IMG/VR virus record: IMGVR_UViG_2778261245_000001 | Location: 1-38,365 of that record | Length of the DNA: 38,365 bases | Direction: 5' to 3' (one strand) | From: a virus | Lineage: Duplodnaviria; Heunggongvirae; Uroviricota; Caudoviricetes | In this document: one piece after another, positions 1 to 38,365 of the stretch | Numbering within the stretch: position 1 is the stretch's first letter | How the letters are laid out: every line of letters begins with the position of its first letter | The notes under the pieces: model-generated | Database searches by the model: none | What the model saw: only the letters and a program-made list of their open reading frames with translations | What the model was told of the DNA's origin: nothing | Program-made: the position numbers and the translations under genes

Positions 1-336
1 TTACGCAGCTCGTTGCTGCGTCCGGTGCTGACTGTGTGCCGGGAAAGCGACGGCGTAATCAACAACAGCCTGTTCAGTTGCCTCATCGGTACGGTTCTTA
101 AGGTTAGGAGCGCGGCGACTACGATTAATCAGCGCATCCACACCACCTTCATCGACCAGTTCGCGGTAACGATAAAACGTATCACGCGAAACGCCCATGA
201 TTTTACAGGCTTTTGATACGTTGCTGAGTTCTTCAGCCAGATTGAGCAAACCGGTTTTGTGTTTGATAACGGGATTGGTAGTATGAAGCATGAGAGTTAC
301 CTCGTGTTTTGTATAAGGATTCGACACCCATATCAA
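1..336 (-). mobile_element. Truncated IS-type transposase N-terminal HTH fragment (111 codons, stop codon at 1-3)
   Basis: Translation has an HTH-rich N-terminus of the kind found in IS481/IS3-type transposases (GVSRDTFYRYRELVDEGGVDAL) but terminates after 111 aa with no catalytic domain; family assignment is from memory. Confidence 0.4.
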
Positions 337-402
337 AACCGGTAACTCTCAACCTTTCAAGGCTCAGTGTCAGATCAAGTCGCGACTAATACATGTAAAT
401 AT

Positions 403-1533
403 TCATATTGTTAAAGTTACCCAATTTTTTCCGCGGAGATCGTTATAACGATCAGTTTGTTGCTGGGTTTTATGTCCCAGCAATTTCTGAGTATCTATTC
501 CCTGTTCTTTGTATAGCCTTTCTGACAATGAACGTTGCTCATGAAAGGTTGCTGGGGTTCCTTCACCCCAATCAATTTCAGCCAGATCCCTTGCTTTGCT
601 AAAATTCATAGTCAGAGTATTAGCTTTTACTTGTGCCCCACGTTCTGCCTGTGAAGTTGATCTGAAAAAATGTACTAAGTATGGACTATCTACATAGTCA
701 CGGCAGCGAGCTACAACATCGCGCAGGCTCCAGTTGATTACATTCAAACGAAGAGAAAGAGGAATGGCTATTTTGCTGCCGGTTTTTTCCTGTTCGATAT
801 GCAGATGATCATCCCAGATATCGCTGAATTTCATTTTGGATATATCTCCCAAACGTTGGCCAGTAACCAGCGCTAACAGCATGGCATTTCCCATGTAACG
901 ATGAGTGGAGTCTGCGATATCAAAAATTTTTTGCCATTCTTCCAGGCTGAGGCGTTGACGGGTGATTTTCCTTCTGGGTTGCTTCGTCGCAAGAGCAGGG
1001 TTATACCCTGGTGGAACTTCGCCATAATGCTGTGCTTCCTTAAACACATCGATTAATACAGACCTTACGACTTGGGCCATTCTAGGCTGTCCAGCTGTAA
1101 TATACTCATCAAGCAATTGTGCTATATCTCTGACATCAACGGATGAGATCAACTTCATTCCTGCTCGTTCTCTGAGCAAGGATACTGGTTTGGCTTTTTG
1201 CTTATAGGTATTGAGTCTTATATCACCACTTTTGAGCCTATCATCCTGGATCGCTTGATAGCGATCTAACCAGGTTGACGTTGTGATCGCTTTTCCTTTG
1301 CAGGTTGCGATCCTGTCACTGATAGCCAGAATCTGTCGGGTTCTTTGTTCAGCCAGGCGTGTATTGGCTTCAGTGGCAATAGCGATGGCTTCAGCTTCGT
1401 TAGTTCCCAACGCATGAAATTTCCCTGTTACTGGATGCTTATACCGCCAATAGACTTTATTTACCTTCCTACTATAAAGCGGATATAAGTTAGGTACTGA
1501 AACATTATTCTTACGCGGTCTGGCTGCCATCAC
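403..1533 (-). CDS. int: Lambda-family tyrosine integrase
   Basis: 376 aa; C-terminal catalytic region ending FHEQRSLSERLY...LLGHK...YNDLRG closely parallels the lambda Int C-terminus (FHELRSLSARLY...LLGHK...YRDDRG); followed by excisionase as in lambda. Confidence 0.9.
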   Translation of the reverse strand: MMAARPRKNNVSVPNLYPLYSRKVNKVYWRYKHPVTGKFHALGTNEAEAIAIATEANTRLAEQRTRQILAISDRIATCKGKAITTSTWLDRYQAIQDDRLKSGDIRLNTYKQKAKPVSLLRERAGMKLISSVDVRDIAQLLDEYITAGQPRMAQVVRSVLIDVFKEAQHYGEVPPGYNPALATKQPRRKITRQRLSLEEWQKIFDIADSTHRYMGNAMLLALVTGQRLGDISKMKFSDIWDDHLHIEQEKTGSKIAIPLSLRLNVINWSLRDVVARCRDYVDSPYLVHFFRSTSQAERGAQVKANTLTMNFSKARDLAEIDWGEGTPATFHEQRSLSERLYKEQGIDTQKLLGHKTQQQTDRYNDLRGKNWVTLTI

Positions 1534-1756
1534 TCAAGATCCGTTGCAAAAGTAATGAGTCATTTTTCTTGATTACTGGTGTTACCAACTCCCCAACTAA
1601 CTCAGCGTCCTCACGCACTCGCCATAACCGACCTTGTTTCATGGCCGGTGGGCAAAATAAATTCTGCTTAGCATAACGACGCAATGTGGACACACTTGGA
1701 GGATTACTTCTGTATTTTTCAGAGGCCCATTCTTCAAGAGTTAACATTTGAAGCAT
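1511..1756 (-). CDS. xis: Excisionase (Xis-like DNA-binding protein)
   Basis: 81 aa ORF immediately upstream of and overlapping int start by 23 nt; small basic winged-helix-like sequence; position as lambda xis. Confidence 0.7.
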   Translation of the reverse strand: MLQMLTLEEWASEKYRSNPPSVSTLRRYAKQNLFCPPAMKQGRLWRVREDAELVGELVTPVIKKNDSLLLQRILSDGSQTA

Positions 1757-1918
1757 ATGCGATCACCTTGTTACTTCACTAACTGTTCAGTCTCTGCATA
1801 TCGACCCTGCAAGGTCGGTTAGTTTCTCCACAAAACAGAGAAGAGCACCTGTGGCCACAACTATCAGGATGGATCGGGTTATGACCCCGTCATCCGGGGA
1901 TACTCTTCTCTGTTTTGT

Positions 1919-1965
1919 AAAAAGGGCGGTACCAGCCGGAAGCAAGGGTACAAGCTGGTACCGCC
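1919..1965 (-). terminator. Rho-independent terminator for leftward transcription, upstream of xis
   Basis: Perfect 12-bp GC-rich stem GGCGGTACCAGC / GCTGGTACCGCC (1925-1936 / 1954-1965), 17-nt loop, followed on the minus strand by CTTTTT. Confidence 0.55.
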
Positions 1966-2249
1966 AAGACTACACACAGCATAAAGTTGTGGTGCCGGGT
2001 GCCTCCCGGTGCCTGGCGAAGGTTGCACACCAGGCGGGTGGGTATCCACAGAAGGTCGACTGTCAGCCTCAACCTTAACCCGCGTGCGCTGAGCCGCATT
2101 CACCACAACGCTAAGGATTCTCTCTGGTTGAAAATACTTAGCTGTTATGTGCCTGCTTTTAGCCACATCAGGCGAGGTGGACCTGGTTATTCCCCAACAA
2201 CAAGGATTCGGTTAATCTGGTTATCCCCAACAACGCAAAAGGAAAAGAA

Positions 2250-2684
2250 ATGTCCGGTAATATCTATACGCTGTACAAATCCCACTGTGAAAATGTTGGA
2301 AAGTATCGGGGCATTGAAATCAGTGGGGTAGTGTCATCAGTCGAAATAAGCAAAGTTGAATCAAGGGCAACATTACTAACTCTTCTGGACCTTGTGTTAC
2401 ATGAGCACCGGAAGAAATTCGGCACTCCCTATAATCAGTTGAATGGGAAAAAGGCTCTGGTTCACCTTATTCTGATGAAGCATCACTGGATGCCAAAACA
2501 GATTAATGAGATGAAATTTGATGAACTTCTTCTTTCAATTCAGGATGAACTCACACTTGATAAAATAAGCGTAACCGCCCAGAAATTTTTAGATTATCGA
2601 GACTGGAGATCACAAATTCATCACTTTGATGATTTTGACGAAAATGAATGGGATCCTAATTTGTCTGCACAATATCTAAAGTAA
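2250..2684 (+). CDS. Hypothetical protein, 144 aa (accessory gene between xis and cI)
   Basis: ORF with AGGA-type RBS about 8 nt upstream of ATG; preceded by two direct repeats; no family recognised. Confidence 0.55.
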   Translation: MSGNIYTLYKSHCENVGKYRGIEISGVVSSVEISKVESRATLLTLLDLVLHEHRKKFGTPYNQLNGKKALVHLILMKHHWMPKQINEMKFDELLLSIQDELTLDKISVTAQKFLDYRDWRSQIHHFDDFDENEWDPNLSAQYLK

Positions 2685-2862
2685 CATCCTGTGATAAAAC
2701 CGTGATTTCCTGATCCAGTTTTTTTAAGGAGTCTATTGTTTCCTGTCGATAAGACAGCACTTCACGAAGCTGGTTTATAGCTGCCAGCTTCTTTGTCATC
2801 CACTCATAAATTTCCTCATCTGTGTAGTCAGGCGCGACGATTTTGGGTTCTGTTTTGTGCAT
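2656..2862 (-). CDS. Hypothetical small protein, 68 aa (convergent with 2250-2684, 3-prime ends overlap)
   Basis: ATG at 2862 preceded by a strong GAGGAGG Shine-Dalgarno about 7 nt upstream; ORF track lists a TTG-extended version to 2877. Confidence 0.5.
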   Translation of the reverse strand: MHKTEPKIVAPDYTDEEIYEWMTKKLAAINQLREVLSYRQETIDSLKKLDQEITVLSQDVTLDIVQTN

Positions 2863-2921
2863 TTCACACCTCCTCAAGTTATCAGTTACTTGTTGATGGG
2901 GACCAGATTGTTAAAGAGCTA

Positions 2922-2947
2922 AGCGTCCTGTAGGGCGCTTTTTTGTT
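2922..2947 (+). terminator. Rho-independent terminator, plus strand
   Basis: Stem AGCGTCC / GGGCGCT (one G-U pair), loop TGTA, followed by TTTTTTGTTG. Confidence 0.45.
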
Positions 2948-3061
2948 GCTAACGAATCATCCTGGACTTCATATGCCCCAGGCGGCTACTTCGTGGGCGT
3001 CCTGCCTGTTTGTTGTTTTTCTTGGGTACATTATGTATCTCAAAGGTACATTGTCAAGTAT

Positions 3062-3083
3062 AAAAAAACCTGCCGAAGCAGGT
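3062..3083 (-). terminator. Rho-independent terminator immediately downstream of the CI repressor gene
   Basis: Hairpin ACCTGC-CGAA-GCAGGT (3068-3083) preceded on plus strand by A7, i.e. T7 after the hairpin on the minus strand; 14 nt after the cI stop. Confidence 0.7.
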
Positions 3084-3096
3084 TCATAAACATTGA

Positions 3097-3771
3097 TTAG
3101 GCTTTGATTTTGTATCTTCTTGGTTTTCCTGAGAAAATCACAGTACCAATTATAGAGCAATTACCGTTGATCTTAATGTAAGGCTCAGGCCAGTTTGGGT
3201 TTAACGCTTTGAGATAACGCTGTGTCCCATCTTCTATCAACCTTTTGAAGGTGGTTTCACCTGTATCGTGCATCAATGCAATAACGTCGTCACCGTGGCA
3301 GGCAGGTACTTCAGGATCGACAAAAATCATGTCTCCCGGGCGGTACTCATCAATCATTGAATCACCTATCACCCGCAAGATATAAGTCATTTCCCCACAG
3401 GGTACAGGGCAGGGATACGTTTCTGCTGTGCTCAAATCAACCTCAGAATATCCAACTTCTTTCCATGCTCCGGCCTGTACCCATGATATGACAGGGACTA
3501 ATGTGATTTGTTTATTAGTGATTGAAACATCAGGTTTTTTTGTGATGTTCGTTGTCTGGTGTTCTTGATCGAGCCATCCGACAGGCAGGTCGAAACATTT
3601 TTCGATGTGTCGTGCCATGCTGTCACCGATATTTTTAGTAGCACCATCTCCCATAAACCTGCTGGTTTGGGTTGGCTCGCGATCAATCATAGTGGCAAAG
3701 GAAGAATTCCCGCCAACACCATCTCTCAGTTTTCTGGCGTTAGACCGCCGGATGTCATGGATTGTTTTCAT
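3097..3771 (-). CDS. CI-type prophage repressor (N-terminal HTH plus C-terminal S24 LexA-like peptidase domain)
   Basis: 224 aa; C-terminal ...YILRVIGDSMIDEYRPGDMIFVDP... is the S24 autocleavage domain signature; divergent from a cro-like gene; same length as e14 CohE. Confidence 0.9.
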   Translation of the reverse strand: MKTIHDIRRSNARKLRDGVGGNSSFATMIDREPTQTSRFMGDGATKNIGDSMARHIEKCFDLPVGWLDQEHQTTNITKKPDVSITNKQITLVPVISWVQAGAWKEVGYSEVDLSTAETYPCPVPCGEMTYILRVIGDSMIDEYRPGDMIFVDPEVPACHGDDVIALMHDTGETTFKRLIEDGTQRYLKALNPNWPEPYIKINGNCSIIGTVIFSGKPRRYKIKA

Positions 3772-3786
3772 AACGAAATTAAAACC

Positions 3787-3807
3787 CTTGTACCGTTAAG
3801 GTACAAG
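3787..3807. promoter_or_regulatory. Candidate operator: 21-bp palindrome CTTGTACC-GTTAA-GGTACAAG in the cI-cro divergent intergenic region
   Basis: Perfect 8-bp inverted arms; an isolated GGTACA half-site recurs at about 3850-3855 next to the cro RBS; putative -35 TTGAAG (3812-3817) and -10 TAATAT (3834-3839) for cro lie between. Confidence 0.45.
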
Positions 3808-3861
3808 TATCTTGAAGGTTCATTTTAATCATGTAATATGTATATTGGAGGTACATATTGT

Positions 3862-4062
3862 ATGAAAGCGTATTGGGACTCTTTAACCAAAGAACAGCAG
3901 GGCGAGTTGGCCGGAAAAGTTGGCTCAACACCTGGCTACTTACGGCTGGTTTTCAATGGCTATAAAAAAGCCAGTTTTGTGCTGGCTAAAAAACTTGAGC
4001 AATGCACGTCAGGTGCAATTACGAAATCTGACTTAAGACCGGATATCTATCCGAAAGATTAG
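3862..4062 (+). CDS. Cro-like small HTH regulator
   Basis: 66 aa from ATG 3862 with GGAGG RBS at about 3847-3851; divergent from cI; ORF track lists a longer version from 3838. Confidence 0.7.
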   Translation: MKAYWDSLTKEQQGELAGKVGSTPGYLRLVFNGYKKASFVLAKKLEQCTSGAITKSDLRPDIYPKD

Positions 4063-4093
4063 CAGAACACTTTCAATTTTTAACCACAGAACG

Positions 4094-4663
4094 ATGAGGC
4101 TAATCGTGGGTAAGCATCACTGGAAAATAGAAAAACAGCCTGAGTGGTACATGAAAGCTGTCAGAAAAACTATCGCGGCGTTGCCGGGTGGTTACGCTGA
4201 AGCCGCTGACTGGCTGGATGTAACAGAGAACGCTTTATTCAACCGCCTTCGTGCAGATGGCGATCAGATTTTTCCGCTGGGATGGGCAATGGTTTTACAG
4301 CGTGCTGGTGGCACTCACTTCATTGCTGATGCTGTGGCGCAGTCTGCAAATGGCGTATTTGTGTCTCTTCCTGACGTCGAGGATGTGGACAACGCCGATA
4401 TTAACCAGCGTCTGCTGGAAGTCATTGAACAGATCGGCAGTTATTCAAAACAGATTCGTTCAGCAATCGAAGACGGTGTAGTGGAACCGCATGAGAAGAC
4501 AGCAATTAACGACGAGCTGTATCTCTCAATTTCGAAGCTGCAGGAGCATGCAGCACTGGTCTACAAAATCTTTTGCATTTCAGAAAGTAATGACGCCCGC
4601 GAGTGTGCAGCTCCGGGCGTCGTGGCGTCGATTGCTTCTGGTTGTGGAGAAACTAACGCATGA
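4094..4663 (+). CDS. YdaT/YmfL-like early regulatory protein (CII-position gene)
   Basis: 189 aa ORF directly downstream of cro; size and position match e14 ymfL and Rac ydaT; start may be the internal ATG at 4151. Confidence 0.5.
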
Positions 4664-4998
4664 ACAGTTTAACAACACACTACCGTCGCTCGCAACTGAT
4701 TGCGCTTCCTGTACCGGGTGGAAAAGCGAAGGTGGAATATTGCTATGCAGTGAATGTACCAGGTGACAGGGAAATTGTAACCCACAGCTTTGCAGAGTGG
4801 GCTGTGGGTGATTTCAACCGGCAGAAGGAGACAGTCCTTTGCGACAAGTTAACCGCTGGTTCAAAGATCACTACGGAGTGCCCGTCAGAGTTATTCGTTG
4901 GGAGCCGGAAACACAACGGGTTATCTACCTCCGTGAAGGCTATGAGCATGAGTGCTTCAGCCCGCTCGAACAGTTTCGTCGTAAATTCAGGGAAATAG
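4660..4998 (+). CDS. Hypothetical protein, 112 aa (YmfM-position gene)
   Basis: ORF overlapping previous stop (ATGA-type coupling); same length and position as e14 ymfM; no family recognised. Confidence 0.45.
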
Positions 4999-5007
4999 AG
5001 GTCGGTC

Positions 5008-5949
5008 ATGAGCACTAAATTAACCGGCTATGTATGGGATGGTTGCGCTGCGTCAGGCATGAAATTATCCAGCGTGGCAATTATGGCCCGCCTGGCTGAT
5101 TTCAGTAATGACGAAGGTGTGTGCTGGCCATCAATTGAAACCATTGCCCGTCAGATTGGCGCGGGGATGAGTACCGTCAGAACGGCTATCGCACGGCTGG
5201 AAGCAGAAGGCTGGTTAACGCGTAAGGCGCGTCGCCAGGGTAACCGCAATGCGTCGAATGTTTATCAGCTTAACGTTGCGAAGCTTCAGGCAGCGGCATT
5301 TTCTCAACTGTCAGATTCTGACCCGTCAAAATCTGACGCATCAAAATCTGACCCGTCAAAATTTGATGCGTCGAAATCTGGCAAAAAAGCGGGTTTTCAC
5401 CCGTCAGAATCTGGCGGGGATCCGTCAGTAAAATCAAAACATGATCCGTCAGATAAAAAACCTTCTCGTCCGGACGCTTCGCAACCGGACACGCAGACGG
5501 CTGAACAGGATTTTTTAACTCGCCATCCTGATGCGGTTGTATTCAGCCCTAAAAAGCGCCAGTGGGGGACGCAGGATGATTTGACCTGCGCACAGTGGCT
5601 CTGGAAAAAAATCATCGCCCTGTACGAGCAGGCTGCCGAATGTGACGGCGAGGTGGTTCGTCCCAAAGAACCGAACTGGACAGCCTGGGCAAACGAAATT
5701 CGCCTGATGTGTGTACAGGATGGGCGTACTCACAAACAAATCTGCGAGATGTACAGCCGCGTCAGCCGCGATCCGTTCTGGTGCCGTAACGTGCTCAGCC
5801 CGTCGAAGCTGCGGGAAAAATGGGATGAGCTTTCCCTGCGCTTATCGCCGTCCGTCAGCACGTACACCGAAAAACGCGAGGACCCGTACTTCAAAGCCAG
5901 TTACGACAACGTGGACTACAGCCAGATCCCGGCAGGATTCAGAGGGTGA
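5008..5949 (+). CDS. Phage replication initiator (lambda O-like: N-terminal HTH, internal iteron-encoded repeat region, C-terminal domain)
   Basis: 313 aa; N-terminal winged-helix-like segment; central low-complexity DPSKSD repeats encoded by DNA iterons; position after cro/cII-like genes. Confidence 0.7.
   Translation: MSTKLTGYVWDGCAASGMKLSSVAIMARLADFSNDEGVCWPSIETIARQIGAGMSTVRTAIARLEAEGWLTRKARRQGNRNASNVYQLNVAKLQAAAFSQLSDSDPSKSDASKSDPSKFDASKSGKKAGFHPSESGGDPSVKSKHDPSDKKPSRPDASQPDTQTAEQDFLTRHPDAVVFSPKKRQWGTQDDLTCAQWLWKKIIALYEQAAECDGEVVRPKEPNWTAWANEIRLMCVQDGRTHKQICEMYSRVSRDPFWCRNVLSPSKLREKWDELSLRLSPSVSTYTEKREDPYFKASYDNVDYSQIPAGFRG
5311..5455. repeat. Iteron array (candidate replication origin) inside the replication-initiator gene
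   Basis: At least 7 tandem copies of a 12-15 bp unit resembling CCGTCA(A/G)AATCTGA, e.g. gacccgtcaaaatctgacgcatcaaaatctgacccgtcaaaatttgatgcgtcgaaatctgg. Confidence 0.55.
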
Positions 5950-6440
5950 TCATGAGTCTGTTAAATGACGTTCAGAAATTCATTGAAGCCCATCCGGGGT
6001 GTACTTCCGGAGACATTGCGGATGCTTTTGCAGGTTACTCACGGCAGCGCGTTCTGCAGTCTGCAAGCAAGTTACGTCAGAGTGGGCGTGTGGCTCACCG
6101 TTGTGAAGGAGATACACGCAGACATTTCCCGCGCCTGACTGAGAGAGCGCAGGAACCGGAACCACAACCAGTTCGAGAAACCAGACCTGTGCGCAATTTC
6201 TATGTCGGCACTAACGATCCACGGGTGATTTTGTGCCTGACCCGCCAGGCTGAAGAACTGGAGTCCAGGGGCTTATACCGTCGTGCTGCAACCGTGTGGA
6301 TGGCGGCATTCCGTGAAAGCCACTCCCAGCCAGAACGAAACAATTTTCTGGCGCGTCGTGAGCTGTGTTTACGTAAAAGCAGCAAGCGCGCTGTATCGAG
6401 TGATGAGTGGTATCTGTCAGGGAATTACGTGGGGGCGTAA
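5946..6440 (+). CDS. Hypothetical protein with C-terminal PerC/Pch-like regulator motif
   Basis: 164 aa; C-terminal LESRGLYRRAATVW...ARRELC resembles the PerC/Pch family signature (recalled, not searched); N-terminal part looks winged-helix-like. Confidence 0.4.
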   Translation: MIMSLLNDVQKFIEAHPGCTSGDIADAFAGYSRQRVLQSASKLRQSGRVAHRCEGDTRRHFPRLTERAQEPEPQPVRETRPVRNFYVGTNDPRVILCLTRQAEELESRGLYRRAATVWMAAFRESHSQPERNNFLARRELCLRKSSKRAVSSDEWYLSGNYVGA

Positions 6441-6766
6441 TGACGACGTTAACTCAATGCCAGCAGCAGGTGCTGGATATGCTGATTTCTTATCAGAAAG
6501 AGCGTGGCTTTCCGCCAACCAATCAGGAGGTGGCAACCATGCTGGGATACCGTTCAGTGAATGCAGCGGTAGAGCATCTTCGCGCACTGGAGAAAAAAGG
6601 CGTCATCACGATAAAGCGTGGCGTGGCCCGGGGGATAACGCTTCATACCGCGGTGAAGGACGACGACAGCGAGGCGGTCGGGATTATCCGCGCACTGCTT
6701 GCCGGTGAGGAAAACGCAAGGCTGCGTGCAACCCACTGGTTACATGAGAGGGGCCTGAAAGTATGA
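6440..6766 (+). CDS. LexA N-terminal DNA-binding-domain-like protein lacking the S24 peptidase domain
   Basis: 108 aa from ATG 6440 (TAATG overlap with upstream gene); residues TLTQCQQQVLDMLISYQKERGFPPTNQEVATMLGYRSVNAAVEHLRALEKKGVITI align closely with the LexA N-terminal winged HTH; no Ser/Lys peptidase region. Confidence 0.65.
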   Translation: MTTLTQCQQQVLDMLISYQKERGFPPTNQEVATMLGYRSVNAAVEHLRALEKKGVITIKRGVARGITLHTAVKDDDSEAVGIIRALLAGEENARLRATHWLHERGLKV

Positions 6767-7152
6767 AGCTGATCCTGCCTTTTCCGCCCAGCGTGAACAC
6801 GTACTGGCGACACCCCAACAAAGGGGCGTTTGCTGGTAAGAGCCTGATAAGCGCGGCGGGGCGAAAATTCCAGAGCGCAGCGTGCGCAGCAATAGTTGAG
6901 CAGTTACGTCGTCTGCCGAAACCAACGTCGGCACCTGCTTCAGTGGAGATCGTGTTGTTTCCTCCGGATAACCGGATCCGCGATCTGGACAACTATAACA
7001 AGGCGCTGTTTGACGCCCTGACCCACGCGGGTGTGTGGGAAGACGACAGCCAAGTGAAAAGAATGTTGGTGGAGTGGGGACCGGTTATCCCGGAAGGGAA
7101 GGTCGAGATCACTATCAGTAAGTACGAGAAACCGGCGGGTGCAGCCGCCTGA
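6763..7152 (+). CDS. rusA: RusA-family Holliday junction resolvase
   Basis: 129 aa; motifs PPSVNTYWRH and RDLDNYNKALFDALTHAGVWEDDSQV match RusA ([36 protein letters not shown]). Confidence 0.85.
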   Translation: MKLILPFPPSVNTYWRHPNKGAFAGKSLISAAGRKFQSAACAAIVEQLRRLPKPTSAPASVEIVLFPPDNRIRDLDNYNKALFDALTHAGVWEDDSQVKRMLVEWGPVIPEGKVEITISKYEKPAGAAA

Positions 7153-7171
7153 TTAAGAGGAGAAACGAAGT

Positions 7172-7969
7172 ATGAATAATCTGATGGTCATTGATGGTAT
7201 TGAAGTTCGTCGTGATGCTTATGGGCGTTACAGCCTGAACGATCTGCACAGGGCTGCCGGTTCTCTGGATAAGCATAAGCCTGCATTCTGGCTCCGCAAT
7301 GAGCAAACTGAACGTTTAATAAGCGAGTTGCAGATTTGCAACTCGGTCAATATAGAGCCAGTTAACGTTATTCGTGGCGGAAATAACCAGGGGACGTATG
7401 TCTGCAAAGAACTGGTGTATGCCTATGCAATGTGGATCAGCCCGTCATTCCATCTGAAGGTGATCCGTACTTTCGATATGGTAACCAGCGCACCGGAAAA
7501 ATTATCCGGACAGGCTGCTGACAAGATGCAGGCTGGTGTGATTCTGCTGGACTTTATGCGCCGGGAATTAAACCTGTCTAACTCTTCAGTGCTTGGTGCC
7601 TGTCAGAAACTCCAGGAGGCTGTTGGCTTACCGAATCTGGCACCGCGCTATGCCATTGATGCTCCTGCTGATGCACTCGATGGCTCAAGCCGCCCTACGC
7701 TATCATTGAGTGCACTGCTGAAGCAGTATGGTATCCGCCTTACGGCTAATCAGGCATATCACCAGATGGTGAAGCTGGGGATCGTCGAACAGCGCGAACG
7801 ATACAGCCGTACCGCGATTAACAACATCAAAAAATTCTGGTCGCTGACAGCGAAAGGCTGCATGTTCGGCAAGAACATCACCAGTCCCGCAAATCCGCGC
7901 GAGACGCAGCCGCACTTTTTCGAATCCCGATTCCCTGAGCTGTTAAAGCTGCTCGATACCGTTCATTGA
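7172..7969 (+). CDS. KilA-N/Bro-N-type DNA-binding domain protein (putative antirepressor-like)
   Basis: 265 aa; N-terminal region has the character of a KilA-N/Bro-N domain, recognised from memory only; common early-region phage gene. Confidence 0.45.
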   Translation: MNNLMVIDGIEVRRDAYGRYSLNDLHRAAGSLDKHKPAFWLRNEQTERLISELQICNSVNIEPVNVIRGGNNQGTYVCKELVYAYAMWISPSFHLKVIRTFDMVTSAPEKLSGQAADKMQAGVILLDFMRRELNLSNSSVLGACQKLQEAVGLPNLAPRYAIDAPADALDGSSRPTLSLSALLKQYGIRLTANQAYHQMVKLGIVEQRERYSRTAINNIKKFWSLTAKGCMFGKNITSPANPRETQPHFFESRFPELLKLLDTVH

Positions 7970-7976
7970 GGTTACC

Positions 7977-8965
7977 GTGAGAGCACTACTGACCCCTGAA
8001 ATTGCCCCGCGTATGGGGATCGTATTGTTCAGACCAGGTTCAGAGCTGATGCCCCTGTTTATGCAGGGGCGTGTCCTGCTGGAGCCTGAGCCGGAGCATT
8101 ATTCATCTTTCGCCAGTGGTGCCGTTCCCGCGGCATCACAACCGCTGGCGGATGATCCTGCCGTTCGGGCCGTGTTCCGTAATGAGGCAGTGATTCGTCG
8201 TGCTGGTGGGGTGGAATGTCTTGAAAGCTGGTTACTTCGTGAAAAAGGCTGCCAGTGGCCTCATTCCGACTGGCACAGCGAGAACATGACCACAATGCGA
8301 CACGCGCCGGGCGCAATCCGTCTGTGCTGGCACTGTGATAACCAGCTGCGCGATCAGTTCACGGAACGGCTGGAATCAATGGCAACGGATAACTGTGCCC
8401 GGTGGGTGTTATCTGTCGTGCGTCGGGATCTCGGTTTTAATGATAGTCACGTTGTGACAATGCCGGAACTGTGCTGGTGGCTGGTTCGTAATGACCTGGC
8501 GGATGCCTTACCGGAAAGTGCAGCCCGTAAGGCACTGAGATTACCGAAGCCTGTTGTGCCGTCTGTCACCCGGGAAAGTGACCTTGTGCCTTCGGTTCCT
8601 GCCCCAGCATCATCCAGGATAAAGCGAAAAAGGTGCTGGCGCTGAAAGTGGATCCGGAGTCGCCGGAGTCTTTTATGTTACGCCCCAAACGTCGCCGCTG
8701 GGTTAATGAAAAGTACACGCGCTGGGTTAAGACGCAGCCGTGCGCATGTTGTGGAAAGCCTGCTGATGATGCCCACCACCTGATAGGTCACGGTCAGGGT
8801 GGAATGGGTACAAAAGCGCATGACCTTTTTGTGTTGCCTTTGTGCAGAAAGCATCACGACGAGCTGCATGCGGATACCGTGGTATTTGAAGAGAAGTATG
8901 GCTCCCAGTTGGAGCTGATATTTCGTTTTATTGATCGTGCGCTGGCAATTGGCGTGCTGGCCTGA
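7977..8965 (+). pseudogene. DUF968/YdfU-like gene split by a frameshift into two ORFs (7977-8645 and 8633-8965)
   Basis: Two adjacent ORFs in different frames (222 + 110 aa) whose sum matches a roughly 330-aa DUF968 protein; the second carries a Cys/His zinc-binding-like motif CACCGKPADDAHH...PLCRKHHDELH; junction lies at an A5 run near 8604-8608. Confidence 0.5.
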
Positions 8966-8979
8966 TTTGGTGGAGAAAG

Positions 8980-9330
8980 TTGATGCGTGATATGTATGAA
9001 GTATTGGACCGCTGGGGAGCATGGGCTGCAGCAGAAAATAGTGGTGTGGACTGGCAGCCGATAGCGGCTGGTTTCAAGGGACTTTTACCACACGGTAAAA
9101 AGTCACGTCTCCAGTGTGATGATGATGAAGGCATCATGATAGATAGTTGTGTGGCTAGGTTGCGTAAATATAAGCCGGAAGAGTATGAGCTGATAATTGC
9201 TCACTTTGTTATCGGTATCTCATTACGCACTATTGCGAAGAAGAGAAAATGCTCTGATGGGACTATAAGAAAAAAGTTGCAAGCTGCATTGGGATTTATT
9301 GATGCAGTTATATATATAATACATGGGTAA
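8980..9330 (+). CDS. Late-gene antiterminator Q
   Basis: 116 aa; LDRWGAWAAAENSGVDWQPIAAGFKGL...KSRLQCDDDEGIMIDSCVARL matches the Q-family pattern of lambdoid prophages. Confidence 0.8.
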   Translation: MMRDMYEVLDRWGAWAAAENSGVDWQPIAAGFKGLLPHGKKSRLQCDDDEGIMIDSCVARLRKYKPEEYELIIAHFVIGISLRTIAKKRKCSDGTIRKKLQAALGFIDAVIYIIHG

Positions 9331-9337
9331 TTTATTA

Positions 9338-9356
9338 GACGGCCATATTGGCCGTC
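9338..9356. terminator. Bidirectional hairpin terminator between Q and the convergent cassette
   Basis: Perfect hairpin GACGGCCA-TAT-TGGCCGTC with AT-rich flanks on both sides; overlaps the stop codon of the 9355-10542 gene. Confidence 0.55.
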
Positions 9357-10542
9357 AGCTAAATAAATATGTAATAGCATAAGGCGTAAGTAAAAAGTAG
9401 AATCTAAATGTAAGATATAAGCCACATAAAACTATAATTCCTAATGAGGCAAAAACAACTTTCTGAACAAGCAATCTTGTGGTTAAACTATCAAATGTAT
9501 CCTTTATATCTTCGTAAATAGCCTTGAAGTTATATTCTGCTTGTTGTTTTTTATGATTTAACTCATCATTTATTGCTGTTAAAGTTTGCCATTGATTAAA
9601 TAGAACAAATAGAATCATAATAGTGAAGAACAATGCACCCAACACTACAGCTGTGTTTATTAATGCTTGACTATCCCAACCATTAGCCTGCTTCATTTGA
9701 GTCGCAACGATAATTGTTGCGACGGGGATACCTAATATCTGATTTTGTATGTCACTGAATACTTTATGTATTTTCCCCATCTCTTCTATTTTGGCTACTC
9801 GTAACTGATCCAGTATTTTCTCGTAAGAAAAACCAGAAACGAATACTTTGTATCCTTTTTGATAACTTTCATAAAGTTGTCCTAAATCCCTTAACATGAA
9901 GGAAAAAGAGGTTTCTTTAGTTTTAGATTCACATGATGATTTTATACTACTTGCTAAAATAGTAAGTTTTTGATCTTTATGCGTATCTTCTGCAAAGTTT
10001 GCGATCAAATTATGAATCAGATCTCCATTAACATTCATAAGATCATCGCTAGAATAATTTACTGGAATTTTTAGTACGTTGGATTCGACGAATACCAATT
10101 CAAAATTTGTTTCATCTAAATAAGCAGAACAATCTTTGAATAAAGTAATTAAGCTCAAAACATCTCTGTACTTGGATATAATAGCAGGCGACTTTTTATC
10201 CCTGTTGTGATAATTAAGTTCGATTATAAAGAAGTTACTGGCTTCCTTTATCCTATTTTTAGGATTTTTTAAATACTCATTAAAAGAGAAATGTAGCTGC
10301 CCCAATCGTAATTTGGGGGGGGTTATATGTAAGGTTATAGTTTGGCCTAACTCAATGTTGCCAGATTCAAGGGTGATGCCAAAATCATGGGGATTCTCTG
10401 TGATATCGTTGATGATGTCACAGAGCTCCTCGTTTGAAAGAATGAGTGATGCTTCAGATAGGGTACCTGCAAATGTAGCGGCCTTGTAAATAGTCACTAA
10501 GTCTTTGAAGGTTCTCTGATTGTTACTGCTCATCCTCTTCAC
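9355..10542 (-). CDS. Hypothetical protein with large N-terminal soluble domain and C-terminal two-helix transmembrane hairpin (cassette gene B)
   Basis: 395 aa, AT-rich codon usage; hydrophobic segments ALINTAVVLGALFFTIMILFVLF and VVFASLGIIVLCGLYLTFRFYFLL near the C-terminus; start overlaps upstream gene stop (GAGGATGAG); ATG at 10533 is an alternative start. Confidence 0.6.
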   Translation of the reverse strand: MKRMSSNNQRTFKDLVTIYKAATFAGTLSEASLILSNEELCDIINDITENPHDFGITLESGNIELGQTITLHITPPKLRLGQLHFSFNEYLKNPKNRIKEASNFFIIELNYHNRDKKSPAIISKYRDVLSLITLFKDCSAYLDETNFELVFVESNVLKIPVNYSSDDLMNVNGDLIHNLIANFAEDTHKDQKLTILASSIKSSCESKTKETSFSFMLRDLGQLYESYQKGYKVFVSGFSYEKILDQLRVAKIEEMGKIHKVFSDIQNQILGIPVATIIVATQMKQANGWDSQALINTAVVLGALFFTIMILFVLFNQWQTLTAINDELNHKKQQAEYNFKAIYEDIKDTFDSLTTRLLVQKVVFASLGIIVLCGLYLTFRFYFLLTPYAITYLFS

Positions 10543-11557
10543 CTAATTCTGATAAAATCTCTGATCTTAGCGTATCCGGAATCTCGGTAAGTATCAATTT
10601 ATCGTTTTCTGAATCATAAAGAACGCTGCCATCATGCAAGGCCGCACGCTCGAATTTCAGAGACCAATGTTTGGACTTTCCTTTGAAACTAACAAGCCCA
10701 CGTATAACGTTGCCATCAGGCACGAACCCATCAGAGAACTCCAGATCGTCATTGGTTAACTTTTCAACTAACAACTCAGGAGCAGTTGGCCATATCTCGT
10801 TTGCAAAAATTTGAGTGTCGAAAGTTTCACCAGAACGATTTAAATTTTTTAATTTTTCATGAGCCTTATTTAGGAACTCTTCACGTGCCTCTGGTTCAAA
10901 ACCTCTTTCAGTAGCAAATTCTAAAAGTGCATTCCGTAATTTTGTTGTTTCTTGTTTGGCAATTAGAATATCGTTGCAACCTAAAAACTTTTTGAAATAA
11001 CCTGCTACTGAATTTTGCCCCTTTAGAAAGCTAATATATCTCTCTTTGCCATTCTGGCGCCCAGTTAAGTCAATTCGTCCCGCTACTCGAAGTTTAGCAA
11101 TGTCTAGATATTCACTTTCTTGAATTTCAAAATCGTGGACTGAAGAGCCAACTGCTGATGTTAGGATTGCAACCATCAAATAATGATTTCCATTTACCTC
11201 ATTATGGGCAATTATTACATAACCACCAGTAGACATTGATTCATCATCGGCTCTGGCTTTTAAATGATTGATCATTCGGATACTAGTATCATAAAAACTA
11301 TGTGTTTTATTTACGAAATAATCATCAACGATATTACCCATAGGGTAACTATCGCGGTCATCTTCAAATTTCCCATATCCTTTACCTGCTCTCCCAGAGT
11401 ACCTTTCAGTAAGTGCGTTAGAGAGGTCTTTTGATGCTTGCTGAACAGGTTTTTCTGAAGGACAAGGAATAATGGTGGCTAACCCCTGTTGTTCCTTGTT
11501 CATAATGTGAACAATAAACTTATGAGTGATATTAGTGGGGGTCGCTGATGCAGTCAT
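10523..11557 (-). CDS. YejK/NdpA-family nucleoid-associated protein homolog (cassette gene A)
   Basis: 344 aa; similarity to E. coli YejK along the whole length as recalled: N-terminal ITHKFIVHIMNKEQQ (YejK INQIALHQLIKRDEQ), central YLDIAKLRVAGRIDLT...RYISFLKG...FLG (YejK YLDINHADIVARIDLT...RYLTFLKG...FLG), C-terminal KLILTEIPDTLRSEI (YejK TLTIKGTPPNLRDQL); AAGGA RBS upstream. Confidence 0.65.
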   Translation of the reverse strand: MTASATPTNITHKFIVHIMNKEQQGLATIIPCPSEKPVQQASKDLSNALTERYSGRAGKGYGKFEDDRDSYPMGNIVDDYFVNKTHSFYDTSIRMINHLKARADDESMSTGGYVIIAHNEVNGNHYLMVAILTSAVGSSVHDFEIQESEYLDIAKLRVAGRIDLTGRQNGKERYISFLKGQNSVAGYFKKFLGCNDILIAKQETTKLRNALLEFATERGFEPEAREEFLNKAHEKLKNLNRSGETFDTQIFANEIWPTAPELLVEKLTNDDLEFSDGFVPDGNVIRGLVSFKGKSKHWSLKFERAALHDGSVLYDSENDKLILTEIPDTLRSEILSELGEEDEQ

Positions 11558-11592
11558 AACAACATCCTTTTAATGGTTTTGAACAATTGGTG

Positions 11593-11620
11593 TTGATAAT
11601 ACTTCAAAAAATACTAATGC
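11593..11620 (+). promoter_or_regulatory. Putative late promoter (PR-prime-like) upstream of tR-prime
   Basis: TTGATA (about 11593-11598) with an AT-rich -10 candidate (TACTAA/TAATGC) 14-16 nt downstream; position about 60 nt upstream of a terminator and 230 nt upstream of the holin. Confidence 0.3.
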
Positions 11621-11673
11621 GTACGCAAAAAATACAGTACTCTGTTAAGAGTGGTTACTTCGCCACACAGCTT

Positions 11674-11700
11674 AAACCCGCCGTCGAGCGGGTTTTGTCG
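11674..11700 (+). terminator. Rho-independent terminator upstream of the lysis cassette (candidate tR-prime, the Q target)
   Basis: Stem AAACCCGC / GCGGGTTT with loop CGTCGA followed by TTGTCGTTTCT. Confidence 0.6.
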
Positions 11701-11847
11701 TTTCTGGGCTTTGGTATTCGTTGGGCTTGGTCTATCTAGCTCTTATCCATTGGCTCGGCTTCTTTTACGTTTCCGCTTCTGATTTGCGGTTCGTGGTACT
11801 CCCTCAATTTGCACCTCTTGTATCGGCGAGGTGAGAGATAACTACAA

Positions 11848-12174
11848 ATGCCTCATAACCCAAATACTTGGCTGGAGTTGGTCCAGAGCTGGTGGCGTGG
11901 AGACACACCGCTGGGCGCAGTGATTATGTCGATTGTTATGGCTGGTTTGCGCATTGCCTATTTTGGCGGTGGTGGTGGCTGGAAGCGAAAAACACTCGAA
12001 ATTCTACTCTGTGGCGCTCTGACGCTGACTTTTGCATCCGCTCTTGAGTATGTCGGATGGCCTAAATCGCTTTCTGTTGCCATTGGTGGTGGGGTGGGGC
12101 TGATCGGTGTCGATGCTATTCGTGGGGCTGCAATGAGAGTAATCGGTAATAAGTTTGGTGGCTCTAAGGAGTAA
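11848..12174 (+). CDS. S: Holin (lambda S-like class I)
   Basis: 108 aa; multiple hydrophobic segments and charged C-terminus; pattern parallels lambda S; immediately precedes endolysin. Confidence 0.8.
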   Translation: MPHNPNTWLELVQSWWRGDTPLGAVIMSIVMAGLRIAYFGGGGGWKRKTLEILLCGALTLTFASALEYVGWPKSLSVAIGGGVGLIGVDAIRGAAMRVIGNKFGGSKE

Positions 12175-12177
12175 TTT

Positions 12178-12654
12178 ATGCAGGTACTAAATTCCCAGCG
12201 TAAAGCTTTCCTCGATATGGTGGCATGGTCAGAAGGAACGGATAACGGGCGACAACCGACACGTAACCACGGTTATGATGTTATTGTTGGTGGTGAACTG
12301 TTCACTGATTACTCCGATCACCCTCGCAAACTTGTCACGCTAAACCCAAAACTCAAATCAACAGCCGCCGGACGTTACCAGCTTCTTTCCCGTTGGTGGG
12401 ATGCCTACCGTAAGCAGCTTGGCCTGAAAGACTTCTCTCCAAAAAGCCAGGACGCTGTGGCATTGCAGCAGATTAAGGAGCGTGGCGCTTTACCGATGAT
12501 TGATCGCGGTGATATTCGTCAGGCTATCGACCGTTGCAGCAATATCTGGGCTTCACTGCCGGGCGCTGGTTATGGCCAGTTCGAGCATAAGGCTGACAGC
12601 CTGATTGCAAAATTCAAAGAGGCTGGCGGAACGGTCAGAGAGATTGAGGTATGA
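12178..12654 (+). CDS. R: Endolysin, lytic transglycosylase (near-identical to lambda R as recalled)
   Basis: 158 aa; [148 protein letters not shown] matches lambda R almost residue for residue. Confidence 0.95.
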
Positions 12655-13088
12655 GCAGAGTCACCGCGATTATCTCCGCTCTGATTATCTGCATCATCGT
12701 CTGCCTGTCATGGGCTGTTAATCATTACCGTGATAACGCCATCGCCTACAAAGAGCAGCGCGATAAAGCCACATCCATCATCGCTGACATGCAGAAGCGT
12801 CAACGTGATGTAGCAGAACTCGACGCCAGATATACAAAGGAGCTTGCTGATGCTAACGCGACTATCGAAAGTCTCCGTGCTGATGTTTCTGCTGGGCGTA
12901 AGCGCCTGCAAGTCGCCGCCACCTGTGCAAAGTCAACGACCGGAGCCAGCAGCATGGGCGATGGAGAAAGCCCAGGACTTACAGCAGATGCTGAACTCAA
13001 TTATTACCGTCTCCGAAGTGGAATCGACAGGATAACCGCGCAGGTTAACTACCTGCAGGAATACATCAGGACGCAATGCCTTCGATGA
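12651..13088 (+). CDS. Rz: Inner-membrane spanin Rz
   Basis: 145 aa; N-terminus [31 protein letters not shown] matches lambda Rz; coiled-coil body. Confidence 0.9.
12844..13035 (+). CDS. Rz1: Outer-membrane lipoprotein spanin Rz1, embedded in the +1 frame of Rz
   Basis: 63 aa; signal peptide with lipobox-like LGVSAC followed by proline-rich segment, fully nested in Rz as in lambda. Confidence 0.8.
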
Positions 13089-13338
13089 TAGCGATAATTT
13101 TACTCATCATCCTTCACATCTGGCTCTGTAGACAGGGTGGTGCTTACTTCTGGAGCGAATCCAGATTAAACATCTCATTGCTGATGCTTGATATTGAGCA
13201 TCTGGCGCGCGGTAAGGGCTGTGTTGAGATAAGTGCCAGTTCATTACAAAGCTATATCTAATGGAACCTGAAATAATTTGTCATTGTCATGACAAGAAAA
13301 TTCATTAATGATGAGCTCTCATTATACGGGAGGTAGAT

Positions 13339-13587
13339 ATGGCATTTCGTTATTTTGAACTTACCGAAAATATTCCTTTTGAGGATGCAAGAGAGCTTCA
13401 CGTACAGTTCAAACACCACTTAGAATATGTTGTAAAGGCATTATTTATGTTAGGAACACATGAAAAGCATTTAATTGTTGAAGGCCGGGATGACGAATCG
13501 ATAACACAGATATTTGGTGGGCATGATGAAAAGTTTATGCATCTTTATCATATCGATGAATATGAAAAACGTGAAGACTTAATCTAA
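13339..13587 (+). CDS. Hypothetical small protein, 82 aa
   Basis: ORF with GGAGG-like RBS (gggaggtagatATG); preceded by a perfect 12-bp palindrome TTGTCATGACAA at about 13284-13295. Confidence 0.4.
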   Translation: MAFRYFELTENIPFEDARELHVQFKHHLEYVVKALFMLGTHEKHLIVEGRDDESITQIFGGHDEKFMHLYHIDEYEKREDLI

Positions 13588-13702
13588 CCTCCTACGACTG
13601 TTTTTATTGCCATCATAAAAGCCATTCCTTGCAGAGTGGCTTTGATAATGGATATCCCAACAAGCGGATAAGACAATAAATATACCCACCAGGGGATAAA
13701 CA

Positions 13703-13948
13703 ATGTCTAAAATCACGGTTACACCTGCATAGCAGATCCGCTTAAACCTGCTGGCGAAACTGAACTATGACACCGCCGCTGCAGCAGACGCGATTAAGTT
13801 TGTTGGTGACGATCCGTTGAAGTATCAAATCTTTGTGAACCAGTTAAGCTGGGTAATATCTGAAAGCGGGCTGGTAGCCAGAACGACGAAAGCTATCAAA
13901 GAGTCGGAAGACACACTACTGTGGTTTGAAGCTGAATCTGGTTCATAA
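13703..13948 (+). pseudogene. 81-codon reading frame with good RBS interrupted by an in-frame TAG at codon 10 (13730-13732)
   Basis: AGGGGA RBS 7 nt upstream of ATG 13703; frame reads MSKITVTPA-TAG-QIRLNLLAKLNYDTAAAADAIKFVGDDPLKYQIFVNQLSWVISESGLVARTTKAIKESEDTLLWFEAESGS, stopping at TAA 13946-13948 directly before the next gene. Confidence 0.4.
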
Positions 13949-13996
13949 GTGAATGAATGTGGTAATTTAATCCTCCGCAAAAAAAAGGGGATAAAA

Positions 13997-14218
13997 ATGC
14001 TAAAGAATGTCATAGCTATTTTACCGGGTGACGCGTTTGATCATGTTGTTGTCCAGGACGACCTGGAGATTGTTACCTTCAGGGGTGACAAGGGCGGCGT
14101 GCTTACTATGCCTATCGAGGAGTACGAACTAGACGGGATAAGTTATAACGTCGCACGTTGTGACGGTATGGTCACTGACGAAAAAGTTGAGAAGGCTATC
14201 AGACACTTCACCAAGTAA
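13997..14218 (+). CDS. Hypothetical small protein, 73 aa
   Basis: ATG with AAAGGGGA RBS; ORF track lists a GTG-extended version from 13949; followed by a strong terminator. Confidence 0.45.
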   Translation: MLKNVIAILPGDAFDHVVVQDDLEIVTFRGDKGGVLTMPIEEYELDGISYNVARCDGMVTDEKVEKAIRHFTK

Positions 14219-14235
14219 TAATCAGCTTCCGAACC

Positions 14236-14260
14236 AAGCCTCGCAATAGCGAGGCTTTTT
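14236..14260 (+). terminator. Rho-independent terminator
   Basis: AAGCCTCGC-AATA-GCGAGGCTT followed by TTT. Confidence 0.75.
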
Positions 14261-14272
14261 AACGACAGAGGT

Positions 14273-14467
14273 ATGACAGTGGTTCTTACAGCTAAGCAGT
14301 TTGAAGACCTTGCATCCTTCGCGAAGGAAGATAGCCAGCCTCAATACACCATCGCAACCGGAATAATCCCAGAATTCGAAGATGATTGTGAGTTTATCCC
14401 CGTTTATGCCGGGCTCATCGCTTATTTAGAGTTACTGAATCACGGTGTATTGCAACTCGACCACTAG
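14273..14467 (+). CDS. Hypothetical small acidic protein, 64 aa
   Basis: ORF between two terminator-bounded units; no family recognised. Confidence 0.35.
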   Translation: MTVVLTAKQFEDLASFAKEDSQPQYTIATGIIPEFEDDCEFIPVYAGLIAYLELLNHGVLQLDH

Positions 14468-14541
14468 CGACATTACGCCAAGTATTCATCAAGTGCCTAG
14501 TTTAATGTTAAATTATTCCCTCATTCATAAAAGGGAATGTT

Positions 14542-14943
14542 ATGAAAATAGATCACGAGTATTTGAAAGGTCTTTTGGAAGCTTTCGAGGCGTCTGAAGA
14601 GCCGCATACTGATATAAAGCAGCTGCAGCTGGCTGGGTATGACTACAGCACCGATGAATTTTTATTCCATATGCGTTTATTGGCTGATCGTCAACTAATT
14701 GCTAGAACAGACGGCAAGTATGGGTTTGGTTTCTCTGAGGCTGCTGATGGAGGATCATGGTTCGTTATACCGTTACGATTAACTTCAAGCGGTCATGACT
14801 TCCTTGAAGCTCTCAGGAATAAAGAGGTTTGGAATTCTCTCAAGACCGGCTTTAAAGATGCAAGCATTGGAACATTAGTTGACGTTTCAAGGCGTTTGCT
14901 GGATGGTTATATTCAGAAAAAAATTGACGACTTAATTGGCTAA
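14542..14943 (+). CDS. DUF2513-like prophage protein (winged-helix-like), 133 aa
   Basis: N-terminus MKIDHEYLKGLLEAFEASEE resembles the DUF2513 family as recalled; own terminator downstream. Confidence 0.45.
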   Translation: MKIDHEYLKGLLEAFEASEEPHTDIKQLQLAGYDYSTDEFLFHMRLLADRQLIARTDGKYGFGFSEAADGGSWFVIPLRLTSSGHDFLEALRNKEVWNSLKTGFKDASIGTLVDVSRRLLDGYIQKKIDDLIG

Positions 14944-14960
14944 TATTTTATATAACCATC

Positions 14961-14986
14961 AGCCCCGCAATCGCGGGGCTTTTTTA
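14961..14986 (+). terminator. Rho-independent terminator
   Basis: AGCCCCGC-AATC-GCGGGGCT followed by TTTTT; stem-loop design almost the same as the terminator at 14236-14260. Confidence 0.75.
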
Positions 14987-15077
14987 TTGCCATTATGATG
15001 GCAGATATATTGCTATGGCGTAACAGGATTTCAACTATGAACCCAACAGAAGCAGCTACATCACCGAAGGACGGATA

Positions 15078-15428
15078 ATGCCACCACGCACACCAAAAGC
15101 CTGCCGTGTTCGCGGGTGCCGCCATACCACCACTGACCCGTCAGGTTATTGCGAAAGCCACAAAAGCGAAGGCTGGAAGCAATACAAGCCAGGACAATCC
15201 CGTCATCAGCGCGGCTACGGTTCGAAGTGGGATGTTATCCGCGCGCGTGTGCTGAAGCGTGACAAAGGTTTATGTCAGTTATGTCTGCGTGCCGGTGTGG
15301 TGCGTGAGGCGAAAACCGTTGACCACATCATCCCTAAAGCGCATGGCGGCACTGATGCCGACAGCAATCTGCAGAGCCTGTGCTGGCCGTGTCATAAGGC
15401 GAAGACGGCCCGTGAACGGTTGAAGTAA
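15078..15428 (+). CDS. HNH endonuclease (packaging-associated, HK97 gp74-like position)
   Basis: 116 aa; Cys-rich N-terminus and C..C...DHIIP...H.....NLQSLCWPCH HNH motif; sits directly upstream of terminase small subunit. Confidence 0.85.
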   Translation: MPPRTPKACRVRGCRHTTTDPSGYCESHKSEGWKQYKPGQSRHQRGYGSKWDVIRARVLKRDKGLCQLCLRAGVVREAKTVDHIIPKAHGGTDADSNLQSLCWPCHKAKTARERLK

Positions 15429-15454
15429 GAACCAGTTCCCACTGCCAGAGGGGA

Positions 15455-15514
15455 GGGGCGGGTCAAATCTCTGTGACCTGACGTCTTCCGGACTGCCCGC
15501 CCCATCGTTTTTTT
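15455..15514. other. Candidate cos/packaging-site region between HNH and terminase genes
   Basis: G-rich inverted repeat GGGGCGGG (15455-15462) / CCCGCCCC (15496-15503) with 33-nt spacer followed by T7; inference from HK97-like gene order. Confidence 0.3.
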
Positions 15515-15553
15515 ATACCCGCGAAAAATGAAATTTAAACAGGAGTGCCGCAT

Positions 15554-16048
15554 ATGGCTGGAACGGCGGGGCGTTCCGGGCGTCGCCCCAAGCCAACGGC
15601 GCGCAAGGCGCTGGCCGGAAACCCCGGCAAGCGAGCCCTGAACAAAGATGAACCTGTTTTTACGCCCATCAAAGGGGTTGAGCCACCGGAGTGGTTCGCA
15701 GAAGAAAATCTCCCTCTCGCTACGATCATGTGGCAACTGACAACCAAAGAACTCTGCGGTCAGGGCCTGCTGTGCGTGACTGACCTCGCGGTGCTTGAGC
15801 GGTGGTGCGTAGCCTATGAGTTCTGGCGACGTGCCGTGAAAAATATTGCCAGCCAGGGCAACACCATCACCGGTGCAATGGGCGGTATGGTCAAAAATCC
15901 GGAGCTGACCGCCAAGAAAGAACAGGAGTCCGAGATGAGCAGCACGGGGGCAATGCTCGGACTCGACCCCAGCAGCCGCCAGCGTCTGATTGGCCTGGCG
16001 GGGCAGAAGAAAGCCACTAACCCGTTTCTGAAAATTATCGAATCATGA
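15554..16048 (+). CDS. Terminase small subunit (P27 family)
   Basis: ATG 15554 with AGGAG RBS; N-terminal [14 protein letters not shown] typical of P27-family TerS; precedes TerL with overlapping stop/start. Confidence 0.8.
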
Positions 16049-17778
16049 GCCGGAAATCTTACCCCAACGTAAATGCAGCCAATCAGTATGCCCGTGATGT
16101 CGTGCGCGGAAAGATTGTGGCCTGCCAGTTTGTGATTCAGGCCTGCCAGCGCCATCTTGATGACCTGATGGCGGAAAAAAGTAAGTCGTTTCGTTACCGC
16201 TTCGACAAGGACCTGGCTGAACGGGCCGCGAAATTTATTCAGCTGTTGCCGCACACCAAGGGTGAGTGGGCATTCAAACGGATGCCCATCACGCTGGAGC
16301 CGTGGCAGCTATTTGTGATCTGCTGTGCGTTTGGCTGGGTCAATAAAGGCACCCGGTTGCGCCGCTTCCGGGAGGTGTATACCGAAATCCCCCGTAAGAA
16401 CGGCAAATCAGCAATCTCTGCCGGTGTTGCCCTGTATTGTTTTGCCTGTGATAACGAGTTTGGCGCGGAAGTGTATTCCGGTGCCACGACAGAGAAACAG
16501 GCGTGGGAAGTCTTTCGCCCGGCGCGACTGATGTGTAAACGCACACCCATGCTGACGGAAGCGTTCGGGATTGAGGTTAACGCCTCAAACATGAACCGTC
16601 CGGAGGATGGCGCGCGGTTTGAACCGCTGATCGGTAACCCTGGTGATGGTTCATCACCCCACTGTGCGGTGGTGGATGAATATCACGAGCACGCCACCGA
16701 TGCGCTTTATACCACGATGCTTACCGGGATGGGGGCGCGACGTCAGCCACTGATGTGGGCCATCACCACCGCCGGGTACAACATTGAGGGGCCGTGCTAC
16801 GACAAGCGGCGGGAAGTTATCGAGATGCTCAACGGTTCGGTACCCAACGATGAACTGTTCGGGATCATCTATACCGTTGATGAAGGTGACGACTGGACCG
16901 ACCCGCAGGTGCTGGAAAAAGCCAATCCAAATATTGGCGTGTCGGTTTATCGCGAATTTTTGTTAAGTCAGCAGCAGCGTGCTAAAAATAACGCCCGTCT
17001 GGCAAACGTCTTTAAAACAAAACACCTCAATATCTGGGTGTCGGCGCGTTCGGCGTATTTCAACCTGGTGAGCTGGCAGAGCTGCGAGGATAAATCACTG
17101 ACCCTTGAGCAGTTCGAGGGGCAGCCGTGCATTCTGGCCTTTGACCTGGCGCGTAAGCTGGATATGAACAGCATGGCGCGACTTTATACCCGCGAGATTG
17201 ACGGTAAAACGCATTACTACAGTGTGGCCCCGCGTTTCTGGGTACCGTATGACACGGTGTACAGCGTCGAGAAAAATGAAGATCGCCGGACAGCCGAACG
17301 CTTTCAGAAATGGGTGGAAATGGGCGTTCTGACTGTTACCGCTGGTGCGGAGGTGGATTATCGCTACATCCTCGAGGAGGCCAAAGCGGCGAACAAAATC
17401 AGCCCGGTCAGTGAGTCACCCATCGACCCCTTCGGGGCGACCGGGCTGTCGCATGACCTTGCTGATGAAGACCTGAACCCCATCACCATCATTCAGAACT
17501 ACACCAACATGTCCGATCCGATGAAAGAGCTGGAAGCGGCGATTGAATCGGGGCGCTTTCATCATGACGGCAATCCCATCATGACCTGGTGTATCGGCAA
17601 CGTGGTCGGCAAAACCATTCCGGGTAACGATGATGTGGTGAAGCCTGTCAAGGAGCAGGCGGAAAACAAAATCGATGGTGCGGTTGCACTGATTATGGCG
17701 ATCGGTCGGGCAATGCTCAAAGAACCCGACGATTTCCTCTCATCTCTTGATCCGGACGATGCTCTCTTAATTCTATGA
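16045..17778 (+). CDS. Terminase large subunit
   Basis: 577 aa; size, position and ATPase/nuclease-like layout. Confidence 0.9.
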
Positions 17779-17930
17779 AATCACTAATTGCTGATGTTAT
17801 CGGGCTGGCTGGTTTTGGCCTGCTTACGTGCGGGTTTTACCTGCAGTTTGGTATGGCTCCGGCTCTGATGCTGTCCGGCGGTTTACTGCTGGTGGGCGCA
17901 CTGGCTATGGCCAGAAGGGGGACGCGTGCT
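17775..17930 (+). CDS. Possible small hydrophobic protein (51 aa) between terminase and portal
   Basis: ATG overlapping the TerL stop (ATGA); translation [53 protein letters not shown] is almost entirely hydrophobic; below ORF-track size cutoff. Confidence 0.3.
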
Positions 17931-19152
17931 GCTTGATGCTCTGTTCAGAAGTAAATCACTGGAGAATCCTTCCACCCCGATAACCGGGGATGCCGTTGAT
18001 ACTGATGGGCTGTTCCGGGCAGACGTTTATGTCAGTCCTGAAACTGCGATGAAACTGGCTGCGGTGTATTCCTGTATCTATGTCCTGTCTTCCAGCCTTG
18101 CCCAGATGCCGTTGCATGTTATGCGCAGGCACAATGGGAAGGTTGAGCCCGCACGCGATCATCCGGCGTTTTATCTGGTTCATGATGAGCCCAATACCTG
18201 GCAAACCAGTTACAAATGGCGCGAACTGAAGCAACGTCACATCCTTGGCTGGGGGAATGGGTATACCTGGGTGAAACGTAATCGTCGCGGTGAAGTCATA
18301 TCCCTGGATTGCTGTATGCCGTGGGAAACGACGCTGATGAATACTGGTGGCCGATACACCTACGGTTTGTACAACGAATATGGGGCGTTTGCGATCAGCC
18401 CCGACGATATGATCCACATCCGTGCGCTGGGTAATAATCAGAAGATGGGGCTGAGTCCGATTATGCAACATGCCGAAACAATAGGCATGGGGATGAGCGG
18501 TCAGAAATACACAGAAAGCTTCTTCAGCGGTAATGCCCGTCCGGCGGGGATAGTATCCGTTAAAAGCGGACTCAATAAGGACAGCTGGGGCTGGCTTAAA
18601 GATCAGTGGCAGAAGGCATCGCAGGCGTTACGCAGCCAGGAAAACAAAACCATGCTGCTGCCAGCCGATCTGGATTACAAGGCACTGACTGTGTCGCCAG
18701 TTGACGCTCAGATCATTGACATGATGAAACTGAACCGTTCAATGATTGCCGGTATTTTCAATATTCCTGCGCACATGATTAATGACCTCGAAAAAGCCAC
18801 CTTCTCCAATATTTCTGCGCAGGCGATTCAGTTTGTCCGCTACACGATGATGCCGTGGGTGACGAACTGGGAGCAGGAGCTTAACCGTCGCTTGTTTACC
18901 CGCGCTGAGTTAGCCGCCGGGTATTACGTCAGGTTCAATCTGACGGGGCTTTTACGCGGAACTCCACAGGAGCGCGCGCAATTCTATCACTTCGCTATTA
19001 CCGATGGATGGATGAGCCGTAATGAGGCCCGTGCATTCGAGGATATGAATCCGGTTGAAGGGCTGGATGAGATGCTGGTAAGCGTGAATGCTGCTAACCC
19101 GGCAGGAGATTTTAAGCCCCCAAAAAATGATGAGGGAAAAACCAATGAATGA
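17926..19152 (+). CDS. Portal protein (HK97 family)
   Basis: 408 aa directly downstream of terminase; position and size. Confidence 0.85.
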   Translation: MLLDALFRSKSLENPSTPITGDAVDTDGLFRADVYVSPETAMKLAAVYSCIYVLSSSLAQMPLHVMRRHNGKVEPARDHPAFYLVHDEPNTWQTSYKWRELKQRHILGWGNGYTWVKRNRRGEVISLDCCMPWETTLMNTGGRYTYGLYNEYGAFAISPDDMIHIRALGNNQKMGLSPIMQHAETIGMGMSGQKYTESFFSGNARPAGIVSVKSGLNKDSWGWLKDQWQKASQALRSQENKTMLLPADLDYKALTVSPVDAQIIDMMKLNRSMIAGIFNIPAHMINDLEKATFSNISAQAIQFVRYTMMPWVTNWEQELNRRLFTRAELAAGYYVRFNLTGLLRGTPQERAQFYHFAITDGWMSRNEARAFEDMNPVEGLDEMLVSVNAANPAGDFKPPKNDEGKTNE

Positions 19153-19747
19153 CCGTGAAATCCGTTGTTACAGCGGTGAGGTGCGTGCTGAGCGGCATGA
19201 CGATAACCCTGCGCACATTATCGGTTATGGATCGGTGTTTGACTGTCGTTCTGAGCTGATATTTGGTTCATTCCGCGAAATCATCCGGCCCGGCGCTTTT
19301 GACGATGTGCTTGGTGATGATGTACGCGCACTGTTTAACCACGATCCTAATTTTATTCTTGGGCGTAGTGCAGCAGGCACGCTGAATCTTTCAGTTGATG
19401 AGCGCGGATTGCGCTATGACATCCAGGCTCCGGAGACACAGACCATTCGTGATCTGGTGCTGGCCCCGATGCAACGTGGAGATATTAACCAGTCATCTTT
19501 TGCTTTCCGTGTCGCCCGTGACGGCGAGGAGTGGTATCAGGATGAGGACGGGGTTGTTATTCGCGAGATAACCCGCTTTTCCCGTCTGCTGGATGTCAGT
19601 CCTGTGACATATCCTGCCTATCAGGAGGCTGACTCGGCTGTTCGCTCCATGAAAGCATGGCAGGAGGCGCGCAACAGCGGCGCGCTACAGAAAGCCATTA
19701 ATCAACGTATGGCGCGTGAACGCGTCCTGACCCTTCTTAACGCGTAA
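19145..19747 (+). CDS. Prohead maturation protease (HK97 family)
   Basis: About 200 aa from ATG 19145 overlapping portal stop; between portal and capsid as in HK97. Confidence 0.8.
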   Translation: MNDREIRCYSGEVRAERHDDNPAHIIGYGSVFDCRSELIFGSFREIIRPGAFDDVLGDDVRALFNHDPNFILGRSAAGTLNLSVDERGLRYDIQAPETQTIRDLVLAPMQRGDINQSSFAFRVARDGEEWYQDEDGVVIREITRFSRLLDVSPVTYPAYQEADSAVRSMKAWQEARNSGALQKAINQRMARERVLTLLNA

Positions 19748-19757
19748 AGGAAACATC

Positions 19758-20987
19758 ATGAAACTGCATGAACTGAAACAGAAACGTAATACTATCGCAA
19801 CTGACATGCGCGCCCTGAATGAAAAAATTGGTGATAACGCATGGACGGAAGAGCAGCGCACTGAGTGGAACAAAGCAAAATCCGAACTGGAAGCTCTTGA
19901 TGAACGAATTGCACGCGAAGAAGAACTGCGTCGTCAGGATCAGGCGTACATTGAAAGCAATGAGGAAGAGCAGCGTCAGAATCTTGATCCGGAAAACAAT
20001 TCGCAACAGGATGAGAAACGAGCTCAGGTTTTTGATAAGTGGATGCGTCACGGTGCCAGTGAGCTGACATCAGAAGAGCGAAAGGCGTTGCGTGAACTTC
20101 GTGCCCAGGGTGTAGCTCAGGATGAAAAGGGCGGATATACCGTACCAGAAACATTCCTGGCGAAAGTTGTTGAGAAGATGAAATCCTACGGTGGCATCGC
20201 CAGTGTGGCGCAGATTCTGACCACTTCTGACGGTCGCACCATGGAGTGGGCAACAGCTGATGGTACTTCCGAAGTTGGTGTTCTGCTGGGCGAAAATGAA
20301 GAAGCCGGTGAAGAAGACACCGATTTCGGTATGGGAAGTCTTGGGGCGCTCAAAATGACATCGAAAATCATTCGTGTGTCTAATGAGTTGCTGCAGGACA
20401 GCGCGATCGATATGGAAGCTTATCTTGCCCGTCGCATTGCTGAACGTATTGGTCGTGGTGAAGCCCGTTATCTGATTCAGGGGACGGGGGCTGGTACGCC
20501 TAAACAACCCAAAGGGCTGGTCGCATCTGTGACCGGCACAACACAGACTGCCGCGGCAAATACGGTGAAGTGGCAGGAAATTCTGGCTCTGAAACACAGC
20601 ATTGATCCTGCATATCGTCGCGGACCGAAATTCCGCCTGGCGTTTAACGATAATACGCTGAAACTGATCAGTGAGATGGAAGACGGTCAGGGACGCCCTT
20701 TATGGTTGCCGGATATTGTTGGTGTGGCACCTGCTTCAGTGTTGAATGTACCGTATGTCATTGATCAGGAAATTGATGATATCGGGGCGGGTAAAAAATT
20801 CATGTTCTGTGGTGACTTTGATCGCTTCATTATCCGTCGTGTGCGATACATGATTCTTAAACGTCTGGTTGAGCGTTACGCGGAATATGATCAGACCGGT
20901 TTTCTGGCCTTCCATCGTTTTGACTGTATCCTGGAAGACACCTCTGCCATTAAAGCGCTGGTGGGGAAAGGTAGCGTTGGTGGTTGA
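19758..20987 (+). CDS. Major capsid protein (HK97 fold) with N-terminal scaffold-like delta domain
   Basis: 409 aa; charged coiled-coil N-terminus (first about 100 aa) followed by capsid domain; position after protease. Confidence 0.9.
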   Translation: MKLHELKQKRNTIATDMRALNEKIGDNAWTEEQRTEWNKAKSELEALDERIAREEELRRQDQAYIESNEEEQRQNLDPENNSQQDEKRAQVFDKWMRHGASELTSEERKALRELRAQGVAQDEKGGYTVPETFLAKVVEKMKSYGGIASVAQILTTSDGRTMEWATADGTSEVGVLLGENEEAGEEDTDFGMGSLGALKMTSKIIRVSNELLQDSAIDMEAYLARRIAERIGRGEARYLIQGTGAGTPKQPKGLVASVTGTTQTAAANTVKWQEILALKHSIDPAYRRGPKFRLAFNDNTLKLISEMEDGQGRPLWLPDIVGVAPASVLNVPYVIDQEIDDIGAGKKFMFCGDFDRFIIRRVRYMILKRLVERYAEYDQTGFLAFHRFDCILEDTSAIKALVGKGSVGG

Positions 20988-21065
20988 TTAGTCTTTTTAC
21001 GTAATACAGCACGCCGCGTAATGCGGTTTTTTTGTGCCCGCGTTCTGGCGGGCACAGGAGGTTTT

Positions 21066-21389
21066 ATGCTGTTAAAAATGGAAGAGATTAAGCTTCAGCT
21101 CCGTCTGGATGATGATTTCTCTGATGAAGATGAGTTGCTTGAACTGCTTGGTAAGGCCGCTCAGAGTCGTACGGAAAACTTCCTTAACCGTAAGTTGTAT
21201 GCAACCGCAGATGACAGGCCTGCGGATGATCCTGATGGGCTTGTGATATCTGATGATGTGAAGCTGGCGCTTCTGCTACTTGTCAGCCATTTCTACGAAA
21301 ACCGCTCAACGGTTACAGACGTTGAGAAAATGGAGTTGCCAATGAGTTTTAACTGGTTGGTTGCTCCTTATCGCCTTATACCACTATGA
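21066..21389 (+). CDS. Head-tail connector protein (gp6-like)
   Basis: About 107 aa from ATG 21066 with AGGAGG RBS; acidic small protein after capsid gene. Confidence 0.65.
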   Translation: MLLKMEEIKLQLRLDDDFSDEDELLELLGKAAQSRTENFLNRKLYATADDRPADDPDGLVISDDVKLALLLLVSHFYENRSTVTDVEKMELPMSFNWLVAPYRLIPL

Positions 21390-21796
21390 AAATTCGTCAG
21401 GCGCAGACCAGCGCAACCTACATACTGCCGGACCCAGGCGAGCTGAATAAACGCGTCCTGATCCGCCAGCGGGTGGATATGCCCGCGGATAACTTTGGCG
21501 TGGAGCCTCAATACCCGGTTGCGTTCCGGGCATGGGCGAAGGTTATCCAGACCAGTGCCACCACCTGGCAGGAAACCGCGCAGATCGGAGACGCCATCAC
21601 CCATTACATCACCATTCGCTACCGCCGGGGGATCACTGCTGATTATGAGGTGGTCTGTGATGACAGTGTGTACCGGGTGAAACGTCAGCGTGATCTGAAC
21701 GGGGCGCGGCGCTTTCTGCTGCTGGAGTGTACGGAACTGGGTGCCGAAGAACAAATGGGAGGACGCAGTGGAGCAGACAGCATTTTTACACGTTGA
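21386..21796 (+). CDS. Head closure / head-tail adaptor protein
   Basis: 136 aa, overlapping start, position in head-completion block. Confidence 0.6.
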   Translation: MKIRQAQTSATYILPDPGELNKRVLIRQRVDMPADNFGVEPQYPVAFRAWAKVIQTSATTWQETAQIGDAITHYITIRYRRGITADYEVVCDDSVYRVKRQRDLNGARRFLLLECTELGAEEQMGGRSGADSIFTR

Positions 21797-22292
21797 TTTC
21801 AAACAACCGGAGGAGATGGAGTTTAATCGTGCCAGGCTCCGAAGGGCATTTGTTCAAATCGGGCGTGTCTATATGCGTGATGCCCGGCGGCTGGTGATGC
21901 GACGTGGTCGGTCTGCTCCAGGTGAAAACCCCGGCTATCAGACCGGACGACTTGCGCGTTCTATAGGTTATTACGTCCCCCGTAAAAGCTCCCGTCGTTC
22001 TGGCCTGATGGTCAGGATTTCCCCTAACCAGAAAAACGGGCAGGGTAACCGGCGTTTTCCTGAAGGTTCTGCGTATTATCCGGCGTTTCTGTATTACGGT
22101 GTGCGTCATGCCGCATACGGGATGAGCAAAAAGGATAAGCGCCAGAAAAAGCAGCATTCATCCCGCTGGCGGCTGGCACCACGTAATAACTTTATGGCTG
22201 ATGTCATCGACCAGCGTCGTTACTGGACACAAAAGTTACTGTCCCGTGAGTTACAGCGGTCATTACGTCCTGTAAGAAGGAAAAAAACATGA
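21768..22292 (+). CDS. HK97 gp10-like neck/tail-attachment protein
   Basis: GTG 21768 with GGAGG RBS 5 nt upstream; basic protein in head-completion block. Confidence 0.55.
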   Translation: MEQTAFLHVDFKQPEEMEFNRARLRRAFVQIGRVYMRDARRLVMRRGRSAPGENPGYQTGRLARSIGYYVPRKSSRRSGLMVRISPNQKNGQGNRRFPEGSAYYPAFLYYGVRHAAYGMSKKDKRQKKQHSSRWRLAPRNNFMADVIDQRRYWTQKLLSRELQRSLRPVRRKKT

Positions 22293-22849
22293 AACTGACG
22301 CCTGTTATTGCTGCGCTGCGTGCCCGCTGCCCGTATTTTGAAAACCGGGTGGCAGGCGCGGCCCAGTTCAAAAATCTGCCGGAGGTCGGAAAGCTGAAAC
22401 TCCCGGCGGCATATGTGGTACCGGGGGATGATTCTCCGGGAGAAAACAAAAGCCAGACCGACTACTGGCAGGAGCTGAAAGAGGGCTTCTCCGTGGTTGT
22501 CATACTGAGTAACTGGCGTGATGAGCGCGGTCAGTTTGCCTCGTATGATGTGGTGGACGATGTCCGGCAGATGCTCTTTAAGGCCCTGCTGGGCTGGAAC
22601 CCGGAAGCGTGCGGTAACCCGATTACCTATGACGGCGGCACGCTGCTGGATCTGAATCGTCATGAGCTGATTTATCAGTTCGATTTTTCGGTCATCAGCG
22701 AGCTGACCGAAGACGATACCCGCCAGCAGGATGAGCTGAACAGTCTGGATGAACTGCGAACGCTGGCGATTGATGTTGATTATCTCGATCCCGGTAACGG
22801 GCCTGACGGCGATATCGAACATCACACCGAAATAACCATTCCTTCCTGA
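22289..22849 (+). CDS. Tail completion / terminator-like protein
   Basis: 186 aa immediately upstream of the sheath block; assignment by position only. Confidence 0.45.
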   Translation: MKLTPVIAALRARCPYFENRVAGAAQFKNLPEVGKLKLPAAYVVPGDDSPGENKSQTDYWQELKEGFSVVVILSNWRDERGQFASYDVVDDVRQMLFKALLGWNPEACGNPITYDGGTLLDLNRHELIYQFDFSVISELTEDDTRQQDELNSLDELRTLAIDVDYLDPGNGPDGDIEHHTEITIPS

Positions 22850-22857
22850 GAATCTTC

Positions 22858-23028
22858 ATGTTTGTGAAACCTGTTAAAGGGCGGTCAGTGCCTGACCCTG
22901 CCCGCGGTGACCTTTTGCCCACCGAAGGGCGAAATGTTGACGAGAACAACTACTGGCTGCGCCGTGAAGCAGCGGGTGATATCCGGCGCGTGAATAAAAA
23001 GGTGAACACCGATGACGATAAGCTTTAA
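22858..23028 (+). CDS. Small DUF2635-like protein preceding tail sheath (56 aa)
   Basis: ATG 22858, MFVKPVKGRSVPDPARGDLLPTEGRNVDENNYWLRREAAGDIRRV; such a small gene commonly precedes the sheath gene in Mu-like tail modules; below ORF-track cutoff. Confidence 0.4.
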   Translation: MFVKPVKGRSVPDPARGDLLPTEGRNVDENNYWLRREAAGDIRRVNKKVNTDDDKL

Positions 23029-24508
23029 CACCATTCCGTCGAATACGCTGGTTCCGCTGTTTTATGCGGAAATGGATAACTCGGCGGCGAATACTGCACA
23101 GGACAGCGGGGCATCGTTGCTGATTGGTCACGCCAATAACGGTGCAGAGATTGTTGCCAACAGTCTGGTGCTGATGCCGTCGGCAGACTATGCACGCCAG
23201 ATTTGTGGTGTGGGAAGTCAGCTGGCGCGTATGGTCGAGGCTTATCGCCAGACCGACCCGTTTGGCGAGCTGTATGTGATTGCCGTTCCGGAAGCCACAG
23301 GCGCGGCGGCAACGGTTACGCTGACGGTGACCGGAGCAGCAACCGAAACCGGCACGGTGAATGTTTATGTGGGACGTACCCGCGTGCAGGCACCGGTGAC
23401 CAACGGCGATAACGTCACGACGATTGCCAGCAGTATCAAAGATGCCATCAATGCCGTTCCGGCCCTGCCGTTTACGGCTTCATCTTCGGCAGGCGTGGTC
23501 ACACTGACCGCGCGTCATAAGGGGCTTTGCGGGAATGAAATTCCTGTCAGCCTCAATTACTACGGCTTTGGTGGGGGCGAAGTGCTGCCAGCGGGCGTAC
23601 AGATTGCCGTGGCGACGGGTACCGCCGGAACGGGTGCTCCGGTTCTCACCGGCGCGGTGGCTGCAATGGCGGATGAGCCGTTTGATTATATCGGACTGCC
23701 GTTCAACGACACGGCCTCCGTTAACACGCTGGTGACCGAGATGAACGATACCAGCGGTCGCTGGAGCTATGCGCGTCAGCTGTATGGTCATGTGTATACG
23801 GCAAAGATCGGCACGCTGTCAGAACTGGTGACCGCAGGTGACCAGTTTAACCAGCAGCACATTACCCTGGCGGGGTACGAAAAAGAGACCCAGACGCCTG
23901 CCGACGAACTGGCGGCAAGCCGTACCGCCCGCGCAGCGGTGTTTATTCGCAACGATCCGGCACGTCCCACGCAGACCGGTGAGCTGGTGGGTATGCTGCC
24001 TGCGCCGAAGGGGAAACGGTTCACGATGACCGAACAACAGACCCTGCTGTCTCATGGCGTGGCAACGGCGTATGTCGAAAGCGGGGTACTGCGCATTCAG
24101 CGTGATGTCACCACGTACAGGAAAAACGCTTACGGGGTTGCGGATAACAGCTACCTAGACAGTGAGACTCTGCATACCAGCGCGTATGTACTGCGCAAAC
24201 TGAAATCCGTCATTACCAGTAAGTACGGGCGTCACAAGCTTGCCAGTGACGGTACCCGCTTTGGTCCCGGTCAGGCGATTGTCACCCCGGCGGTGATCAA
24301 AGGGGAACTGCTGGCAACCTACCGTCAGCTTGAGCGTGCGGGGATCGTGGAAAACTACGCACTGTTTAAGCAGTACCTGGTTGTGGAGCGTGATGCCAGC
24401 GATCCGAACCGCCTGAACACGCTGTTCCCGCCTGACTATGTTAACCAGTTGCGTGTCTTTGCCGTGGTTAACCAGTTCCGTCTTCAGTATTCAGAGGAGT
24501 CCGCATAA
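23012..24508 (+). CDS. Tail sheath protein (Mu gpL-like)
   Basis: 498 aa; first large gene of the tail block followed by tube and chaperones. Confidence 0.85.
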   Translation: MTISFNTIPSNTLVPLFYAEMDNSAANTAQDSGASLLIGHANNGAEIVANSLVLMPSADYARQICGVGSQLARMVEAYRQTDPFGELYVIAVPEATGAAATVTLTVTGAATETGTVNVYVGRTRVQAPVTNGDNVTTIASSIKDAINAVPALPFTASSSAGVVTLTARHKGLCGNEIPVSLNYYGFGGGEVLPAGVQIAVATGTAGTGAPVLTGAVAAMADEPFDYIGLPFNDTASVNTLVTEMNDTSGRWSYARQLYGHVYTAKIGTLSELVTAGDQFNQQHITLAGYEKETQTPADELAASRTARAAVFIRNDPARPTQTGELVGMLPAPKGKRFTMTEQQTLLSHGVATAYVESGVLRIQRDVTTYRKNAYGVADNSYLDSETLHTSAYVLRKLKSVITSKYGRHKLASDGTRFGPGQAIVTPAVIKGELLATYRQLERAGIVENYALFKQYLVVERDASDPNRLNTLFPPDYVNQLRVFAVVNQFRLQYSEESA

Positions 24509-24864
24509 TGGCCCGTATCGGGGGAACCTGTTATTTCAAAATTGACGGTCAGCAGCTATCGCTGACCGGCGGCATTGAGGTGCCCATGAACAGGACGGTC
24601 AATGATGACATCATCGGCCTGGACGGTTCAGTGGACCGCAAGGAAACTCACCGTGCGCCTTATGTCAAAGGGACCTTCAAGGTGCCGAAGAATTTTCCGG
24701 TGAGCAAAATCACCTCGTCTGATGAGATGACCATCACTGCCGAGCTGGCGAACGGTCAGGTCTATGTACTGTCGTCTGCCTGGCTGCACGGCGAAGCGAA
24801 CCATAATGCCGAAGAAGGCACGGTCGATCTTGAGTTCCACGGTGAAGAAGGGGATTACCAGTAA
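24508..24864 (+). CDS. Tail tube protein (Mu gpM-like)
   Basis: 118 aa immediately after sheath with ATGA-type overlap. Confidence 0.8.
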   Translation: MARIGGTCYFKIDGQQLSLTGGIEVPMNRTVNDDIIGLDGSVDRKETHRAPYVKGTFKVPKNFPVSKITSSDEMTITAELANGQVYVLSSAWLHGEANHNAEEGTVDLEFHGEEGDYQ

Positions 24865-25133
24865 TGAAAGAGCTTGAGTTAAAGAAACCGATTACCGCTC
24901 ATGGCGAGACACTCTCCGTACTGGAGTTTGATGAGCCCACCGGGAAAGATGTCCGCGAGCTGGGGTATCCCTACCAGATGAATCAGGATGAGTCCGTCAG
25001 ACTTCTGGCGCATGTGGTGTCGAAATACATTGTGCGGCTGGCGAAAGTGCCGCAAAGCTCTGTCGACCAGATGTCTCCGGCAGACCTGAATGCAGCGGCG
25101 TGGCTTGTGGCTGGTTTTTTCCTCCAGGCCTGA
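24864..25133 (+). CDS. Tail assembly chaperone (G-like)
   Basis: 89 aa between tube and tape measure; contains a slippery heptamer near its 3-prime end. Confidence 0.7.
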   Translation: MKELELKKPITAHGETLSVLEFDEPTGKDVRELGYPYQMNQDESVRLLAHVVSKYIVRLAKVPQSSVDQMSPADLNAAAWLVAGFFLQA

Positions 25134-25282
25134 CGGCTGAATACCTCACTGATCGCTTCTTTGACTGCGCCAGCTACTGGCGCATTAATCCCTTCGAATT
25201 GCTGAATATGCCGATCAGTGAAATTCCCTTGCTGGTCAGTCAGGCAAACAGGATAGAGCAGGAGAAACGCACACATGGCTGA
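25100..25282 (+). CDS. -1 frame extension giving the G-T-like frameshifted chaperone
   Basis: ORF in the -1 frame overlapping the end of the G-like gene; slippery T TTT TTC at 25115-25121; extension ends at the start of the tape measure gene. Confidence 0.5.
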   Translation: MACGWFFPPGLTAEYLTDRFFDCASYWRINPFELLNMPISEIPLLVSQANRIEQEKRTHG

Positions 25283-27107
25283 ATTTGAGCTTAAGGCGTT
25301 GATCACCGGTGTCGACAGGCTTTCTCCCGCGCTGTCGAAAATGCAAAAGAAAATCCGGGGATTTAAACGCCAGGCGGAAGAAGCGTCACAGGGTGGGCTG
25401 GCGCTTGGTGGAGGACTGGCAGCGGGGCTGACGCTTTCCCTGAAATCTTATGCCGATCAGGAAAACGCCGCTACCGGGCTGAAAGTCGCCATGATGGATG
25501 CGAACGGCGAGGTTGGAAAGAGCTTTCAGGACATCAATAAACTGGCTATTGGCCTGGGTAACCAGCTACCCGGTACAACGGCTGATTTCCAGAACATGAT
25601 GCAGATGCTGGTGCGTCAGGGGATCCCGGCAGAAAACATTCTGGGTGGTGTGGGTAAAGCGACAGCTTATCTTGCGGTACAACTGAAAAAAACACCGGAA
25701 GCGGCTGCTGAGTTTGCTGCAAAGATGCAGGATGCTACCGGAACGGCGTCAGAAGACATGATGGGGCTGTTCGACACTATCCAGAAGGCGTTTTATCTGG
25801 GCGTTGACGATACCAACATGTTGTCCTTCTTCACTAAAACCAGTTCTGTTCTGAAGATGGTGAACAAGGACGGTCTTCAGGCTGCACAGAGCCTTGCCCC
25901 CATCAGCGTCATGATGGATCAGATGGGGATGAACGGGGAGTCGGCAGGTAATGCCCTGCGAAAAGTTATCCAGTCCGGATTAAGTGTTAAGAAAATCAGG
26001 GACGTCAATAAAGTCATGGCCCGCCAGAAACTCGGGGTACAGCTCGATTTTACTGACGGCAAAGGAAGTTTTGGCGGTCTTGATAACATGTTCAGGCAAC
26101 TGGCAAAGTTGCGAAAACTGACCGACGTTAAGCGAACAGGCGTACTTAAGGCAATATTTGGTGATGATGCCGAAACCCTTCAGGTGGTCAATGTCCTGAT
26201 CGATAAAGGAAAGGATGGCTACGATCAGATCCAGCAGAAGATGAATAAACAGGCCAGCCTGAATAAACGTGTTCAGGCTCAGCTTGGTACGCTGTCCAAC
26301 CTGTGGGAGGCAATGACGGGGACCGCAACTAACGGTCTTGCAGCTATTGGCGGAGCATTTTCTGGTGACGCTAAAAATATCACGCAATGGCTGGGGGAGT
26401 TGGGGGAAAAATTCACGAAGTTTGCGGATGAAAATCCCCGGGTTATTCGCGGCGTCGTCGGGCTTGCTGCCGGTCTTGCGATTCTGAAACTGGGATTGAT
26501 GGGCGTTGGCGGTGCCATCAGTATTGTCAGCAGGATCATGTCGATGACGCCGATTGGCATGATTGCGACGGCGATAGCCCTGGCTGCGGGATTAATTATC
26601 ACTAACTGGGATGTTGTCGGACCTTATTTTAAGAAACTCTGGGAAACCATTGGTCCTTATTTTGAGGCTGGCTGGGAACTCCTTAAGAAAGTTTTTGCCT
26701 GGTCGCCGCTGGGGATGGTGATCAATAACTGGGGGCCGGTTGTTAAGTGGTTTCAGGATATGTGGGACAAGCTGAAGCCAATTATTGAGTGGTTTACCGA
26801 CAGTTCCGGTGACACGGTCGATGCCATTAACTCTGCGCAGTGGGGCGCGGGTGCTTATGATGCTTATGGGACGGGAATACCGACGCGGGGATACACACCT
26901 TATCCGGCGGTGGATCCGGCTCAGTCAAACAACGCCTCCGATGCCACAGGCCCGAATCCCTTCATGATTAACAAAGCTATCGCGCCAAAAGTTGATGGCG
27001 AGATCAAGGTTTCATTTATGAATATGCCACCAGGTATGCGGGTTACGGAAACACGTTCCAGTGGCATTGATATTAATCACGATGTTGGGTACACCAGATT
27101 TAGGTAA
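25275..27107 (+). CDS. Tail tape measure protein
   Basis: 610 aa, coiled-coil rich with glycine-rich hydrophobic segment; position after chaperones. Confidence 0.85.
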   Translation: MAEFELKALITGVDRLSPALSKMQKKIRGFKRQAEEASQGGLALGGGLAAGLTLSLKSYADQENAATGLKVAMMDANGEVGKSFQDINKLAIGLGNQLPGTTADFQNMMQMLVRQGIPAENILGGVGKATAYLAVQLKKTPEAAAEFAAKMQDATGTASEDMMGLFDTIQKAFYLGVDDTNMLSFFTKTSSVLKMVNKDGLQAAQSLAPISVMMDQMGMNGESAGNALRKVIQSGLSVKKIRDVNKVMARQKLGVQLDFTDGKGSFGGLDNMFRQLAKLRKLTDVKRTGVLKAIFGDDAETLQVVNVLIDKGKDGYDQIQQKMNKQASLNKRVQAQLGTLSNLWEAMTGTATNGLAAIGGAFSGDAKNITQWLGELGEKFTKFADENPRVIRGVVGLAAGLAILKLGLMGVGGAISIVSRIMSMTPIGMIATAIALAAGLIITNWDVVGPYFKKLWETIGPYFEAGWELLKKVFAWSPLGMVINNWGPVVKWFQDMWDKLKPIIEWFTDSSGDTVDAINSAQWGAGAYDAYGTGIPTRGYTPYPAVDPAQSNNASDATGPNPFMINKAIAPKVDGEIKVSFMNMPPGMRVTETRSSGIDINHDVGYTRFR

Positions 27108-27114
27108 AGACGAA

Positions 27115-27136
27115 CAGGGAGGGCCGTCCCTCCCTG
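27115..27136. terminator. GC-rich hairpin between convergent tape-measure and opposite-strand accessory gene
   Basis: Perfect 9-bp stem CAGGGAGGG / CCCTCCCTG with 4-nt loop; no strong T-tract on either side. Confidence 0.4.
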
Positions 27137-27139
27137 AAC

Positions 27140-27586
27140 TTACTGTGCGAACACGCAATTTCGGCCTGATGGGGAGCCGACAATTCTGGACATTTTTTCG
27201 CAAATAACAGTTACTTGTTCTCCTTTTTTAAGAGCAGCAGCTGTTGATTTTTCAGAGTCTTGCATCTCCATTCTTGCTGGCATGAATTCATTTTCAGTTC
27301 TGAATTTAATAATTATAGAGTCAGTAAAGTCCTTATCAATGGATTGTACGATACCTCTAACGGCGATTAATTTACCTTTTAACTGTTCATCGGTAGCGAC
27401 TTCATTTTCTTCATACTCTTTAAACAGCTGTCGAGCAGTAGTGTTGTAGATTTCTTTTTGCGGTGCCGCAGCTTCCGTATCGGATGAGTATGAAGAATTA
27501 GAGCCTTTATCGTTATTGCCTGCAAAATATCCAATAATCACCAACCCGATGAAAATATATAAAATCCATTTTAATAATTTCTTCAT
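27140..27586 (-). CDS. Membrane-anchored or secreted OB-fold protein (tRNA_anti-like family), accessory gene on opposite strand
   Basis: 148 aa, AT-rich; N-terminal hydrophobic helix KWILYIFIGLVIIGYFAG; motif YEENEVATDEQLKGKLIAVRGIVQSIDKD...KKGEQVTVICE fits the OB-fold pattern of that family as recalled. Confidence 0.55.
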   Translation of the reverse strand: MKKLLKWILYIFIGLVIIGYFAGNNDKGSNSSYSSDTEAAAPQKEIYNTTARQLFKEYEENEVATDEQLKGKLIAVRGIVQSIDKDFTDSIIIKFRTENEFMPARMEMQDSEKSTAAALKKGEQVTVICEKMSRIVGSPSGRNCVFAQ

Positions 27587-27696
27587 GTTATCACCTTAAT
27601 GCTAATAATTTATATAGTTACAAATGGTAATGGCTACCACTACAAATTATGGCATTACCAGTAAATATTACTACTGATAATAAATATGGGACTTAT

Positions 27697-29025
27697 ATGA
27701 CGTGGAAAGACAGGCTTCAGGATGCGTCATTTCGCAGCGTGCCGTTTAAGGTTGAAGAAGAAAGTGCGGGAACCGGTCGCCGTGTGGAAACACATGAATA
27801 CCCGAACCGCGACAAGCCCTATACCGAAGATCTGGGAAAAGTCACTTTCCGCCCGTCCATCACAGCTTATGTGGTGGGAGATGACTGCTTTGACCAGCGC
27901 GATCGCCTGATTGAAGCGCTGAATAAACCCGGTCCCGGCACACTTGTCCACCCGACATATGGTGAGCTGAAAGTCTGTGTTGACGGGGAAGTTCGGGTCA
28001 GCACATCGAAAAGTGAAGGGCGTATTGTCCGCTTTGACCTGAAGTTTGTCGAAGCAGGAGAACTCTCTTACCCCACATCAGGTGCGGCGACGGCGCAGAC
28101 GCTGATGTCATCCTGTTCTGCACTGGATGACTGCATCAGTGACAGCTTCAGCGGTTTCAGTATCGATGGTGTGGCGGATTTCGTGCAGAACGACGTTATC
28201 GGTAATGCCAGCACAATGCTTGGGTATGTTTCTGATGCGATGAAAGTGGTGGATTCTGCCGTATCGGATGCCGCCAGGCTGTTGCAGGGGGATATCTCGG
28301 TACTTCTGCCGCCGCCATCCTCAGGCAAAAATTTCGTTGAGCAGGTGCAGAAAATGTGGCGTACCGGGAAACGCCTTTATGGTAACGCCAGCGACCTGGT
28401 CACCATGATCAAAACGCTTTCCGGTGTCAGCCTCGGCAGCGATCTGCAACCGCGCGGCGTCTGGAAAACGGACAGTAAAACCACCGCCACGGCGACGCAG
28501 CAGCGTAACGTGGTTGCCAGCACCCTTCGTACGACCGCAATCAGCGAAGCGGCGTATGCCGTCACCCGATTGCCTGCGCCAACAACTTCCGCGGTGATGC
28601 AGAATTCCGCAGTGGGGCAGGCAACAACACCCGCGCAGAGCACTGGCTGGCCTTCCGTCACGCATCCGGCACTGAACAATGCACCGGCGGTGAAAAACAC
28701 GGTTGACCTGCCAACGTGGGAAGAACTGACCGACATTCGCGACACACTGAATACGGCAATTGATAAGGAGTTGTCCCGTACAACCAGTGATGCGCTGTTT
28801 CTGGCGCTGCGCCGGGTGAAAGCAGATCTGAATGCGGATATCAACACGCGCCTTGAACAGTCTGCACGGATCATTCAGCGCACACCGGATGAGGTTTTAC
28901 CCGCGCTGGTGCTGGCGGCGACCTGGTTTGATAACGCGGCGCGTGACGCGGACATTATCCGGCGTAATGCCATTACGCATCCCGGCTTTGTGCCGGTGAT
29001 CCCTCTGAAGGTGCCAGTGCAATGA
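27697..29025 (+). CDS. Mu gpN-like DNA circularisation / tail protein
   Basis: About 442 aa from ATG 27697; first gene after tape measure in Mu-type baseplate block. Confidence 0.75.
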   Translation: MTWKDRLQDASFRSVPFKVEEESAGTGRRVETHEYPNRDKPYTEDLGKVTFRPSITAYVVGDDCFDQRDRLIEALNKPGPGTLVHPTYGELKVCVDGEVRVSTSKSEGRIVRFDLKFVEAGELSYPTSGAATAQTLMSSCSALDDCISDSFSGFSIDGVADFVQNDVIGNASTMLGYVSDAMKVVDSAVSDAARLLQGDISVLLPPPSSGKNFVEQVQKMWRTGKRLYGNASDLVTMIKTLSGVSLGSDLQPRGVWKTDSKTTATATQQRNVVASTLRTTAISEAAYAVTRLPAPTTSAVMQNSAVGQATTPAQSTGWPSVTHPALNNAPAVKNTVDLPTWEELTDIRDTLNTAIDKELSRTTSDALFLALRRVKADLNADINTRLEQSARIIQRTPDEVLPALVLAATWFDNAARDADIIRRNAITHPGFVPVIPLKVPVQ

Positions 29026-30101
29026 ACGACAATGTCACGCTACGGGTAAATGGCCGGGAGTGGAATGGCTGGACATCGGTGCGCATCGGTGCCGGTATTG
29101 AACGGCTGGCGCGGGATTTCAGTGTGGAGATCACTCGCCAGTGGCCGGGAGATGAGGGTATCACCACGCTTCAGCCGCGCATTAAAAACGGTTCAAAAGT
29201 GGAAGTGCTGATTGGTGATGAGCTGGTGATCACCGGCTGGGTGGAGGCGACTCCCGTTCGTTACGATGCCCGTTCGGTCAGCACCGGTATTGCCGGACGT
29301 AGTCTGACGGCTGACCTGATTGACTGTGCAGCCGAACCGACACAGTTTAACGGACGCTCGCTGGTGCAGATTGCGCAGGCGCTTGCTGCGCCTTTCGGCA
29401 TTGAGGTGGTGAACAGCGGTGCGCCATCGGGTGTTATTCCTGATGTTCAGCCTGATCACGGTGAAACGGTGATTGAGGTAATCAACAAAATACTCGGTCA
29501 GCAGCAGGCGCTGGCTTACGACGACCCGCACGGCAGGCTGGTGATTGGCGGTATTGGCTCAACGCGGGCACATACCGTGCTGGTACTTGGGGAAAACATC
29601 CTTTCCTGTGATACGGAGAAGAGTATCCGGGAGCGGTTTTCTGTTTACCAGGTGGCGGGGCAGCGTGCCGGAAACGACGATGATTTCGGTGAGGCCACCA
29701 CCACCGCGCTGCGGGCCCGCACAGAGGACGCATTTATTGCCCGTTACCGTCCGATGTATATCAGGCAGACAGGGCAGGCCACGGGGGCAGGTTGTATTGC
29801 GCGTGCTGACTTTGAAGCCCGACAACGGGCGGCGCGGACGGATGAAACCACCTATGTGGTGCAGGGCTGGCGACAGGGTAACGGTACGCTGTGGCAGCCC
29901 AACCAGCGGGTGATTGTCTTCGATCCGGTCTGTGGTTTCGACAATACCGAACTGCTTGTCTCGGAAGTCACGTTTACTCAGTACCAGAACGGCACCCTGA
30001 CGGAAATCCGTGTCGGCCCACCTGATGCTTATCTGCCTGAACCCGAAGCCCCCGGCGCGCGGAAAAAGAAAAAAGCCAGAGTACAGGAGGACCCGTTCTG
30101 A
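29022..30101 (+). CDS. Mu gpP-like baseplate hub protein
   Basis: 359 aa, position in Mu-type order. Confidence 0.75.
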   Translation: MNDNVTLRVNGREWNGWTSVRIGAGIERLARDFSVEITRQWPGDEGITTLQPRIKNGSKVEVLIGDELVITGWVEATPVRYDARSVSTGIAGRSLTADLIDCAAEPTQFNGRSLVQIAQALAAPFGIEVVNSGAPSGVIPDVQPDHGETVIEVINKILGQQQALAYDDPHGRLVIGGIGSTRAHTVLVLGENILSCDTEKSIRERFSVYQVAGQRAGNDDDFGEATTTALRARTEDAFIARYRPMYIRQTGQATGAGCIARADFEARQRAARTDETTYVVQGWRQGNGTLWQPNQRVIVFDPVCGFDNTELLVSEVTFTQYQNGTLTEIRVGPPDAYLPEPEAPGARKKKKARVQEDPF

Positions 30102-30649
30102 TGAGGACGATTGAAGCCATGCAGCGACAACTCCTCGGCCTGATTGGGCGGGCCGTGGTGAAAAGCATCAGTGCCGCCACGAAATGTCAGACCGTGGATG
30201 TGTCCCTGATTGCCGGTGAACCCAAAGCCGGGGTTGAACATCTTGAACCCTACGGTTTTACCGCAAGGGCAAACAGCGGTGCGGAAGCGGTGGTGTTGTT
30301 TCCGGATGGAGACCGTTCTCATGCGGTGGTTGTTACGGTGTCGGACCGTCGCTACCGCCTGAAAGGGCTGCAGACTGGGGAGGTGGCTGTCTATGACGAT
30401 CAGGGGCAGTCCGTGACGCTGACCCGGGAGGGGATCGTGGTGGACGGTGCAGGTAAAACGATCACGTTTCGCAATGCGCCTAAGGCACGTTTTGAAATGG
30501 ACCTGGAAGTGACAGGACAGGTGAAAGACCTGTGCGACTCCAGCGGCACCACCATGTCAGCGATGCGGCTTGCCTATAACGGGCATCGTCACAGAGAGAA
30601 CGGTCAGGGCAGTAACACCGACAAACCTGATAAAGCGATGGAGGCATGA
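30101..30649 (+). CDS. Baseplate spike/assembly protein (Mu gp45-like, V-type)
   Basis: 182 aa, position in Mu-type order. Confidence 0.65.
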   Translation: MRTIEAMQRQLLGLIGRAVVKSISAATKCQTVDVSLIAGEPKAGVEHLEPYGFTARANSGAEAVVLFPDGDRSHAVVVTVSDRRYRLKGLQTGEVAVYDDQGQSVTLTREGIVVDGAGKTITFRNAPKARFEMDLEVTGQVKDLCDSSGTTMSAMRLAYNGHRHRENGQGSNTDKPDKAMEA

Positions 30650-31074
30650 TGGAACTGTGGCTGACGGTGAACGGTAAACGCACCTGCGCCAGCGCACCGC
30701 TGGATCCGCTGACCCGCGCCGTGGTGATTTCCCTGTTTACCTGGCGGCGGGCGGAGCCTGATGACAACGCCGGCGTCCCGATGGGATGGTGGGGGGATAC
30801 CTGGCCTGCGGTACAGAATGACCGTTACGGCTCCCGACTGTGGCTGCTTCAGCGCAGCAAACTGACCAATCAGCTGGTGCAGACGGTAAGGGGGTATATC
30901 CGCGAATGCCTGCAATGGATGATTGATGATGGCGTGGTGTCCCGTATTGATCTGGATATCCGCCGCACCGGGATTAATGAACTGGGTAACAGTATCACTC
31001 TCTGGCGTCGTGACGGACCGGTAATGATTTCTTTTGATGATCTGTGGAGTGCGATAACGCATGGCGGACAGTGA
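30646..31074 (+). CDS. Mu gp46-like baseplate protein
   Basis: 142 aa, position in Mu-type order. Confidence 0.65.
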   Translation: MMELWLTVNGKRTCASAPLDPLTRAVVISLFTWRRAEPDDNAGVPMGWWGDTWPAVQNDRYGSRLWLLQRSKLTNQLVQTVRGYIRECLQWMIDDGVVSRIDLDIRRTGINELGNSITLWRRDGPVMISFDDLWSAITHGGQ

Positions 31075-32119
31075 ATTTCAGCGCCCGACGCTGGCAGAAA
31101 ATATCAGTATGCTCCGTAACGATTTATTCGCCTGGCTGGACGTCAGCGACACGCTCCGGCGCATGGATGAAGACGTGCGGGCAAAGGTGTATGCGGCGGC
31201 GCTGCATACGGTTTACGGGTACATCGATTATCTGGCAATGAACATGCTGCCTGACTTGTGCGATGAGTCCTGGCTGGCGCGACATGCTGCGATGAAACGA
31301 TGTCCGCGCAAGGGGGCCACGGCTGCCAGCGGGTATATGCGCTGGGAAGGTGTCAGCGATGGCCTGAAGGTGACCGCCGGGAGTGTTATTCAGCGCGATG
31401 ACCTGGTGCAGTACACGGCAACTGCCGATGCAACCAGCTCCGGTGGTGTCCTGCGCGTGCCGATCGCCTGCTCAAGTGCAGGCGCGGTCGGTAACGCTGA
31501 CGACGGTACGTCATTAATCCTGGTCACGCCGGTGAATGGTCTGCCGTCTTCCGGCGTGGCAGATACACTGACAGGTGGATTTGATACTGAAGAGCTGGAA
31601 ACGTGGCGCGCCCGCGTCATTGAGCGGTATTACTGGACGCCTCAGGGCGGGGCTGACGGGGACTATGTCGTCTGGGCTAAAGAAGTTCCCGGCATTACCC
31701 GCGCATGGACATACCGACACTGGATGGGAACGGGGACTGTCGGTGTGATGATTGCCAGCAGCGACCTGATTAATCCCATTCCGGAAGAATCAACGGAAAC
31801 GGCGGCAAGGCTGCATATCGAGCCACTGGCCCCGGTGGCAGGCTCTGATTTGTATGTGTTCAGGCCGGTGGCACATACGGTGGATTTTCATATCCGTGTG
31901 ACGCCGGACACACCGGAAATACGGGCTGCCATCACCGCGGAGTTGCGTTCGTTCCTGCTGCGTGATGGTTATCCGCAGGGGGAACTGAAGGTATCGCGTA
32001 TCAGTGAGGCGATTTCCGGAGCGAACGGGGAATACAGCCATCAGTTGCTTGCACCGGCAGACAATATCTCCATTGCAAAAAATGAACTGGCGGTACTGGG
32101 GACGATTTCATGGACGTGA
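31061..32119 (+). CDS. Baseplate J-like protein (Mu gp47-like)
   Basis: 352 aa, position in Mu-type order. Confidence 0.75.
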
Positions 32120-32694
32120 CAAACGATGATTACATCCGTCTGTTGTCGGCACTGTTGCCCCCCGGTCCGGCGTGGTCAGCCAGCGATCCGGCGATTGCCG
32201 GTGCGGCACCGTCATTAACCCGCGTTCATCAGCGTGCGGATGCCCTGATGCGGGAGCTGGATCCGCGCACCACCACTGAACTGATAAACCGCTGGGAGCG
32301 TCTGTGCGGTCTGCCGGATGAATGTATTCCCGCAGGGACACAGACCCTTCGCCAGCGTCAGCAACGGCTGGATGCGAAGGTTAACCTGGCGGGCGGCATC
32401 AACGAGAATTTTTATCTTGCACAGCTTGCTGCCCTGGGCAGACCAGACGCTACCATCACGCGATACGACAAAAGCACGTTCACCTGCTCATCGGCCTGTA
32501 CTGACGCGGTGAATGCGCCGGAATGGCGGTATTACTGGCAGGTCAACATGCCAGCCGCCACAAACACCACCTGGATGACATGTGGCGATCCCTGTGATTC
32601 CGCGCTGCGTATCTGGGGCGACACCGTTGTCGAATGTGTGCTTAACAAACTCTGCCCGTCGCATACCTACGTAATTTTTAAATATCCGGAGTAA
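32110..32694 (+). CDS. Mu gp48-like tail protein (DUF2313, e14 YmfQ-like)
   Basis: 194 aa directly upstream of tail fibre gene, as ymfQ in e14. Confidence 0.7.
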
Positions 32695-32697
32695 TCC

Positions 32698-33468
32698 ATG
32701 CATCGTATAGACACGAAAACCGCGCAGAAGGATAAGTTCGGCGCGGGTAAGAACGGTTTTACCCGTGGTAACCCCCAGACTGGCACACCTGCCACCGATC
32801 TCGATGATGACTACTTTGATATGTTGCAGGAGGAGCTTTGCAGCGTGGTGGAGGCATCCGGTGCCAGCCTGGAGAAGGGGCGAAACGACCAGTTGCTTAC
32901 CGCGCTTCGTGCTCTGCTGTTAAGCCGCAAGAATCCGTTTGGTGATATCAAATCGGATGGCACGGTGAAAACGGCTCTCGAAAACCTTGGTTTGGGAGAA
33001 GGCTCTGCATTACCTGTTGGTGTGCCTGTTCCATGGCCTTCAGCCACACCGCCAACAGGCTGGCTGAAATGCAACGGTGCGGCATTTTCTGCTGAAGAAT
33101 ACCCGGAACTGGCAAAGGCTTATCCAACAAATAAATTACCTGATTTACGCGGTGAGTTTATTCGTGGCTGGGATGACGGGCGCGGTATTGATGCAGGACG
33201 TGTTTTATTGAGCATTCAGACAGGGATGCTGGAAAAACACCGCCATATTGTTGTTGCAAATGATGGTTACGACACAAAAGATGAATGGGAACTGGCTACG
33301 ATTTTCAAAAAGACATACACACAAGGACGGGGACTTGATGCCACAAATACAGGAGGGAGTCTGATCCCATCACCGACACTTCATTCACGAGGGAGTATCG
33401 GTAATACTGGCGGGAATGAAACCCGTCCACGAAATATTGCATTTAATTTTATCGTGAGGGCTGCATAA
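32698..33468 (+). CDS. Tail fibre protein: constant N-terminal part fused to the currently expressed variable C-terminal part
   Basis: 256 aa; recombination crossover site lies inside the gene at about codons 93-101 (ALENLGLGE); glycine-rich C-terminal region. Confidence 0.75.
32975..33000. other. Left crossover site of the invertible segment (Hin/Gin/Pin-type 26-bp site)
   Basis: CTCTCGAAAACCTTGGTTTGGGAGAA, imperfect palindrome resembling hix/gix sites; its right half is repeated inverted at 34865-34879. Confidence 0.6.
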
Positions 33469-34070
33469 TGGATAACGCCGTATTAAATAGCGAGCTTATT
33501 GCCACGAAGGCGGGGAATATTACCGTCTATAACTATGATGGTAAAACTCGGGAATATATTTCCACTTCAAATGAATATCTTGCCATTGGTGTCGGTATCC
33601 CTGCATATTCCTGTTTAGATGCCCCTGGCACACATAAGGCGGGTTATGCTATCTGCCGTTCGATGGATTTAAACTCATGGGAATATGTGCCAGATCATCG
33701 CGGTGAAATTGTCTATAGCACCGAAACAGGAGAATCGAAAGAAATCACAGCTCCGGGTGATTATCCTGAAAATACAACCACTATCGCCCCGTTAACGCCA
33801 TACGATGAATGGAATGGTGAGAAATGGGTGACAGATACCGAGGCACAGCACGGCGCAGCAGTAGATGCAGCAGAAGCACAGCGCCAGTCGCTGATTGATA
33901 CTGCAATGGCCTCCATCAGTCTGATTCAACTGAAATTACAGGCCGGACGGAAGCTGACGCAGGCAGAAACAACCCGCCTTAACGCTGTGCTGGATTACAT
34001 TGACGCGGTGACGGCAACAGATACCAGCACAGCGCCGGATGTCATCTGGCCTGAATTGCCGGAGGCGTAG
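33468..34070 (+). CDS. Tail fibre assembly protein (chaperone) for the expressed fibre variant
   Basis: 200 aa; immediately follows fibre gene; C-terminal region similar to that of the opposite-strand paralog (TSTAPDVIWPELP vs TSGAPDIEWPTPP). Confidence 0.7.
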   Translation: MDNAVLNSELIATKAGNITVYNYDGKTREYISTSNEYLAIGVGIPAYSCLDAPGTHKAGYAICRSMDLNSWEYVPDHRGEIVYSTETGESKEITAPGDYPENTTTIAPLTPYDEWNGEKWVTDTEAQHGAAVDAAEAQRQSLIDTAMASISLIQLKLQAGRKLTQAETTRLNAVLDYIDAVTATDTSTAPDVIWPELPEA

Positions 34071-34494
34071 GCCATTCAATATCTGGCGCACCGGAAGTAT
34101 CGATCAGCTCCAGTGCGTCCAGATAATCCAGCCACAAATTATATTGCGCCAGTTCCTCACCTTTCAGACGACCAATAGCGGCTTTACCAGGCCATTGCTT
34201 ACCGTTCATGTATTCGTTAGCCTGGTTAATTAGTAGCTGTCTTTCTGATTCAGTAATTTCAATAAGCTCTTCATGAGTAGGTGGAGGAATATCTGCCCAC
34301 GCAGGTAGTCCATCCTCTCCGGCAATACGGACTTTTCCTTGTGGCGGTTCAGCCATAAACTCACTGACAATATTTTGATTCACCTCCTTAGCATCTGATA
34401 AATCCCATCCTACTGATTTATATTTATCAATCATATCCACAGGGAAAAAAGCATTATGCCTGGCACTATAAACATATTCGTTCATATAAATCAC
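34042..34494 (-). CDS. Alternative tail fibre assembly protein (opposite orientation)
   Basis: 150 aa; paralogous C-terminus to 33468-34070; convergent arrangement typical of invertible fibre cassettes. Confidence 0.7.
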   Translation of the reverse strand: MIYMNEYVYSARHNAFFPVDMIDKYKSVGWDLSDAKEVNQNIVSEFMAEPPQGKVRIAGEDGLPAWADIPPPTHEELIEITESERQLLINQANEYMNGKQWPGKAAIGRLKGEELAQYNLWLDYLDALELIDTSGAPDIEWPTPPAIQAR

Positions 34495-34505
34495 CCTGAA
34501 TAAAA

Positions 34506-34878
34506 TTACTCACCAACAGCCCACCAACTGTAATGCATAGATACCGTGTCACTGGTTGATGACGTTCTGTAAGCAGAATTAAAGCCGGTTAACGTAGGGC
34601 CTTCTGCAGTCATCACGAACCCTCGCCCAGCGCCTAAAGGCGCACCGCCATCACCAGAATGGGTAAGAATGGCGCAGTCCGCTTTTTTAGGGAAAGGGAT
34701 AGGAAATGTAATCCTCATTGTTTGCGTCGATAATTTCGGCATAGCCTCGCCTCGACCATATTGCAGAATTTTACCGTTGGGTAATTTCATCCATCCATCA
34801 CCACTGGCAAAAGAGGCCATGTCCGGTATCTGATTTTCCCCTGTCCCTACATCCCGTTTTGCCGCTTCTCCCAAACCA
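34506..34878 (-). CDS. Alternative variable tail-fibre C-terminal segment (promoterless; expressed only after inversion)
   Basis: Minus-strand ORF whose 5-prime end coincides with the right crossover site (encodes INVGLGE matching the ENLGLGE junction of the expressed fibre); the ORF-track N-terminal extension to 34919 lies outside the segment and is probably not real. Confidence 0.55.
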
Positions 34879-34891
34879 ACGTTTATGAAAA
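34866..34891. other. Right crossover site of the invertible segment
   Basis: Reverse complement reads ...CATAAACGTTGGTTTGGGAGAA, sharing the 15-nt block TTGGTTTGGGAGAAG with the left site in inverted orientation. Confidence 0.6.
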
Positions 34892-34945
34892 TGCAGAAAT
34901 AACGAGCAAATGGCATCATTCCTGCTTTTGTCAGGGGGATCTACC

Positions 34946-35500
34946 ATGCTTATTGGCTATGTACGCGTATCAACAAATGACCAGAACACAGATCTACAAC
35001 GTAATGCGCTGAACTGTGCAGGATGCGAGCTGATTTTTGAAGACAAGATAAGCGGTACAAAGTCCGAAAGGCCGGGACTGAAAAAACTGCTCAGGACATT
35101 ATCGGCAGGTGACACGCTGGTGGTCTGGAAACTGGACCGGCTGGGGCGCAGTATGCGGCATCTTGTCGTGCTGGTGGAGGAGTTGCGCGAACGAGGCATC
35201 AACTTTCGTAGTCTGACGGATTCAATTGATACCAGTACCCCAATGGGGCGCTTTTTCTTTCATGTGATGGGTGCCCTGGCTGAAATGGAGCGTGAACTGA
35301 TTGTTGAAAGAACAAAAGCTGGACTGGAAGCTGCTCGCGCACAGGGACGAATTGGTGGACGTCGTCCCAAACTTACACCAGAACAATGGGAACAGGCCGG
35401 ACGATTAATTGCATCAGGAGTTCCTCGCCAGAAGGTGGCGATTATCTATGATGTTGGTGTGTCAACTTTGTATAAGAGGTTTCCTGCAGGGGATAAATAA
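34946..35500 (+). CDS. pin: Serine DNA invertase (Hin/Gin/Pin family)
   Basis: 184 aa from ATG 34946 with AGGGGGA RBS; MLIGYVRVSTNDQNTDLQRNAL...DTLVVWKLDRLGRSMRHL...GRRPKLT is the resolvase/invertase catalytic and HTH signature; matches PinE as recalled. Confidence 0.9.
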   Translation: MLIGYVRVSTNDQNTDLQRNALNCAGCELIFEDKISGTKSERPGLKKLLRTLSAGDTLVVWKLDRLGRSMRHLVVLVEELRERGINFRSLTDSIDTSTPMGRFFFHVMGALAEMERELIVERTKAGLEAARAQGRIGGRRPKLTPEQWEQAGRLIASGVPRQKVAIIYDVGVSTLYKRFPAGDK

Positions 35501-35606
35501 AGTTAAAGACACTTTTTGTACAAAAGAGAATAAAACAACAGCAACTTGTTGCAATTTTATCAATAAAAGTAGTATTGTCGTGAAAAATTGATTAAAGATT
35601 AATATT

Positions 35607-36440
35607 ATGCATGTTTTTGATAATAATGGAATTGAACTGAAAGCTGAGTGTTCGATAGGTGAAGAGGATGGTGTTTATGGTCTAATCCTTGAGTCGTGGG
35701 GGCCGGGTGACAGAAACAAAGATTACAATATCGCTCTTGATTATATCATTGAACGGTTGGTTGATTCTGGTGTATCCCAAGTCGTAGTATATCTGGCGTC
35801 ATCATCAGTCAGAAAACATATGCATTCTTTGGATGAAAGAAAAATCCATCCTGGTGAATATTTTACTTTGATTGGTAATAGCCCCCGCGATATACGCTTG
35901 AAGATGTGTGGTTATCAGGCTTATTTTAGTCGTACGGGGAGAAAGGAAATTCCTTCCGGCAATAGAACGAAACGAATATTGATAAATGTCCCAGGTATTT
36001 ATAGTGACAGTTTTTGGGCGTCTATAATACGTGGAGAACTATCAGAGCTTTCACAGCCTACAGATGATGAATCGCTTCTGAATATGAGGGTTAGTAAATT
36101 AATTAAGAAAACGTTGAGTCAACCCGAGGGCTCCAGGAAACCAGTTGAGGTAGAAAGACTACAAAAAGTTTATGTCCGAGACCCGATGGTAAAAGCTTGG
36201 ATTTTACAGCAAAGTAAAGGTATATGTGAAAACTGTGGTAAAAATGCTCCGTTTTATTTAAATGATGGAAACCCATATTTGGAAGTGCATCATGTAATTC
36301 CCCTGTCTTCAGGTGGTGCTGATACAACAGATAACTGTGTTGCCCTTTGTCCGAATTGCCATAGAGAATTGCACTATAGTAAAAATGCAAAAGAACTAAT
36401 CGAGATGCTTTACGTTAATATAAACCGATTACAGAAATAA
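35607..36440 (+). CDS. mcrA: McrA-like HNH endonuclease (modified-cytosine restriction)
   Basis: 277 aa, AT-rich; C-terminal CENCGKNAPFYLNDGNPYLEVHHVIPLSSGGADTTDNCVALCPNCH HNH motif; same length and position (after pin, before icd fragment) as mcrA of e14; N-terminus MHVFDNNGIEL as recalled for McrA. Confidence 0.8.
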   Translation: MHVFDNNGIELKAECSIGEEDGVYGLILESWGPGDRNKDYNIALDYIIERLVDSGVSQVVVYLASSSVRKHMHSLDERKIHPGEYFTLIGNSPRDIRLKMCGYQAYFSRTGRKEIPSGNRTKRILINVPGIYSDSFWASIIRGELSELSQPTDDESLLNMRVSKLIKKTLSQPEGSRKPVEVERLQKVYVRDPMVKAWILQQSKGICENCGKNAPFYLNDGNPYLEVHHVIPLSSGGADTTDNCVALCPNCHRELHYSKNAKELIEMLYVNINRLQK

Positions 36441-36673
36441 AATTATTTATTAAAGTCACATTTAAGACGTAATACCCTACAGGGTAAAAATTTTCTCTGA
36501 TCTTAACTTCTGCAAATGTTAACTGCTATTTTTATGCTAAAAATGGTTATCAAAACTCAAAAACACATGTTTATAATCAATGAGTTATAGAAATGCTAAG
36601 GGCTAATGAGTTATATGCAAATTAGTAAAATTATGTTGCTATGTCAAATAGTTACGATTTAGTCATCTAACTA

Positions 36674-36838
36674 ATGTTACGCCATATGGGTTGGACTGAA
36701 GCGGCTGACCTGATTGTTAAAGGTATGGAAGGCGCAATCAATGCCAAGACCGTAACCTATGACTTCGAACGTCTGATGGAAGGCGCTAAACTGCTGAAAT
36801 GTTCAGAGTTTGGTGACGCGATCATCAAGAACATGTAA
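36674..36838 (+). pseudogene. icd: Displaced 3-prime fragment of isocitrate dehydrogenase gene (icdC-like), marking the prophage right junction
   Basis: Encodes (M)[53 protein letters not shown], matching the Icd C-terminus; homology begins abruptly at about 36671 after AT-rich phage DNA. Confidence 0.85.
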
Positions 36839-36861
36839 TCACTACATGTGTTAAATATTTA

Positions 36862-36890
36862 AACGGGCGTATAATACGCCCGTTGTTTTA
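36862..36890 (+). terminator. icd transcription terminator
   Basis: Perfect 10-bp stem AACGGGCGTA / TACGCCCGTT with loop TAA followed by GTTTTATTTAT. Confidence 0.8.
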
Positions 36891-36940
36891 TTTATGTGGA
36901 TATTATTAATAGCATATCGAGCATATTTATATAAAACCTA

Positions 36941-37264
36941 TTACTTGAGCCCATATGGGCATATTTTTATAATACAACTCTTATGCAAACATTTATTTGT
37001 TATTTCGCTTTCTCCTGGAGGACACTCTTGACAGCTTTTGAGTAAACTCCATAAATTCTTGTTGAATGGTGCAATGTTATAAATAGTAATAGGGTATTCT
37101 TTATCCTTAAGGATAATACCAGGCTTAACCGGTGTAAATATACTTCCAGGAGGAAGAAATATAGTAGATTGATACCAGATGATCATTTTCATATCACCCC
37201 ATATGGCTGAAAAAGATATGCCGCATGTAGGTTGAATTACCGTGTCAATTACTACCCACTTCAT
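36941..37264 (-). CDS. iraM: Anti-adaptor protein IraM (RssB inhibitor)
   Basis: 107 aa; [41 protein letters not shown] matches IraM as recalled; position between icd fragment and ycgX as in E. coli K-12. Confidence 0.75.
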
Positions 37265-37722
37265 TTGTTATGTCTTATCCCACGGTATTTAATATAGTTC
37301 ATTTGGATGTTCATTTCTTTATTTTGCATATGAGTATATTACCCTTCAAAAAAAATAAATTAATTAAAACGATTGCTTATATAAAACAAAACTTAAAGCA
37401 AGGAATCTCAATGGATGTTAAACAAAATGAGATTTAGTGAAAACAATAAATTATTCACTTCGTTTTAGATTTGTTTAGCTATAATGTTATACATTCAAAT
37501 GACTGAACATCCTGTAATTAAAACATAGCCTTTATGCTACTTTGTGCCAATTTGCTAAACATTATGGTTGCCTTTTTATATAACGATAATAATGAATATA
37601 AGCATGACATGAGAATAAGGTTTCAATTTTTGAGTTATATAGGAAAGGTTTAACCTGTTCCTGGCTAAAATACATATAACTGGATGATGACTAAACCAAA
37701 ACACATGTGCGTTAAGTATTGA

Positions 37723-37750
37723 AACGGGCGTATGGCACGCCCGTTGGTTT
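37723..37750 (+). terminator. Second copy of the icd-terminator-like hairpin
   Basis: Stem AACGGGCGT / ACGCCCGTT, loop ATGGC, followed by GGTTTTAT; about 55 nt including upstream ACATGTG..TTAA.TATT is roughly 85 percent identical to 36845-36895. Confidence 0.6.
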
Positions 37751-37960
37751 TATAAATATGTTAACCGTTATAAAATAACGTATAGAAAGTCAAGTGATCA
37801 CATTTCAAATATCAATTTGATAGTATTGGCCTGGTGATTATTTATGGGTAGCAATAAAAGGACCGTATTTATCATCCATAGGGATAGTCTCTGTACTTTT
37901 ATTCCCATTATGCTAATGCCTTACTGAATTATGAAGCATTTCTTAAGCATCCAACTTTAG

Positions 37961-38365
37961 CTAGATTAATGGTTTATTATTTTCTACATCTTCAATATAT
38001 AAAAGCGTATTATCAATGGCGTAGTAACTGCGTTTGTTATGATTAACATCAGTAACCCAACGAAAAACGCCCGCGCCTGCCAGTGTTGAACAGTATTCCC
38101 GAAATGTAGATTTTCCGCAAATATGAAGCAATGCGGCCTCTTTTATTTTAGCAGGGTTCTTGATCGTACTAACTTTTAACAGGTTCCTGGTTCCTCTTAA
38201 TAACAAAACCGTGTCATCGTGAGTAATAATTCTGATGTTATCCGTAGCCAGATAATAAATGTAATGTGCAATACGGTGATGTTTTAATTCTGAATAAAAC
38301 CAGGAGAAGTTTTGCTCTTTTCTCACTTGCTCAAACATCTTTTGAAAAACAACGACCTGATCCAT
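37961..38365 (-). CDS. ycgX: YcgX-like protein (DUF1398), host gene
   Basis: 134 aa complete ORF ending at the window edge; length and position after iraM match ycgX of E. coli K-12. Confidence 0.55.
   Translation of the reverse strand: MDQVVVFQKMFEQVRKEQNFSWFYSELKHHRIAHYIYYLATDNIRIITHDDTVLLLRGTRNLLKVSTIKNPAKIKEAALLHICGKSTFREYCSTLAGAGVFRWVTDVNHNKRSYYAIDNTLLYIEDVENNKPLI

Follow-up and report, generated by a model that had tools for sequence, protein, structure and literature searches.

Organization of an icd-integrated prophage

The window, meaning the whole 38,365-nucleotide stretch of DNA analysed here, contains, at positions 395-36673, a complete-looking ~38-kb E. coli prophage integrated at icd, which spans from an IS481/int junction (394/395) to a displaced icd fragment (Table 1). 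The integrase, the repressor/cro pair, cos and all other modules, the late ones included, are single-copy, and Pfam families were recovered for every module. A preliminary description made from the sequence had proposed one prophage ordered from int-xis to the icd fragment, and this order was recovered gene by gene with K-12 and SfV matches and Pfam.

Table 1. Positions of genes and sites in the window, with supporting matches (aa, amino acid identity)
Feature	Position	Strand	Support
IS481-family insertion sequence, right end	1..394	-	PF13551 HTH_29, E 5.7e-22
intE	403-1533	-	93.6% aa to K-12 IntE, full length; PF09003, PF00589
xisE excisionase	1511-1756	-	97.5% aa to K-12 XisE, full length
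ymfH-like gene, frameshifted	1787-2106	-	aligns to ymfH as two pieces
ECs1072-family gene	2250-2684	+	
73-aa ORF	2656-2877	-	
cohE/ymfK repressor	3097-3771	-	100% aa to K-12 CohE; 99.6% to SfV cI
croE/ymfT	3862-4062	+	98.5% aa to K-12 CroE; 100% to SfV cro
Early-right operon	4106..9330	+	aa comparisons to K-12, 2c3 and SfV proteins
ymfL	4106-4663	+	98.9% aa to K-12
ymfM, division inhibitor	4660-4998	+	96.4% aa to K-12
O-like HTH replication gene	5008-5949	+	HTH_36
DUF968/YdfU gene, broken	7977-8965	+	
Q antiterminator	8980-9330	+	PF06530, E 1.2e-44
Cargo operon, opposite strand, GC 35-37%	9355..11557	-	
395-aa protein, C-terminal membrane segments	9355-10542	-	hydrophobic windows, residues 291-369
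YejK/NA37-family nucleoid-associated protein	10523-11557	-	PF04245, E 8.3e-69
Holin	11848-12174	+	24% aa to lambda S; 95.5% to SfV S
Endolysin	12178-12654	+	94.9% aa to lambda R; 91.8% to SfV R
Rz	12651-13088	+	57% aa to lambda Rz
Rz1, embedded in Rz	about 12850-13035	+	translation; lipobox LGVSAC
Small accessory genes, lysis-to-packaging gap	13076..14943	+	97.9-100% aa to 2c3 genes
HNH endonuclease	15078-15428	+	
cos, predicted	15486/15487		SfV genome record ends abut there
terS, P27-family	15545-16048	+	98.2% aa to SfV
terL	16045-17778	+	97.9% aa to SfV
HK97-type head and neck module	17775..22849	+	PF04860, PF04586, PF05065
53-aa membrane ORF, first of head module	in 17775..22849	+	
Portal	17926-19152	+	98.8% aa to SfV
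S78 protease	19145-19747	+	100% aa to SfV
Capsid	19758-20987	+	99.5% aa to SfV
Adaptor	21066-21389	+	100% aa to SfV
Head closure	21386-21796	+	
Neck	21741-22292	+	
Tail terminator	22289-22849	+	
Mu gp38-like DUF2635, first of tail genes 22858..27107	in 22858..27107	+	
Sheath	23012-24508	+	Pfam sheath family
Tube	24508-24864	+	Pfam tube family
Tail assembly protein	24864-25133	+	
Tape measure	25275-27107	+	
Sie-like OB-fold protein, 148 aa, membrane-anchored	27140..27586	-	PF12869, E 2.9e-19
Mu-type baseplate genes	27649..32694	+	98.7-99.5% aa to SfV orf15-20
DNA-circularization (Mu N), first baseplate gene	in 27649..32694	+	
gp44/P	29022-30101	+	
gp45	30101-30649	+	
gp46	30646-31074	+	
gp47/J	31061-32119	+	JayE, 97.3% aa to K-12
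gp48/YmfQ	32110-32694	+	97.9% aa to K-12 YmfQ
Fibre	32698-33468	+	constant N-terminal part to about 33001
tfa	33468-34070	+	
Alternative tfa'	34042-34494	-	
Alternative fibre C-terminus	34506-34919	-	
Crossover sites, 20-nt inverted repeats	32982-33001 and 34865-34884		
pinE	34946-35500	+	97.8% aa to K-12 PinE
mcrA, type IV methylcytosine-dependent restriction endonuclease	35607..36440	+	100% aa to K-12 McrA
attR	36441..36838	+	233-bp non-coding phage arm plus icd 3' fragment
icdC, displaced host icd 3' fragment	36674-36838	+	96.3% aa to K-12 IcdC

At the left edge, the N-terminal HTH part of the IS481 transposase stops at a frameshift-derived stop codon, and the int stop codon lies 9 bp from the end of the element; the preliminary description had correctly noticed an IS-type fragment here and placed the left attachment junction outside the window. 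Other IS481 copies align to window positions 1-393/394 only, and the IS/int junction is common to four genomes at 99.9-100% identity. USMARC-51408 has the order icd, hypothetical gene, frameshifted IS481 transposase, intE. IS481 appears to occupy the cargo slot between int and attL, which lies beyond the window, and judging from genomes with the identical junction, ~2 kb of the left end probably falls outside. An IS481 end this close to int could alter int mRNA processing.

IntE is an e14-type tyrosine integrase with a lambda-type arm-binding domain. The early-left accessory stretch (1787-2877) gave phrog_5286 and phrog_1744 matches, and a 99.9%-identical copy of its ymfH-like gene in another genome (L006) was also flagged as frameshifted by PGAP. 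The CohE copy in that genome is annotated as a LexA-family protein. The early-right operon consists of ymfL, ymfM, the O-like gene, yfdN/PerC-like, LexA-family orf42, RusA, KilA-N, DUF968/YdfU and Q, and what had been described as ymfL/ymfM-sized genes proved to be true ymfL and ymfM. DUF968/YdfU carries a 1-bp deletion near 8614, seen in the DNA alignment as a missing A; the lesion lies just upstream of Q and may have a polar effect on it, or may be no more than a sequencing error.

DNA alignment of the lysis cassette to lambda is limited to 12196-12899 at 86%, and the identities of R, Rz and S (Table 1) contradict its earlier description as lambda-identical. The accessory stretch that follows contains ORFs of 61, 82 and 64 aa, a DUF2560 region with an in-frame stop upstream of its ORF relative to the 2c3 annotation, and DUF2513 (E 2.3e-13). 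Sequence flanking the predicted cos is identical to the SfV genome ends, and the packaging module contains PF05119, PF03354 and PF20441.

From cos onward, 15487-27110 corresponds to SfV 1-11612 (96.1%) and 27693-33001 to SfV 11666-16974 (97.6%). SfV structural proteins were matched full length at 97.9-100% aa, including 98-100% for the tail genes against orf10-14, except for head closure (82.7%) and neck (61.7%); this neck patch (21386-22300) is SfIV-type at 98.8% nt. Pfam assignments from portal, S78 protease and capsid through sheath to gp48 confirmed the proposed HK97-type head and Mu-type contractile tail, with PF07157, GpP domains, PF06890, PF07409, PF04865 and PF10076 in the baseplate.

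The repeat arms of the fibre switch enclose an invertible segment of 1863 nt, and the switch region contains Resolvase plus HTH_7, Collar, two Caudo_TAP and Gp53-like_C families. Alignment of attL and attR from K-12 and USMARC-51408 showed that homology begins at about 36674, host genes iraM through ycgX follow icdC, and 34865-38365 is 97.1% identical to K-12 at the nucleotide level.

Noteworthy cargo genes

Three items of cargo stand out: the YejK-like/membrane protein pair, the Sie-like OB-fold insert and McrA. The YejK-like protein matches the YejK structure 9be2 (E 1.7e-19), and the operon also gave a phrog_5023 match. PADLOC found no match in 9355-11557, and the pair can be called PANGU-like in its resemblance to type II PANGU. 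The OB-fold protein has an N-terminal hydrophobic segment and matches phrog_8545, 'superinfection exclusion Sie-like' (E 1.5e-49). The ~585-bp insert that carries it separates the tape-measure gene from the DNA-circularization gene; this insert was not found in SfV or 2c3 and occurs at the same position in 75 of 5426 genomes. McrA, the final prophage gene before attR, was called by PADLOC as mREase_IV (E 6.5e-203).

The prophage is a mosaic cousin of e14

The e14 element of E. coli K-12 is a cryptic, icd-integrated lambdoid remnant of 15.2 kb. Alignment showed that the prophage shares with it the attachment site with displaced icd 3' fragment and the blocks intE/xisE, cohE/croE, ymfL/ymfM, the O-like start (oweE in e14, the N-terminus), part of terL (aaaE, the C-terminal part), jayE-ymfQ-stfP (including the StfP N-terminus), pinE, mcrA and icdC, at nucleotide identities of 88.8-98.6%. 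The low identity that would have told against the preliminary description was therefore not seen. The e14 deletion endpoints map to 5242-16641 and about 18330-31331, leaving about 24 kb of the window without counterpart in e14, and the e14 junctions show 3-4 nt overlaps. These junctions are present in only 283-284 of 5426 genomes.

If the window held the direct undeleted ancestor form, removing two deletions from it would give e14. The immunity, ymfL/ymfM, terL C-terminal, J/ymfQ, pin, mcrA and attR blocks are indeed 96-98.6% identical to e14, and both right-hand deletion endpoints map cleanly. However, the e14 stretch with ymfR and the beeE portal fragment (10478-11135) has no nucleotide match in the window; BeeE is 30% identical (aa) to the window portal and belongs to a different head type, whereas the same region matches 2c3 (K-12 9402-11139 to 2c3 22612-24349, 97.5%). 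Since the window has an SfV-type head and e14 ymfR/beeE are of another type, the window is not the undeleted parent. Int/xis, moreover, is just 88.8% identical, ymfI/ymfJ have given way to the early-left accessory stretch (2181-2947 has no match in K-12), other sequence stands in place of the stfP C-terminus and tfaP, and where K-12 has ymfD-ymfE-lit as left cargo the window has IS481. Direct ancestry is thus very improbable, and already contradicted by the head-module mismatch.

Sequence comparison instead indicates that the prophage is a mosaic cousin of e14. The earlier view of a full-length e14 relative holds: the prophage has the icd site, Int/Xis, CohE, Pin and mcrA together with late and structural modules missing from e14. 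The head is SfV-type, and the window does not contain the C0293 sRNA region. In the fibre switch, crossover sites are identical to those of e14, but an stfE-type end is joined in the window, the e14 segment lies in the opposite orientation, and the alternative tip is gp53-like where that of K-12 is StfP.

Completeness and proposed life cycle

We consider it very probable that 395-36673 holds one temperate phage genome, essentially complete, at the icd 3' end, of the SfV group with e14-type modules. That an e14 remnant was joined by a separately inserted or recombined SfV-like phage is scarcely credible, despite e14-like blocks at both ends, SfV-like blocks in the centre and a left half that no single genome covers to at least 80%, given the single integrase, repressor/cro pair, cos and late set, the lack of any second boundary or internal att-like duplication, the recurrence of the overall layout in 2c3 and vB_EcoM-689R6, and the cI/cro and tail that SfV itself shares with e14, which mark these blocks as modules of one phage family.

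For each structural gene, an isolated phage (SfV or SfIV) has a nearly identical gene of full length, which makes the prophage plausibly inducible. The word 'intact' used earlier fits the complete-looking gene set, but not the DUF968/YdfU deletion, the ymfH-like frameshift and the IS481 pseudo-element beside int. Such small lesions could block excision or late expression, so that the prophage would stand near the start of the decay that gave rise to e14. This possibility, though unlikely, is a real one: regulatory mutations may add to the two frameshifts and the nearby IS481 end, and the 99.9%-identical USMARC-51408 copy has lost window positions 4051-34543. On the other hand, the damaged genes have no known essential role, as judged from the position of DUF968 in a nin-like region, and every regulatory, replication, lysis, packaging, head, tail or recombinase gene is of full length, with 94-100% aa identity to counterparts in isolated phages or e14. 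The e14 element, whose Int, Xis and repressor are the same, reportedly still excises upon SOS induction (Brody et al. 1985). None of the 5426 genomes covers at least 80% of 1-20000 in one place and the exact mosaic is in no complete genome of the collection, so no identical isolate can vouch for its viability.

For an essentially complete phage, we infer the following life cycle. The LexA-like CohE would keep the prophage silent until SOS-triggered self-cleavage turns on the early genes for Cro, YmfL, YmfM (a division inhibitor) and the O-like replication protein. Q would then antiterminate a late transcript for lysis, cos packaging, head and tail, and Pin inversion of the 1.86-kb segment may change host range by swapping fibre tip and chaperone. 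In the lysogen, cargo genes on the opposite strand or at the end, for the YejK-like protein and the membrane protein paired with it, the Sie-like protein and McrA, may guard the host against other phages. Where SfV has its thrW integrase and gtr cassette, the prophage has exchangeable modules of e14 type: IntE/XisE with the icd site, CohE/CroE, the Pin segment and mcrA. The K-12 e14 is probably what was left when a sister phage lost about 12 kb in each of two internal deletions.

Comparison with known phages

Full-length e14-type prophages are a well-known phage kind, already published and deposited. The E. coli S88 full-length 'e14' served as comparator for phage SfI, and e14-SfV-SfI relatedness was described in the same study (Sun et al. 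2013, PMC3636060). Record ON470584.1, deposited as phage vB_EcoM-689R6, covers 43 kb and has this layout, RefSeq genomes (among them 2c3, NZ_CM176618.1) hold complete prophages of this type, and well over a thousand complete genomes have the same modules without interruption. The newness implied by the preliminary description, including its value for locating cargo sites, is not upheld; these sites are already visible in the S88, 689R6 and 2c3 records. All share with the window the order icd, cargo, intE, xisE, early genes, Q, lysis, HNH/terminase, head, Mu-like tail, ymfQ, fibre switch, pinE, mcrA and icd'. Strain 2c3 is 97% identical over most of the window, but 2c3 and 689R6 have XRE repressor immunity, yfdP/Q/R early-left genes, Dam methylase and a K-12-type head, neither has the OB-fold insert, and their left cargo is HAD hydrolase plus DprA (2c3) or DUF262 (689R6).

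The fibre switch resembles Mu Gin/G, P1 Cin/C and e14 Pin/P, with no difference found at the level tested: a serine invertase adjoins a segment bounded by short inverted sites, the first inside the fibre gene, and inversion exchanges the fibre C-terminus with its assembly chaperone.

The prophage is a lambdoid myovirus of the SfV/SfI/SfII/SfIV group. Like SfV, it has lambdoid early genes, HNH, P27-type terS, terL, cos, HK97-type head and Mu-type tail, with 96-97.6% nucleotide identity across 17 kb of morphogenesis genes. SfV carries a gtrABV cassette and its own int/xis at thrW, whereas the window lacks these, uses icd, and has the Pin switch, two fibre tips and mcrA instead, together with a different Q (116 vs 250 aa), a replication gene only 31% identical (aa) and extra cargo at 9355-11557 and 27140-27586.

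E. coli K-12 e14 and the shared blocks

The window was compared by blastn with the e14 locus of E. coli K-12 (NC_000913.3, 1195000-1213200), and the blocks shared with e14 proved to be 88.8-98.6% identical in nucleotide sequence (table), bearing out the relationship to e14 put forward in the preliminary description. Within the fibre segment, two further pieces align to e14 in inverted orientation. At the protein level, CohE and McrA are 100% identical to their K-12 counterparts, followed by YmfL (98.9%), CroE (98.5%), YmfQ (97.9%), PinE (97.8%), XisE (97.5%), YmfM (96.4%) and IntE (93.6%), and the identities of IntE, XisE, CohE and CroE span the full protein lengths. The analysis of e14 by Mehta, Casjens and Krishnaswamy in 2004 is reportedly the reference for this element.

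The ORF listing and base composition outline a same-strand gene run from ~3.8 kb to 34 kb, with low-GC patches at 9.0-11.6 kb, 13-15 kb and 27.1-27.7 kb, and past 36 kb. A scan of the window found no tRNA or tmRNA, and no Rfam family reached its gathering score there. When 5,426 complete E. coli genomes were searched by megablast, parts of the window were found everywhere, with at least 80% of positions 20001-38365 covered in 17 genomes and at least 80% of positions 1-20000 present in one place in none of the 5,426. The closest relative overall is the annotated 39-kb prophage of E. coli strain 2c3 (NZ_CM176618.1), which has icd on one side and an icd fragment, iraM and ycgX on the other. At 4660-5018, ymfM and a DUF4222 ORF overlap in different frames; this stretch is annotated as ymfM in K-12 and as a DUF4222 gene without ymfM in 2c3.

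Features of the window and their closest counterparts (nt, nucleotide identity; aa, amino acid identity; minus strand marked (-))
Feature	Window position	Counterpart	Identity
End of IS481-family element	1-394		
intE, xisE, ymfH	439-2180	e14	88.8% nt
cohE, croE, ymfL, ymfM, oweE	2948-5241	e14	98.6% nt
ymfM	4660-4998		
DUF4222 ORF, TTG start	4839-5018		
DUF968/YdfU gene, split	7977-8965		
Low-GC two-gene operon (-)	9355-11557		
Terminator-like hairpin	11674-11695		
First SfV block	15487-27110	SfV 1-11612	96.1%
aaaE	16642-17717	e14	97.6% nt
53-aa hydrophobic ORF	17775-17936		
Head-closure/neck patch	21386-22300	SfIV	98.8% nt
Tail-operon insert, ~585 bp	27108-27692		
OB-fold gene (-)	27140-27586		
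Second SfV block	27693-33001	SfV 11666-16974	97.6%
jayE, ymfQ, stfP N-terminus	31332-33002	e14	96.3% nt
Inverted repeat, first arm	32982-33001		
Inverted repeat, second arm	34865-34884		
pinE, mcrA, icdC, iraM to ycgX	34865-38365	K-12	97.1% nt
icd 3' pseudogene	36674-36838	K-12 IcdC	96.3% aa

Head, tail and packaging genes of the SfV type

Searches of phage collections matched the window to SfV, SfI, SfII and SfIV, the serotype-converting phages of Shigella flexneri, and to SKA5 and vB_EcoM-689R6. Two long blocks follow SfV, and the proteins from terS to gp48 align to their SfV counterparts over their full lengths at 97.9-100% amino acid identity, the exceptions being the head-closure (82.7%) and neck (61.7%) proteins, where a patch of DNA instead matches SfIV. 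The ends of the SfV record abut at window position 15486/15487 with identical flanks, and this puts cos in the interval from the HNH gene to terS. Regulatory genes are shared as well, SfV cI and cro being 99.6% and 100% identical to the window counterparts.

Pfam families PF04860, PF04586, PF05065, PF05119, PF03354 and PF20441 cover the packaging and head genes, with an HK97-type portal, S78 protease, capsid, P27-type terS and terL; the portal, protease and capsid confirm the HK97-type head that had been proposed from the sequence. The proposal of a Mu-type contractile tail held equally well, as sheath, tube, DNA_circ_N, GpP, Gp45, GP46, Baseplate_J and Gp48 families occur in the Mu order, resembling gp38 to gp48, and the tail and baseplate proteins are 98-100% identical to those of SfV orf10-20. 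Further Pfam matches identify a Q antiterminator, a lambda-type integrase and a resolvase-type invertase. No window DNA aligns to the gtr-int-xis region of SfV (17858-22135), and tblastn found no match in the window for SfV int or xis; the position held in SfV by gtr and the thrW integrase is occupied here by Pin, mcrA and the icd junction.

The head genes also separate the window from e14. The e14 head remnants ymfR and beeE (10478-11135 of the K-12 locus, L003) have no nucleotide match here, and BeeE is only 30% identical in amino acid sequence to the window portal, whereas the same fragments match the 2c3 prophage at 97.5%. We therefore rejected the window as the undeleted parent of e14, and by these alignments it is a mosaic cousin of that parent. 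The preliminary observation largely stands, and its interpretation stands in part. Between terL and portal, at the position of ymfR in e14, lies a 53-aa hydrophobic ORF that is conserved but unannotated in SfV, where it overlaps the annotated portal start, and that has no sequence relationship with K-12 YmfR.

Deletions in e14 and related copies

Alignment to e14, which had been suggested as a way to find the deletion endpoints, mapped two deletions: the first corresponds to window 5242-16641 (11.4 kb, with a 3-nt overlap at the junction) and the second has its right endpoint at window position 31332. Measured on the 2c3 prophage (L001), which has the K-12 head type, the deletions span 10561-22611 and 24350-37007, and e14 lost two stretches of ~12 kb each, with junction overlaps of 3-4 nt. 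The K-12 junctions, oweE/aaaE and beeE/jayE (L003 9402-9404 and 11136-11139), were found in 283 and 284 of the 5,426 genomes, or ~5%, and the sampled rows were mostly laboratory K-12 derivatives. The two halves of the junction queries were found apart in roughly 1,300-1,900 additional genomes, and undeleted versions are the common state.

In the poultry isolate BS-01 the oweE/aaaE junction (junction 1) is present and 98.3% identical, a hint that the e14 deletions are older than the K-12 laboratory lineage. In E. coli USMARC-51408 (NZ_CP104114.1), comparison of L006 8053-17137 with window 1-4050 and 32982-38365 revealed a 99.9% identical copy in which everything from cro to the inside of the flipped invertible segment (window 4051-34543) is gone. 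This loss is independent of the two K-12 deletions and took place with the Pin segment in the opposite orientation.

Attachment site and prophage ends

The prophage lies in the 3' end of icd. The icd 3' pseudogene, icdC, is displaced to the right junction next to iraM, and the right flank is 97.1% identical in nucleotide sequence to K-12 through ycgX. When K-12 and USMARC-51408 attL and attR were aligned with the window, the phage/host boundary fell at ~36673/36674, close to the right end of 36670 proposed earlier. Positions 1-394, at the left end, form the terminal part of an IS481-family element with a frameshifted transposase, in agreement with the earlier view that an IS-type fragment lies left of int and that attL is outside the window. 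This IS481/int junction is common to four complete E. coli genomes at 99.9-100% identity by megablast, and in these four, USMARC-51408 among them, icd lies 2.2 kb leftward. An exact 60-mer spanning the junction had no match among species-representative genomes. In the e14 family, attL is the junction at which the phage restores the 3' end of icd with sequence of its own.

USMARC-51408 has first a hypothetical gene and then the IS481 pseudo-transposase on the way from icd to intE, and the IS481 element can therefore be assigned to a variable left cargo slot. The slot differs by element, holding ymfD-ymfE-lit in K-12, a HAD hydrolase and DprA in 2c3, a DUF262 gene in vB_EcoM-689R6 and IS481 here. 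If the unseen left end resembles that of USMARC-51408, the prophage would be ~38.6 kb long, a size typical of SfV, SfI, SfIV and SfII, which span 37-41.5 kb.

Lysis cassette and candidate lesions

The lysis cassette had been called identical to that of lambda. Its gene order and its embedded Rz1, which has a lipobox, are indeed lambda-like, but the proteins diverge from R (94.9% amino acid identity) through Rz (57%) to the holin S (24%, E 8e-07), and only 726 bp of the region align to lambda DNA, at 86% nucleotide identity.

The description of the prophage as intact also needs qualification: the portal is without lesion, but the ymfH-like gene is frameshifted and the DUF968/YdfU gene, directly upstream of Q, is split by a 1-bp deletion near 8614 (ctgccAccagc to ctgccccagc). 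This deletion may be genuine, with a potential polar effect on Q, or may have arisen as an error in sequencing. An in-frame stop that precedes the DUF2560 ORF was considered as a lesion; since the interrupted 2c3 annotation opens with a non-canonical codon, the true start may come after this stop. A hidden lesion in the portal gene, whose ORF starts 48 nt after the annotated SfV start, was considered and rejected: no stop codon was found, the SfV GTG is GCG in the window, and an in-frame GTG is available downstream.

Cargo genes

Between Q and the holin lies a low-GC two-gene operon whose genes overlap by 20 bp. One product is a nucleoid-associated protein of the YejK/NA37 family (NA37, E 8.3e-69; YejK structure 9be2, E 1.7e-19). 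The other, of 395 aa, has membrane segments in its C-terminal part, hydrophobic at residues 291-369, and no solved-structure relative was found for it; the same pair is present in the 2c3 prophage. Type II PANGU is an abortive-infection system that pairs a YejK-like nucleoid-associated protein with an effector carrying a C-terminal transmembrane domain (Pag2A/Pag2B), the N-terminal domain of the effector being acidic and a DNA mimic (2026 preprint, 10.64898/2026.04.06.716658). The window pair has this two-gene architecture, a likeness drawn from the description of the system, and the N-terminal 280 residues of the 395-aa protein are not markedly acidic (pI 6.0, 35 acidic and 31 basic residues). 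No PADLOC model matches the pair, and across the cargo genes PADLOC returned only mcrA and a weak KilA-N.

A second cargo site is the insert that separates the tape-measure gene from the DNA-circularization gene in the tail operon. It encodes a 148-aa OB-fold protein with a membrane anchor (PF12869), which matches the PHROG 'superinfection exclusion Sie-like', and a GC-rich hairpin lies just past the 3' end of the gene. The insert occupies the same spot in 75 of the 5,426 complete genomes and is absent from SfV and 2c3.

Pin fibre switch and mcrA

A 20-nt inverted repeat, with its first arm inside the fibre gene and 1863 nt between the arms, bounds an invertible segment that has two Caudo_TAP genes, one on each strand. 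The plus strand carries a Collar-domain tip and chaperone, and the minus strand a gp53-like tip (Gp53-like_C) and chaperone. Together with a serine invertase that combines Resolvase and HTH_7 domains in Pfam, this makes up the layout of a Din-family switch. The crossover sites are identical to those of K-12, but in the window the constant part continues into the stfE-type tip. K-12 and the 99.9% identical USMARC-51408 copy both hold the segment in the opposite orientation, as would be expected if flipping is active in this lineage. The prophage right end carries mcrA alongside the invertase gene.

Proposed workings

Lysogeny would be maintained by CohE, a repressor of the LexA family, and SOS cleavage of CohE would free Cro, YmfL, YmfM, replication and Q. 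Q would then read through a terminator, for which the hairpin at 11674-11695 is no more than a candidate (tR'); a promoter and terminator scan from Q to the holin gave nothing above shuffled expectation. The late operon would proceed to lysis, packaging, head and tail, Pin would alter host range, and Int with Xis would work at the icd site.

A more far-reaching reading, which we consider plausible if somewhat short of probable, is that the prophage is a living, inducible phage with the exact immunity of e14 (CohE 100%) and its attachment specificity, plus a three-part anti-phage cargo. This cargo would comprise the type II PANGU-like pair at the Q-to-holin moron site, the Sie-like OB-fold gene and McrA. 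If an inducible phage is indeed present, K-12 carrying e14 would be immune to it, and e14-cured K-12 would serve as both host and integration target.

Comparison with known e14-type and SfV-type phages

The window provides a clean coordinate map of what K-12 e14 has lost, and shows that the immunity and integration modules of e14 still circulate on complete SfV-type phages. It is useful background for work on the SOS-induced excision of e14 and on YmfM, McrA and Pin, and could provide a natural phage for tests of e14 immunity. Some fresh interest attaches to the cargo genes alone.

In their 2013 study (PMC3636060), Sun et al. set SfI beside SfV and the full-length 'e14' of E. coli S88 over orf1-22, and noted that two head types set SfV apart from e14 and SfI. 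A 2019 review places e14 integration in icd and its occurrence at 19% of genomes, and the deposited 43-kb record ON470584.1 has the same layout, with pin, mcrA and icd. Since the S88 'e14', this record and the review show that the kind is already known, the window is one more mosaic member and changes no concept; earlier work has already described the family along with its mosaicism and full-length members.

Follow-up and report, generated by a model that had tools for sequence, protein, structure and literature searches.

The window, as the whole analyzed stretch of 38,365 nucleotides is called here, is a lambdoid E. coli prophage of the e14/SfV type, and its integration site is beside icd. 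A near-identical chromosome region was found (99.8%), and the e14 region of K-12 is 93% identical. On the minus strand, xis (excisionase; 1511-1756; phrog_629, E = 4e-31) is followed in the leftward direction by int (403-1533). They are annotated as xisE and intE by RefSeq in the genome near-identical to the window. At higher coordinates lie an ECs1072-family gene (2250-2684, plus strand), a ymfJ-like gene (2656-2877, minus strand), a gene for a LexA-family repressor (3097-3771, minus strand), and cro (3838-4062, plus strand). In K-12, intE, xisE, ymfH, and ymfJ are grouped as one co-regulated set in an i-modulon (PMC12132413). The segment described below belongs to a non-coding region of 494 nt, which was matched in 2267 of 5426 complete E. 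coli genomes. Its minus strand forms a leader, and the first gene past this leader is xis.

A pL-like promoter (3057-3030, minus strand; TTGACA-16-CATAAT, 11 of 12 matches) is found ~1.1 kb upstream of the leader segment. It is overlapped by an operator, TGTATCTCAAAGGTACA, which resembles three copies within the cI-cro gap. With this arrangement of motifs, the promoter would be repressor-controlled and would drive the leftward transcript.

Inverted repeats upstream of xis

Two repeats had been pointed out upstream of xis in a sequence-only reading of this DNA, a perfect inverted repeat of 16 bp and a perfect hairpin of 12 bp, and both were recovered exactly. In the former, ACAAAACAGAGAAGAG (1830-1845) is complementary to CTCTTCTCTGTTTTGT (1903-1918) at 16 of 16 positions, with a spacer of 57 nt. 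In the latter, GGCGGTACCAGC (1925-1936) is complementary to 1954-1965 at 12 of 12 positions, with a loop of 17 nt. Among all perfect inverted repeats of the window whose loop does not exceed 120 nt, the 16-bp one is the longest. Both repeats are far beyond chance. The pattern of the 16-bp repeat was matched in 0 of 100 dinucleotide shuffles, and 200 first-order Markov simulations yielded no repeat of 16 bp or longer (maximum 15, once).

Folding of the minus strand of 1797-1924 gave -58.5 kcal/mol (z = -8.2), against z = -4.4 for the plus-strand fold. The hairpin at 1919-1968 gave -25.7 kcal/mol (z = -5.6). In single-sequence folds, the repeat grows to 25 pairs on the minus-strand RNA. The extra pairs are four inner ones, UAUC:GGUG, and those of the five U residues of the terminator with GGAGA at 1829-1825.

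The predicted three-way-junction RNA

Judged from sequence comparison, the 16-bp repeat closes a conserved three-way-junction RNA as its helix P1. The junction RNA as a whole occupies 1924-1825 on the minus strand, directly after the terminator. The 5' strand of P1 (1899-1918) and its 3' strand (1830-1849), both 20 nt on the minus strand, include the right arm (1903-1918) and the left arm (1830-1845) of the repeat, respectively. The family fold consists of P1 with 20 pairs, P2 with 5 pairs, P3 with 3-4 G-C pairs and a 7-nt loop, and P4, which is a hypervariable hairpin. The interior of the junction (1850-1898, minus strand) was assigned by the family consensus of alignments A3 and A4. On this strand of the window, P2 corresponds to 1897-1893 with 1869-1865, and P3 to 1889-1886 with 1878-1875, the 7-nt loop being GUCAUAA (1885-1879; CAU at 1883-1881). 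The P4 region (1864-1851, minus strand) is poorly formed in the e14-type copy of the window. The minimum-energy fold of the window sequence itself shows an alternative pairing in place of P3 and P4. The junction interior of this e14-type copy appears degenerate.

The linker that follows P1, GGAGAAAC (1822-1829, minus strand), hardly varies in alignments A3 and A4. It is kept even where the upstream terminator is absent (loci L018 and L130). After the linker comes a hairpin, P5 (1802-1817, minus strand; CGACCU-UGCA-GGGUCG; -8.5 kcal/mol). Across the homologues, 37 distinct stem sequences of P5 were observed, and its loop is constant, (U/G)GCA(G).

The element is widely distributed. By BLAST, 1797-1967 is conserved as a separate unit, at ~88%, in SfV, SfII, SfIV, cdtI, mEp460, and Stx2a/2c phages, and more distantly in Salmonella ST64B, Citrobacter phiNP, and Klebsiella Kp4866-6. 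Homologues were then collected in two samples. For sample 1, one genome per species was scanned with a pattern for the interior, which yielded 25 true homologues from ~13 genera of Enterobacterales. For sample 2, viral contigs were scanned with the 3' strand of P1 only, so that the sample is unbiased for the interior; this added 120 more loci. In total, more than 120 prophage or viral loci were observed in Escherichia, Shigella, Salmonella, Citrobacter, Klebsiella, Enterobacter, Erwinia, and others. Conservation of the repeats in related prophages had been put forward as a check, and they are indeed kept across the family, by BLAST and in both samples.

The fold is supported by compensatory substitutions in both samples. 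In sample 1 (26 sequences), 94.1% of the cells are paired, and double changes are found at 9 pairs in 46 cells; the level was reached in 0 of 500 shuffles, and slid controls gave 36-52%. In sample 2 (83 distinct sequences), 93.7% of the cells are paired, and 12 pairs show double changes in 142 cells (0 of 500 shuffles; slid controls 38-53%). P1 has compensatory changes at five positions (A-U/C-G, G-C/C-G, and A-U/G-C) with 93-94% pairing, and P2 has them at three positions. RNAalifold independently recovered P1, including the pairing between the U-run and GGAGA. The sequence of P1 is more conserved than pairing alone demands. An alternative interior proposed by RNAalifold (28-30/36-38 and 39-42/59-62) was rejected, since the A at column 33 is uncompensated at column 40. 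It is less supported than P2 and P3: P2 has compensatory changes, and the variants L069 and L049 lengthen P2.

The wobble pairs indicate the strand. G.U cells outnumber A.C cells, 50 versus 16, and one U.G pair is retained in 78 of 83 sequences. Read from the other strand, or in DNA, a wobble pair would become an A.C mismatch; therefore, the conserved fold is that of RNA transcribed from the minus strand. It had been suggested that the long repeat is either a protein-binding palindrome or a part of a small RNA. The conserved G.U pairs rule out the palindrome, and the small-RNA option comes closest, with the repeat as helix P1.

The tip of the P2-P3 arm resembles the initiator tRNA. The family consensus here, CGGGCUCAUAACCC, is the same as bases 28-41 of E. 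coli tRNA-fMet, 14 contiguous bases that cover three G-C pairs and the anticodon loop CUCAUAA with CAU. The tRNA-fMet sequence was verified as the 4-copy tRNA-Met. In the sample unbiased for the interior, CUCAU is present in ~94% of the sequences, and 80-83 of the 83 keep the three G-C pairs. The loop is GUCAUAA in the window and UUAAUAA in e14 of K-12, and a minority lineage, the L041 type (5 of 100), has GUG-CCCUAAC-CAC, without CAU. Loop positions 37-38 vary among AA, UA, and UC. Inspection revealed no co-variation of the CUCAUAA loop with the start codon or with a pseudoknot partner. ARAGORN found 0 tRNA genes in the window, and the tRNA model of Rfam found none at E <= 10 in 1400-3200. 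From this comparison, the likeness may be mimicry or part of a larger tertiary motif.

A covariance model built for the family detects exactly one copy per locus. By this model, neither the window nor Stx2a_1447 has a second copy. Rfam showed nothing over 1797-1924, either at E <= 10 over 1400-3200 or at the gathering threshold over the whole window, and the sequence of the junction RNA had no match in the literature. As a motif, the junction RNA is undescribed; in general terms, it belongs to a familiar class, the structured operon leaders of phages.

The position of the element is consistent among phages. In every annotated case, among them SfV, ST64B, phiNP, cdtI, and Stx2a_1447, it is flanked by cI on one side and the first early-left gene on the other. 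What follows the leader is not always the same gene: it is xis in the e14 type, and sb37/orf32-like genes, RdgC-like genes, and others are found elsewhere. This variation indicates that the element serves the operon, not one gene. Since the unit stands ahead of the first early-left gene in most relatives, it is an operon leader rather than a device for int-xis. The few exceptional loci without the terminator (L018, L130) have a sigma-70-like promoter (TTGATT-18-TATAGT) directly upstream of P1. A promoter in the place of the terminator indicates that the junction RNA can stand alone as a 5' leader. boxA, which the window has at 2919-2908, was considered as a general companion of the element and rejected. 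On the same strand, just 12 of 161 loci have its exact 12-mer upstream, and for the relaxed 8-mer there is no enrichment (same strand, 23 loci; opposite strand, 19).

The terminator and the STnc100-like RNA

The 12-bp hairpin (1925-1965, minus strand) is an intrinsic terminator with 12 perfect pairs, or 13 in the predicted fold, and a 17-nt loop. On the minus strand, its G+C-rich stem is followed by C and UUUUU (U-run at 1919-1923), with the expected 3' end at 1919. In the read-through RNA, the same five U residues pair with GGAGA at 1829-1825. There is no T-run at the hairpin on the plus strand. The hairpin had been described as a textbook terminator of the minus strand. The terminator stands, but "textbook" is slightly generous: the tail is C plus five U residues, and the loop of 17 nt is longer than the 3-8 nt in the consensus of a terminator scan, which does not list the site. 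The stem differs in sequence and yet pairs in ST64B, Kp4866-6, Enterobacter, and others, that is, it co-varies across genera. A hairpin and T-run adjoin P1 in ~95 of 100 homologues.

Termination at this site is corroborated by data from K-12. Term-seq lists a 3' end at 1201195(-) (PMC7815308, supplementary file 1). In e14 of K-12, this is the last U of CCCUUUUU, the homologous run, and it equals position 1919 of the window. The Term-seq string at 1201195(-) is GTCTTGGCGGTACCAGTTTTTTCCTTAGTCCTTTCTGGTACCGCCCTTTTT|ACAAAACAGA; the position of the 3'-end base within such strings was calibrated on the sgrS row. A transcript end at the minus-strand U-run, which the sequence-only reading had predicted, is thus found in the 93% identical e14 homologue. 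The 3' end could alternatively reflect exonuclease trimming back to the hairpin. Two further 3' ends of K-12, at 1201257 and 1201423, fall within and just before the STnc100-like RNA described next (PMC7815308), indicating that the region is transcribed leftward even in uninduced K-12.

STnc100 is a prophage-encoded sRNA of Salmonella and E. coli (bioRxiv 10.64898/2026.05.13.724894; PMC5331693). Its Rfam model (RF02076) matches 1916-2139 on the minus strand over the full model, 1-206, with 45.2 bits. The similarity in sequence and structure over the full length is significant (E = 4.3e-8), and the score falls below the gathering threshold of 47 bits. The body of the STnc100-like RNA (1966-2139, minus strand) has a closing helix, GUUGUGGUG / CACCACAAC, and a 22-nt core, CACCGGGAGGCACCCGGCACCA, which is identical to that of canonical STnc100. 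Weaker matches were observed in e14 of K-12 (29.2 bits) and ST64B (35.1 bits). By these similarities, the RNA upstream of the junction is a diverged relative of STnc100, and the 12-bp hairpin is first of all the 3' terminator of this STnc100-like RNA.

The two RNAs share the full-model alignment, the 22-nt core, the closing helix, the end at an intrinsic terminator, and the location in prophages. They differ in genomic context. Canonical copies of STnc100 are in the late region; the copy in Stx2a_1447 lies 75 nt after stx2B, scores 153.8 bits, and has no junction after it. Most relatives of the leader lack an STnc100 match at the Rfam level, and 14 other loci with the junction element have no STnc100 at the gathering level. 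The junction was considered as a general 3' extension of STnc100, and this was rejected because the canonical STnc100 of Stx2a_1447 has no adjoining junction.

It is very likely that the segment is a conserved leader RNA of the minus strand with a functional terminator. It had been proposed that the terminator insulates int-xis from leftward read-through in the lysogen. Shielding of xis-int from leftward transcription is plausible. In most relatives, the unit precedes the first early-left gene and not int-xis.

Possible functions of the leader

The chances are about even that the segment acts as a composite early-left leader RNA, in which a terminator is combined with read-through that is processed by RNase III. 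On the minus strand, this leader is composed of the STnc100-like RNA and its terminator (2139-1919), the junction (1924-1825), and P5 (1817-1802), followed by xis-int. Most leftward transcripts would stop at the terminator, by which the upstream small RNA would be made. By the same stop, expression of xis-int would be prevented, or, in complete phages, that of the early-left genes. After induction, the read-through RNA would fold P1 into a duplex of 20-25 bp that includes the U-run. RNase III cleavage would then detach the upstream RNA and set the 5' end of the downstream message, and this end would thereby govern the stability and translation of the message. The cleavage would also free the junction core as a separate RNA of ~100 nt. 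The RNase III processing step, modeled on the predicted duplex, is proposed tentatively and is possible rather than probable.

A double-stranded RNA duplex of at least 20 bp is a classic substrate of RNase III. P1 provides such a near-perfect duplex of about two turns, with 20 conserved pairs and 25 in the window fold. Most copies of P1 outside E. coli (74 of 83) have a central mismatch, C.C or similar, and known single-strand RNase III sites carry such a central mismatch. In the lambda pL operon, RNase III hairpins are present at the N-leader and at sib/tI, the site of int retroregulation, where a long duplex beside a terminator is complete only in the read-through RNA. The element resembles these sites in having a duplex by a terminator in a leftward transcript, in the link to int/xis, and in the U-run joining the helix as in sib/tI. 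Unlike lambda sib, it is upstream of xis, not downstream of int, and encloses a conserved three-way junction. It has no sequence similarity to the lambda RNase III sites; the likeness is one of arrangement, and cleavage here is predicted. The text of one transcriptome-wide study of E. coli RNase III (PMC6212723) makes no mention of e14. Because RNase III needs no conserved junction core, the best-conserved bases, GAC...CUCAU...AAUCC, are unaccounted for by processing.

A simpler explanation is that the segment is a terminator or insulator only, and that the long repeat is an incidental hairpin or a simple 5' stabilizer. It is known that 5'-terminal stem-loops stabilize mRNA, and the promoter directly upstream of P1 in L018 and L130 would fit such a role, as would the terminator functional in K-12 by Term-seq. 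An incidental hairpin would not, however, keep a three-way junction with near-invariant unpaired bases and compensatory changes in at least 13 genera, which makes this explanation unlikely.

In another explanation, the junction mimics the initiator tRNA, and the P3 arm would be a decoy for MetRS, for the 30S P site with IF3, or for a nuclease of the VapC type that cleaves tRNA-fMet. Cleavage in the anticodon loop of tRNA-fMet is the activity of VapC in Shigella and Salmonella, and mRNA operators can mimic tRNA arms (e.g., thrS). The identity of CGGGCUCAUAACCC with bases 28-41 of tRNA-fMet, together with the high conservation of CUCAU and of the G-C pairs, is what the mimicry would predict. However, the element has no equivalents of the acceptor, T-arm, or D-arm, and ARAGORN and the tRNA model of Rfam find no tRNA-like whole. 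CAU is absent from the L041 type, K-12 e14 has UUAAUAA, and positions 37-38 are variable. The flanking bases of the internal loop are equally conserved, so that the hairpin may be part of a larger tertiary motif. The loop does not co-vary with the start-codon context of the downstream gene. Weighing the bases shared with tRNA-fMet against these points, we consider a tRNA mimic unlikely. Such mimicry could coexist with the processing of a composite leader.

If excised and made early from the leftward operon, the junction RNA would serve as a sink for a host or plasmid factor that targets tRNA-fMet, such as VapC-type abortive-infection toxins, or would control initiation by docking in the 30S P site. 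This extension, drawn from the same sequence likeness, is rather improbable. If true, it would mean an RNA-based device for anti-defense or translation control in a large share of enterobacterial prophages.

Two known leader RNAs of phages were compared with the element. One is the c4 antisense RNA of P1/P7 (RF01695), with which it shares the embedding in a phage leader and the architecture of a long closing stem with two hairpins. By analogy, the junction would be cut out of the leader, and its loops would act in trans or in cis by pairing with a target in the same operon, e.g., the ribosome-binding site of the first gene. Many sb37-like first genes have AUGAG in their start region, to which the CUCAU loop is complementary. 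This complementarity is, however, 4-6 nt long and trivial (CAU:AUG), first genes of the xis, orf32, and RdgC-like kinds lack it, and positions 37-38 do not co-vary with the bases preceding the start codon. The C4 model of Rfam has no match on the element at E <= 10, whereas it gives 68-84 bits for the true C4 copies that related phages carry elsewhere. The stem of the element is much longer than that of c4, the operon is another, and there are no identified a/b target repeats. A c4-like antisense role thus seems improbable.

The other is put of HK022, a structured cis RNA at the start of early operons in a lambdoid phage without lambda N (PMC9378689). By analogy, the junction would bind RNA polymerase and render it resistant to terminators, as a cis-acting processive antiterminator. 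The element likewise heads the early operon in phages that have no recognizable N gene between cI and the element. It has adjacent stem-loops, P2/P3 and P4, with strongly conserved unpaired bases, and the varying downstream gene suggests a role at the level of the operon. In contrast, put consists of two stem-loops of ~70 nt, has no closing helix, here 20 bp long, and is located before terminators at both pL and pR (PMC9378689). The element comes after, not before, its linked terminator, and is present in one copy per locus or phage; near pR it is not repeated, either in the window or at any locus. The covariance model gave no match in the pL/put region of HK022, the best score being 6.4 bits with E = 3.3 (filters off). 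An antiterminator of the put kind is accordingly quite improbable.

Least probable by far is that the segment is protein-coding, as ymfH, phrog_3651, or phrog_33599, or acts as a palindrome at the DNA level, such as a site for Xis or IHF: conserved G.U pairs rule out a DNA palindrome, and most copies are far from int, xis, and attP. The coding interpretation has the support of annotation. RefSeq annotates the segment in K-12 as the ORF ymfH (YmfH), and the overlapping ORFs match two PHROG families, phrog_3651 (plus strand) and phrog_33599 (minus strand). However, of the frames on both strands, even the best one runs open through the element in just 68 of 108 distinct sequences (63%). The lengths of the element differ by 1, 2, or 4 nt (143, 144, 145, 147, and so on), not by multiples of 3. 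The ymfH ORF is a frameshifted pseudogene in the closest genome, NCBIfam has no match for the ORFs over the segment, and the substitutions in the element are compensatory, not codon-periodic. The impression of the sequence-only reading that these ORFs are spurious is therefore upheld by the closed frames, the non-triplet insert lengths, and the frameshift. The best explanation of the two PHROG families is that they consist of spurious calls made over a conserved RNA.

The element is a new conserved RNA motif at the entry of the early-left operon and, in e14-type elements, at the entry of xis-int and hence of excision. Current annotation treats it as hypothetical ORFs, namely ymfH and the two PHROG families, and its recognition as RNA removes spurious genes. 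It is spread in the prophages of E. coli and at least a dozen other enterobacterial genera. Its features raise the possibility that temperate phages without lambda N use terminator read-through, RNA processing, and a hairpin like that of tRNA-fMet.

The leftward transcript ahead of the junction RNA

The pL-like promoter lies on the minus strand, with TTGACA at window 3057-3052 and CATAAT at 3035-3030. The promoter overlaps a 17-bp operator, TGTATCTCAAAGGTACA (promoter and operator together, window 3014-3057), and three operators similar to TGTATCTCAAAGGTACA (window 3789-3855) are found between cI and cro. The four look like the set of binding sites of the repressor.

The pL leader carries a perfect rrn-type boxA, GCTCTTTAACAA, at 2919-2908 on the minus strand, preceded by a hairpin at 2940-2921 on the same strand. 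The exact 12-mer is present in 12 of the 161 fetched loci, and in all 12 it is located upstream of the three-way-junction leader RNA and on the same strand. No enrichment was observed for a relaxed 8-mer of boxA. The boxA may confer Nus-factor-dependent read-through.

The published Term-seq map of K-12 includes two abundant 3' ends in addition to that of the terminator, at 1201257(-) and 1201423(-), corresponding roughly to window 1981 and 2150. One falls between ...ACUUUA and UGCUGUGUGU, 62 nt ahead of the terminator end, and the other lies ~12 nt before the point where the STnc100-like RNA begins. These two ends suggest that a longer leftward transcript is processed.

In some loci, including L005 (ST64B), L012, L017, L020, L024, L034 and L038, the loop of the terminator contains AGGAGG, followed after 7-9 nt by ATG or GTG and then by TTC TG... 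By sequence, this is a ribosome-binding site with a start codon, and it suggests that translation could open the terminator hairpin in these variants. The reading frame after the ATG or GTG shows no conservation among them.

Other RNAs and repeats

Tandem IsrK and C4 antisense RNAs are observed upstream of an antirepressor gene in Stx2a_1447 (L003, 5715-5903), in cdtI (L004, 5569-5757) and in another viral contig (L090, 4401-4589). The pair constitutes an immI module of the P1 type, and these phages bear the junction RNA as well. Stx2a_1447 has, in addition, a canonical STnc100 (L162, 10684-10899; 153.8 bits) 75 nt downstream of stx2B, in agreement with the literature; the junction RNA is absent after this copy.

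Elsewhere in the window, an inverted-repeat cluster at 5312-5413 (20 nt, 85% complementary, and 18 nt, 89%) lies within the O-like replication gene (5008-5949), where a repetitive peptide is encoded; the cluster probably represents origin iterons. Two copies of the direct repeat CTGGTTAT(T/C)CCCAACAAC at 2176-2231, just upstream of the oppositely oriented accessory ECs1072-family gene, may be where a regulator of that gene binds. A fragment of an IS481-family transposase (1-336), frameshifted in a near-identical genome, directly adjoins int; therefore, the int-side end of the prophage is disrupted.

ORF calls over the RNA and ymfH

Within window 1790-2075, ORFs over the RNA match phrog_3651 on the plus strand (E = 6e-44) and phrog_33599 on the minus strand (E = 2e-11). 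Both look like protein families made of spurious ORF calls on a conserved RNA. The K-12 annotation over the same segment is ymfH, and the ymfH region of K-12 e14 is homologous to window 1793-2104. According to a preprint (10.1101/2020.06.22.160242), over-expression of "ymfH" sets off RcaT, the toxin of retron-Sen2. Because the ymfH ORF is probably not a gene, the trigger of RcaT may be the leader RNA instead of YmfH.

Follow-up and report, generated by a model that had tools for sequence, protein, structure and literature searches.

The sieB gene of phage lambda is a non-essential exclusion gene that is expressed in the lysogen, and Esc is the product responsible for self-protection in P22 and lambda. 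In the lambda record, N ends at position 35037 and sieB at position 35036, the two genes converging end to end. A second described case concerns the ydfC gene of the Qin prophage, which has dicA and the dicB promoter upstream of it; a dicBF operon of Qin in which dicF and dicB are missing and ydfC is retained was found not to be toxic. In the e14 prophage of E. coli K-12, the ymfI-ymfJ pair was scored as a convergent excludon from RNA-seq. Late in the SOS response, ymfJ shows a log2 rise of 4.8 and ymfI a rise of about 2.

The stretch of DNA analysed here (the window; 38,365 nucleotides, IMG/VR virus record IMGVR_UViG_2778261245_000001) carries a 144-aa gene and a 68-aa gene in its xis-cI interval (Table 1). 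A sequence-only reading of this interval had described them as a plus-strand and a minus-strand ORF, the latter preceded by GAGGAGG, which converge with a 3' overlap of about 29 nt, and this description was confirmed from the ORFs and the sequence. The explanation to which we give approximately even credence is that the pair constitutes a portable two-gene cassette, inserted into the early-left operon of a prophage of the e14/SfIV type at its repressor-proximal end, in which a lysogen-expressed accessory gene is antisense-coupled to a lytic-phase partner.

Table 1 Features of the xis-cI interval of the window and of its immediate surroundings.
Feature	Position	Strand	Description
STnc100/DicF-like sRNA element	1916..2139	-	e14 backbone; downstream, same leftward direction
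Strong intrinsic terminator hairpin	1919..1965	-	13-bp stem, then CUUUUU; -29 kcal/mol, z -4.4
Cassette replacing ymfI/ymfJ of e14 K-12	~2182..2945		Flank comparison
Duplicated 18/19-nt element CTGGTTAT(T)CCCCAACAAC	2183..2234	+	At -67 and -33 from the ATG of the 144-aa gene
144-aa gene	2250..2684	+	ATG ORF; ECs1072-family phage-associated protein; NF033230; phrog_5286
29-nt overlap of coding 3' ends	2656..2684		Convergent ORFs, from sequence and ORF list
68-aa gene	2656..2862	-	YdfC-family small acidic protein; phrog_1744
Embedded terminator-like hairpin	2766..2799 (stem 2766-2791)	+	9-bp stem, weak T tract; within the 68-aa coding sequence
Shine-Dalgarno sequence GAGGAGG	2870..2876	-	7 nt upstream of ATG 2862; read from sequence
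Canonical intrinsic terminator	2921..2947 (stem 2921-2940)	+	8-bp GC-rich stem, then TTTTTTG; terminator scan
Two operator-like 17-bp sites	3014..3050		TGTAYC-N5-GGTACA type; cover promoter spacer, -10 and start region
PL-type promoter	3030..3057	-	TTGACA, 16-nt spacer, CATAAT; 11/12 matches
Terminator of the repressor (cI/ymfK-like) gene	3066..3085	-	z -4.4; isolates the PL promoter from the cI transcript

Both products can be assigned to families. The 144-aa protein matches NCBIfam profile NF033230 with 157.8 bits (E 1.7e-46; cut-off 70 bits), residues 4-144 being aligned to profile positions 2-142, which corresponds to full-length membership; it furthermore matches phrog_5286 (E 1.5e-90), and identical copies of the protein are named ECs1072 family in RefSeq. 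The minus-strand ORF ending at 2656 can be read as 73 aa from TTG 2877 or as 68 aa from ATG 2862, the latter form being the one annotated in RefSeq. The 68-aa protein matches phrog_1744 over 68/68 positions (E 4.5e-35), as does YdfC of K-12 (E 1.6e-39), and shares 42% identity with YdfC of Qin-type phages across 66 aa (BLASTP, E 9e-19). Assignment to the YdfC family was based on this full-length similarity and on location in a repressor-controlled early operon, the 68-aa gene being the first after a PL-type promoter with operators. The sequence-only reading recognised no family for either protein, a view that is consequently outdated, both families being named though uncharacterised. That both ORFs code for protein is shown by the homologues retrieved for each and by dN/dS ratios indicative of purifying selection (0.08-0.23 for the 144-aa gene and 0.15-0.37 for the 68-aa gene). 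A paper on directed evolution in yeast that involves YdfC was set aside as irrelevant to native YdfC function.

The ECs1072 family comprises 65 cluster representatives, among which R54, H72, W80 and W134 are invariant. The AF2 model of the 144-aa protein (pLDDT 87.7) is all-alpha, and the protein is predicted to be hydrophilic and soluble, with no membrane segment. A Foldseek search with this model retrieved no significant fold match, the best ones being HEPN toxins (E 1.4, TM 0.23), and a PDB profile search by sequence yielded only a chance match to myoglobin (E 0.5), so that the modelled fold is one with no detectable relative. For the 68-aa protein a short N-terminal extended segment followed by a single long helix (residues 15-67) is predicted, together with a GRAVY of -0.55, a maximum 19-aa hydropathy window of 0.29 and a pI of 4.6. 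A literature search with ECs1072, the protein accessions and the PHROG identifiers returned a single entry in a microarray table.

The interval in which the pair resides is a slot for exchangeable cargo. The window and e14 are near-identical in the flanks up to position 2181 and from position 2946 onwards, and the edges of the cassette (2182-2236 and ~2900-2945) are common to other cargo variants. Of 5426 complete E. coli genomes, 408 (~7.5%) contain the cassette in full. Other strains of the species have single, unrelated cargo genes between the same 5' edge and terminator. Presence or absence among similar phages, as is typical of a moron, is evident from e14 and from loci L010 and L011, which share the flanks and carry other cargo. 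Considering that BLASTP detected no similarity between ymfI/ymfJ and the proteins of the window, the cassette represents a replacement, and the possibility that it is a diverged copy of ymfI/ymfJ was ruled out. The earlier proposals of a variable accessory interval between xis and cI and of a cassette swapped against ymfI/ymfJ are therefore both supported, the latter as an exact exchange of positions ~2182-2945 between unrelated proteins.

The PL-type promoter region upstream of the 68-aa gene is identical in e14, in which the gene downstream of it is the late SOS-induced ymfJ, and the operator motif found there occurs three times between cI and cro (at 3789, 3806 and 3839). Since operators of the cI-cro type cover the -10 element and the spacer of this promoter, the 68-aa gene should be silent in the lysogen; cleavage of the LexA-like repressor would then switch it on. 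Upstream of position 2250, no convincing sigma-70 or extended -10 promoter was found in the window, and it is for this reason that expression of the 144-aa gene in the lysogen is something we infer. The duplicated element upstream of this gene is situated where an extended -10-like TGnTAnnnT motif is seen in most of the family, this motif being present at -39 to -52 in 31 of 41 family loci against a background of 6%.

Downstream of the 68-aa gene, the leftward strand contains an element with a match to STnc100 (45.2 bits, below the gathering score of 47; E 1.4e-7) and a weak match to DicF (1924-1978), which RefSeq labels as a frameshifted ymfH-like coding sequence. The minus-strand terminator described in the sequence-only reading does exist, forming the 3' end of this sRNA-like element; its stem is conserved in e14 and its loop is different. 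It was said to face the 68-aa gene, however, and this part did not hold: the hairpin lies ~690 nt downstream of that gene and belongs to the e14 backbone, outside the cassette.

The plus-strand terminator that had been noted at 2922-2947 was recovered by the terminator scan and folds at -14.3 kcal/mol. It is positioned upstream of the start of the 68-aa gene, where it closes the plus-strand unit, and is common to the alternative single-gene cassettes L010 and L011; the copy in E. albertii has a different stem sequence and still forms a hairpin. The hairpin embedded in the 68-aa coding sequence is kept in SfIV, E. albertii and L001. The 144-aa gene, like a moron, possesses its own terminators (the embedded and the canonical one), and since these and the conserved 5' edge bracket the gene it can be regarded as an autonomous, moron-like transcription unit. 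From the terminator positions a long antisense overlap is predicted: an mRNA of the 144-aa gene that stops at either of them necessarily shares about 140-290 nt of complementarity with the 68-aa mRNA, and a PL transcript extending beyond the 68-aa stop codon must run antisense through the 144-aa gene. The suggested antisense coupling of the pair is plausible in view of these terminators, situated within and beyond the 68-aa gene, and of the overlap being kept in very divergent homologues.

A sub-alignment search of genome contigs for related loci returned 31; searching viral contigs with single distant members returned few. Altogether, 13 distinct loci were found in which an ECs1072-family gene is accompanied by a convergent small ORF extending over its 3' end (overlap 29-107 nt), originating from E. 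coli (two types), E. albertii, Shigella phage SfIV, Proteus, Providencia, Serratia, Rouxiella, Photorhabdus and viral contigs, and in the tree of the large protein the paired members fall into two deep clades. The distant members, at 30-35% identity, are those of Proteus, Providencia, Serratia, Rouxiella, Photorhabdus and other E. coli prophages; they reside at different prophage sites and overlap the facing small gene by 71-107 nt, the arrangement persisting with small proteins that have diverged to about 18% identity. At L013 and L017 the pair is located between the Q antiterminator gene and the holin gene; here too, the small gene shares the direction of the lytic operon and the large gene is opposed to it. 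In nine of the 11 distant paired loci a hairpin with a T tract is found 20-33 nt past the stop codon of the large gene, inside the partner ORF. The distant partners appear to be remotely related to YdfC, as suggested by an hhalign probability of 86% (E 4.9e-6), and by phrog_1744 being their only second PHROG match (E 0.003); in HMM-to-sequence tests, however, their homology to the 68-aa protein of the window is marginal (E 0.001-0.1 among 3594 ORFs). Two candidate distant homologues of the small protein (P0055 and P0064) turned out to stem from metagenome assemblies in which this same cassette is frameshifted and were excluded as independent evidence. In Sp4 of the O157 strain Sakai, the family gene ECs_5703 is located between cII and O, antisense to the lytic operon; a plus-strand ORF opposite to it is weakly partner-like (13-16 bits), which is a hint only.

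Solo genes of the large family were found at about 25 species-level loci and occur in Kosakonia, Enterobacter, Erwinia, Pantoea and Salmonella as well as in L003 and L031, and the gene is also retained alone on chromosomes, away from prophage operons. Inspection of the solo contexts across genera revealed no conserved neighbour. Considering these many solo large genes and the solo ydfC of Qin, a partnership at the protein level is not obligatory. The same loci bear on an explanation in which the genes are independent neighbours, the 68-aa gene being an ordinary early lytic gene like ydfC of the dicBF type, the 144-aa gene an unrelated co-travelling moron and the overlap a matter of compaction only. 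Each gene does occur without the other, as is seen for Qin, where an untranslated region and dicF come after ydfC, for the solo family genes listed above, and for other cassettes at the e14 site that contain a plus-strand gene only. However, the convergent overlap persists at the low identities given above for both proteins, the arrangement is kept at at least two different prophage positions, and the terminator of the large gene is repeatedly encountered at the same place inside the coding sequence of its partner. Independence of the two genes is accordingly judged to be rather unlikely.

Convergent, 3'-overlapping transcripts, which are predicted here, and conservation of the pair on mobile elements are in keeping with an addiction module, and the sequence-only reading had suggested a toxin-antitoxin system, which could be type II-like and act through protein-protein contact or type I/III-like and act through antisense RNA. 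The txpA/RatA and bsrG/SR4 loci of Bacillus subtilis are reportedly convergent prophage systems of this kind, in which a 3' overlap silences the toxic partner, and some solo members of the large family adjoin GhoT/OrtT-type toxin genes. Yet the genes are convergent on opposite strands and are not co-transcribed as a type II module would be, and the toxin fold and DNA-binding antitoxin of such a module are not recognized, the 68-aa protein being predicted as a single long helix. Neither an HTH or RHH domain nor a match to any profile of a toxin, an antitoxin or a defence protein was found: NF033230 was the sole result when Pfam, NCBIfam and PADLOC were searched with both proteins and Pfam with 37 family members, and none of the PADLOC-DB v2 defence profiles was matched by the two proteins at E<=1. 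The small hydrophobic toxin of a type I system is not seen, both proteins being hydrophilic and without membrane segment, nor is its non-coding antisense RNA, since both strands encode proteins under purifying selection. Obligate co-occurrence is contradicted by the partnerless large-gene loci and by Qin ydfC, and an induced Qin operon with ydfABC but without dicF and dicB is not growth-inhibitory. Moreover, given that the large gene is found alone in many genomes and that the small gene should be repressed in the lysogen, the large protein cannot need the small one as an antidote. On these grounds the toxin-antitoxin suggestion is not upheld, and we consider it very unlikely.

In a further explanation the protein is secondary, and it is plus-strand convergent transcription together with the antisense 3' end that damps a leaky lytic operon (from PL here, from PR' or PR elsewhere) and stabilises lysogeny. 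This is consistent with the large gene being antisense to the lytic operon in all three prophage positions observed (PL-proximal, after Q in L013/L017, and cII-O in Sp4) and with the same frame at the e14 site holding unrelated cargo genes. Set against it are the strong constraint on the large protein at the dN/dS values given above, with its invariant R, H and W residues and its confident fold, and the persistence of the gene as a solo chromosomal gene outside prophage operons. Such constraint and solo persistence imply that the 144-aa protein itself must matter, and a role chiefly as a transcriptional brake is considered very unlikely.

Returning to the two-gene cassette with its antisense-coupled partner, expression of the two genes would be mutually exclusive, as in an excludon, with production of the large protein in the lysogen and of the small one after induction. 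In the lysogen, the large protein would serve an accessory function, for which superinfection exclusion, defence or host modulation are the most likely candidates, and at the lytic switch convergent transcription and RNA duplex formation would shut this function off; the small coiled-coil partner may in addition neutralise the large protein at the protein level. A more specific proposal, which we put forward tentatively and regard as unlikely, is that of a new accessory system with self-immunity, in which the large protein acts on incoming phages or the host, the YdfC-like partner, placed under lytic promoters (PL, PR' or PR), and convergent transcription switch the large protein off, and YdfC of Qin represents an orphaned antagonist. 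Were this proposal true, the resident phage would be free to develop once the large protein is off.

Both genes are common, with relatives across Enterobacterales prophages including Sp4 of O157 Sakai, yet have been annotated only as hypothetical proteins, and recognition of the conserved convergent pair merges these orphan annotations into a single unit that can be tested. In lambdoid prophages the pair shifts from one classic moron site to another, with the terminator of the large gene encoded within the coding sequence of its partner, and offers a first functional context for YdfC, which has been uncharacterised since the description of the dicBF operon. It may furthermore represent a compact natural example of toggling between lysogeny and lysis by convergent transcription and, if the large protein is an exclusion or defence factor, would bring a fold new to that field.

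Among the known systems, sieB/N of lambda shows the same order of a repressor gene, PL with operators, a first leftward gene and a convergent rightward gene. The exclusion module mentioned in the sequence-only reading is conceivable here. The similarity is limited to genomic topology, as the 144-aa protein and SieB gave no BLASTP alignment at E<=100, and SieB of lambda is a membrane protein whereas the 144-aa protein is predicted to be soluble and has no hydrophobic segment. In addition, the coding sequences overlap in the window and the terminator of the large gene is located within or beyond its partner, and this partner is a YdfC-like protein, in contrast to the N antiterminator of lambda.

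The Qin dicBF operon shares with the window a homologous small protein (of the same PHROG) in a repressor-controlled early operon and, a long stretch further downstream, an intrinsically terminated sRNA element of the DicF/STnc100 type. It differs in having ydfA and ydfB upstream of ydfC, in the absence of an ECs1072-family gene opposite ydfC and in the absence of a strong embedded antisense terminator. The ymfI/ymfJ genes of e14 occupy the same slot, with the ymfH-like element on one side, the PL promoter on the other and flanks that are identical, and have the same plus-then-minus convergent layout with overlapping 3' ends; their products are unrelated and of other sizes (113 aa for ymfI on the plus strand and 102 aa for ymfJ on the minus strand, versus 144 and 68 aa), their overlap is 63 nt versus 29 nt here, and the K-12 cassette is without the shared 5' edge and without the canonical terminator. 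With excludons the pair has in common a long antisense overlap, predicted in the present case from terminator positions in the sequence alone. With phage morons it shares an autonomous gene that carries its own terminator inside a phage operon and is variably present among related prophages, but it is unusual for a moron in that a partner gene travels with it to different prophage sites.

As the sequence-only reading had proposed, two convergent ORFs, a 144-aa plus-strand ORF (here termed the large gene) and a 68-aa minus-strand ORF preceded by GAGGAGG (the small gene), share 29 nt at their 3′ ends. Its statement that neither protein matches a family is outdated, since the large protein was assigned to NF033230 ("ECs1072 family phage-associated protein"; 157.8 bits, NCBIfam cut-off 70) and phrog_5286 (E 1.5e-90), and the small protein to phrog_1744 (E 4.5e-35), the PHROG that also contains K-12 YdfC, while YdfC of Qin-type phages is 42% identical to the small protein over 66 residues (E 9e-19; tblastn, BLASTP). 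Based on these matches and on pairwise dN/dS values of 0.08-0.23 (large gene) and 0.15-0.37 (small gene), both ORFs are judged to be genuine genes; no known function for either family was found in the literature. An exhaustive HMMER search delineated the large-protein family as 65 cluster representatives, mostly of 145-155 aa and 25-38% identity, with R54, H72, W80 and W134 invariant, from Escherichia, Salmonella, Proteus, Providencia, Serratia, Rouxiella, Hafnia, Xenorhabdus, Photorhabdus, Erwinia, Pantoea, Kosakonia, Enterobacter and Phytobacter. The large protein yielded a confident, all-alpha AlphaFold2 model (pLDDT 87.7, pTM 0.84; 41-sequence alignment), while the small, acidic protein (pI 4.6) is predicted to consist of 14 disordered N-terminal residues followed by a single long helix (15-67). 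Neither has a membrane segment, and both are hydrophilic.

The first 4.7 kb of the window corresponds to that end of an e14/SfIV-like lambdoid prophage at which the immunity and integration genes lie, the closest phage matches being E. coli phages vB_EcoM-689R6 and -720R4 and Shigella phages SfIV and SfV. The integrase end is adjoined by a truncated fragment of an IS481-family transposase (1-336, minus strand), for which the RefSeq annotation of the matching strain gives a frameshifted IS481 transposase; a psRNA2 Rfam match (294-458, plus strand) is sub-threshold (46 bits; gathering score 65). A spurious "mir-5880" match (5309-5383, plus strand), also present in SfIV, falls on a short stretch of peptide repeats (SDPSKSDASKSDPSKFDASKS) within the O-like replication-protein gene (5008-5949).

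Features of the gene pair and its surroundings (window positions unless a locus is named)
Feature	Position	Strand	Remarks
Integrase	403-1533	-	
Excisionase	1511-1756	-	
STnc100 prophage sRNA-family match	1916-2139	-	near threshold; 45.2 bits, gathering score 47
Strong terminator	1965-1919	-	13-bp stem; ends STnc100-like element
Duplicated 18/19-nt element CTGGTTAT(T)CCCCAACAAC	2183-2201 and 2217-2234	+	67 and 33 nt upstream of 144-aa gene
144-aa ORF	2250-2684	+	from ORF listing and sequence; between xis and repressor
Overlap of coding sequences	2656-2684		29 nt
68-aa ORF	2656-2862	-	ATG at 2862, stop end 2656; GAGGAGG at 2876-2870, 7 nt upstream of ATG
Terminator-like hairpin	2766-2791	+	9 bp, weak T tract; inside small gene
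Canonical terminator	2921-2947	+	upstream of small gene's start
Operator-like motif at leftward promoter	3034-3050; weaker 3014-3030		across spacer, -10 and start site
Near-consensus leftward promoter	3057-3030	-	TTGACA, 16 nt, CATAAT; directly after repressor gene's terminator
Repressor gene's terminator	3085-3066	-	
LexA-like repressor	3097-3771	-	Peptidase_S24 domain
17-bp palindromic operator-like motif TGTAYC-N5-GGTACA	3789, 3806, 3839		three copies within 3789-3855, between cI and cro
Cro-like gene	3838-4062	+	
CII/CP76-like gene	4094-4663	+	
Alternative cargo, L010 (E. coli)	1570-2085		171 aa, phrog_1244; same 5′ edge and terminator
Alternative cargo, L011 (E. coli)	1570-2073		167 aa, phrog_3983; same 5′ edge and terminator

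Alignment to e14 of K-12 revealed near-identity from xis to position 2181 and from 2946 to the repressor gene, with ymfI/ymfJ, whose proteins are unrelated to the window pair, replaced in between, which confirms the swapped cassette anticipated earlier. Of 5426 complete E. coli genomes, 408 carry the cassette in full. Variants from other strains have the left edge (2182-2236) and the right edge (~2900-2945, with the plus-strand terminator) in common with it, yet enclose one unrelated plus-strand gene and lack the minus-strand gene. The plus-strand unit is therefore a conserved expression frame, with its terminator at 2921-2940, into which cargo can be exchanged, and the xis-cI slot a cargo-exchange hotspot. 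In L011, the repressor side is replaced by a ParA-family gene. The duplicated element upstream of the large gene is common to both variants and absent from e14 of K-12; in the window clade the CTGGTTAT duplication occupies the site at which other members carry the extended -10-like TGATATTGT, with a TGnTAnnnT-type sequence preceding the large gene's start by 39-52 nt in 31 of 41 family loci as compared to 6% of random windows.

Two copies of the operator-like motif at the leftward promoter add to the three between cI and cro, and these five repeats together with the promoter are read from the sequence as a PL/OL arrangement, with the 68-aa gene at the head of the leftward early operon. In K-12 the same promoter region drives ymfJ, whose late SOS induction (log2 4.8), along with that of intE and ymfM, was attributed by its authors to cleavage of the CI-like repressor. 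Downstream of the small gene and in the same direction lies the STnc100-like element, also present in e14 of K-12 and SfIV, which includes a weak DicF match (1924-1978) and overlaps a RefSeq frameshifted hypothetical/ymfH-like CDS. It may be a 3′-derived sRNA of the PL transcript by analogy with Qin, where ydfC is followed by dicF, a parallel to the window's order of ydfC-like gene, long stretch and sRNA with terminator.

Both plus-strand terminator structures are retained in the SfIV and E. albertii copies, and use of either would render the large-gene mRNA complementary to 140-290 nt of the small-gene mRNA, while a PL transcript extending beyond 2656 would be antisense through the large gene. 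The suggested antisense coupling of expression is thus plausible, with terminators inside and beyond the small gene and the pairing conserved elsewhere; ymfI-ymfJ, which fills this slot in e14, had been classed as an excludon on RNA-seq evidence.

Distant-member loci were collected and all ORFs scored with HMMs of both proteins, and conservation was indeed found: at 13 distinct loci (window/SfIV type, E. albertii, E. coli M056, Proteus, Rouxiella, Serratia grimesii, two Providencia, two Photorhabdus and three viral contigs) a convergent small ORF shares 29-107 nt with the 3′ end of the large gene. The distant partners (79-93 aa, phrog_3501; motif PYFFNPGMTxEELEDWL...KEKAALEERL...FPWxPSPLL) bear only remote resemblance to the YdfC N-terminus (EPxIxAPDYTDxELYEWM). 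Homology to the YdfC family is nevertheless probable, though not proven, as the HMMs of the two groups are each other's best non-self matches (E 0.00085-0.1; 3594 ORFs), hhalign gives 86% probability (E 4.9e-6, 57 columns), and the partners' sole second PHROG match is phrog_1744 (E 0.003). Nine of the 11 distant paired loci have, on the large gene's strand, a hairpin with T tract that lies 20-33 nt past the large gene's stop and within the partner ORF. The T tract is antisense to the K-E-K codons of the partner, and stem sequences vary between loci with pairing retained.

Prophage positions also differ. The Q antiterminator-holin interval is a classic late-operon moron site, and in E. coli M056 and Rouxiella it holds the pair, with the small gene following the direction of late transcription and the large gene opposing it. 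In O157 Sakai Sp4 the family namesake, now named ECs_5703 (L057:4361-4816, minus strand), occupies the cII-O interval in antisense orientation to the PR operon, opposite only a weak partner-like ORF (L057:4117-4677, plus strand; 13-16 bits); this ORF starts with a weak YdfC/partner-like motif, LSDVELAEWL, and then runs antisense to most of ECs_5703. The main rival explanation, namely that the genes are mere co-travelling neighbours, is made less likely by this recurrence of the same overlapped design and embedded terminator across deep divergence and at different prophage sites. The Proteus pair adjoins a SIR2_2 plus DUF87 gene pair (L016:6892-9674), defence-like in appearance, and an Acb2/Tad1-hairpin (anti-defence) gene (L017:1042-1278) is located near the Rouxiella pair; the module thus accompanies defence and counter-defence cargo.

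The pair is not obligate. Solo large-family genes form a monophyletic clade (Kosakonia, Enterobacter, Phytobacter, Erwinia, Pantoea and one Salmonella) in varied chromosomal islands, two further loci (L003, L031) carry the large gene solo inside paired clades, and no large gene faces ydfC in Qin. Two solo genes, in Salmonella enterica s1 (L018:4437-4885) and Kosakonia sacchari (L042:1877-2321), have two small membrane-toxin genes of GhoT/OrtT type, arranged in tandem on the other strand, within a few hundred bases.

The earlier toxin-antitoxin-like suggestion is unsupported. The pair lacks the defining features of a classical system of this type, in that the genes are convergent, toxin and antitoxin domains are absent and solo copies exist; an induced Qin operon with ydfABC but without dicF and dicB is non-toxic. 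Best supported is an architectural mechanism, whereby the large gene would be an autonomous accessory gene, embedded antisense and presumably expressed in the lysogen, the small gene would be expressed only once the prophage's lytic promoters fire, and the two would be coupled through convergent overlapping transcription; the small gene may additionally act on the large gene's product. From position, not homology, we infer that the large protein may function in exclusion, defence or host modulation; PADLOC returned no defence-protein profile match for the pair. The pair constitutes a conserved two-gene prophage module that is widespread yet had gone undescribed, of moderate interest and easily tested. 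The five-copy motif pattern, for an e14-type LexA-like repressor, resembles the OL/OR layout of lambda. The large protein is without similarity to lambda SieB; the topology of the pair matches that in lambda, where the first gene under PL, N, converges end to end with the known exclusion gene sieB.

Follow-up and report, generated by a model that had tools for sequence, protein, structure and literature searches.

A prophage-encoded protein with a LexA-type winged helix and a conserved helical hairpin, a candidate RecA-resistant binder of SOS boxes

In the window (the whole stretch of DNA analysed here, 38,365 nt, IMG/VR record IMGVR_UViG_2778261245_000001), a prophage gene encodes a 108-aa protein that has a LexA-type winged helix but lacks the S24 domain responsible for autocleavage. 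From the sequence, binding of SOS-box-type operators by this protein is plausible, and it is tentatively read as a RecA-proof SOS-box binder that would restore repression of the LexA type in the course of lytic growth. The family, defined by a LexA N-terminal domain (LexA-NTD), is a catalogued one (PHROG 362; RefSeq), and no paper characterising these enterobacterial proteins was found in the literature; the role put forward here is a plausible one.

Domain architecture and DNA-contacting residues

The LexA_DNA_bind profile (PF01726) matches residues 1–65 over all of its 65 positions (E 2.9e-19; 69 bits, cutoff 23.7) and the E. coli LexA NTD (PDB 1lea) is matched by sequence (E 6e-16). The TIGR00498 lexA equivalog model aligns over profile positions 1–91 of 203 with 70.5 bits, below its cutoff of 110.95, so the protein is not a LexA orthologue. 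A Pfam search of the 108-aa protein gave no match to Peptidase_S24 (PF00717); with its last residue at 108, it lacks the C-terminal S24 peptidase/dimerisation domain and the Ser119-Lys156 dyad that goes with it. Without a protease domain the protein should not be open to inactivation by RecA, as the original prediction had it. PHROG 362 gives a full-length match that includes the C-terminal tail (1–108 vs 1–106 of 106; E 1.2e-59), the identical CDS is named ‘LexA family transcriptional regulator’ in RefSeq (WP_000210156.1), and PADLOC returned only a marginal, meaningless match for this protein. The features of the gene and its immediate surroundings are as follows.

5946..6440, + strand: PerC-family regulator (yfdN-like), upstream and in the same operon (Pfam PerC, E 1.1e-9; RefSeq annotation)
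6431..6442, + strand: Shine-Dalgarno-like GGGGG (6431–6435) and TAATG junction (direct reading, ORF coordinates)
6440..6766, + strand: gene for the LexA-NTD-only protein, 108 aa (ATG at 6440, TGA at 6764–6766, stop included)
6440..6646, + strand: LexA-type winged helix-turn-helix, residues 1–69 (AF2 pLDDT ~80–89; Foldseek 3jso_B)
6557..6595, + strand: recognition helix α3, residues 40–52, VNAAVEHLRALEK (alignment to LexA)
6647..6664, + strand: acidic linker TAVKDD, residues 70–75, low confidence (AF2 pLDDT <50 for 71–75)
6665..6763, + strand: family-specific helical hairpin, residues 76–108 (AF2 pLDDT ~88; conservation in 58 members)
6763..6766, + strand: ATGA overlap of the rusA start and the LexA-NTD stop (ORF coordinates, sequence)
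6763..7152, + strand: RusA Holliday-junction resolvase, downstream (Pfam RusA, E 6e-15; PHROG 34)

An AF2 monomer model built on a 14-sequence alignment (pLDDT 83, pTM 0.56; from the single sequence the pLDDT was 54, unusable) places helices at residues 6–22, 28–35 and 40–52 and strands at 56–58 and 66–68 in the winged helix, and superposes by Foldseek on 3jso_B, from the E. coli LexA-DNA complex, with 0.9 Å rmsd over 68 columns (50% identity). S39, just before α3, and N41, A42 and E45 all match E. coli LexA, in which these are the residues reported to read CTGT (PMC11442139; contact residues also in PMC13416735), while LexA E44 is replaced by V. In a set of 58 non-redundant family members, S39 is kept in 57, N41 in 56, A42 in 51 and E45 in 37 (Asp in a further 10), and the wing residues R64 and G65 in 56 and 57, respectively. 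Glu44 of LexA is replaced in 57 of the 58 and position 45 is non-acidic in 11, so some members may have come to differ in specificity.

In the family alignment, members differ in both the length and the sequence of the linker segment. It is followed by a hairpin, predicted as helices at ~76–88 and 93–103, with the motif IIRALLxGExxARxRAxxWLxxxG: L86 and L87 are always hydrophobic across the 58 members, A93 and A97 are kept in 53 and 55, and an aromatic residue at 100 and an aliphatic one at 101 are each found in 56. Alignments to the viral LexA-DBD proteins in BFVD are confined to the winged helix, with none over the hairpin; LexA-DBD proteins of Firmicute phages likewise align over the winged helix only (~31–35% identity). 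The hairpin is proposed to be a dimerisation or partner-binding module, a role as dimeriser being suggested by its conservation together with the monomer model. The assignment of a LexA N-terminal winged helix lacking S24 thus stands (Pfam, 1lea, 3jso_B), whereas the accompanying statement that the protein simply stops there does not, given the conserved ~33-residue helical hairpin.

Operon setting, conservation and distribution

The gene belongs to an early-right (PR-type) operon in a lambdoid-like prophage, with the order replication – PerC – LexA-NTD – RusA – KilA-N – DUF968 – Q. Its ATG is overlapped by the TAA of the PerC-like ORF (5946..6440) to form TAATG, and its stop codon by the start of rusA; the prophage location and the proposed translational coupling to rusA are both supported, and the 4-nt overlap recurs in four other loci (L001, L005, L011 and L019). 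No promoter or terminator was predicted immediately upstream of the gene in the window. Lying in an early-right lytic operon without a promoter of its own, the gene should be silent in a lysogen, a position that clashes with the suggestion that the protein holds a phage gene under a ‘non-cleavable lock’ in the lysogen; the repressor of the prophage itself is a cleavable S24 protein. Some decay of the prophage is apparent, the DUF968 gene two genes downstream of the LexA-NTD gene having a 1-bp frameshift.

The gene region is contained in 2703 of 5426 complete E. coli genomes, and all 80 IMG/VR loci listed encode the same 108-aa protein with 99–100% identity; the gene is also carried by phages mEp460, SfII and SfV and by Stx2 phages. 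The operon position is kept in members that are only 42–51% identical (Cronobacter, Kosakonia, Enterobacter and others), the order across genera being replication – [PerC] – [Dam] – LexA-NTD – RusA – [KilA-N/ANT] – DUF968 – Q. Late-control modules (Q types and regions downstream of Q) vary among loci while the LexA-NTD gene is constant. Between genera, identity is 42–51% for the LexA-NTD protein vs 70–77% for RusA and 63–68% for DUF968, and this divergence above that of its neighbours would be unexpected if the protein must read an invariant host operator. A scan of genome contigs with the family alignment mostly recovered host lexA, with family members only in L012 and L019; L031 was rejected as a member, being host lexA next to plsB. 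A scan of viral sequences with P0213 gave no matches.

That the gene is merely a captured lexA in decay, without a present function, is effectively refuted by the pattern of conservation: partial decay of this prophage is in its favour, and against it are clusters of thousands of sequences with an intact ORF of 106–108 aa, cross-genus conservation with structured, invariant residues in both domains, and presence in viable phages.

SOS boxes in the window, related phages and dinI operons

The window was scanned for exact and one-mismatch CTGT-N8-ACAG and with a position weight matrix made from 20 E. coli boxes. This prophage contains no exact CTGT-N8-ACAG; the 16 matches with one mismatch are what chance would give (12.5±3.6 expected), and the top matrix score is the same as the average top score for shuffled sequence. 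Neither the pattern nor the matrix scan of the whole window revealed an autoregulatory SOS box upstream of the gene. SOS-like boxes, put forward in the original prediction as a check on the binding activity, are thus not borne out within this prophage, and any SOS-box targets must lie outside the window.

Among the 80 listed phage loci with the same protein, an SOS box is found just downstream of rusA, before the KilA-N gene, in 10 (TACTGTATTTATGAACAGTG) and at a methylase gene of the late region in 25 (TACTGTAAAAATAAACAGTG; phage SOS boxes are located at 9765 in L096 and 13614 in L001). Host LexA control alone sufficiently accounts for the SOS boxes of relatives, those of the sister subfamily described below included. 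In 33 of the 80 there is no SOS box within ±9 kb and, with the window also lacking one, the gene does not depend on an SOS box in cis.

An SOS box associated with the LexA-NTD gene itself is confined to a sister subfamily of 130–135 aa, found in prophages of Klebsiella, Raoultella and Enterobacter. In 28 of 34 viral loci of this subfamily a strong canonical box (17–29 bits) lies 437–615 bp upstream of the gene, overlapping the −10 element of a sigma-70-like promoter that is preceded by a terminator and that drives a small gene (orfX) and the LexA-NTD gene, often with dinI (Pfam, 1.7e-21) ahead of them. The arrangement resembles the dinI–antirepressor–irsA operon of the Gifsy prophages, which is LexA-controlled (PMC3121763): terminator, SOS-box promoter, dinI, a small GTG-initiated ORF, a further gene, resolvase and Q are shared, with the sister LexA-NTD gene (L180, L008 and L010) occupying the slot where Gifsy has irsA. 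Gifsy irsA encodes a DUF1367 protein unrelated to LexA, and identity of IrsA (STM1020) with the present protein was rejected, there being no similarity to the LexA-NTD family; comparison of orfX with the Gifsy antirepressor GftA likewise gave no detectable similarity. The window gene, unlike the sister genes, is not in a Gifsy-type operon.

Proposed role, alternatives and known systems

If the protein is a RecA-proof stand-in for LexA, the location of its gene among the early lytic genes suggests that it would be produced only upon induction or infection, when host LexA undergoes cleavage. The hairpin would substitute for the missing LexA C-terminal domain as dimerisation module, so that two winged helices could occupy a palindromic operator of the CTGT-N8-ACAG type. 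The protein might then re-repress, or otherwise regulate, SOS-box promoters on the host chromosome, on mobile elements resident in the same cell and, in the case of related phages, on the phage itself, and this repression would persist while RecA* is active. The isolated LexA NTD keeps some SOS-box binding and repression, and SOS induction requires its removal by ClpXP (PMC10584840); the phage protein should escape such removal because its C-terminus differs from the end of the LexA N-terminal fragment generated by cleavage. The stand-in reading is further favoured by the conserved operon position and by the SOS boxes of the sister subfamily and of phages with the same protein; against it stand the lack of a box in the window, the changes at positions 44 and 45 and the divergence between genera.

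A broader version, in which the replacement LexA of an induced prophage re-silences the host SOS regulon and all other LexA-gated elements, and in which the dinI–orfX–LexA-NTD operons (Klebsiella-type) provide negative feedback on the SOS-controlled induction module, is doubtful. If true, rival prophages under antirepressor control would be silenced together with colicins and functions induced by SOS, leaving the induced phage as sole user of the host.

Should SOS boxes indeed be bound, an extremely common prophage gene, with Stx2-converting and Shigella serotype-converting phages among its carriers, could overrule the SOS response while a prophage is being induced. This would bear on induction of Stx phages by SOS-triggering antibiotics, on competition between co-resident prophages and on SOS-dependent mutagenesis in lysogens, and would provide a natural counterpart of the engineered combination of LexA DNA-binding domain and foreign dimeriser.

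A rather unlikely alternative, though one with a precedent, is that the winged helix has diverged towards an operator peculiar to the phage, from which it would activate or repress one of the phage's own promoters, such as a late or moron promoter. The precedent is gp6 of Bacillus phage GIL01, the one characterised phage protein of the LexA-NTD kind. It is a truncated LexA homologue that activates the late promoter P3 from GaCACAnnTGTGaC, which is unlike the host LexA box (PMC6182141); activators of its type bind a palindrome overlapping the −35 element of the late promoter. Faster evolution than the neighbouring genes, the systematic change at position 44, the variability at 45 and the absence of an SOS box from the window prophage are all consistent with this. 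However, of the four residues that read bases, three hardly vary in the family and are the same as in E. coli LexA, all four being identical in the window protein, and the late-control modules that such a regulator might serve differ among loci at which the gene is constant.

It is improbable that the protein is instead an accessory of recombination or replication, that is, a small nin-region DNA binder partnering the coupled RusA and not a transcription factor. At the enterobacterial loci examined the gene adjoins RusA (L004 and L008 excepted), usually with the 4-nt overlap, a position comparable to that of lambda NinH next to Rap, and a DNA methylase gene often precedes it. Yet RusA-family resolvases work without such a partner (e.g. 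that of E. coli DLP12 rusA), other genes intervene between LexA-NTD and RusA in L004 and L008, no RusA gene lies between LexA-NTD and DUF968 in L180, and retention of the sequence-specific reading residues points to operator recognition.

Modulation of SOS at the protein level, with the tail or its LLAGE segment engaging LexA, RecA* or an S24 protease as decoy or trans-substrate and DNA binding being secondary, is very improbable. HMMER pairs residues 84–90 (RALLAGE) with LexA 80–86 (RVAAGE), which contains the Ala84-Gly85 cleavage site, the TIGR00498 alignment reaches residue 91, and the sister subfamily shares its operon with dinI, encoding a modulator of RecA. Against this, A88 is kept in only 25 and G89 in 29 of the 58 members, distant members having ERE, TRK, DDQ or ADT here, and AF2 predicts a helix and not an extended cleavable loop. 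Although LLAGE aligns with LexA VAAGE, no extended linker with an Ala-Gly site for self-cleavage was found, and AGE was rejected as a retained LexA cleavage site (trans-substrate or decoy), being unconserved in distant members and predicted helical.

The RecA-proof stand-in proposed here shares with host LexA (PDB 3JSO, 1LEA) the winged helix and the base-reading residues S39, N41, A42 and E45, but differs in lacking the S24 domain, in the change of Glu44 to Val, in the phage-specific hairpin after the linker and in the absence of an autoregulatory SOS box upstream of its gene. GIL01 gp6, going by its published description, is its closest studied analogue: both are LexA DNA-binding domains without a cleavage domain, encoded in the early region or operon of a temperate phage and expressed from an early operon after SOS induction. 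In contrast, gp6 is a protein of a Gram-positive tectivirus with an altered site and consists of the winged helix alone, its last 14 residues forming the wing, whereas the window protein keeps the host-type reading residues and adds a conserved ~33-residue tail.

Engineered fusions of LexA(1–87) to dimerisers (LexA-Jun zipper; LexA bacterial two-hybrid) give tight repression that RecA cannot relieve. Like these, the window protein joins a LexA DNA-binding domain to a heterologous small helical module, here with a putative dimerising role; the fusions are artificial and carry a long zipper, while the window tail is natural and a hairpin. GIL01 gp7 binds host LexA, making it hold its operators more tightly and protecting it from cleavage mediated by RecA (PMC4551915). 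The outcome, LexA-type repression resistant to RecA*, is the same as that proposed for the window protein, but the mechanism is entirely different, gp7 being a LexA-binding cofactor and not a DNA-binding LexA homologue.

The LexA-NTD protein and its helical tail

The window is a prophage, as judged by gene order from ORFs and domain matches. The LexA-NTD ORF is intact, and its read-out bore out the coordinates, protein length and coupling to rusA given in the original prediction.

Features of the window prophage (window positions; strand in brackets where assigned)
403-1533 (−): integrase
3097-3771 (−): S24-type cI-like repressor
4094-4663: CII-like gene
5008-5949: O-like replication gene
5946-6440: PerC-like gene, directly 5′ of the LexA-NTD gene
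6431-6435 (+): Shine-Dalgarno-like GGGGG run preceding the LexA-NTD ATG
6438-6442 (+): TAATG junction; the A at 6440 belongs both to the LexA-NTD ATG and to the TAA ending ORF 5946..6440
6440..6766 (+): LexA-NTD ORF, 108 codons plus TGA stop
6763 (+): ATG of the next ORF, overlapping the LexA-NTD TGA (ATGA)
6763-7152: RusA, directly 3′ of the LexA-NTD gene
7172-7969: KilA-N gene
7977-8965: DUF968
8980-9330: Q
3′ of Q: moron, then lysis genes and morphogenesis genes

In the Pfam search of the 108-aa protein, LexA_DNA_bind covers residues 1-65 and all 65 profile positions (E 2.9e-19; 69 bits, cutoff 23.7), and no Peptidase_S24 match was reported. In the PDB, the sequences matching best are those of the E. 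coli LexA N-terminal domain (1lea, E 6e-16) and full-length LexA. The NCBIfam lexA equivalog aligned over its first 91 of 203 positions, at 70.5 bits (cutoff 110.95), so the protein is related to LexA without being an orthologue; two features that define LexA, an S24 domain and a conserved site of cleavage, are missing, and it should not be labelled LexA. PHROG 362 (‘transcriptional repressor’, profile length 106) is matched end to end (E 1.2e-59), the entire architecture therefore being that of an established phage family, and the protein is a full-length member of the catalogued PHROG 362/RefSeq ‘LexA family transcriptional regulator’ group.

The AF2 model was poor from the single sequence (pLDDT 54) and reached pLDDT 83 with a 14-sequence family alignment. 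Its winged helix (helices 6-22, 28-35 and 40-52; strands 56-58 and 66-68) was placed by Foldseek on the LexA-DNA complex 3jso_B (0.9 Å rmsd, 68 columns, 50% identity), which together with Pfam and 1lea upholds the predicted LexA winged helix lacking an S24 domain. Residues 71-75, of low confidence, are followed by a hairpin of two more helices (~76-88 and 93-103, pLDDT ~88); the earlier description of a protein that stops before the S24 domain was incomplete, having overlooked this conserved C-terminal hairpin.

All the distant members compared (39-52% identical; P0123, P0126, P0127, P0131, P0139, P0165, P0172, P0213 and P0230) have an IIRALLxGExxARxRAxxWLxxxG-type motif in their C-terminal part. 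In a set of 58 full-length members, non-redundant at <90% identity, residues 86 and 87 are hydrophobic throughout, A93 is retained in 53, A97 in 55, and R94 and R96 in 45 each, and positions 100 and 101 are aromatic and aliphatic, respectively, in 56. BFVD holds many stand-alone viral LexA-DBD proteins (tectiviruses, mycobacteriophage Wildcat, uncultured Caudovirales); the tail seems specific to the enterobacterial family, because those of low rmsd align over ~65-76 winged-helix columns only. HMMER paired residues 86-90, LLAGE, with VAAGE of the region around the LexA cleavage site. A retained cleavage site was rejected here, since the segment is predicted by AF2 to be helical and is poorly conserved (A88 in 25/58 and G89 in 29/58 members; ERE, TRK, DDQ or ADT in distant ones). 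From its conservation and the monomer model, we infer that the hairpin may take over from the LexA C-terminal domain, serving in dimerisation or partner binding; in engineered LexA(1-87)-zipper fusions, the zipper stands in for that domain in the same way.

E. coli LexA reads CTGT mainly via S39, N41, A42 and E45 (PMC11442139), with Asn41 contacts also given elsewhere (PMC5999292) and E44 added in an older model (PMC13416735). Aligned with LexA, the window protein matches it at S39, N41, A42 and E45 and carries V at position 44. Conservation across the 58 members is high for S39 (57), N41 (56), A42 (51) and the wing residues R64 (56) and G65 (57); position 45 is E in 37 and Asp in a further 10, and Glu occurs at position 44 in only one. 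This pattern favours recognition of a CTGT-type half-site, while systematic loss of Glu44 and variability at position 45 leave room for altered affinity or specificity.

Prophage setting and distribution

No promoter-like or terminator-like calls were made just upstream of the LexA-NTD gene in the window; the gene is thus expected to be expressed as part of the early-right lytic operon and to stay off in the lysogen. Such timing speaks against the originally envisaged ‘non-cleavable lock’ on a phage gene, taken as acting in the lysogen, and fits appearance of the protein as host LexA is cleaved. The upstream PerC-like protein (yfdN-type, 164 aa) has its PerC motif at residues 100-154 and an extra N-terminal segment with weak winged-helix matches (MarR-type PHROG, BilQ). 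A dam methylase gene lies exactly between the PerC-like and LexA-NTD genes in many relatives and is missing from the window. This 654-bp insert (6892-7545 in related locus L003, 5541-6194 in L002; carried by mEp460, SfII and Stx2 phages) has stop/start codon overlaps on both sides, where the window has the clean TAATG junction.

Downstream, the window DUF968/HNH-like gene is 1 bp short (around 8604) compared with L001 and L003, where a single ~329-aa gene is found, and therefore reads as two ORFs (7977..8645 and 8633..8965); either a frameshift from prophage decay or a sequencing error would account for this. The moron between Q and the holin gene (9355-11557, − strand) has two genes, one for a 394-aa protein unmatched in Pfam and PADLOC, the other for a nucleoid-associated protein of the NA37 (YejK-like) type (Pfam E 8e-69).

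The gene region is carried by 2703/5426 complete E. coli genomes, at ≥95% identity in most of them. The gene is also found in phages mEp460, SfII, SfV (orf42), SfIV and cdtI and in Stx2a/Stx2c-converting phages, variously annotated as ‘LexA DNA binding domain protein’, ‘LexA-like protein’ or ‘transcriptional repressor’. The order LexA-NTD – RusA – DUF968 – Q is kept around 42-51% identical members in other genera with unrelated immunity/replication modules; RusA (70-77%) and DUF968 (63-68%) are more alike in those loci, so the LexA-NTD gene diverges faster than its neighbours.

SOS boxes in the window, its relatives and a sister subfamily

The SOS-box scan suggested with the original prediction was negative for the window prophage: exact CTGT-N8-ACAG is absent throughout, one-mismatch matches number 16 (12.5±3.6 expected), and a position weight matrix made from 20 E. 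coli boxes gives a top score of 11.9 bits, against a mean best of 12.0 in shuffled sequence. In 80 IMG/VR loci encoding a 99-100% identical protein, at least one box of ≥16 bits was found within ±9 kb in 47, and none in 33. TACTGTAAAAATAAACAGTG is at the 5′ end of a late-region methyltransferase gene in 25/80 loci, TACTGTTTTTACATACAGTA (17/80) and TACTGTTTTTATATACAGTA (7/80) are 2.9-5.3 kb upstream of the LexA-NTD gene, and TACTGTATTTATGAACAGTG (10/80) is in the rusA–KilA-N intergenic region, ~100 bp 5′ of a KilA-N gene. Host LexA alone suffices to account for every one of these boxes; all that they establish is the presence of suitable targets in related phages.

TACTGTAAAAATAAACAGTG occupies 13614-13633 in L001, 10787-10806 in L002 and 10739-10758 in L010, the DNA methyltransferase gene lying between Q and the lysis genes, where the window has a different moron; Cas_Cas1 and AcrVA2-like Pfam matches are found between the late methylase and lysis genes of L010 (11794-13390, − strand). 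TACTGTTTTTACATACAGTA in L002 falls within the S24-type cI gene. Near-perfect boxes within such coding sequences (L002 1736-1755; L011 2836-2855), ~165-230 bp from the cI start, could mark a LexA-controlled internal or antisense promoter; the window cI gene has no such box. The rusA–KilA-N box (L096 9765-9784), which in the 10 loci precedes a KilA-N gene with a different N-terminal half, suggests a LexA-controlled antirepressor-like gene adjoining the LexA-NTD–rusA pair.

A sister subfamily of 130-135 aa occurs in Klebsiella, Raoultella and Enterobacter, with an SOS box of 17-29 bits 437-615 bp 5′ of the gene in 28/34 viral loci. In L008, L010 and L180, a terminator hairpin is followed by a sigma-70-like promoter (-35 elements TTGCAA, TTGCAT and TTGCTC, respectively) with the SOS box overlapping the -10 region. 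The transcription unit is [dinI] – orfX – LexA-NTD – orf67 – [RusA] – DUF968 – Q (Pfam DinI 1.7e-21 in L180), orfX encoding 75-85 aa from a GTG start, with no Pfam match and 47-66% identity between loci. Because dinI and the LexA-NTD gene are transcribed together from a LexA-repressed promoter, the family is tied to SOS control, and autoregulation at the SOS box becomes an obvious hypothesis. This layout resembles the LexA-controlled Gifsy operon, dinI – antirepressor – irsA, which is likewise preceded by a terminator and whose antirepressor gene starts with GUG (PMC3121763; Gifsy-2 annotation), with the LexA-NTD gene in the irsA slot; IrsA, however, is a DUF1367 protein unrelated to LexA, and comparison of orfX with GftA revealed no similarity. 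The window gene is arranged otherwise, orfX and dinI being absent from the window.

In the regions L180 5387-6593, L008 7560-8608 and L010 7561-8357, orfX is always 5′ of the sister-subfamily gene, behind the SOS-box promoter. The L008 and L010 repressors lack an S24 domain, and orfX is a candidate antirepressor of the non-S24 repressors in those prophages. A conserved 67-aa ORF is directly 3′ of the LexA-NTD gene in L180 and L008, and an RNAse_A_bac toxin-like gene with a faint CdiI_2-like immunity gene (L008 5863-7232, − strand) lies just 5′ of the SOS-box promoter.

Proposed role and comparison with known systems

The fold, lack of a protease domain, conserved tail and reading residues, lytic-operon position and sister SOS-operon context, all observed here, are the basis for a tentative proposal, the leading one, though at somewhat less than even odds: a RecA-proof binder of SOS operators that re-represses SOS-box promoters during lytic growth. 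The protein would be made when host LexA is depleted, dimerise via the hairpin and occupy SOS-type operators. The LexA NTD keeps some binding and repression, and its removal is needed for SOS activation (PMC10584840). The phage protein could not be inactivated by RecA* and, lacking a cleavage-generated C-terminus, would be expected to evade ClpXP, which normally removes the N-terminal fragment of LexA while it is still active; SOS-box promoters would thus be re-repressed in lytic growth. Any such targets of the window prophage must lie outside the window.

To our knowledge, gp6 of GIL01, a truncated LexA homologue of a Bacillus phage, is the only phage LexA-NTD protein to have been characterised. 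It is an activator of a late promoter, acting at a site other than a LexA box (PMC6182141), and a gp6-like regulator with a drifted operator, which would fit both the faster divergence of the gene and the change at position 44, is unlikely, if not negligibly so, given near-invariant S39, N41 and A42. A DNA-binding partner for RusA or recombination is improbable: the gene is tightly adjacent to RusA, but further genes intervene in L004 and L008, and in L180 the stretch from the LexA-NTD gene to DUF968 contains no RusA. Still harder to credit is a protein-level decoy acting via the tail or the AGE motif, the latter not being conserved, and a functionless remnant, contradicted by the conservation pattern, can practically be dismissed.

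RecA-proof binding of SOS operators is a sharp, cheaply testable hypothesis for a gene of very high prevalence, Stx phages included, and the dinI–orfX–LexA-NTD operon of relatives adds to the value of the observation. Full-text searches yielded no paper characterising the enterobacterial family, which does not prove that none exists. The protein is a variant of the gp6-like phage LexA-NTD-only proteins, an observation in itself unsurprising to a specialist; compared with gp6, it adds a conserved helical module and retains host-type reading residues.

Follow-up and report, generated by a model that had tools for sequence, protein, structure and literature searches.

Two overlapping minus-strand genes, here called A and B, lie between the antiterminator gene Q and the lysis genes of a Caudoviricetes genome (IMG/VR record IMGVR_UViG_2778261245_000001, positions 1 to 38,365; this whole 38,365-nucleotide stretch is referred to as the window). 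The question raised by this locus is what a nucleoid-associated protein (NAP) coupled to a membrane protein does at such a position. A sequence-only reading had seen in the pair an abortive-infection type of layout, had not recognised it as a named defence system and had offered nucleoid remodelling or lysogenic conversion as the alternative. From characterised relatives, we propose that the cassette is probably an anti-phage system of two genes, carried by a prophage and of the DS-1 or type II PANGU kind, which would act from its own promoter in the lysogen. The proposal is supported by the anatomy of the locus, the homology of A and B to DS-1A and DS-1B, the strict linkage of A to B and the location of the pair in a cargo hotspot.

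The cargo site between Q and the lysis module

The features of the locus are, in window coordinates:

8980-9330, plus strand: antiterminator Q gene, left flank of the cargo site (Pfam Phage_antitermQ, E 1.2e-44)
9303-11607, no strand: swapped cargo segment, GC 0.354, without similarity to the DS-1-bearing sister prophage (blastn)
9330-9364, no strand: inverted repeat or hairpin (core 9338-9356) where Q and gene B converge at their 3' ends
9355-10533, minus strand: gene B, 392 aa, DS-1B / Pag2B-like membrane partner (likeness to Pag2B by description)
10523-10533, minus strand: overlap of the gene A stop and gene B start, 11 nt, with GAGGA just upstream (read from the sequence)
10523-11557, minus strand: gene A, 344 aa, YejK/NdpA-family (NA37) nucleoid-associated protein, DS-1A / PagA-like
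11558-11607, minus strand: cassette-specific 50-nt leader or promoter-proximal region 5' of gene A, from its ATG to the flank common with the DS-1 locus
11608-11696, plus strand: conserved right flank, 87.6% identity to the DS-1 locus (blastn and alignment)
11848-13088, plus strand: lysis module, with holin 11848-12174, lysozyme 12178-12654 and Rz 12651-13088 (ORF calls and sister-locus annotation)

The earlier description of the locus as an AT-rich cassette at the Q-to-lysis junction, with two overlapping genes opposed to their neighbours, was borne out. Both open reading frames are present on the minus strand, and every flanking gene (KilA-N, DUF968 and Q, then holin, lysozyme and Rz) is carried on the plus strand. 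The GC content of the cassette is 0.356, much lower than the 0.53 and 0.48 of its left and right flanks. The identity of the flanking genes is supported by the annotation that Q bears at an identical locus of E. coli, ‘antiterminator Q family protein’, and by the match of the holin to Phage_holin_3_1 (Pfam, E 5.7e-25). The neighbouring DUF968 gene is frameshifted in the window.

The gene B reading frame, which ends at 9355, can be opened from a GTG at 10542 or an ATG at 10533. Because its homologues share the conserved start MSSN(N/S)QRTF, the ATG was taken as the start of a 392-aa protein. The TAA of gene A (10525-10523) then falls within the gene B start, in ...GAAGAGGATGAGCAGTAA..., and this 11-nt overlap together with the GAGGA motif suggests translational coupling of A and B.

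Between the convergent ends of Q and gene B, a repeat search returned 16-nt arms at 9330-9345 and 9349-9364 that are 81% complementary around a 3-nt loop, with the core GACGGCCA..TGGCCGTC. The hairpin noticed earlier at 9338-9356 is thus a real inverted repeat; any role as a bidirectional terminator is putative, as it has no T-run and the terminator scan made no call there, so that it is not a canonical intrinsic terminator. On the other side, the right flank is mostly conserved in an Enterobacter prophage too, and this conservation makes 11608-11696 a candidate Q-responsive late promoter/leader with tR'. A terminator-like hairpin at 11674-11695 (AAACCCGCCGTCGAGCGGGTTT then TGTCGTTTCT) closes this flank and is absent from the Enterobacter sequence at the corresponding position of the alignment. 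A promoter scan of 11558-11847 found no sigma-70 consensus on either strand and so placed neither a cassette promoter nor PR', a result that counts against the defence reading.

Comparison of the window by blastn with a sister lambdoid prophage bearing DS-1 (locus L030) gave 90% identity up to 9302, where similarity is lost, to be regained at 11608. By this comparison, one sister prophage has DS-1 where the other has the A + B cassette, with the same flanking sequences on both sides. Elsewhere, a methyltransferase gene and HEPN/DUF262 genes come after this family of Q, and the site downstream of Q is therefore regarded as a hotspot for defence cargo. The cargo lies between the Q family and a conserved 85-nt block, which 687 E. 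coli genomes carry. The exchange of the two cassettes and the presence of other defence-like cargo downstream of Q are new here.

The two proteins and their linkage

Gene A (WP_000127202.1; PHROG 3767) is, as had been supposed, a full-length relative of YejK/NdpA: its residues 15-330 cover positions 1-324 of the 325-position Pfam profile NA37 (E 8.3e-69), and the gene A family profile matches the solved YejK structure, PDB 9be2, with E 7.6e-51. It scored 164.8 bits against the NCBIfam YejK equivalog NF001557, under the 341-bit cut-off. The AF2 model of gene A has a pLDDT of 86.

The expected soluble domain and two transmembrane helices of gene B (PHROG 5023, E 4e-80) were likewise recovered. 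An N-terminal alpha/beta domain (residues 1 to about 180) is followed by a helical region, three long helices and, from hydropathy, TM1 at about 288-316 and TM2 at about 350-384; the AF2 model (pLDDT 80) also combines an alpha/beta N-domain with long C-terminal helices. No Pfam domain was found in gene B beyond sub-threshold noise (YbhQ, OppC_N), its profile had no match among PDB sequences, and a Foldseek search with its fold gave no match in PDB or BFVD at E <= 0.001. The family alignment places the most conserved part of the protein in the segment leading into the membrane. Its invariant motifs are DTH[KR][DE]QK, GFSY.K and a Q/N-rich segment entering the membrane, and the transmembrane helices themselves carry invariant Asn, Gln and Gly residues; N293, N313/Q314 and Q357 are among the invariant positions.

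DS-1 is an E. coli pair of an NA37 protein and a two-TM protein (DS-1A, WP_000355468.1; DS-1B, WP_000150292.1) that experimentally blocks phages (DefensePredictor, Science 2026, PMC13092281). Its NCBIfam equivalogs, NF053868 (DS1_1) and NF053869 (DS1_2), have cut-offs of 330 and 315 bits. Gene A matched DS1_1_antiphage over residues 56-247 with 56.2 bits (E 2.8e-15) and gene B matched DS1_2_antiphage with 70.3 bits (E 1.6e-19), neither reaching the cut-off. The latter model was matched by all 26 diverse members of the gene B family, with a best E of 5.9e-26 and none near the cut-off; by these scores, gene B is a remote homologue of DS-1B and not an equivalog. Profile alignment of the two families by hhalign gave 98.75% probability and E 1.4e-16 over about 344 columns. 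The cassette thus has the features of the DS-1-like superfamily, namely a DS-1B-homologous partner with C-terminal membrane helices and an NA37/YejK gene directly upstream in the same operon. The wider gene B superfamily comprises 1169 representative clusters. The remoteness of the similarity to DS-1 counts against the defence reading.

The co-occurrence of the two genes was found to be strict. In each of 20 distant loci surveyed in gamma-, beta- and alphaproteobacteria, gene A lies directly upstream of gene B, an adjacency that is new here, and in all 18 loci with an assignable B start the genes overlap by 4-35 nt or sit 2 nt apart. The divergence of A is correlated with that of B (r = 0.90). 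Among 5426 complete E. coli genomes, 16 carry the pair at an identity of at least 99.7% (99.7-100%), against 106 with DS-1. With this conservation and with homologous pairs in 20 of the 20 loci surveyed, the association of A and B is not due to chance. The pair is overwhelmingly prophage-borne.

Proposed function and alternatives

The pair looked unnamed because PADLOC-DB v2.0.0 (2023) returned no match to either protein at E <= 1. That library is older than both DS-1 and PANGU, so that the miss is not evidence of novelty. This type of pair was in fact described and named in 2025-2026, as DS-1 and as type II PANGU, and the cassette is a divergent relative, of DS-1 by sequence homology and of type II PANGU by description; the earlier view that no named system corresponds to it, and with it the claim of novelty, must be given up. 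Table S10 of the DefensePredictor study lists the exact gene A accession (log-odds 9.1) and the gene B protein cluster (log-odds 12.0) as “predicted novel defense gene” (PMC13092281). Defence by the window's own cassette is predicted from its relatives, and the abortive-infection layout seen in it is strengthened by homology to the validated DS-1 and by the Abi-like behaviour of type II PANGU.

Cloned alone, DS-1 guards a phage-free host, and from its native promoter it lowers plating by 7.6 logs for Bas1, 2.7 for Bas26, 1.7 for Bas3 and T3 and 1.0 for T5 (PMC13092281). Pairs of a NAP and a transmembrane effector were named type II PANGU in a preprint of April 2026 (bioRxiv 10.64898/2026.04.06.716658). 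They protect against T4 by 3-4 logs, require both genes, are not toxic alone and show an Abi-like phenotype. For one such system, PANGU-Ecu, T4 escapes through mutations in denA, a host-DNA endonuclease gene, and Pag2A-GFP departs from the nucleoid upon infection; Pag2A binds the N-domain of Pag2B with a KD of 19 nM, and the authors report that the NAP comes off degraded host DNA and engages the effector in the membrane (10.64898/2026.04.06.716658).

Transferred to the cassette, the YejK-like gene A protein would sit non-specifically on the host chromosome until an infecting phage degrades the host DNA. The freed protein would then bind the gene B protein, which is anchored in the membrane, at its N-terminal domain on the cytoplasmic side. 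B would in turn halt the cell under infection, with disturbance of the inner membrane as the most plausible means, and thereby keep the phage from multiplying (abortive infection). This mechanism is drawn by homology and inference, from experiments on homologues of unstated closeness to the cassette. The N-terminal part of gene B (residues 1-265) is only mildly acidic, with a net charge of -6 (family range -1 to -16) and a pI of 5.7, so that DNA mimicry is not evident at the level of composition, a point against the defence reading.

The roles of the two proteins could also be reversed, with B sensing adsorption, DNA injection or membrane perturbation and A clamping or coating phage DNA to block its replication or transcription. 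Like KwaA and KwaB of Kiwa, a membrane protein and a DNA-binding protein are here encoded in one operon, and gene B is best conserved in the segment entering the membrane. The PANGU authors, moreover, left undetermined how Pag2A engages and activates Pag2B, and once wrote that PagB might be the sensor (10.64898/2026.04.06.716658). The denA escape of T4 and the departure of Pag2A from the nucleoid nevertheless favour a sensor role for the NAP in type II PANGU, and a NAP of the same family activates an enzymatic toxin in type I PANGU (10.64898/2026.04.06.716658). Pfam and PADLOC scans, in addition, gave no sequence relation of B to KwaA or of A to KwaB/DUF4868. We therefore consider such a reversal quite unlikely.

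A function in the phage's own cycle was also considered, either as a NAP that tunes host or prophage transcription or as a lytic-phase factor with host DNA, the membrane or the timing of lysis as its target. The former role, that of a mobile-element nucleoid protein tuning transcription, is reported for Pnd, an NdpA-like protein of plasmid pCAR1. Both proteins belong to PHROGs and the pair is prophage cargo for the most part. In Mu-like prophages, where distant homologues of the pair are new here, A and B are co-oriented with the phage genes and placed directly before the holin and endolysin genes, an orientation that also fits the phage's own cycle and counts against the defence reading. In lambdoid prophages the pair adjoins the lysis module too, but is transcribed against the late operon and outside it, a placement that is usual for morons expressed in the lysogen. 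The pair was found in only 6 of 50,697 sequenced phage records and thus does not belong to the core functions of phages; its homologue DS-1 protects a host free of phage, and other defence-like cargo can stand in for the cassette at this site. The nucleoid remodelling or lysogenic conversion raised in the sequence-only reading also becomes less likely, as the NAP is obligatorily coupled to a membrane partner. Taken together, we attach a low probability to a role in the phage's own cycle.

That the cassette is inactive or in decay, without a present function, as the frameshift in DUF968 and the missing consensus promoter might suggest, is hardly credible given that A and B are intact and conserved at 99.7-100% in 16 genomes, that many residues are invariant across family members of 31-85% identity, and that the AF2 models are confident.

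The reading as an anti-phage system of the DS-1 or type II PANGU kind could be extended further. The gene B family might form a new class of NAP-gated membrane channel, opened by binding of the freed NAP; its alpha/beta domain would lie in the cytoplasm and be joined through a long stalk helix to the two C-terminal transmembrane helices, an arrangement that would recall CorA. The window subfamily and DS-1 might be ‘alleles’ that differ in function and in the phages they act on, and that replace one another at the defence hotspot between Q and the late promoter; and Mu-like phages might in addition use the pair, beside their lysis genes, for themselves. We regard this extension as doubtful.

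Comparison with known systems

What appeared to be an unnamed system is placed by these results in a very recent and mechanistically unexplained class, in which a nucleoid-associated protein would serve as a guard of genome integrity. The invariant motifs of gene B are direct targets for mutagenesis of type II effector action.

Chromosomal YejK/NdpA (PDB 9be2) shares a common fold family with gene A over the full length at about 26% identity, gene A scoring under the YejK equivalog cut-off. YejK is a standalone housekeeping gene, whereas gene A is prophage cargo and always coupled to B.

Kiwa, with its membrane protein KwaA and DNA-binding KwaB, resembles the cassette as a two-gene anti-phage pairing of a membrane protein with a DNA binder. 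Its membrane protein is the sensor and its DNA binder the effector. The likeness is a functional analogy only, and membership in Kiwa was rejected as the Pfam and PADLOC scans gave no sequence relationship.

Type I PANGU (Pag1A with the GRel toxSAS Pag1B) draws its NAP sensor from this family too and is likewise proposed to be triggered when the NAP comes off the degraded chromosome; its effector is a soluble alarmone synthetase, whereas gene B is a membrane protein. Closer in description is type II PANGU (Pag2A with Pag2B), also of E. coli origin, in which a bicistronic operon encodes a YejK-like NAP and an effector with a soluble N-terminal and a transmembrane C-terminal domain, as in the cassette; the two were likened by description and not through the Pag2B sequence. 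Its proposed action is of the Abi type, with the NAP sensing degradation of the host genome. The Pag2B N-domain that binds the NAP is described as a strongly acidic ‘DNA-mimic’ (DMK), a property that is not obvious from the composition of gene B. The systems of the PANGU preprint were found in the neighbourhood of defence islands, with prophages nowhere mentioned, whereas the cassette is carried by a prophage at the junction between Q and the late promoter. Systems of this class move as exchangeable cargo, lodged between Q and the putative late promoter in lambdoid prophages and ahead of the lysis genes in Mu-like ones. This prophage context is absent from the DefensePredictor paper as well, and makes the junction a place to seek further defence genes.

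DS-1 has two genes in the same order as the cassette, an NA37/YejK-domain gene and then that of a protein of about 400 aa with C-terminal membrane helices, DS-1B being homologous to gene B nearly from end to end (hhalign). The insertion site is shared as well, and DS-1 lies there convergent to the same Q gene. The two differ in sequence, with 25% identity over 197 aa for A and 28% over 104 aa for B and with scores of the cassette at about one fifth of the DS-1 model cut-offs, and gene A lacks the additional zinc-ribbon (NinF-like) segment found at the N-terminus of DS-1A. DS-1 is experimentally validated, whereas defence by the A + B cassette is a prediction. The window thus provides a second, divergent E. 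coli subfamily, and its comparison with DS-1 could separate the conserved mechanism from specificity.

Layout of the cassette and its two products

The sequence-only reading had described two overlapping minus-strand genes set against plus-strand neighbours at the Q-to-lysis junction, with a GC content much lower than that of the flanking DNA, and each of these points was borne out. The GC content of the cassette is 0.356, compared with 0.53 in the left flank and 0.48 in the right flank, all its neighbours lie on the plus strand, and the features are arranged as follows:

Left side, plus strand: KilA-N, DUF968 and antiterminator Q genes (Q: Pfam Phage_antitermQ, E 1e-44, end at 9330)
9338-9356: inverted repeat where Q and gene B meet with converging ends, core GACGGCCA/TGGCCGTC
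9355..10533 from ATG (9355..10542 from GTG), minus strand: gene B, 392 aa from ATG
10523..11557, minus strand: gene A, 344 aa
From 11848, plus strand: holin (Phage_holin_3_1), lysozyme and Rz genes, on the other side of the cassette

The ATG at 10533 was taken as the conserved start of gene B because its homologues start MSSN(N/S)QRTF. Direct reading of the sequence placed the TAA of gene A inside the start of gene B, within GAAGAGGATGAGCAGTAA, an overlap of 11 nt with GAGGA just upstream. The hairpin proposed at 9338-9356 is present as an inverted repeat, but it is without a T-tract and the terminator scan gave no call for it. Upstream, two overlapping ORFs (7977-8645 and 8633-8965, matching Pfam DUF968 positions 2-53 and 66-171) take the place of one DUF968 gene, which in the sister prophage L001 is intact and encodes 329 aa; either a frameshift has made 7977-8965 a pseudogene or the sequence contains an error here.

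Gene A had been proposed as a full-length relative of YejK/NdpA, and its match to Pfam NA37 covers the whole profile (E 8e-69). It belongs to PHROG 3767 ('nucleoid associated protein'). A search with its family profile hit the solved structure of E. coli YejK (9be2, E 7.6e-51), and its AlphaFold2 model is confident (pLDDT 86). Identity with housekeeping YejK was ruled out, the score being 165 bits where the equivalog cut-off is 341, with approximately 26% identity.

For gene B the Pfam search found no domain, and its PHROG (5023, E 4e-80) has no assigned function. Hydropathy revealed two strong transmembrane segments (about 288-316 and 350-384) and a weaker hydrophobic stretch (258-280), while the AlphaFold2 model (pLDDT 80) comprises an N-terminal alpha/beta domain (about 1-180) followed by a helical region and then three long helices (217-279, 288-335 and 337-382), in keeping with the soluble part and two membrane helices anticipated for this protein. 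No specific resemblance was found among the solved or viral structures searched. In the family alignment the transmembrane helices carry the invariant polar residues N293, G299, N313, Q314 and Q357, and the stretch entering the membrane is extremely conserved (KGY..F.SGFSY.K..DQL..AK.EE.GKIHK.F.D.QN.ILG.P.A....ATQ.K).

Linkage of the two genes and their relation to DS-1

Linkage was surveyed using one genome per species, at 20 loci that encode a full-length B homologue (31-71% identity) and belong to gamma-, beta- and alphaproteobacteria. In 20/20 loci the gene directly upstream of B on the same strand is an NA37 gene (34-75% identity to gene A), so the co-occurrence named beforehand as a check is found. 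Where the B start could be assigned (18 loci), the A stop and B start overlap by 4-35 nt or lie 2 nt apart in every case; A and B diverge together (r = 0.90), and the cassette is poorer in GC than its flanks in 17 of the 20 loci. The B family gave 369 matches among 90% clusters. At E <= 1e-3, 1e-10 and 1e-30 the 50% clusters contributed 1169, 809 and 338 representatives, respectively, nearly all of them 380-430 aa long. A B homologue is present in only 6 of 50,697 phage records, the closest being Klebsiella phage Kp4865-4 (79% protein identity).

In Enterobacter prophages the cassette (76-77% identical) occupies the same place, although both the lysis module and the early genes differ. Enterobacter prophages with the cassette (L024 11887-13026; L025 11887-13026; L023 15446-16145) also have, in the early region, a gene for a protein of 379 aa with a Colicin pore-forming domain (PF01024), and one of them a HicA/HicB pair as well. 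Homologues of the pair with 37-40% identity were found in Mu-like transposable prophages of Pectobacterium, Klebsiella and Jeongeupia (L026, L027 and L028, about 6990-9230 each), where they share the orientation of the phage genes and lie between the early region and, directly after them, the holin and endolysin genes. This Mu-like context would also fit a pair that serves the phage itself, a role to which we assign a low probability. The Jeongeupia wiesaeckerbachi chromosome carries two copies (L011 and L012) whose matches to the two window proteins are identical, which points to transposition or double lysogeny as the source of the duplication; one copy was confirmed in a Mu-like prophage, L027 being the same region as L011.

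The pairing had been taken for one without a named system, and this did not hold. The kind is already known and named, as DS-1 (preprint January 2025, Science 2026; PMC13092281) and as type II PANGU (April 2026 preprint; 10.64898/2026.04.06.716658), and both window proteins match the DS1 models. DS-1A (WP_000355468.1) comprises a zinc ribbon and an NA37 domain, and is followed by DS-1B (WP_000150292.1), a 404-aa protein with two transmembrane segments (PMC13092281). Expressed from its native promoter in MG1655, DS-1 lowered plating of Bas1 by 7.6 logs, Bas26 by 2.7, Bas3 by 1.7, T3 by 1.7, T5 by 1.0 and T7 by 0.9; on mechanism, the paper says only that the YejK domain is newly validated in defence (PMC13092281). 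The NCBIfam models built from DS-1 (PMC13092281) are DS1_1_antiphage, described as 'nucleoid-associated anti-phage protein', which gene A matched with 56 bits (E 3e-15; equivalog cut-off 330), and DS1_2_antiphage, which gene B matched with 70 bits (E 2e-19; cut-off 315) and which 26/26 diverse B homologues also matched. BLASTP gave 25% identity over 197 aa between gene A and DS-1A and 28% over 104 aa between gene B and DS-1B. When the profile of the B family (86 sequences) was aligned with that of the DS-1B family (32 sequences), the probability was 98.75% (E 1.4e-16) over 344 columns, nearly the entire protein. Judged by these alignments, the relationship between the two pairs is remote but real. 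Because the window pair falls under both equivalog cut-offs, we regard it as a distinct subfamily, known here from sequence alone. Table S10 of the DS-1 study lists the exact gene A accession (WP_000127202.1, log-odds 9.1) and a member of the gene B cluster (representative WP_053264141.1, log-odds 12.0) as 'predicted novel defense gene' (PMC13092281).

Cargo at the junction downstream of Q

The DS-1 locus of E. coli NCCP15648 lies inside a sister prophage of the window, which is 90-97% identical to window 5874-9302 (ending 28 nt before the Q stop), unrelated over 9303-11607, and again 87.6% identical over 11608-11696. Since the flanks match and the interval between them does not, DS-1 and the window cassette are alternative cargoes that replace one another at a site with common flanks; both run convergently to Q, and both have approximately 50 nt of leader of their own. 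The 3' ends of DS-1 (L030 5016-7408; L031 4840-7232) and Q overlap by 21 nt, and DS-1 occurs in at least two lambdoid backbones, one in which tRNAs and a SASA-family esterase precede a class II holin, the other DLP12-like with Iss.

Among 5426 complete E. coli genomes, 106 carry DS-1 and 16 the window type. The same Q family (>=80% nt identity) occurs in 687 genomes. This Q family is followed by DS-1 in the DLP12-like prophage. In E. coli ST131 and strain 639 (L032 4935-7793; L033 4937-7797) the NA37 pair is replaced by a C5 DNA methyltransferase together with a convergent HEPN (MAE_28990 family) nuclease and a DUF262 protein. As these different cargoes all follow the same Q family, the junction is a hotspot for defence-like cargo.

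A block of ~85 nt (within 11608-11696; also delimited as about 11596-11680) is conserved in the window, at the DS-1 locus and in the Enterobacter prophage despite their different cargo and lysis genes. A terminator-like plus-strand hairpin (11674-11695) comes after it in the window and the DS-1 locus, and is absent from the aligned position in the Enterobacter prophage; the promoter scan found no recognisable sigma-70 consensus in the block. Because the block travels with the Q family, we propose it as a candidate Q-binding site, Q-responsive late promoter/leader and tR'. If so, the cassette would separate Q from its target promoter and would not be part of the late transcript.

A second AT-rich stretch (13089-14943, GC 0.35-0.42) directly past Rz looks like another cargo site. 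Its ORFs are 13339-13587 (PHROG 35226, no assigned function), 13949-14218 (no match) and 14542-14943 (DUF2513, PHROG 585), and PADLOC matched none of them. Where the window has these small ORFs, sister prophages carry a DUF6236 gene (L001 15873-16736; L023 2615-3481); DefensePredictor predicted DUF6236 to be defensive, yet the tested unit '6236' scored not defensive (PMC13092281).

Proposed mechanism and comparison with known systems

A NAP-sensor/membrane-effector mechanism is the best-supported reading of the cassette, by analogy with PANGU. The lysogen would express both genes from a putative promoter at or close to 11558-11700, where the promoter scan located none. As reported for the perhaps distant PANGU homologues, the gene A protein would coat the chromosome and be freed when a superinfecting phage fragments host DNA; at the inner membrane, freed A would then bind the cytoplasmic N-domain of B, and B would arrest the cell. 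The phages restricted by DS-1 are presumably T1-like, T5-like and T7-like, phages of these types degrade host DNA, and the spectrum would fit sensing of genome degradation. Membrane permeabilisation by the gene B product is plausible because of its two transmembrane helices with invariant polar residues, the conserved membrane-entry segment and the way transmembrane effectors of Abi systems generally behave. A Kiwa-like reversal of roles, in which the membrane protein would be the sensor and the NAP the effector, seems improbable, and a decaying cassette highly so.

PANGU systems are defined as a YejK-like NAP with an effector, and type II as the NAP Pag2A with the transmembrane effector Pag2B, which has an acidic 'DNA-mimic' N-terminal domain and a C-terminal transmembrane domain (10.64898/2026.04.06.716658). 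The E. coli type II system protects against T4 by 3-4 logs with an abortive-infection-like phenotype, needs both genes, neither toxic by itself, and is escaped through mutations in the host-DNA endonuclease gene denA; Pag2A-GFP moves off the nucleoid upon infection, and Pag2A binds the Pag2B N-domain with a KD of 19 nM (10.64898/2026.04.06.716658). In type I, a NAP dimer rings DNA, requiring at least 400 bp, and the effector turns toxic with a DNA-binding-dead NAP (10.64898/2026.04.06.716658). The window pair has the architecture that defines type II, a likeness seen at the level of architecture. The acidity of its gene B N-domain, judged by composition, is modest (net -6, pI 5.7; family range -1 to -16). 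Set beside DS-1 and type II PANGU, the analysis adds that the cassette and DS-1 are exchanged as alleles, that the junction from Q to the putative late promoter is a hotspot, that the pair also occurs in Mu-like prophages, that A and B are strictly coupled and that gene B has conserved motifs. The cassette is useful for the mechanistic question of what a type II effector does.

Follow-up and report, generated by a model that had tools for sequence, protein, structure and literature searches.

Small-gene cassettes, probably joined at shared terminators and stem-loops, fill the lysis-packaging slot of an SfV-like prophage

The cluster of small genes that separates lysis from DNA packaging in an SfV-like prophage is probably composed of morons, accessory cassettes that are dispensable, pass horizontally between phages and have been stacked here through recombination at two kinds of short element, which we call T and E. 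The cassettes are found separately elsewhere, homology to other loci breaks on T1, E2 and T2 and just 3′ of E1, and one of the genes, encoding a DUF2560 protein, is dead. Variable slots of temperate phages accumulate genes for lysogenic conversion, defence and anti-defence, and how genes enter them is debated, with illegitimate recombination on one side and recombination at short shared sequences on the other. A region of this type is ordinary for phages; its joints are unusually visible here, where they can be read directly as overlaps consisting of a 24-bp terminator and a 47-nt hairpin with a promoter-like motif.

The window (the whole 38,365-nt stretch of DNA analyzed) is an SfV-like temperate lambdoid prophage of Escherichia coli, in which six small ORFs, all on the + strand, occupy the span of about 2 kb from the lysis genes to the DNA-packaging genes, between Rz/Rz1 and an HNH gene. 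The context is that of a late operon, with a Q gene, a terminator at 11674–11695 upstream of the holin gene, and all cluster genes co-oriented. Between the Q gene and the holin gene lies a second low-GC cargo pair, on the minus strand, with weak matches to anti-phage families. The ORFs, hairpins, palindrome and inverted repeat named in the original prediction are all present, at slightly corrected coordinates; its five ORFs exist, but it had overlooked a further one, orf61. The features are as follows.

13076–13261, + strand: orf61, a 61-aa hydrophobic protein (phrog_11822), whose start overlaps the Rz stop codon
13284–13295, no strand: perfect palindrome TTGTCATGACAA, overlapping a weak −35-like TTGTCA upstream of orf82
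13339–13587, + strand: orf82, an acidic 82-aa protein (phrog_35226, pI 5.2)
13608–13656, + strand: E1, a diverged copy of E with a −10-like GATAAT, upstream of DUF2560 (covariance model R1)
13703–13948, + strand: DUF2560 (PF10834) pseudogene, 81 codons, with an in-frame TAG at 13730–13732
13997–14218, + strand: orf73, an acidic 73-aa protein without a family
14236–14260, + strand: T1, an intrinsic terminator, with the hairpin AAGCCTCGC-AATA-GCGAGGCTT at 14236–14257 and a T-run to 14260
14273–14467, + strand: orf64, a very acidic 64-aa protein (phrog_9518, pI 4.05)
14468–14514, + strand: E2, a diverged copy of E between orf64 and DUF2513 (covariance model R1)
14514–14539, + strand: hairpin in which an upstream CCCT stretch pairs with the DUF2513 ribosome-binding site (AGGGAA)
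14542–14943, + strand: DUF2513 (PF10711), a 133-aa winged-helix protein, a stand-alone travelling gene
14961–14985, + strand: T2, the intrinsic terminator of the DUF2513 unit, with AGCCCCGC-AATC-GCGGGGCT at 14961–14980 and five more T at 14981–14985
14981–15003, + strand: TTTTTATTGCCATTATGATGGCA, a T-run and short palindrome resembling the E1 outer stem
15078–15428, + strand: HNH endonuclease gene, which bounds the variable slot on the right

Comparing the Rz-to-HNH junction among relatives, we found the cluster to be accessory and the content of the slot highly variable. In SfV, the distance from Rz1 to HNH is 27 bp, with no cluster, and the SfII junction carries IS911 plus gene fragments. 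We assembled 85 loci, of which 80 come from IMG/VR (HNH at least 97% identical) and the others are the window and four annotated relatives; HNH protein identity among the 85 is mostly at least 97%, with a lowest value of 95%. The 600-bp segments that precede HNH sort into at least 26 unrelated types, and the distance from the endolysin end to HNH varies from 305 to 2,837 bp among relatives. Homology to the window breaks off at the Rz 3′ end and at the HNH ATG, and with most relatives it picks up again exactly at that ATG. The full cluster occurs in 6 of 5,426 complete E. coli genomes, which come from different sources and carry copies 99.5–99.7% identical to the window. GC content is 35–45% across 13050–15000, compared to 0.50–0.53 in the lysis genes and 0.54–0.60 in the HNH and terminase genes. 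Because SfV lacks the cluster, the slot holds so many contents, few genomes carry these genes and their GC content is low, the cluster is not conserved core content of all relatives; that it is inserted cargo, as originally proposed, is borne out. Alternative cargo in the slot includes Rha, KilA-N, a GrlR-like protein, DUF6979, DUF2441, a trypsin-like PDC-S45 candidate and an Acb2/Tad1-family protein, and some of it lies on the minus strand, whereas the window's cluster genes all follow the late operon. The genome ends of SfV map to 15486/15487, which places the cluster at the right end of the virion DNA, no more than 2.4 kb from that terminus.

We divided the cluster into five modules by comparison: orf61; orf82 with E1; DUF2560, orf73 and T1; T1, orf64 and E2; and E2, DUF2513 and T2. 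The segment 13053–13700 is common to the window and locus L003, 13684–14260 to the window and L241–L245, 14237–14516 to the window and L241 and L243, and 14471–14993 to the window and L167 and L170, while sequence from 14239 on is shared with L002. These ranges are shared with different loci, so that the overlaps between neighboring modules coincide exactly with T1 (24 bp) and E2 (46 bp). Homology starts at 14237–14239 with L002, L174, L241 and L243, ends at 14260 with L241–L245, and stops at 14987–14993 with L167, L170 and L174; homology with E. coli Nissle 1917 ends inside E. The breakpoints thus lie at 13684–13700 (just 3′ of E1), 14237–14260 (T1), 14468–14516 (E2) and 14987–14993 (T2). Breakpoints on short conserved elements are in part expected, since an alignment extends only through shared sequence. 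The five separate terminator-bounded mini-units first envisaged are not what the comparison yields, as there are only two canonical terminators and the modules differ from single genes. Only DUF2513 presents, across its homologues, a complete unit made up of promoter-like leader, gene and terminator.

T1 and T2 are near-identical hairpins, as had been noticed, and are identical at 21 of 24 positions; one compensatory base pair and a single base in the loop set them apart. Both fold strongly (−19.2 kcal/mol, z = −3.9 for T1; −17.2 kcal/mol, z = −3.6 for T2), and their motif is absent from the remainder of the 38-kb window, where none is expected. T1 both closes the DUF2560-orf73 module at its 3′ end and opens the orf64 module at its 5′ end. 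In locus L002, the Rz1/LysC stop codon lies inside the T1 hairpin loop; the idea that T1 is a terminator relic of an SfV-type Rz1 gene was dropped, as L244 has the same terminator behind orf73. A terminator of its own, a criterion for morons, is present for the orf73 and DUF2513 units only. Neither orf82 nor orf64 has a terminator or an evident promoter of its own, and they are consequently not textbook morons. A hairpin followed by a T-run recurs in 39 of 57 distinct trailers of DUF2513 homologues, built from 27 different stem sequences. Behind T2, the TTTTTATTGCCATCAT part of the 14981–15003 motif is repeated at 13601–13616, and TTTTTATTGCCATTATGATGGCA-type motifs also stand behind terminators in L102, L105, L107, L178, L179, L187, L232; the palindrome at 14981–15003 may be an E-like remnant. 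The other palindrome, TTGTCATGACAA, lies exactly where it was first reported but lacks statistical support (11 perfect 12-bp palindromes in the window versus 9.4 ± 3.0 in shuffles), and it is conserved only in the L003 copy (94% identical). With no related site in the window and a frequency at chance level, we rejected it as an operator.

E is an imperfect hairpin of 47 nt, with an extended −10-like motif in its 3′ arm. Its conserved motifs are TGtGATAAT and TGcTAAATT, with no recognisable −35. A consensus promoter scan did not call E and returned a single weak site upstream of orf82 (TTGTCA-17-AATGAT, 9 of 12 positions matching). Model R1 has two + strand matches in the 38-kb window, both inside the cluster. 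E1 scores 20 bits (E-value 0.025) and lies outside the training set, with a fold of −22.9 kcal/mol (z = −3.0); E2 scores 49.2 bits, compared to 77.5 bits for consensus copies, has lost the TGnGATAAT version, keeps only TGtTAAATT and has a weakened inner stem. Elsewhere, R1 matches are confined to the + strand of the lysis-packaging slot, and every + strand match above 30 bits lies there. Matches precede start codons by 9–46 nt, a single locus carrying as many as three copies at E-values up to 0.1, and what follows is DUF2513, DUF2560, DUF6979, HNH or one of two other small ORFs. The element thus recurs before unrelated small genes in prophages of Escherichia, Klebsiella, Citrobacter and other enteric bacteria, most often directly upstream of DUF2513. 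In a search of non-enteric loci with R1, E was found in none, and DUF2513 genes there stand without it. Neither the cluster nor consensus copies of E matched an Rfam family above threshold.

In alignment, E is nearly invariant before DUF2513 homologues whose proteins are only 58–84% identical, irrespective of the upstream gene. In that alignment, 92.9% of cells are paired, five pairs have changed on both sides, and G-U exceeds A-C by 18 to 7; RNAalifold gives the same fold. Covariation support for an RNA hairpin is nevertheless modest, given strongly conserved columns and related sequences, and double-sided changes like these would also be expected at a symmetric DNA site that a protein binds. 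E might be a DNA operator, with a winged-helix DUF2513 dimer binding the dyad and repressing its own gene and the neighbors. The element forms a 41-bp dyad overlapping the −10-like hexamers, its conservation exceeds what an RNA stem needs, DUF2513 has a MarR/PadR-like fold, and the gene directly behind E is most commonly DUF2513. However, within the DNA retrieved, E also occurs in loci without DUF2513 (L088, L241, L243, L244 and the Nissle locus L246), the excess of G-U favors pairing of the + strand, the DUF2513 protein is acidic (pI 5.1), and its non-enteric genes lack the element. We consider the operator unlikely.

A frequent companion of spanin genes, orf61 has a segment (13089–13260) with matches in about 1,950 of 5,426 E. 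coli genomes plus many P22-like and lambdoid phages, and a homologue follows a DUF2514 spanin in Nissle 1917. The gene orf82 moves together with orf61 and E1 as the module 13053–13700; it has zero homologues among 50,697 phage records, and a PDB sequence search with it was empty. For DUF2560, the read-through translation scores 53.7 bits in Pfam (cut-off 25), PGAP annotates only 13793–13948, and codon 10 is TAG in all four copies checked, which makes it a family member turned pseudogene. An intact homologue in L244 (86% identical) has Gln at that codon (PAQQIRL), corresponding to a change from CAG to TAG, and a Citrobacter copy is truncated to 35 aa. Downstream of DUF2560, orf73 is a conserved partner: the pair, with a 46–48 bp spacer, is also found in L244 and L245, and orf73 homologues form 12 clusters at 90% identity, all from Enterobacteriaceae and nearly all 73 aa long. 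The orf64 family is small, a profile search of 1.84 billion representatives returning 48 unannotated small proteins. Its order T-orf64-E is kept in Citrobacter (L241, L243) and Nissle 1917, and an alternative GTG start at 14279 has better spacing to a GAGG ribosome-binding site. An AlphaFold2 model of orf64 was discarded (pLDDT 49).

We give little credence to the view that these ORFs have lost their function and are decaying by drift in a prophage that is seldom induced. The amber codon in DUF2560 would fit, as would the rarity of the cluster and the position of the window's orf64 and E2 as the most diverged members of their alignments. Yet the lengths of orf73 and orf64 are maintained among homologues 70–88% identical, DUF2513 retains 50–84% identity across phyla with 16 invariant residues, and the six genomic copies remain nearly identical to the window.

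Four of the six cluster products are small and acidic (pI 4.0–5.2), a property that could belong to inhibitors of host immunity. Under an anti-defence reading, E would give these proteins early, Q-independent expression after infection, through its extended −10-like motif and from a position near the right genome end. The intact DUF2560-orf73 pair of L244 shares the slot with an Acb2/Tad1 hairpin-domain protein (62.7 bits), encoded two genes farther upstream. That single co-occurrence is the sole link, however, and no known anti-defence family was found among the window's proteins with Pfam, PHROGs and NCBIfam. The genes sit in a late operon, DUF2560 is dead here, and DUF2513 also stands alone beside housekeeping genes outside phages; an anti-defence island is therefore an improbable description of the cluster.

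DUF2513 has a Pfam score of 50.8 bits (cut-off 29.6, residues 2–108), and PF10711 was found in 129 of 129 homologues; together with DUF2560, it is the only family that Pfam and NCBIfam scans of the six cluster proteins found. A PDB sequence search with DUF2513 and literature searches on DUF2513 and DUF2560 returned nothing relevant. The gene moves with its E leader, a hairpin that hides the ribosome-binding site, and its own terminator. The inverted repeat noted before the gene (ATTCCCT/AGGGAAT at 14515–14521 and 14532–14538) is present, and the hairpin folds with −7.9 kcal/mol; alone it is not significant (z = −1.4), but the design recurs, with a pairing probability above 0.7 for the ribosome-binding site in 39 of 53 distinct leaders of homologues whose stem sequences differ.

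A survey of 155 loci revealed no gene that constantly accompanies DUF2513: it is preceded by DUF2560 in 20 of them and by orf64 in 10, and followed by HNH in 24. The neighborhood in Klebsiella could suggest a late function, in which DUF2560 and DUF2513 help lysis or HNH/terminase packaging and the cluster is a variant late block. Common K. pneumoniae prophages keep the order lysis genes, DUF2560, DUF2513, HNH, terS and terL with differing lysis and terminase alleles, DUF2560 directly precedes HNH or terS in several Klebsiella phages, and in enteric prophages DUF2513 follows the spanin ahead of three different terminase types. SfV lacks the block, though, as do most of the 85 relatives despite their nearly identical HNH and terS. 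DUF2560 has a nonsense codon here and a truncation in Citrobacter, and DUF2513 lies in the early region of phage Chlobot and occurs as a solitary gene on Acidobacteria, Nitrospirota and Oceanobacter chromosomes. A late function is extremely improbable.

In Thiothrix, DUF2513 adjoins a Type ISP restriction enzyme, which touches on the leaning of the original prediction, namely prophage defence or superinfection exclusion expressed in the lysogen. Defence-like cargo (the PDC-S45 candidate) occupies the slot in relatives, the window's own pair between Q and holin matches anti-phage families weakly, and T1 and T2 would insulate lysogenic expression. Against these points, none of the six cluster proteins matched a defence model of PADLOC-DB 2.0 at E-values up to 0.1, and none contains an enzymatic or toxin domain. 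Only orf61 is membrane-like, and it goes with the spanin; the genes all run in the direction of the late operon, in contrast to minus-strand cargo found elsewhere in the slot, and the −10-like motif is the sole evidence for a promoter. Defence in the lysogen is thus quite unlikely.

We return to the cassette stack and how it may work. During lytic growth, Q-modified RNA polymerase from the late promoter would read all cluster genes, ignoring T1 and T2. In the lysogen, any transcription from E would be confined by T1 and T2 and kept from the packaging genes. Translation of DUF2513 would be damped by the hairpin over its ribosome-binding site. The joints would be the T1/T2 pair, from one terminator sequence family, and the E1/E2 pair, a composite of stem-loop and promoter-like sequence, in a hypervariable slot that reaches from the spanin genes to the HNH/terminase genes at the right end of the prophage. 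The products, four small acidic proteins and a winged-helix protein, most likely target the host or competing elements and not virion production. Several observations count against the cassette stack: E has no −35 and its copies in the window are diverged, orf82 and orf64 have no signals of their own, and the conserved order DUF2560-DUF2513-HNH-terS in K. pneumoniae prophages could mean a late function. A further proposal, which we put forward tentatively, is that E and the T terminators may constitute a mobile regulatory cassette that has not been described before in temperate enterobacterial phages. Functionally analogous to the PeSLs of T4-type phages (see below), it would drive or attenuate the transcription of ORFans independently of Q and double as a homology patch through which cassettes enter the slot. 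The slot would then be an E-flanked ORFan nursery, with a cargo that includes anti-defence genes, such as the Acb2/Tad1 member in L244, and DUF2513. For the window itself the conclusion is modest: the cluster genes are optional cargo, one of them already inactivated.

Four known systems resemble parts of this arrangement. Integrons also combine co-oriented small ORFs with imperfect-palindrome elements at cassette boundaries, but an integron-like cassette array was ruled out, because by sequence and annotation the locus has no integron integrase and neither E nor T has an attC-like core (GTTRRRY). There is no common Pc promoter, and E lies upstream of start codons and contains promoter-like sequence. 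The overlaps in homology fit better with homologous recombination at short stretches of common sequence. The 'ant moron' of P22-like phages is likewise one late-operon slot with varying non-morphogenetic genes, degraded ones included, and is thought to arise through repeated insertions and deletions at one site (PMC2629481). It lies upstream of the tailspike gene, whereas the slot here is between lysis and packaging, and the cluster has no mnt, arc or ant homologues.

Morons, as defined in lambdoid phages (the HK97/HK022 concept; PMC3594210), are matched in that the extra DNA is absent at the same position in close relatives, differs in GC content from its flanks and is inserted between two conserved late-operon modules. 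A promoter-like leader and a terminator of its own accompany at least the DUF2513 unit, and the functions of the cluster are, as with morons, probably unrelated to virion assembly. Morons are single inserts, in contrast to the stack of four or five cassettes found here, and the cluster differs further in the missing signals of orf82 and orf64, the co-orientation of all genes with the late operon, and the one pseudogene.

The promoter-early stem-loops (PeSLs) defined in T4-type phages (PMC2839356) share with E the form of a short repeated intergenic motif placed between the stop codon of an upstream small ORF and the next ribosome-binding site (PMC2839356, PMC4122927). In both, a −10 promoter-like sequence overlaps the stem-loop, the motif is concentrated in a hyperplastic, ORFan-rich region, and it coincides with breakpoints of insertion or replacement. 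The differences are that E occurs in temperate lambdoid phages of Enterobacteriaceae and PeSLs in lytic T4-type phages, that the E sequence is unrelated and has no −35 where the PeSL motif is defined by a sigma-70 consensus promoter (−35 and −10) of demonstrated activity, and that separate canonical T terminators also serve as joints here, with no mini-circles known. We therefore compare the two as a working principle only and not as members of one family. If E is indeed both a promoter or attenuator and a recombination patch, the PeSL principle would extend from lytic T4-type phages to lambdoid prophages, and covariance model R1 would provide a handle for finding cargo cassettes, including candidate anti-defence genes.

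The window is a lambdoid E. coli prophage of the SfV type: its packaging, head and tail genes are 97.5% identical to those of Shigella phage SfV. In the window, the ends of the SfV genome fall at 15486/15487, between HNH and terS. The cluster of small ORFs therefore occupies the right end of the virion DNA, in the final 2 kb ahead of HNH. The cluster lies inside the Q-dependent late operon, with a Q-family gene annotated upstream and a terminator (11674-11695) preceding the holin gene. Every feature listed for the cluster in the original prediction is present in the window, and one hydrophobic ORF, orf61, had been missed:

11848-12174, holin gene, upstream of the cluster
12178-12654, endolysin gene, upstream of the cluster
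12651-13088, Rz gene with embedded Rz1, upstream of the cluster
13076-13261, plus strand, orf61 (61 aa), overlapping the Rz stop codon
13339-13587, plus strand, orf82 (82 aa)
13703-13948, plus strand, DUF2560 gene with an in-frame TAG at 13730-13732
13997-14218, plus strand, orf73 (73 aa)
14236-14260, terminator hairpin T1
14273-14467, plus strand, orf64 (64 aa)
14542-14943, plus strand, DUF2513 gene
14961-14985, terminator hairpin T2
15078-15428, HNH gene

The SfV end point falls within a long inverted repeat in the HNH-terS interval, GGGGCGGG...CCCGCCCC (15452-15508), presumably the cos site. Between the Q and holin genes, two overlapping minus-strand genes (9355-11557, GC 29-42%) encode a YejK/NdpA-like nucleoid-associated protein (10523-11557) and its 395-aa partner (9355-10542); both proteins have weak, sub-threshold matches to the NCBIfam anti-phage pair DS1_1/DS1_2, and the pair looks like separate defence-type cargo. 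Phage SfII and comparison locus L002 carry different minus-strand cargo at this position. Upstream of the lysis region of a related Klebsiella-type phage locus, L194, positions 670-853 strongly match the Rfam sRNA STnc100 (97.7 bits).

The comparison of the slot between the lysis genes and HNH covered 80 viral contigs encoding an HNH protein with at least 97% identity to that of the window, together with the window itself and four annotated relatives, in which HNH identity goes down to 95%. At least 26 unrelated sequence types occur in the 600 bp immediately preceding the HNH start codon, and the distance from the endolysin end to HNH varies from 305 to 2,837 bp. On the right, homology to the window reaches only to the HNH ATG; on the left, it goes no further than the 3′ end of Rz. 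In SfV only 27 bp separate Rz1 from HNH, while the SfII slot holds IS911 and gene fragments; further occupants include Rha and KilA-N proteins, a GrlR-like protein, DUF6979, DUF2441, membrane proteins and a trypsin-like peptidase matching the PADLOC candidate PDC-S45. In SfII, IS911 splits one trypsin-like peptidase gene into two fragments (L005, 3388-3675 and 4930-5550), and an intact 285-aa relative matching PDC-S45 is encoded on the minus strand of L077 (5029-5886).

Among 5,426 complete E. coli genomes, the entire cluster occurs in six, the same six that carry its DUF2560-orf73 part; the orf64-DUF2513 part occurs in 10, orf64 by itself in a further 40 or so, and the orf61 segment in about 1,950 (about 36%). 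The GC content of the cluster is 35-45%, versus 50-58% on either side. The cluster is accessory, as originally proposed, and the boundary between lysis and packaging genes is a hypervariable slot for cargo.

The two hairpins noted earlier are real, with folding energies of −19.2 and −17.2 kcal/mol (z = −3.9 and −3.6) for T1 and T2. They are identical at 21 of 24 positions and differ by one compensatory base pair, a near-identity that arises because both belong to one terminator family recurring behind the cassettes of this gene pool. The T1 terminator also follows orf73 in L244, and in L002 the Rz1 stop codon sits within the loop of a T1-type hairpin. The 12-bp palindrome is likewise present, but at chance frequency (11 such palindromes in the window against 9.4 ± 3.0 expected). 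The window shares these segments with other loci:

13053-13700, common to L003
13684-14260, common to L241-L245
14237-14516, common to the Citrobacter loci L241 and L243
14238-14987, common to L174
14239 onwards, common to L002
14471-14993, common to L167 and L170

Consequently, successive modules overlap exactly in T1 (24 bp) and in E2 (46 bp), a copy of a 47-nt hairpin that we call the E element. The outer module ends lie just 3′ of a second copy, E1, and just past T2. E. coli Nissle 1917 also has the order terminator, orf64, E, and its homology to the window stops inside E. Such breakpoints are to be expected if recombination between short shared elements joins the cassettes. The earlier reading is supported in part: the region is cargo, but it is not organised as five independent mini-units. 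The cluster is optional and mosaic, has a GC content below that of its flanks, and is joined at E and T elements.

The E element was recognised by DNA alignment of the leaders upstream of DUF2513 homologues, which are almost invariant regardless of the upstream gene, although the proteins are just 58-84% identical. Its consensus, aGGCATTACAGCAGGCATTCACTGAGTGCCTGTGATAATGCTAAATT, forms an imperfect hairpin with an outer stem (GCATTA/TAATGC), a 3 × 3 internal loop, an inner stem (CAGGCAU/GUGCCUG) and a 7-nt loop. Within the 3′ arm, TGtGATAAT precedes TGcTAAATT; both resemble extended −10 elements, and the consensus has no −35. Across 25 distinct sequences, 92.9% of cells are paired and five pairs are changed on both sides; RNAalifold gives the same fold. 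G-U combinations outnumber A-C combinations by 18 to 7, an excess that favours pairing in the plus strand.

Scanning the 38-kb window with R1, a covariance model of E, returned two plus-strand copies, both within the cluster:

13608-13656, plus strand, E1, before DUF2560 (20 bits, E-value 0.025; outside the training set)
14468-14514, plus strand, E2, before DUF2513 (49 bits)

In other loci, E precedes DUF2513, DUF2560, DUF6979, HNH and two further small ORFs, always on the plus strand, in the slot that follows the lysis genes, with at most three copies per locus (E-values up to 0.1). The R1 search found none in non-enteric DUF2513 loci, and E matched no Rfam family. At the same E-value limit, three copies stand in series before successive small ORFs in L197 (2023-2069, 3574-3620 and 3928-3974) and in L225 (2435-2481, 2768-2809 and 3927-3973); the copy ahead of a 63-aa membrane ORF likewise has a hairpin after it that pairs the ribosome-binding site. 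The motif TTTTTATTGCCATCA(T/C) recurs directly 3′ of terminators, at 14981-15003 in the window and in the trailers of L102, L105, L107, L178, L179, L187 and L232; it is also present at 13601-13616 in the window. GCCATCA...TAATGGC is similar to the E1 outer stem and encloses other inner hairpins or none, which suggests a broader E-like family whose inner stems vary.

DUF2513 is an autonomous unit. Its homologues (133-138 aa) extend from Enterobacteriaceae through Acidobacteria and Nitrospirota, and a search across 155 loci found no constant neighbour; some of the genes are solitary beside dnaK, fusA or dprA, and others lie next to Type ISP restriction enzymes or in the early region of phage Chlobot. 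In Thiothrix nivea and a Syntrophorhabdales MAG, DUF2513 stands immediately 3′ of a Type ISP/IIG-like restriction-modification enzyme of 1,065-1,075 aa (L089, 1773-5408; L124, 1602-5333). It directly follows the spanin gene in enteric prophages whose terminases are of three different types, and common K. pneumoniae prophages have the order lysis, DUF2560, DUF2513, HNH, terS; in the window, orf73, T1 and orf64 separate DUF2560 from DUF2513.

Three signals are retained in the enteric homologues. Besides the E leader, these are a hairpin covering the ribosome-binding site and a dedicated terminator. A CCCT-type stretch pairs with the ribosome-binding site at a probability above 0.7 in 39 of 53 leaders (mean pairing 0.81 versus 0.61 in controls), with differing stem sequences. 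The inverted repeat ATTCCCT/AGGGAAT, singled out earlier before DUF2513 and unremarkable alone (z = −1.4), is the local version of this hairpin and gains its support from the homologue leaders. Of 57 trailers, 39 contain a terminator, and 27 different stems occur among these. In a second leader class, which lacks E, the perfect palindrome GTGACATGTCAC abuts the ribosome-binding site (L087, L114, L123, L233, L238 and L240); it shares its half-sites with the window's TTGTCATGACAA, where their arrangement is reversed, a likeness that may be coincidence.

Five of the products (orf61, orf82, orf64, DUF2560 and DUF2513) belong to PHROGs of unknown function, and orf73 has no PHROG match. Small families confined to Enterobacteriaceae, with conserved lengths, contain orf73 and orf64. 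DUF2560 is a pseudogene in the window: its TAG is present in four of four copies checked, the intact L244 copy (86% identical) has Gln at that codon, and a Citrobacter copy is cut to 35 aa. A packaging role is contradicted by this pseudogene and by the absence of the genes from SfV and most relatives. Small hydrophobic ORFs overlap or follow the spanin gene despite differing spanin families, Rz in the window (13076-13261) and DUF2514 in Nissle 1917 (L246, 2797-2933), and may be unrecognised lysis-cassette companions.

That the cargo serves defence has no direct support, since the cluster proteins match no PADLOC defence model; they also match no curated NCBIfam family. One lead points to anti-defence: two genes upstream of its intact DUF2560-orf73 pair, in the slot after the lysis genes, L244 encodes a 97-aa product bearing an Acb2/Tad1 hairpin domain (2542-2835; PF24729, 62.7 bits), and the window's proteins are small, with orf82, orf73, orf64 and DUF2513 acidic (pI 4.0-5.2). 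The L244 link is a single association. An unrelated 64-aa ORF and an E element follow the Acb2/Tad1 gene, ahead of the DUF2560-orf73 pair.

By established lambdoid biology, Q-modified polymerase from the late promoter would pass T1 and T2 during lytic growth and transcribe the whole cluster, whereas in the lysogen both terminators would stop cluster-initiated transcription short of the HNH and terminase genes. Judged from its sequence, E may be a weak promoter without a −35, an attenuator or an RNA processing site.

As a moron cluster, in the classical definition (PMC3594210), the region is ordinary; the DUF2513 unit has the make-up of a moron, its leader, gene and terminator moving together, and P22-like phages have a comparable variable slot in the late operon (PMC2629481). 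What this region adds is a recurrent E element and a terminator family that form visible recombination joints. The nearest described principle to E is the PeSL of T4-type phages, a repeated motif that combines promoter and stem-loop, lies ahead of ORFans in hyperplastic regions and mediates modular shuffling (PMC2839356, PMC4122927).

Follow-up and report, generated by a model that had tools for sequence, protein, structure and literature searches.

An amber codon at position 10 of a DUF2560 gene in an SfV-like Escherichia coli prophage: a probable nonsense pseudogene of one prophage lineage

A small gene in the late region of a prophage has a well-formed start, and nine codons further on it has an amber codon in frame with the remainder of the gene. 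The question raised by this locus is whether the stop is an ordinary inactivating mutation or part of the way in which the gene is expressed. The window, by which we mean the whole stretch of 38,365 nucleotides that was analysed, has structural genes 97% identical to those of Shigella phage SfV and contains contractile-tail genes; judged by its sequence the element is an SfV-like lambdoid prophage of E. coli. Within the late operon the locus comes after the lysis cassette and before the HNH/small-terminase genes (Table 1).

Table 1. Positions in the window of the parts of the DUF2560 locus and of other genes of the prophage.
Feature	Position	Strand	Remarks
5' leader of the DUF2560 gene	13588-13702	+	near-identical in intact orthologues, at least in the final 40-60 nt before the ATG
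Shine-Dalgarno (SD)-like AGGGGA	13691-13696	+	6 nt 5' of ATG 13703
Start codon and eight sense codons, MSKITVTPA	13703-13729	+	aligns with MSEITVTPA of intact orthologues
In-frame amber TAG, codon 10	13730-13732	+	in place of conserved Gln CAG/CAA; orthologue alignment
Rest of the DUF2560 frame, 71 sense codons and TAA	13733-13948	+	family match persists
TAA stop of the DUF2560 frame	13946-13948	+	
Whole DUF2560 gene, probable pseudogene	13703-13948	+	conceptual product of 81 aa, 82 codons with stop; PF10834 match
Next gene, 73 aa, unknown function	13997-14218	+	own SD AAGGGGA; ATG 13997 according to RefSeq of near-identical genomes
Integrase	403-1533		
Q antiterminator	8983-9330		
Lysis cassette, lambda-type	holin 11848, lysozyme 12178, Rz 12651		
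HNH / small terminase (P27-type)	15078, 15554		

A sequence-only reading had described the locus as AGGGGA followed by ATG 13703, nine sense codons, the TAG and 71 further sense codons, and this anatomy was confirmed when the sequence was read and translated. It also placed the first start after the TAG, with no ATG or GTG before it, at a TTG in codon 38; the TTG at 13817 is indeed the first canonical in-frame start 3' of the TAG, and it is codon 39. In the DUF2560 frame a mechanical ORF list contains just the 43-aa ORF from this TTG. An uninterrupted ORF of about 80 codons for the whole domain is absent from the window due to the TAG, and this copy is a disrupted member of its family. The statement that the next gene begins exactly where the frame ends did not hold: in near-identical genomes RefSeq starts that gene at ATG 13997, and GTG 13949 is no more than the earliest start that the longest ORF in its frame could use. 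The ORFs which overlap the region on the minus strand (13825-14013 and 13579-13716) are without a family match. In the plus-strand frame the substitutions between orthologues are mostly synonymous (dS 0.6-1.6 against dN 0.05-0.19), and this strong bias marks the plus-strand frame as the coding one.

When the TAG is read as Gln, the conceptual product matches Pfam PF10834 (DUF2560) with 53.7 bits and an E value of 2.5e-14, where the curated gathering cut-off is 25 bits; at the level of sequence this is far beyond chance. The alignment covers residues 5-72 of the product and positions 2-69 of the 72 in the profile, and therefore the TAG is inside the only domain. The conceptual product is 80-89% identical to many intact proteins of 81 aa. 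A search of a large protein collection gave 41 relatives, most of them exactly 81 aa long and with 70-89% identity, in Enterobacter, Leclercia, Silvania, Phytobacter, Klebsiella and E. coli. The window gene thus resembles, both in sequence family and in its length of 81 codons, the small DUF2560 proteins (PF10834; PHROG 571) of enterobacterial lambdoid, P22-like and SfV-like prophages. An intact orthologue, P0002, belongs to PHROG 571. The AF2 model of P0002 (mean pLDDT 91.9) has helices at residues 8-19, 24-34, 38-50 and 57-79 and predicts a compact four-helix fold, which the window allele would give only by read-through; it follows from the model that any product begun 3' of the TAG would miss part or all of helix 1. 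The family could be given no function: the PDB contains no sequence relative, the matches in BFVD are uncharacterised phage proteins only, and the literature on DUF2560 consists of incidental mentions.

How the TAG arose can be read from the orthologues. The relatives were obtained by searching at the protein level, and the close DNA orthologues by exact-protein look-ups and by a degenerate DNA pattern in which codon 10 was free and either A or G was allowed at the first base of codon 3. A megablast of the locus against a phage collection gave no match, and a scan of species-representative genomes gave nine loci, one of them close. An alignment with orthologues had been proposed in the sequence-only reading as a check, and it places a sense codon, CAG or CAA, exactly where the window has TAG. 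Codon 10 is Q in about 28 intact orthologues of 81 aa (E in one), down to 53% identity, and it sits in the conserved motif PAQQIRLNLL; the N-terminus of the orthologues is likewise conserved (MSEITVTPAQQIRLNLL). All 16 intact alleles examined as DNA have CAG or CAA at this codon. The other outcome considered beforehand, that orthologues start downstream of the TAG, is absent, as they have the same ATG, N-terminal residues and SD. In the closest intact alleles (L004, L034) the start, the leader and the SD position are common with the window gene. The leader before the intact gene in L004, L028, L031 and L033-L037 reads ...AGCGGATAAGACAAT[A/C]AATATACCCACCAG[G/A]GGATAAACA, and variants of the SD are found at equal distance from the start (AGAGGA in intact relatives, AAGGGA in L002/L030). 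As these intact alleles with the same leader have CAG or CAA there, a single C to T transition accounts for the amber codon.

The identical TAG was found in 13 independent copies, comprising the window, RefSeq E. coli genomes, other NCBI entries, IMG/VR and metagenome contigs. Six complete RefSeq E. coli genomes, from wastewater, water, sediment, soil and chicken, match the locus at 99-99.8%, and both of the two that were aligned have the TAG; NZ_CP064847.1 and NZ_LR778140/141/143 are among the complete genomes with the amber allele. The TAG is also present in six further NCBI assemblies with the truncated product. In the viral and metagenome collections the degenerate pattern matched 13 contigs, four with AAA (K3) and TAG and nine with GAA (E3) and CAG or CAA. 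The TAG is completely linked to one haplotype. All amber copies with enough flanking sequence have the same gene neighbourhood, and the index lists the truncated product on 75 contigs. The in-frame stop is thus restricted to a single near-clonal haplotype; diverged orthologues all have a sense codon there. The TAG together with K3, W50 and W74 makes a handy lineage marker for this SfV-like prophage.

The explanation which we prefer, with a probability of roughly 0.86, is that the region is a nonsense pseudogene of a dispensable DUF2560 accessory gene of the late operon, made by CAG to TAG at codon 10 and fixed in one SfV-like E. coli prophage lineage. The amber stop would be an ordinary inherited inactivating mutation and no special decoding signal. 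It resembles the ordinary nonsense pseudogenes of resident prophages in the single-base change from sense to stop, in its inheritance within a lineage, and in the secondary lesions (SD, stop) of a sub-lineage. The DUF968 frameshift in this prophage copy would, if real, be a further likeness. There is no essential difference from them; the rest of the window prophage appears to be in order, as none of its 40 long ORFs is interrupted. The sequence-only reading had offered a recent nonsense mutation as one of two possibilities; the CAG and CAA codons of the orthologues bear out the mutation, while "recent" can only be meant in a relative sense, as the allele is fixed in a whole prophage lineage (75 contigs).

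According to this explanation ribosomes on the late transcript would initiate at ATG 13703 and, after nine codons, be stopped at the UAG by RF1 with release of MSKITVTPA, which is expected to be the sole part with efficient translation. Basal read-through would give at most a trace of the 81-aa product, the 216 nt after the UAG would be essentially untranslated, and the next gene would be translated from its own SD. In lambda the Q-modified RNA polymerase resists Rho-dependent termination. If late transcription is driven by the Q antiterminator here as in lambda, the premature stop should cause no Rho-dependent polarity on the HNH and terminase genes, and the lesion should for this reason cost the phage little. 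With DUF2560 dispensable the lesion would be nearly free of cost, which would explain a dead allele throughout a prophage lineage: it could persist and spread with the prophage because the gene was not needed, and it may now be gaining further lesions. The biological importance is small: this is one more resident prophage in which an accessory gene that can be spared decays by mutation; the prophage persists with the dead allele, so DUF2560 would be dispensable for prophage maintenance. The databases contain further broken DUF2560 alleles, with frameshifted tails in P0028 and P0029 and replaced N-termini in P0030 and P0041, and this fits an accessory gene that is dispensable and often lost.

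Decay after the nonsense mutation was looked for in the amber lineage itself. The amber consensus differs from L034, an intact allele which is ancestral-like, at seven non-synonymous and ten synonymous codons. The non-synonymous differences are E3K, Q10*, N19K, R50W, E70D, A71T and L74W, and when they are polarised with five outgroups the changes fall on the amber branch. Residues E3 and L74 are invariant in 28 intact proteins and R50, E70 and A71 nearly so. Downstream of the TAG K19, W50, D70, T71 and W74 are specific to the lineage, and I52 is found in the window copy only; K3, K19, W50, I52, D70 and W74 occur in none of the orthologues. The 7 to 10 ratio of the amber branch is raised and short of neutral, and the difference is not significant (p = 0.32). 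Pairwise dN/dS of the amber allele against L004 is about 0.3, where most intact pairs give 0.05-0.15 and pairs with L024 about 0.3-0.35. The raised dN/dS is suggestive and not decisive.

Among the 13 amber copies four codons are polymorphic by non-synonymous changes (N21Y, D36E, T52I in the window itself, and the stop loss TAA to TAC) and none by synonymous ones, compared to 18 non-synonymous and 39 synonymous polymorphic sites in eight intact relatives (Fisher p = 0.014). It should be noted that a high non-synonymous share is expected at very recent divergence. The small genes flanking the locus, from holin to HNH in the same nine loci, have 10 non-synonymous and 7 synonymous polymorphic codons, and the 4:0 ratio does not differ significantly from these; as the flanking genes show a similarly high non-synonymous share, the selection signal from polymorphism is suggestive only. 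In the sub-lineage L002/L030 the stop has changed from TAA to TAC (window position 13948) and the SD from AGGGGA to AAGGGA by a G to A change (window position 13692). These are further degradation in descendants of the amber allele. Apart from this stop loss, no second in-frame stop and no frameshift was found in the 71 codons 3' of the TAG in any of the 13 copies. The intact downstream frame fits a young pseudogene, and it also fits a low-level function that has been retained.

The latter point bears on the second possibility of the sequence-only reading, that full expression of the gene needs read-through or suppression. The gene would then still be functional and be expressed at a low level or conditionally, by read-through at UAG-C or by an amber suppressor of the host. 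The SD, the ATG and the frame of 71 codons are intact in 11 of the 13 copies, the conceptual product is well over the Pfam threshold, and an allele whose truncated product is on 75 contigs is fairly widespread. The base after the TAG is C, and UAG-C is a relatively weak termination context in E. coli. A Gln-inserting suppressor of the supE type would moreover restore exactly the ancestral residue. Against this stand the confinement of the TAG to one near-clonal haplotype, with a sense codon in every diverged orthologue, the radical replacements E3K, R50W and L74W, and the loss of both the SD match and the stop codon in L002/L030. Natural E. coli isolates rarely have amber suppressors. The 38-kb window contains no tRNA genes, and TAG is the normal stop of two of its 40 genes, while internal stops are found in none of the 40 long ORFs; a suppressor tRNA of the phage and a reassignment of TAG were rejected on these grounds. 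We consider a still functional gene unlikely, and a need for read-through or suppression gains no support from these results.

Programmed or suppressor-dependent phage genes, such as the gene of the Qbeta A1 read-through protein, laboratory amber mutants like lambda Sam7 and the genes of phages with suppressor tRNAs, resemble the window gene in having an in-frame stop in a well-formed gene with a good start. They differ in that the window stop is not conserved in diverged homologues, in that it is near the N-terminus inside the only domain and does not separate a complete protein from an extension, and in that the window has no suppressor tRNA and no sign of TAG avoidance or recoding elsewhere.

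Another alternative is translation from a start 3' of the TAG, which would give a shorter DUF2560 protein that still functions, either 70 aa from ATC 13736, 51 aa from ATT 13793 or 43 aa from TTG 13817. PGAP annotates proteins of this kind, under the name "DUF2560 family protein", on 75 contigs as well as in six complete genomes, and a weak GGTGA is present 7 nt 5' of TTG 13817. The ATC and the ATT, however, are non-canonical starts with no SD-like sequence upstream, and the start of all intact orthologues is the upstream ATG, followed by a conserved N-terminus. Judged by the model of the fold, the 51-aa and 43-aa products would miss half of it (helices 1-2). The alignment contains no orthologues that are naturally this short, except the evidently broken P0027, P0030 and P0038. 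A functional protein of this kind is very unlikely. The RefSeq/PGAP entries in question are the 70-aa P0001 from ATC 13736 ("MULTISPECIES", 75 contigs) and the 51-aa P0027 (WP_435366616.1) from ATT 13793, found in L001 at 3204-3359. Both are probably annotation artefacts which come from a homology-guided choice of start around an internal stop. As such entries are already in the protein databases, the locus would be better annotated as a pseudogene with an internal stop. The 73-aa gene and DUF2560 share one reading frame, and for this reason the stop loss in L002/L030 fuses the two. PGAP has there a 141-aa "DUF2560 family protein" with an ATT start (WP_489816917.1; L002 3204-3629, and L030).

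One may further imagine that the amber allele is alive in a new way, as a conditional or dosage-reduced DUF2560 which depends on UAG-C read-through or on a Gln-inserting suppressor, or as a nine-residue peptide and a re-initiated fragment with a new role. This we regard as highly improbable, and what chance it has comes from the persistence of the SD, the ATG and the 71-codon frame in 11 of 13 copies. The remaining outcome considered beforehand, a sequencing or assembly error at the TAG of the window, has practically no probability, as 12 further independent assemblies, made in different projects and by different technologies, have the same TAG and are identical over the first 36 nt of the gene.

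The setting of the gene is remarkably constant across its relatives. DUF2560 is found after the lysis cassette and before the small terminase whatever modules flank it; the window has it in this slot, and so do relatives from Klebsiella, Enterobacter and E. coli whose lysis and terminase modules differ. The terminase types beside it are P27/Terminase_4, Terminase_2, DUF2280 and LysA. The loci L003 and L020-L025 keep the one slot with small terminases of at least four unrelated types and holin/endolysin genes of three types. The distribution suggests that DUF2560 travels with the junction between lysis and terminase genes and with neither module.

A scan for promoters and terminators around the DUF2560 gene gave none above shuffled expectation. 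By eye a few hairpins can be seen which the consensus scan did not list. The window has only a weak one 5' of DUF2560 (AAAGCCA...TGGCTTT, 13619-13645), and in L020 and L021, two relatives with an intact gene, a clean hairpin resembling a terminator, GCCACCTTCGGGTGGCTTTTTT, is found directly 5' of the gene. After the 73-aa gene of the window, at 14237-14260, there is a GC-rich hairpin with a T run, GCCTCGCAATAGCGAGGCTTTTT. Hairpins flanking DUF2560 and the 73-aa ORF give a hint that the two might form a moron-like unit.

Elsewhere in the window the DUF968 gene (7977-8965) is broken up into two ORFs, 7977-8645 and 8633-8965, that overlap in different frames. They match positions 2-53 and 66-171 of the Pfam DUF968 profile, and the break is near 8604. 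The window lacks one A compared to the intact 329-aa DUF968 gene of E. coli strain 20 (CTGCC-CCAGC against CTGCCACCAGC); the missing base is due either to a second inactivating mutation of this prophage copy or to a sequencing error next to a homopolymer. Between the Q antiterminator and the holin, in 9355-11557, there are two genes on the minus strand. One codes for a 344-aa nucleoid-associated protein of the NA37/YejK type (Pfam E 8e-69), the other for 395 aa without a Pfam match; the late leader region of a lambdoid phage is an unusual position for such cargo.

Among the amber-allele prophages (L005-L010) the segment from lysis genes to HNH is near-identical, with 0-5 polymorphic codons per gene, and for terS and terL (window approximately 15470-17950) the synonymous polymorphic codons number 26 and 70, which points to a putative recombination (mosaic) boundary near the cos/terS junction. 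Position 1 of SfV maps to approximately 15487 in the window.
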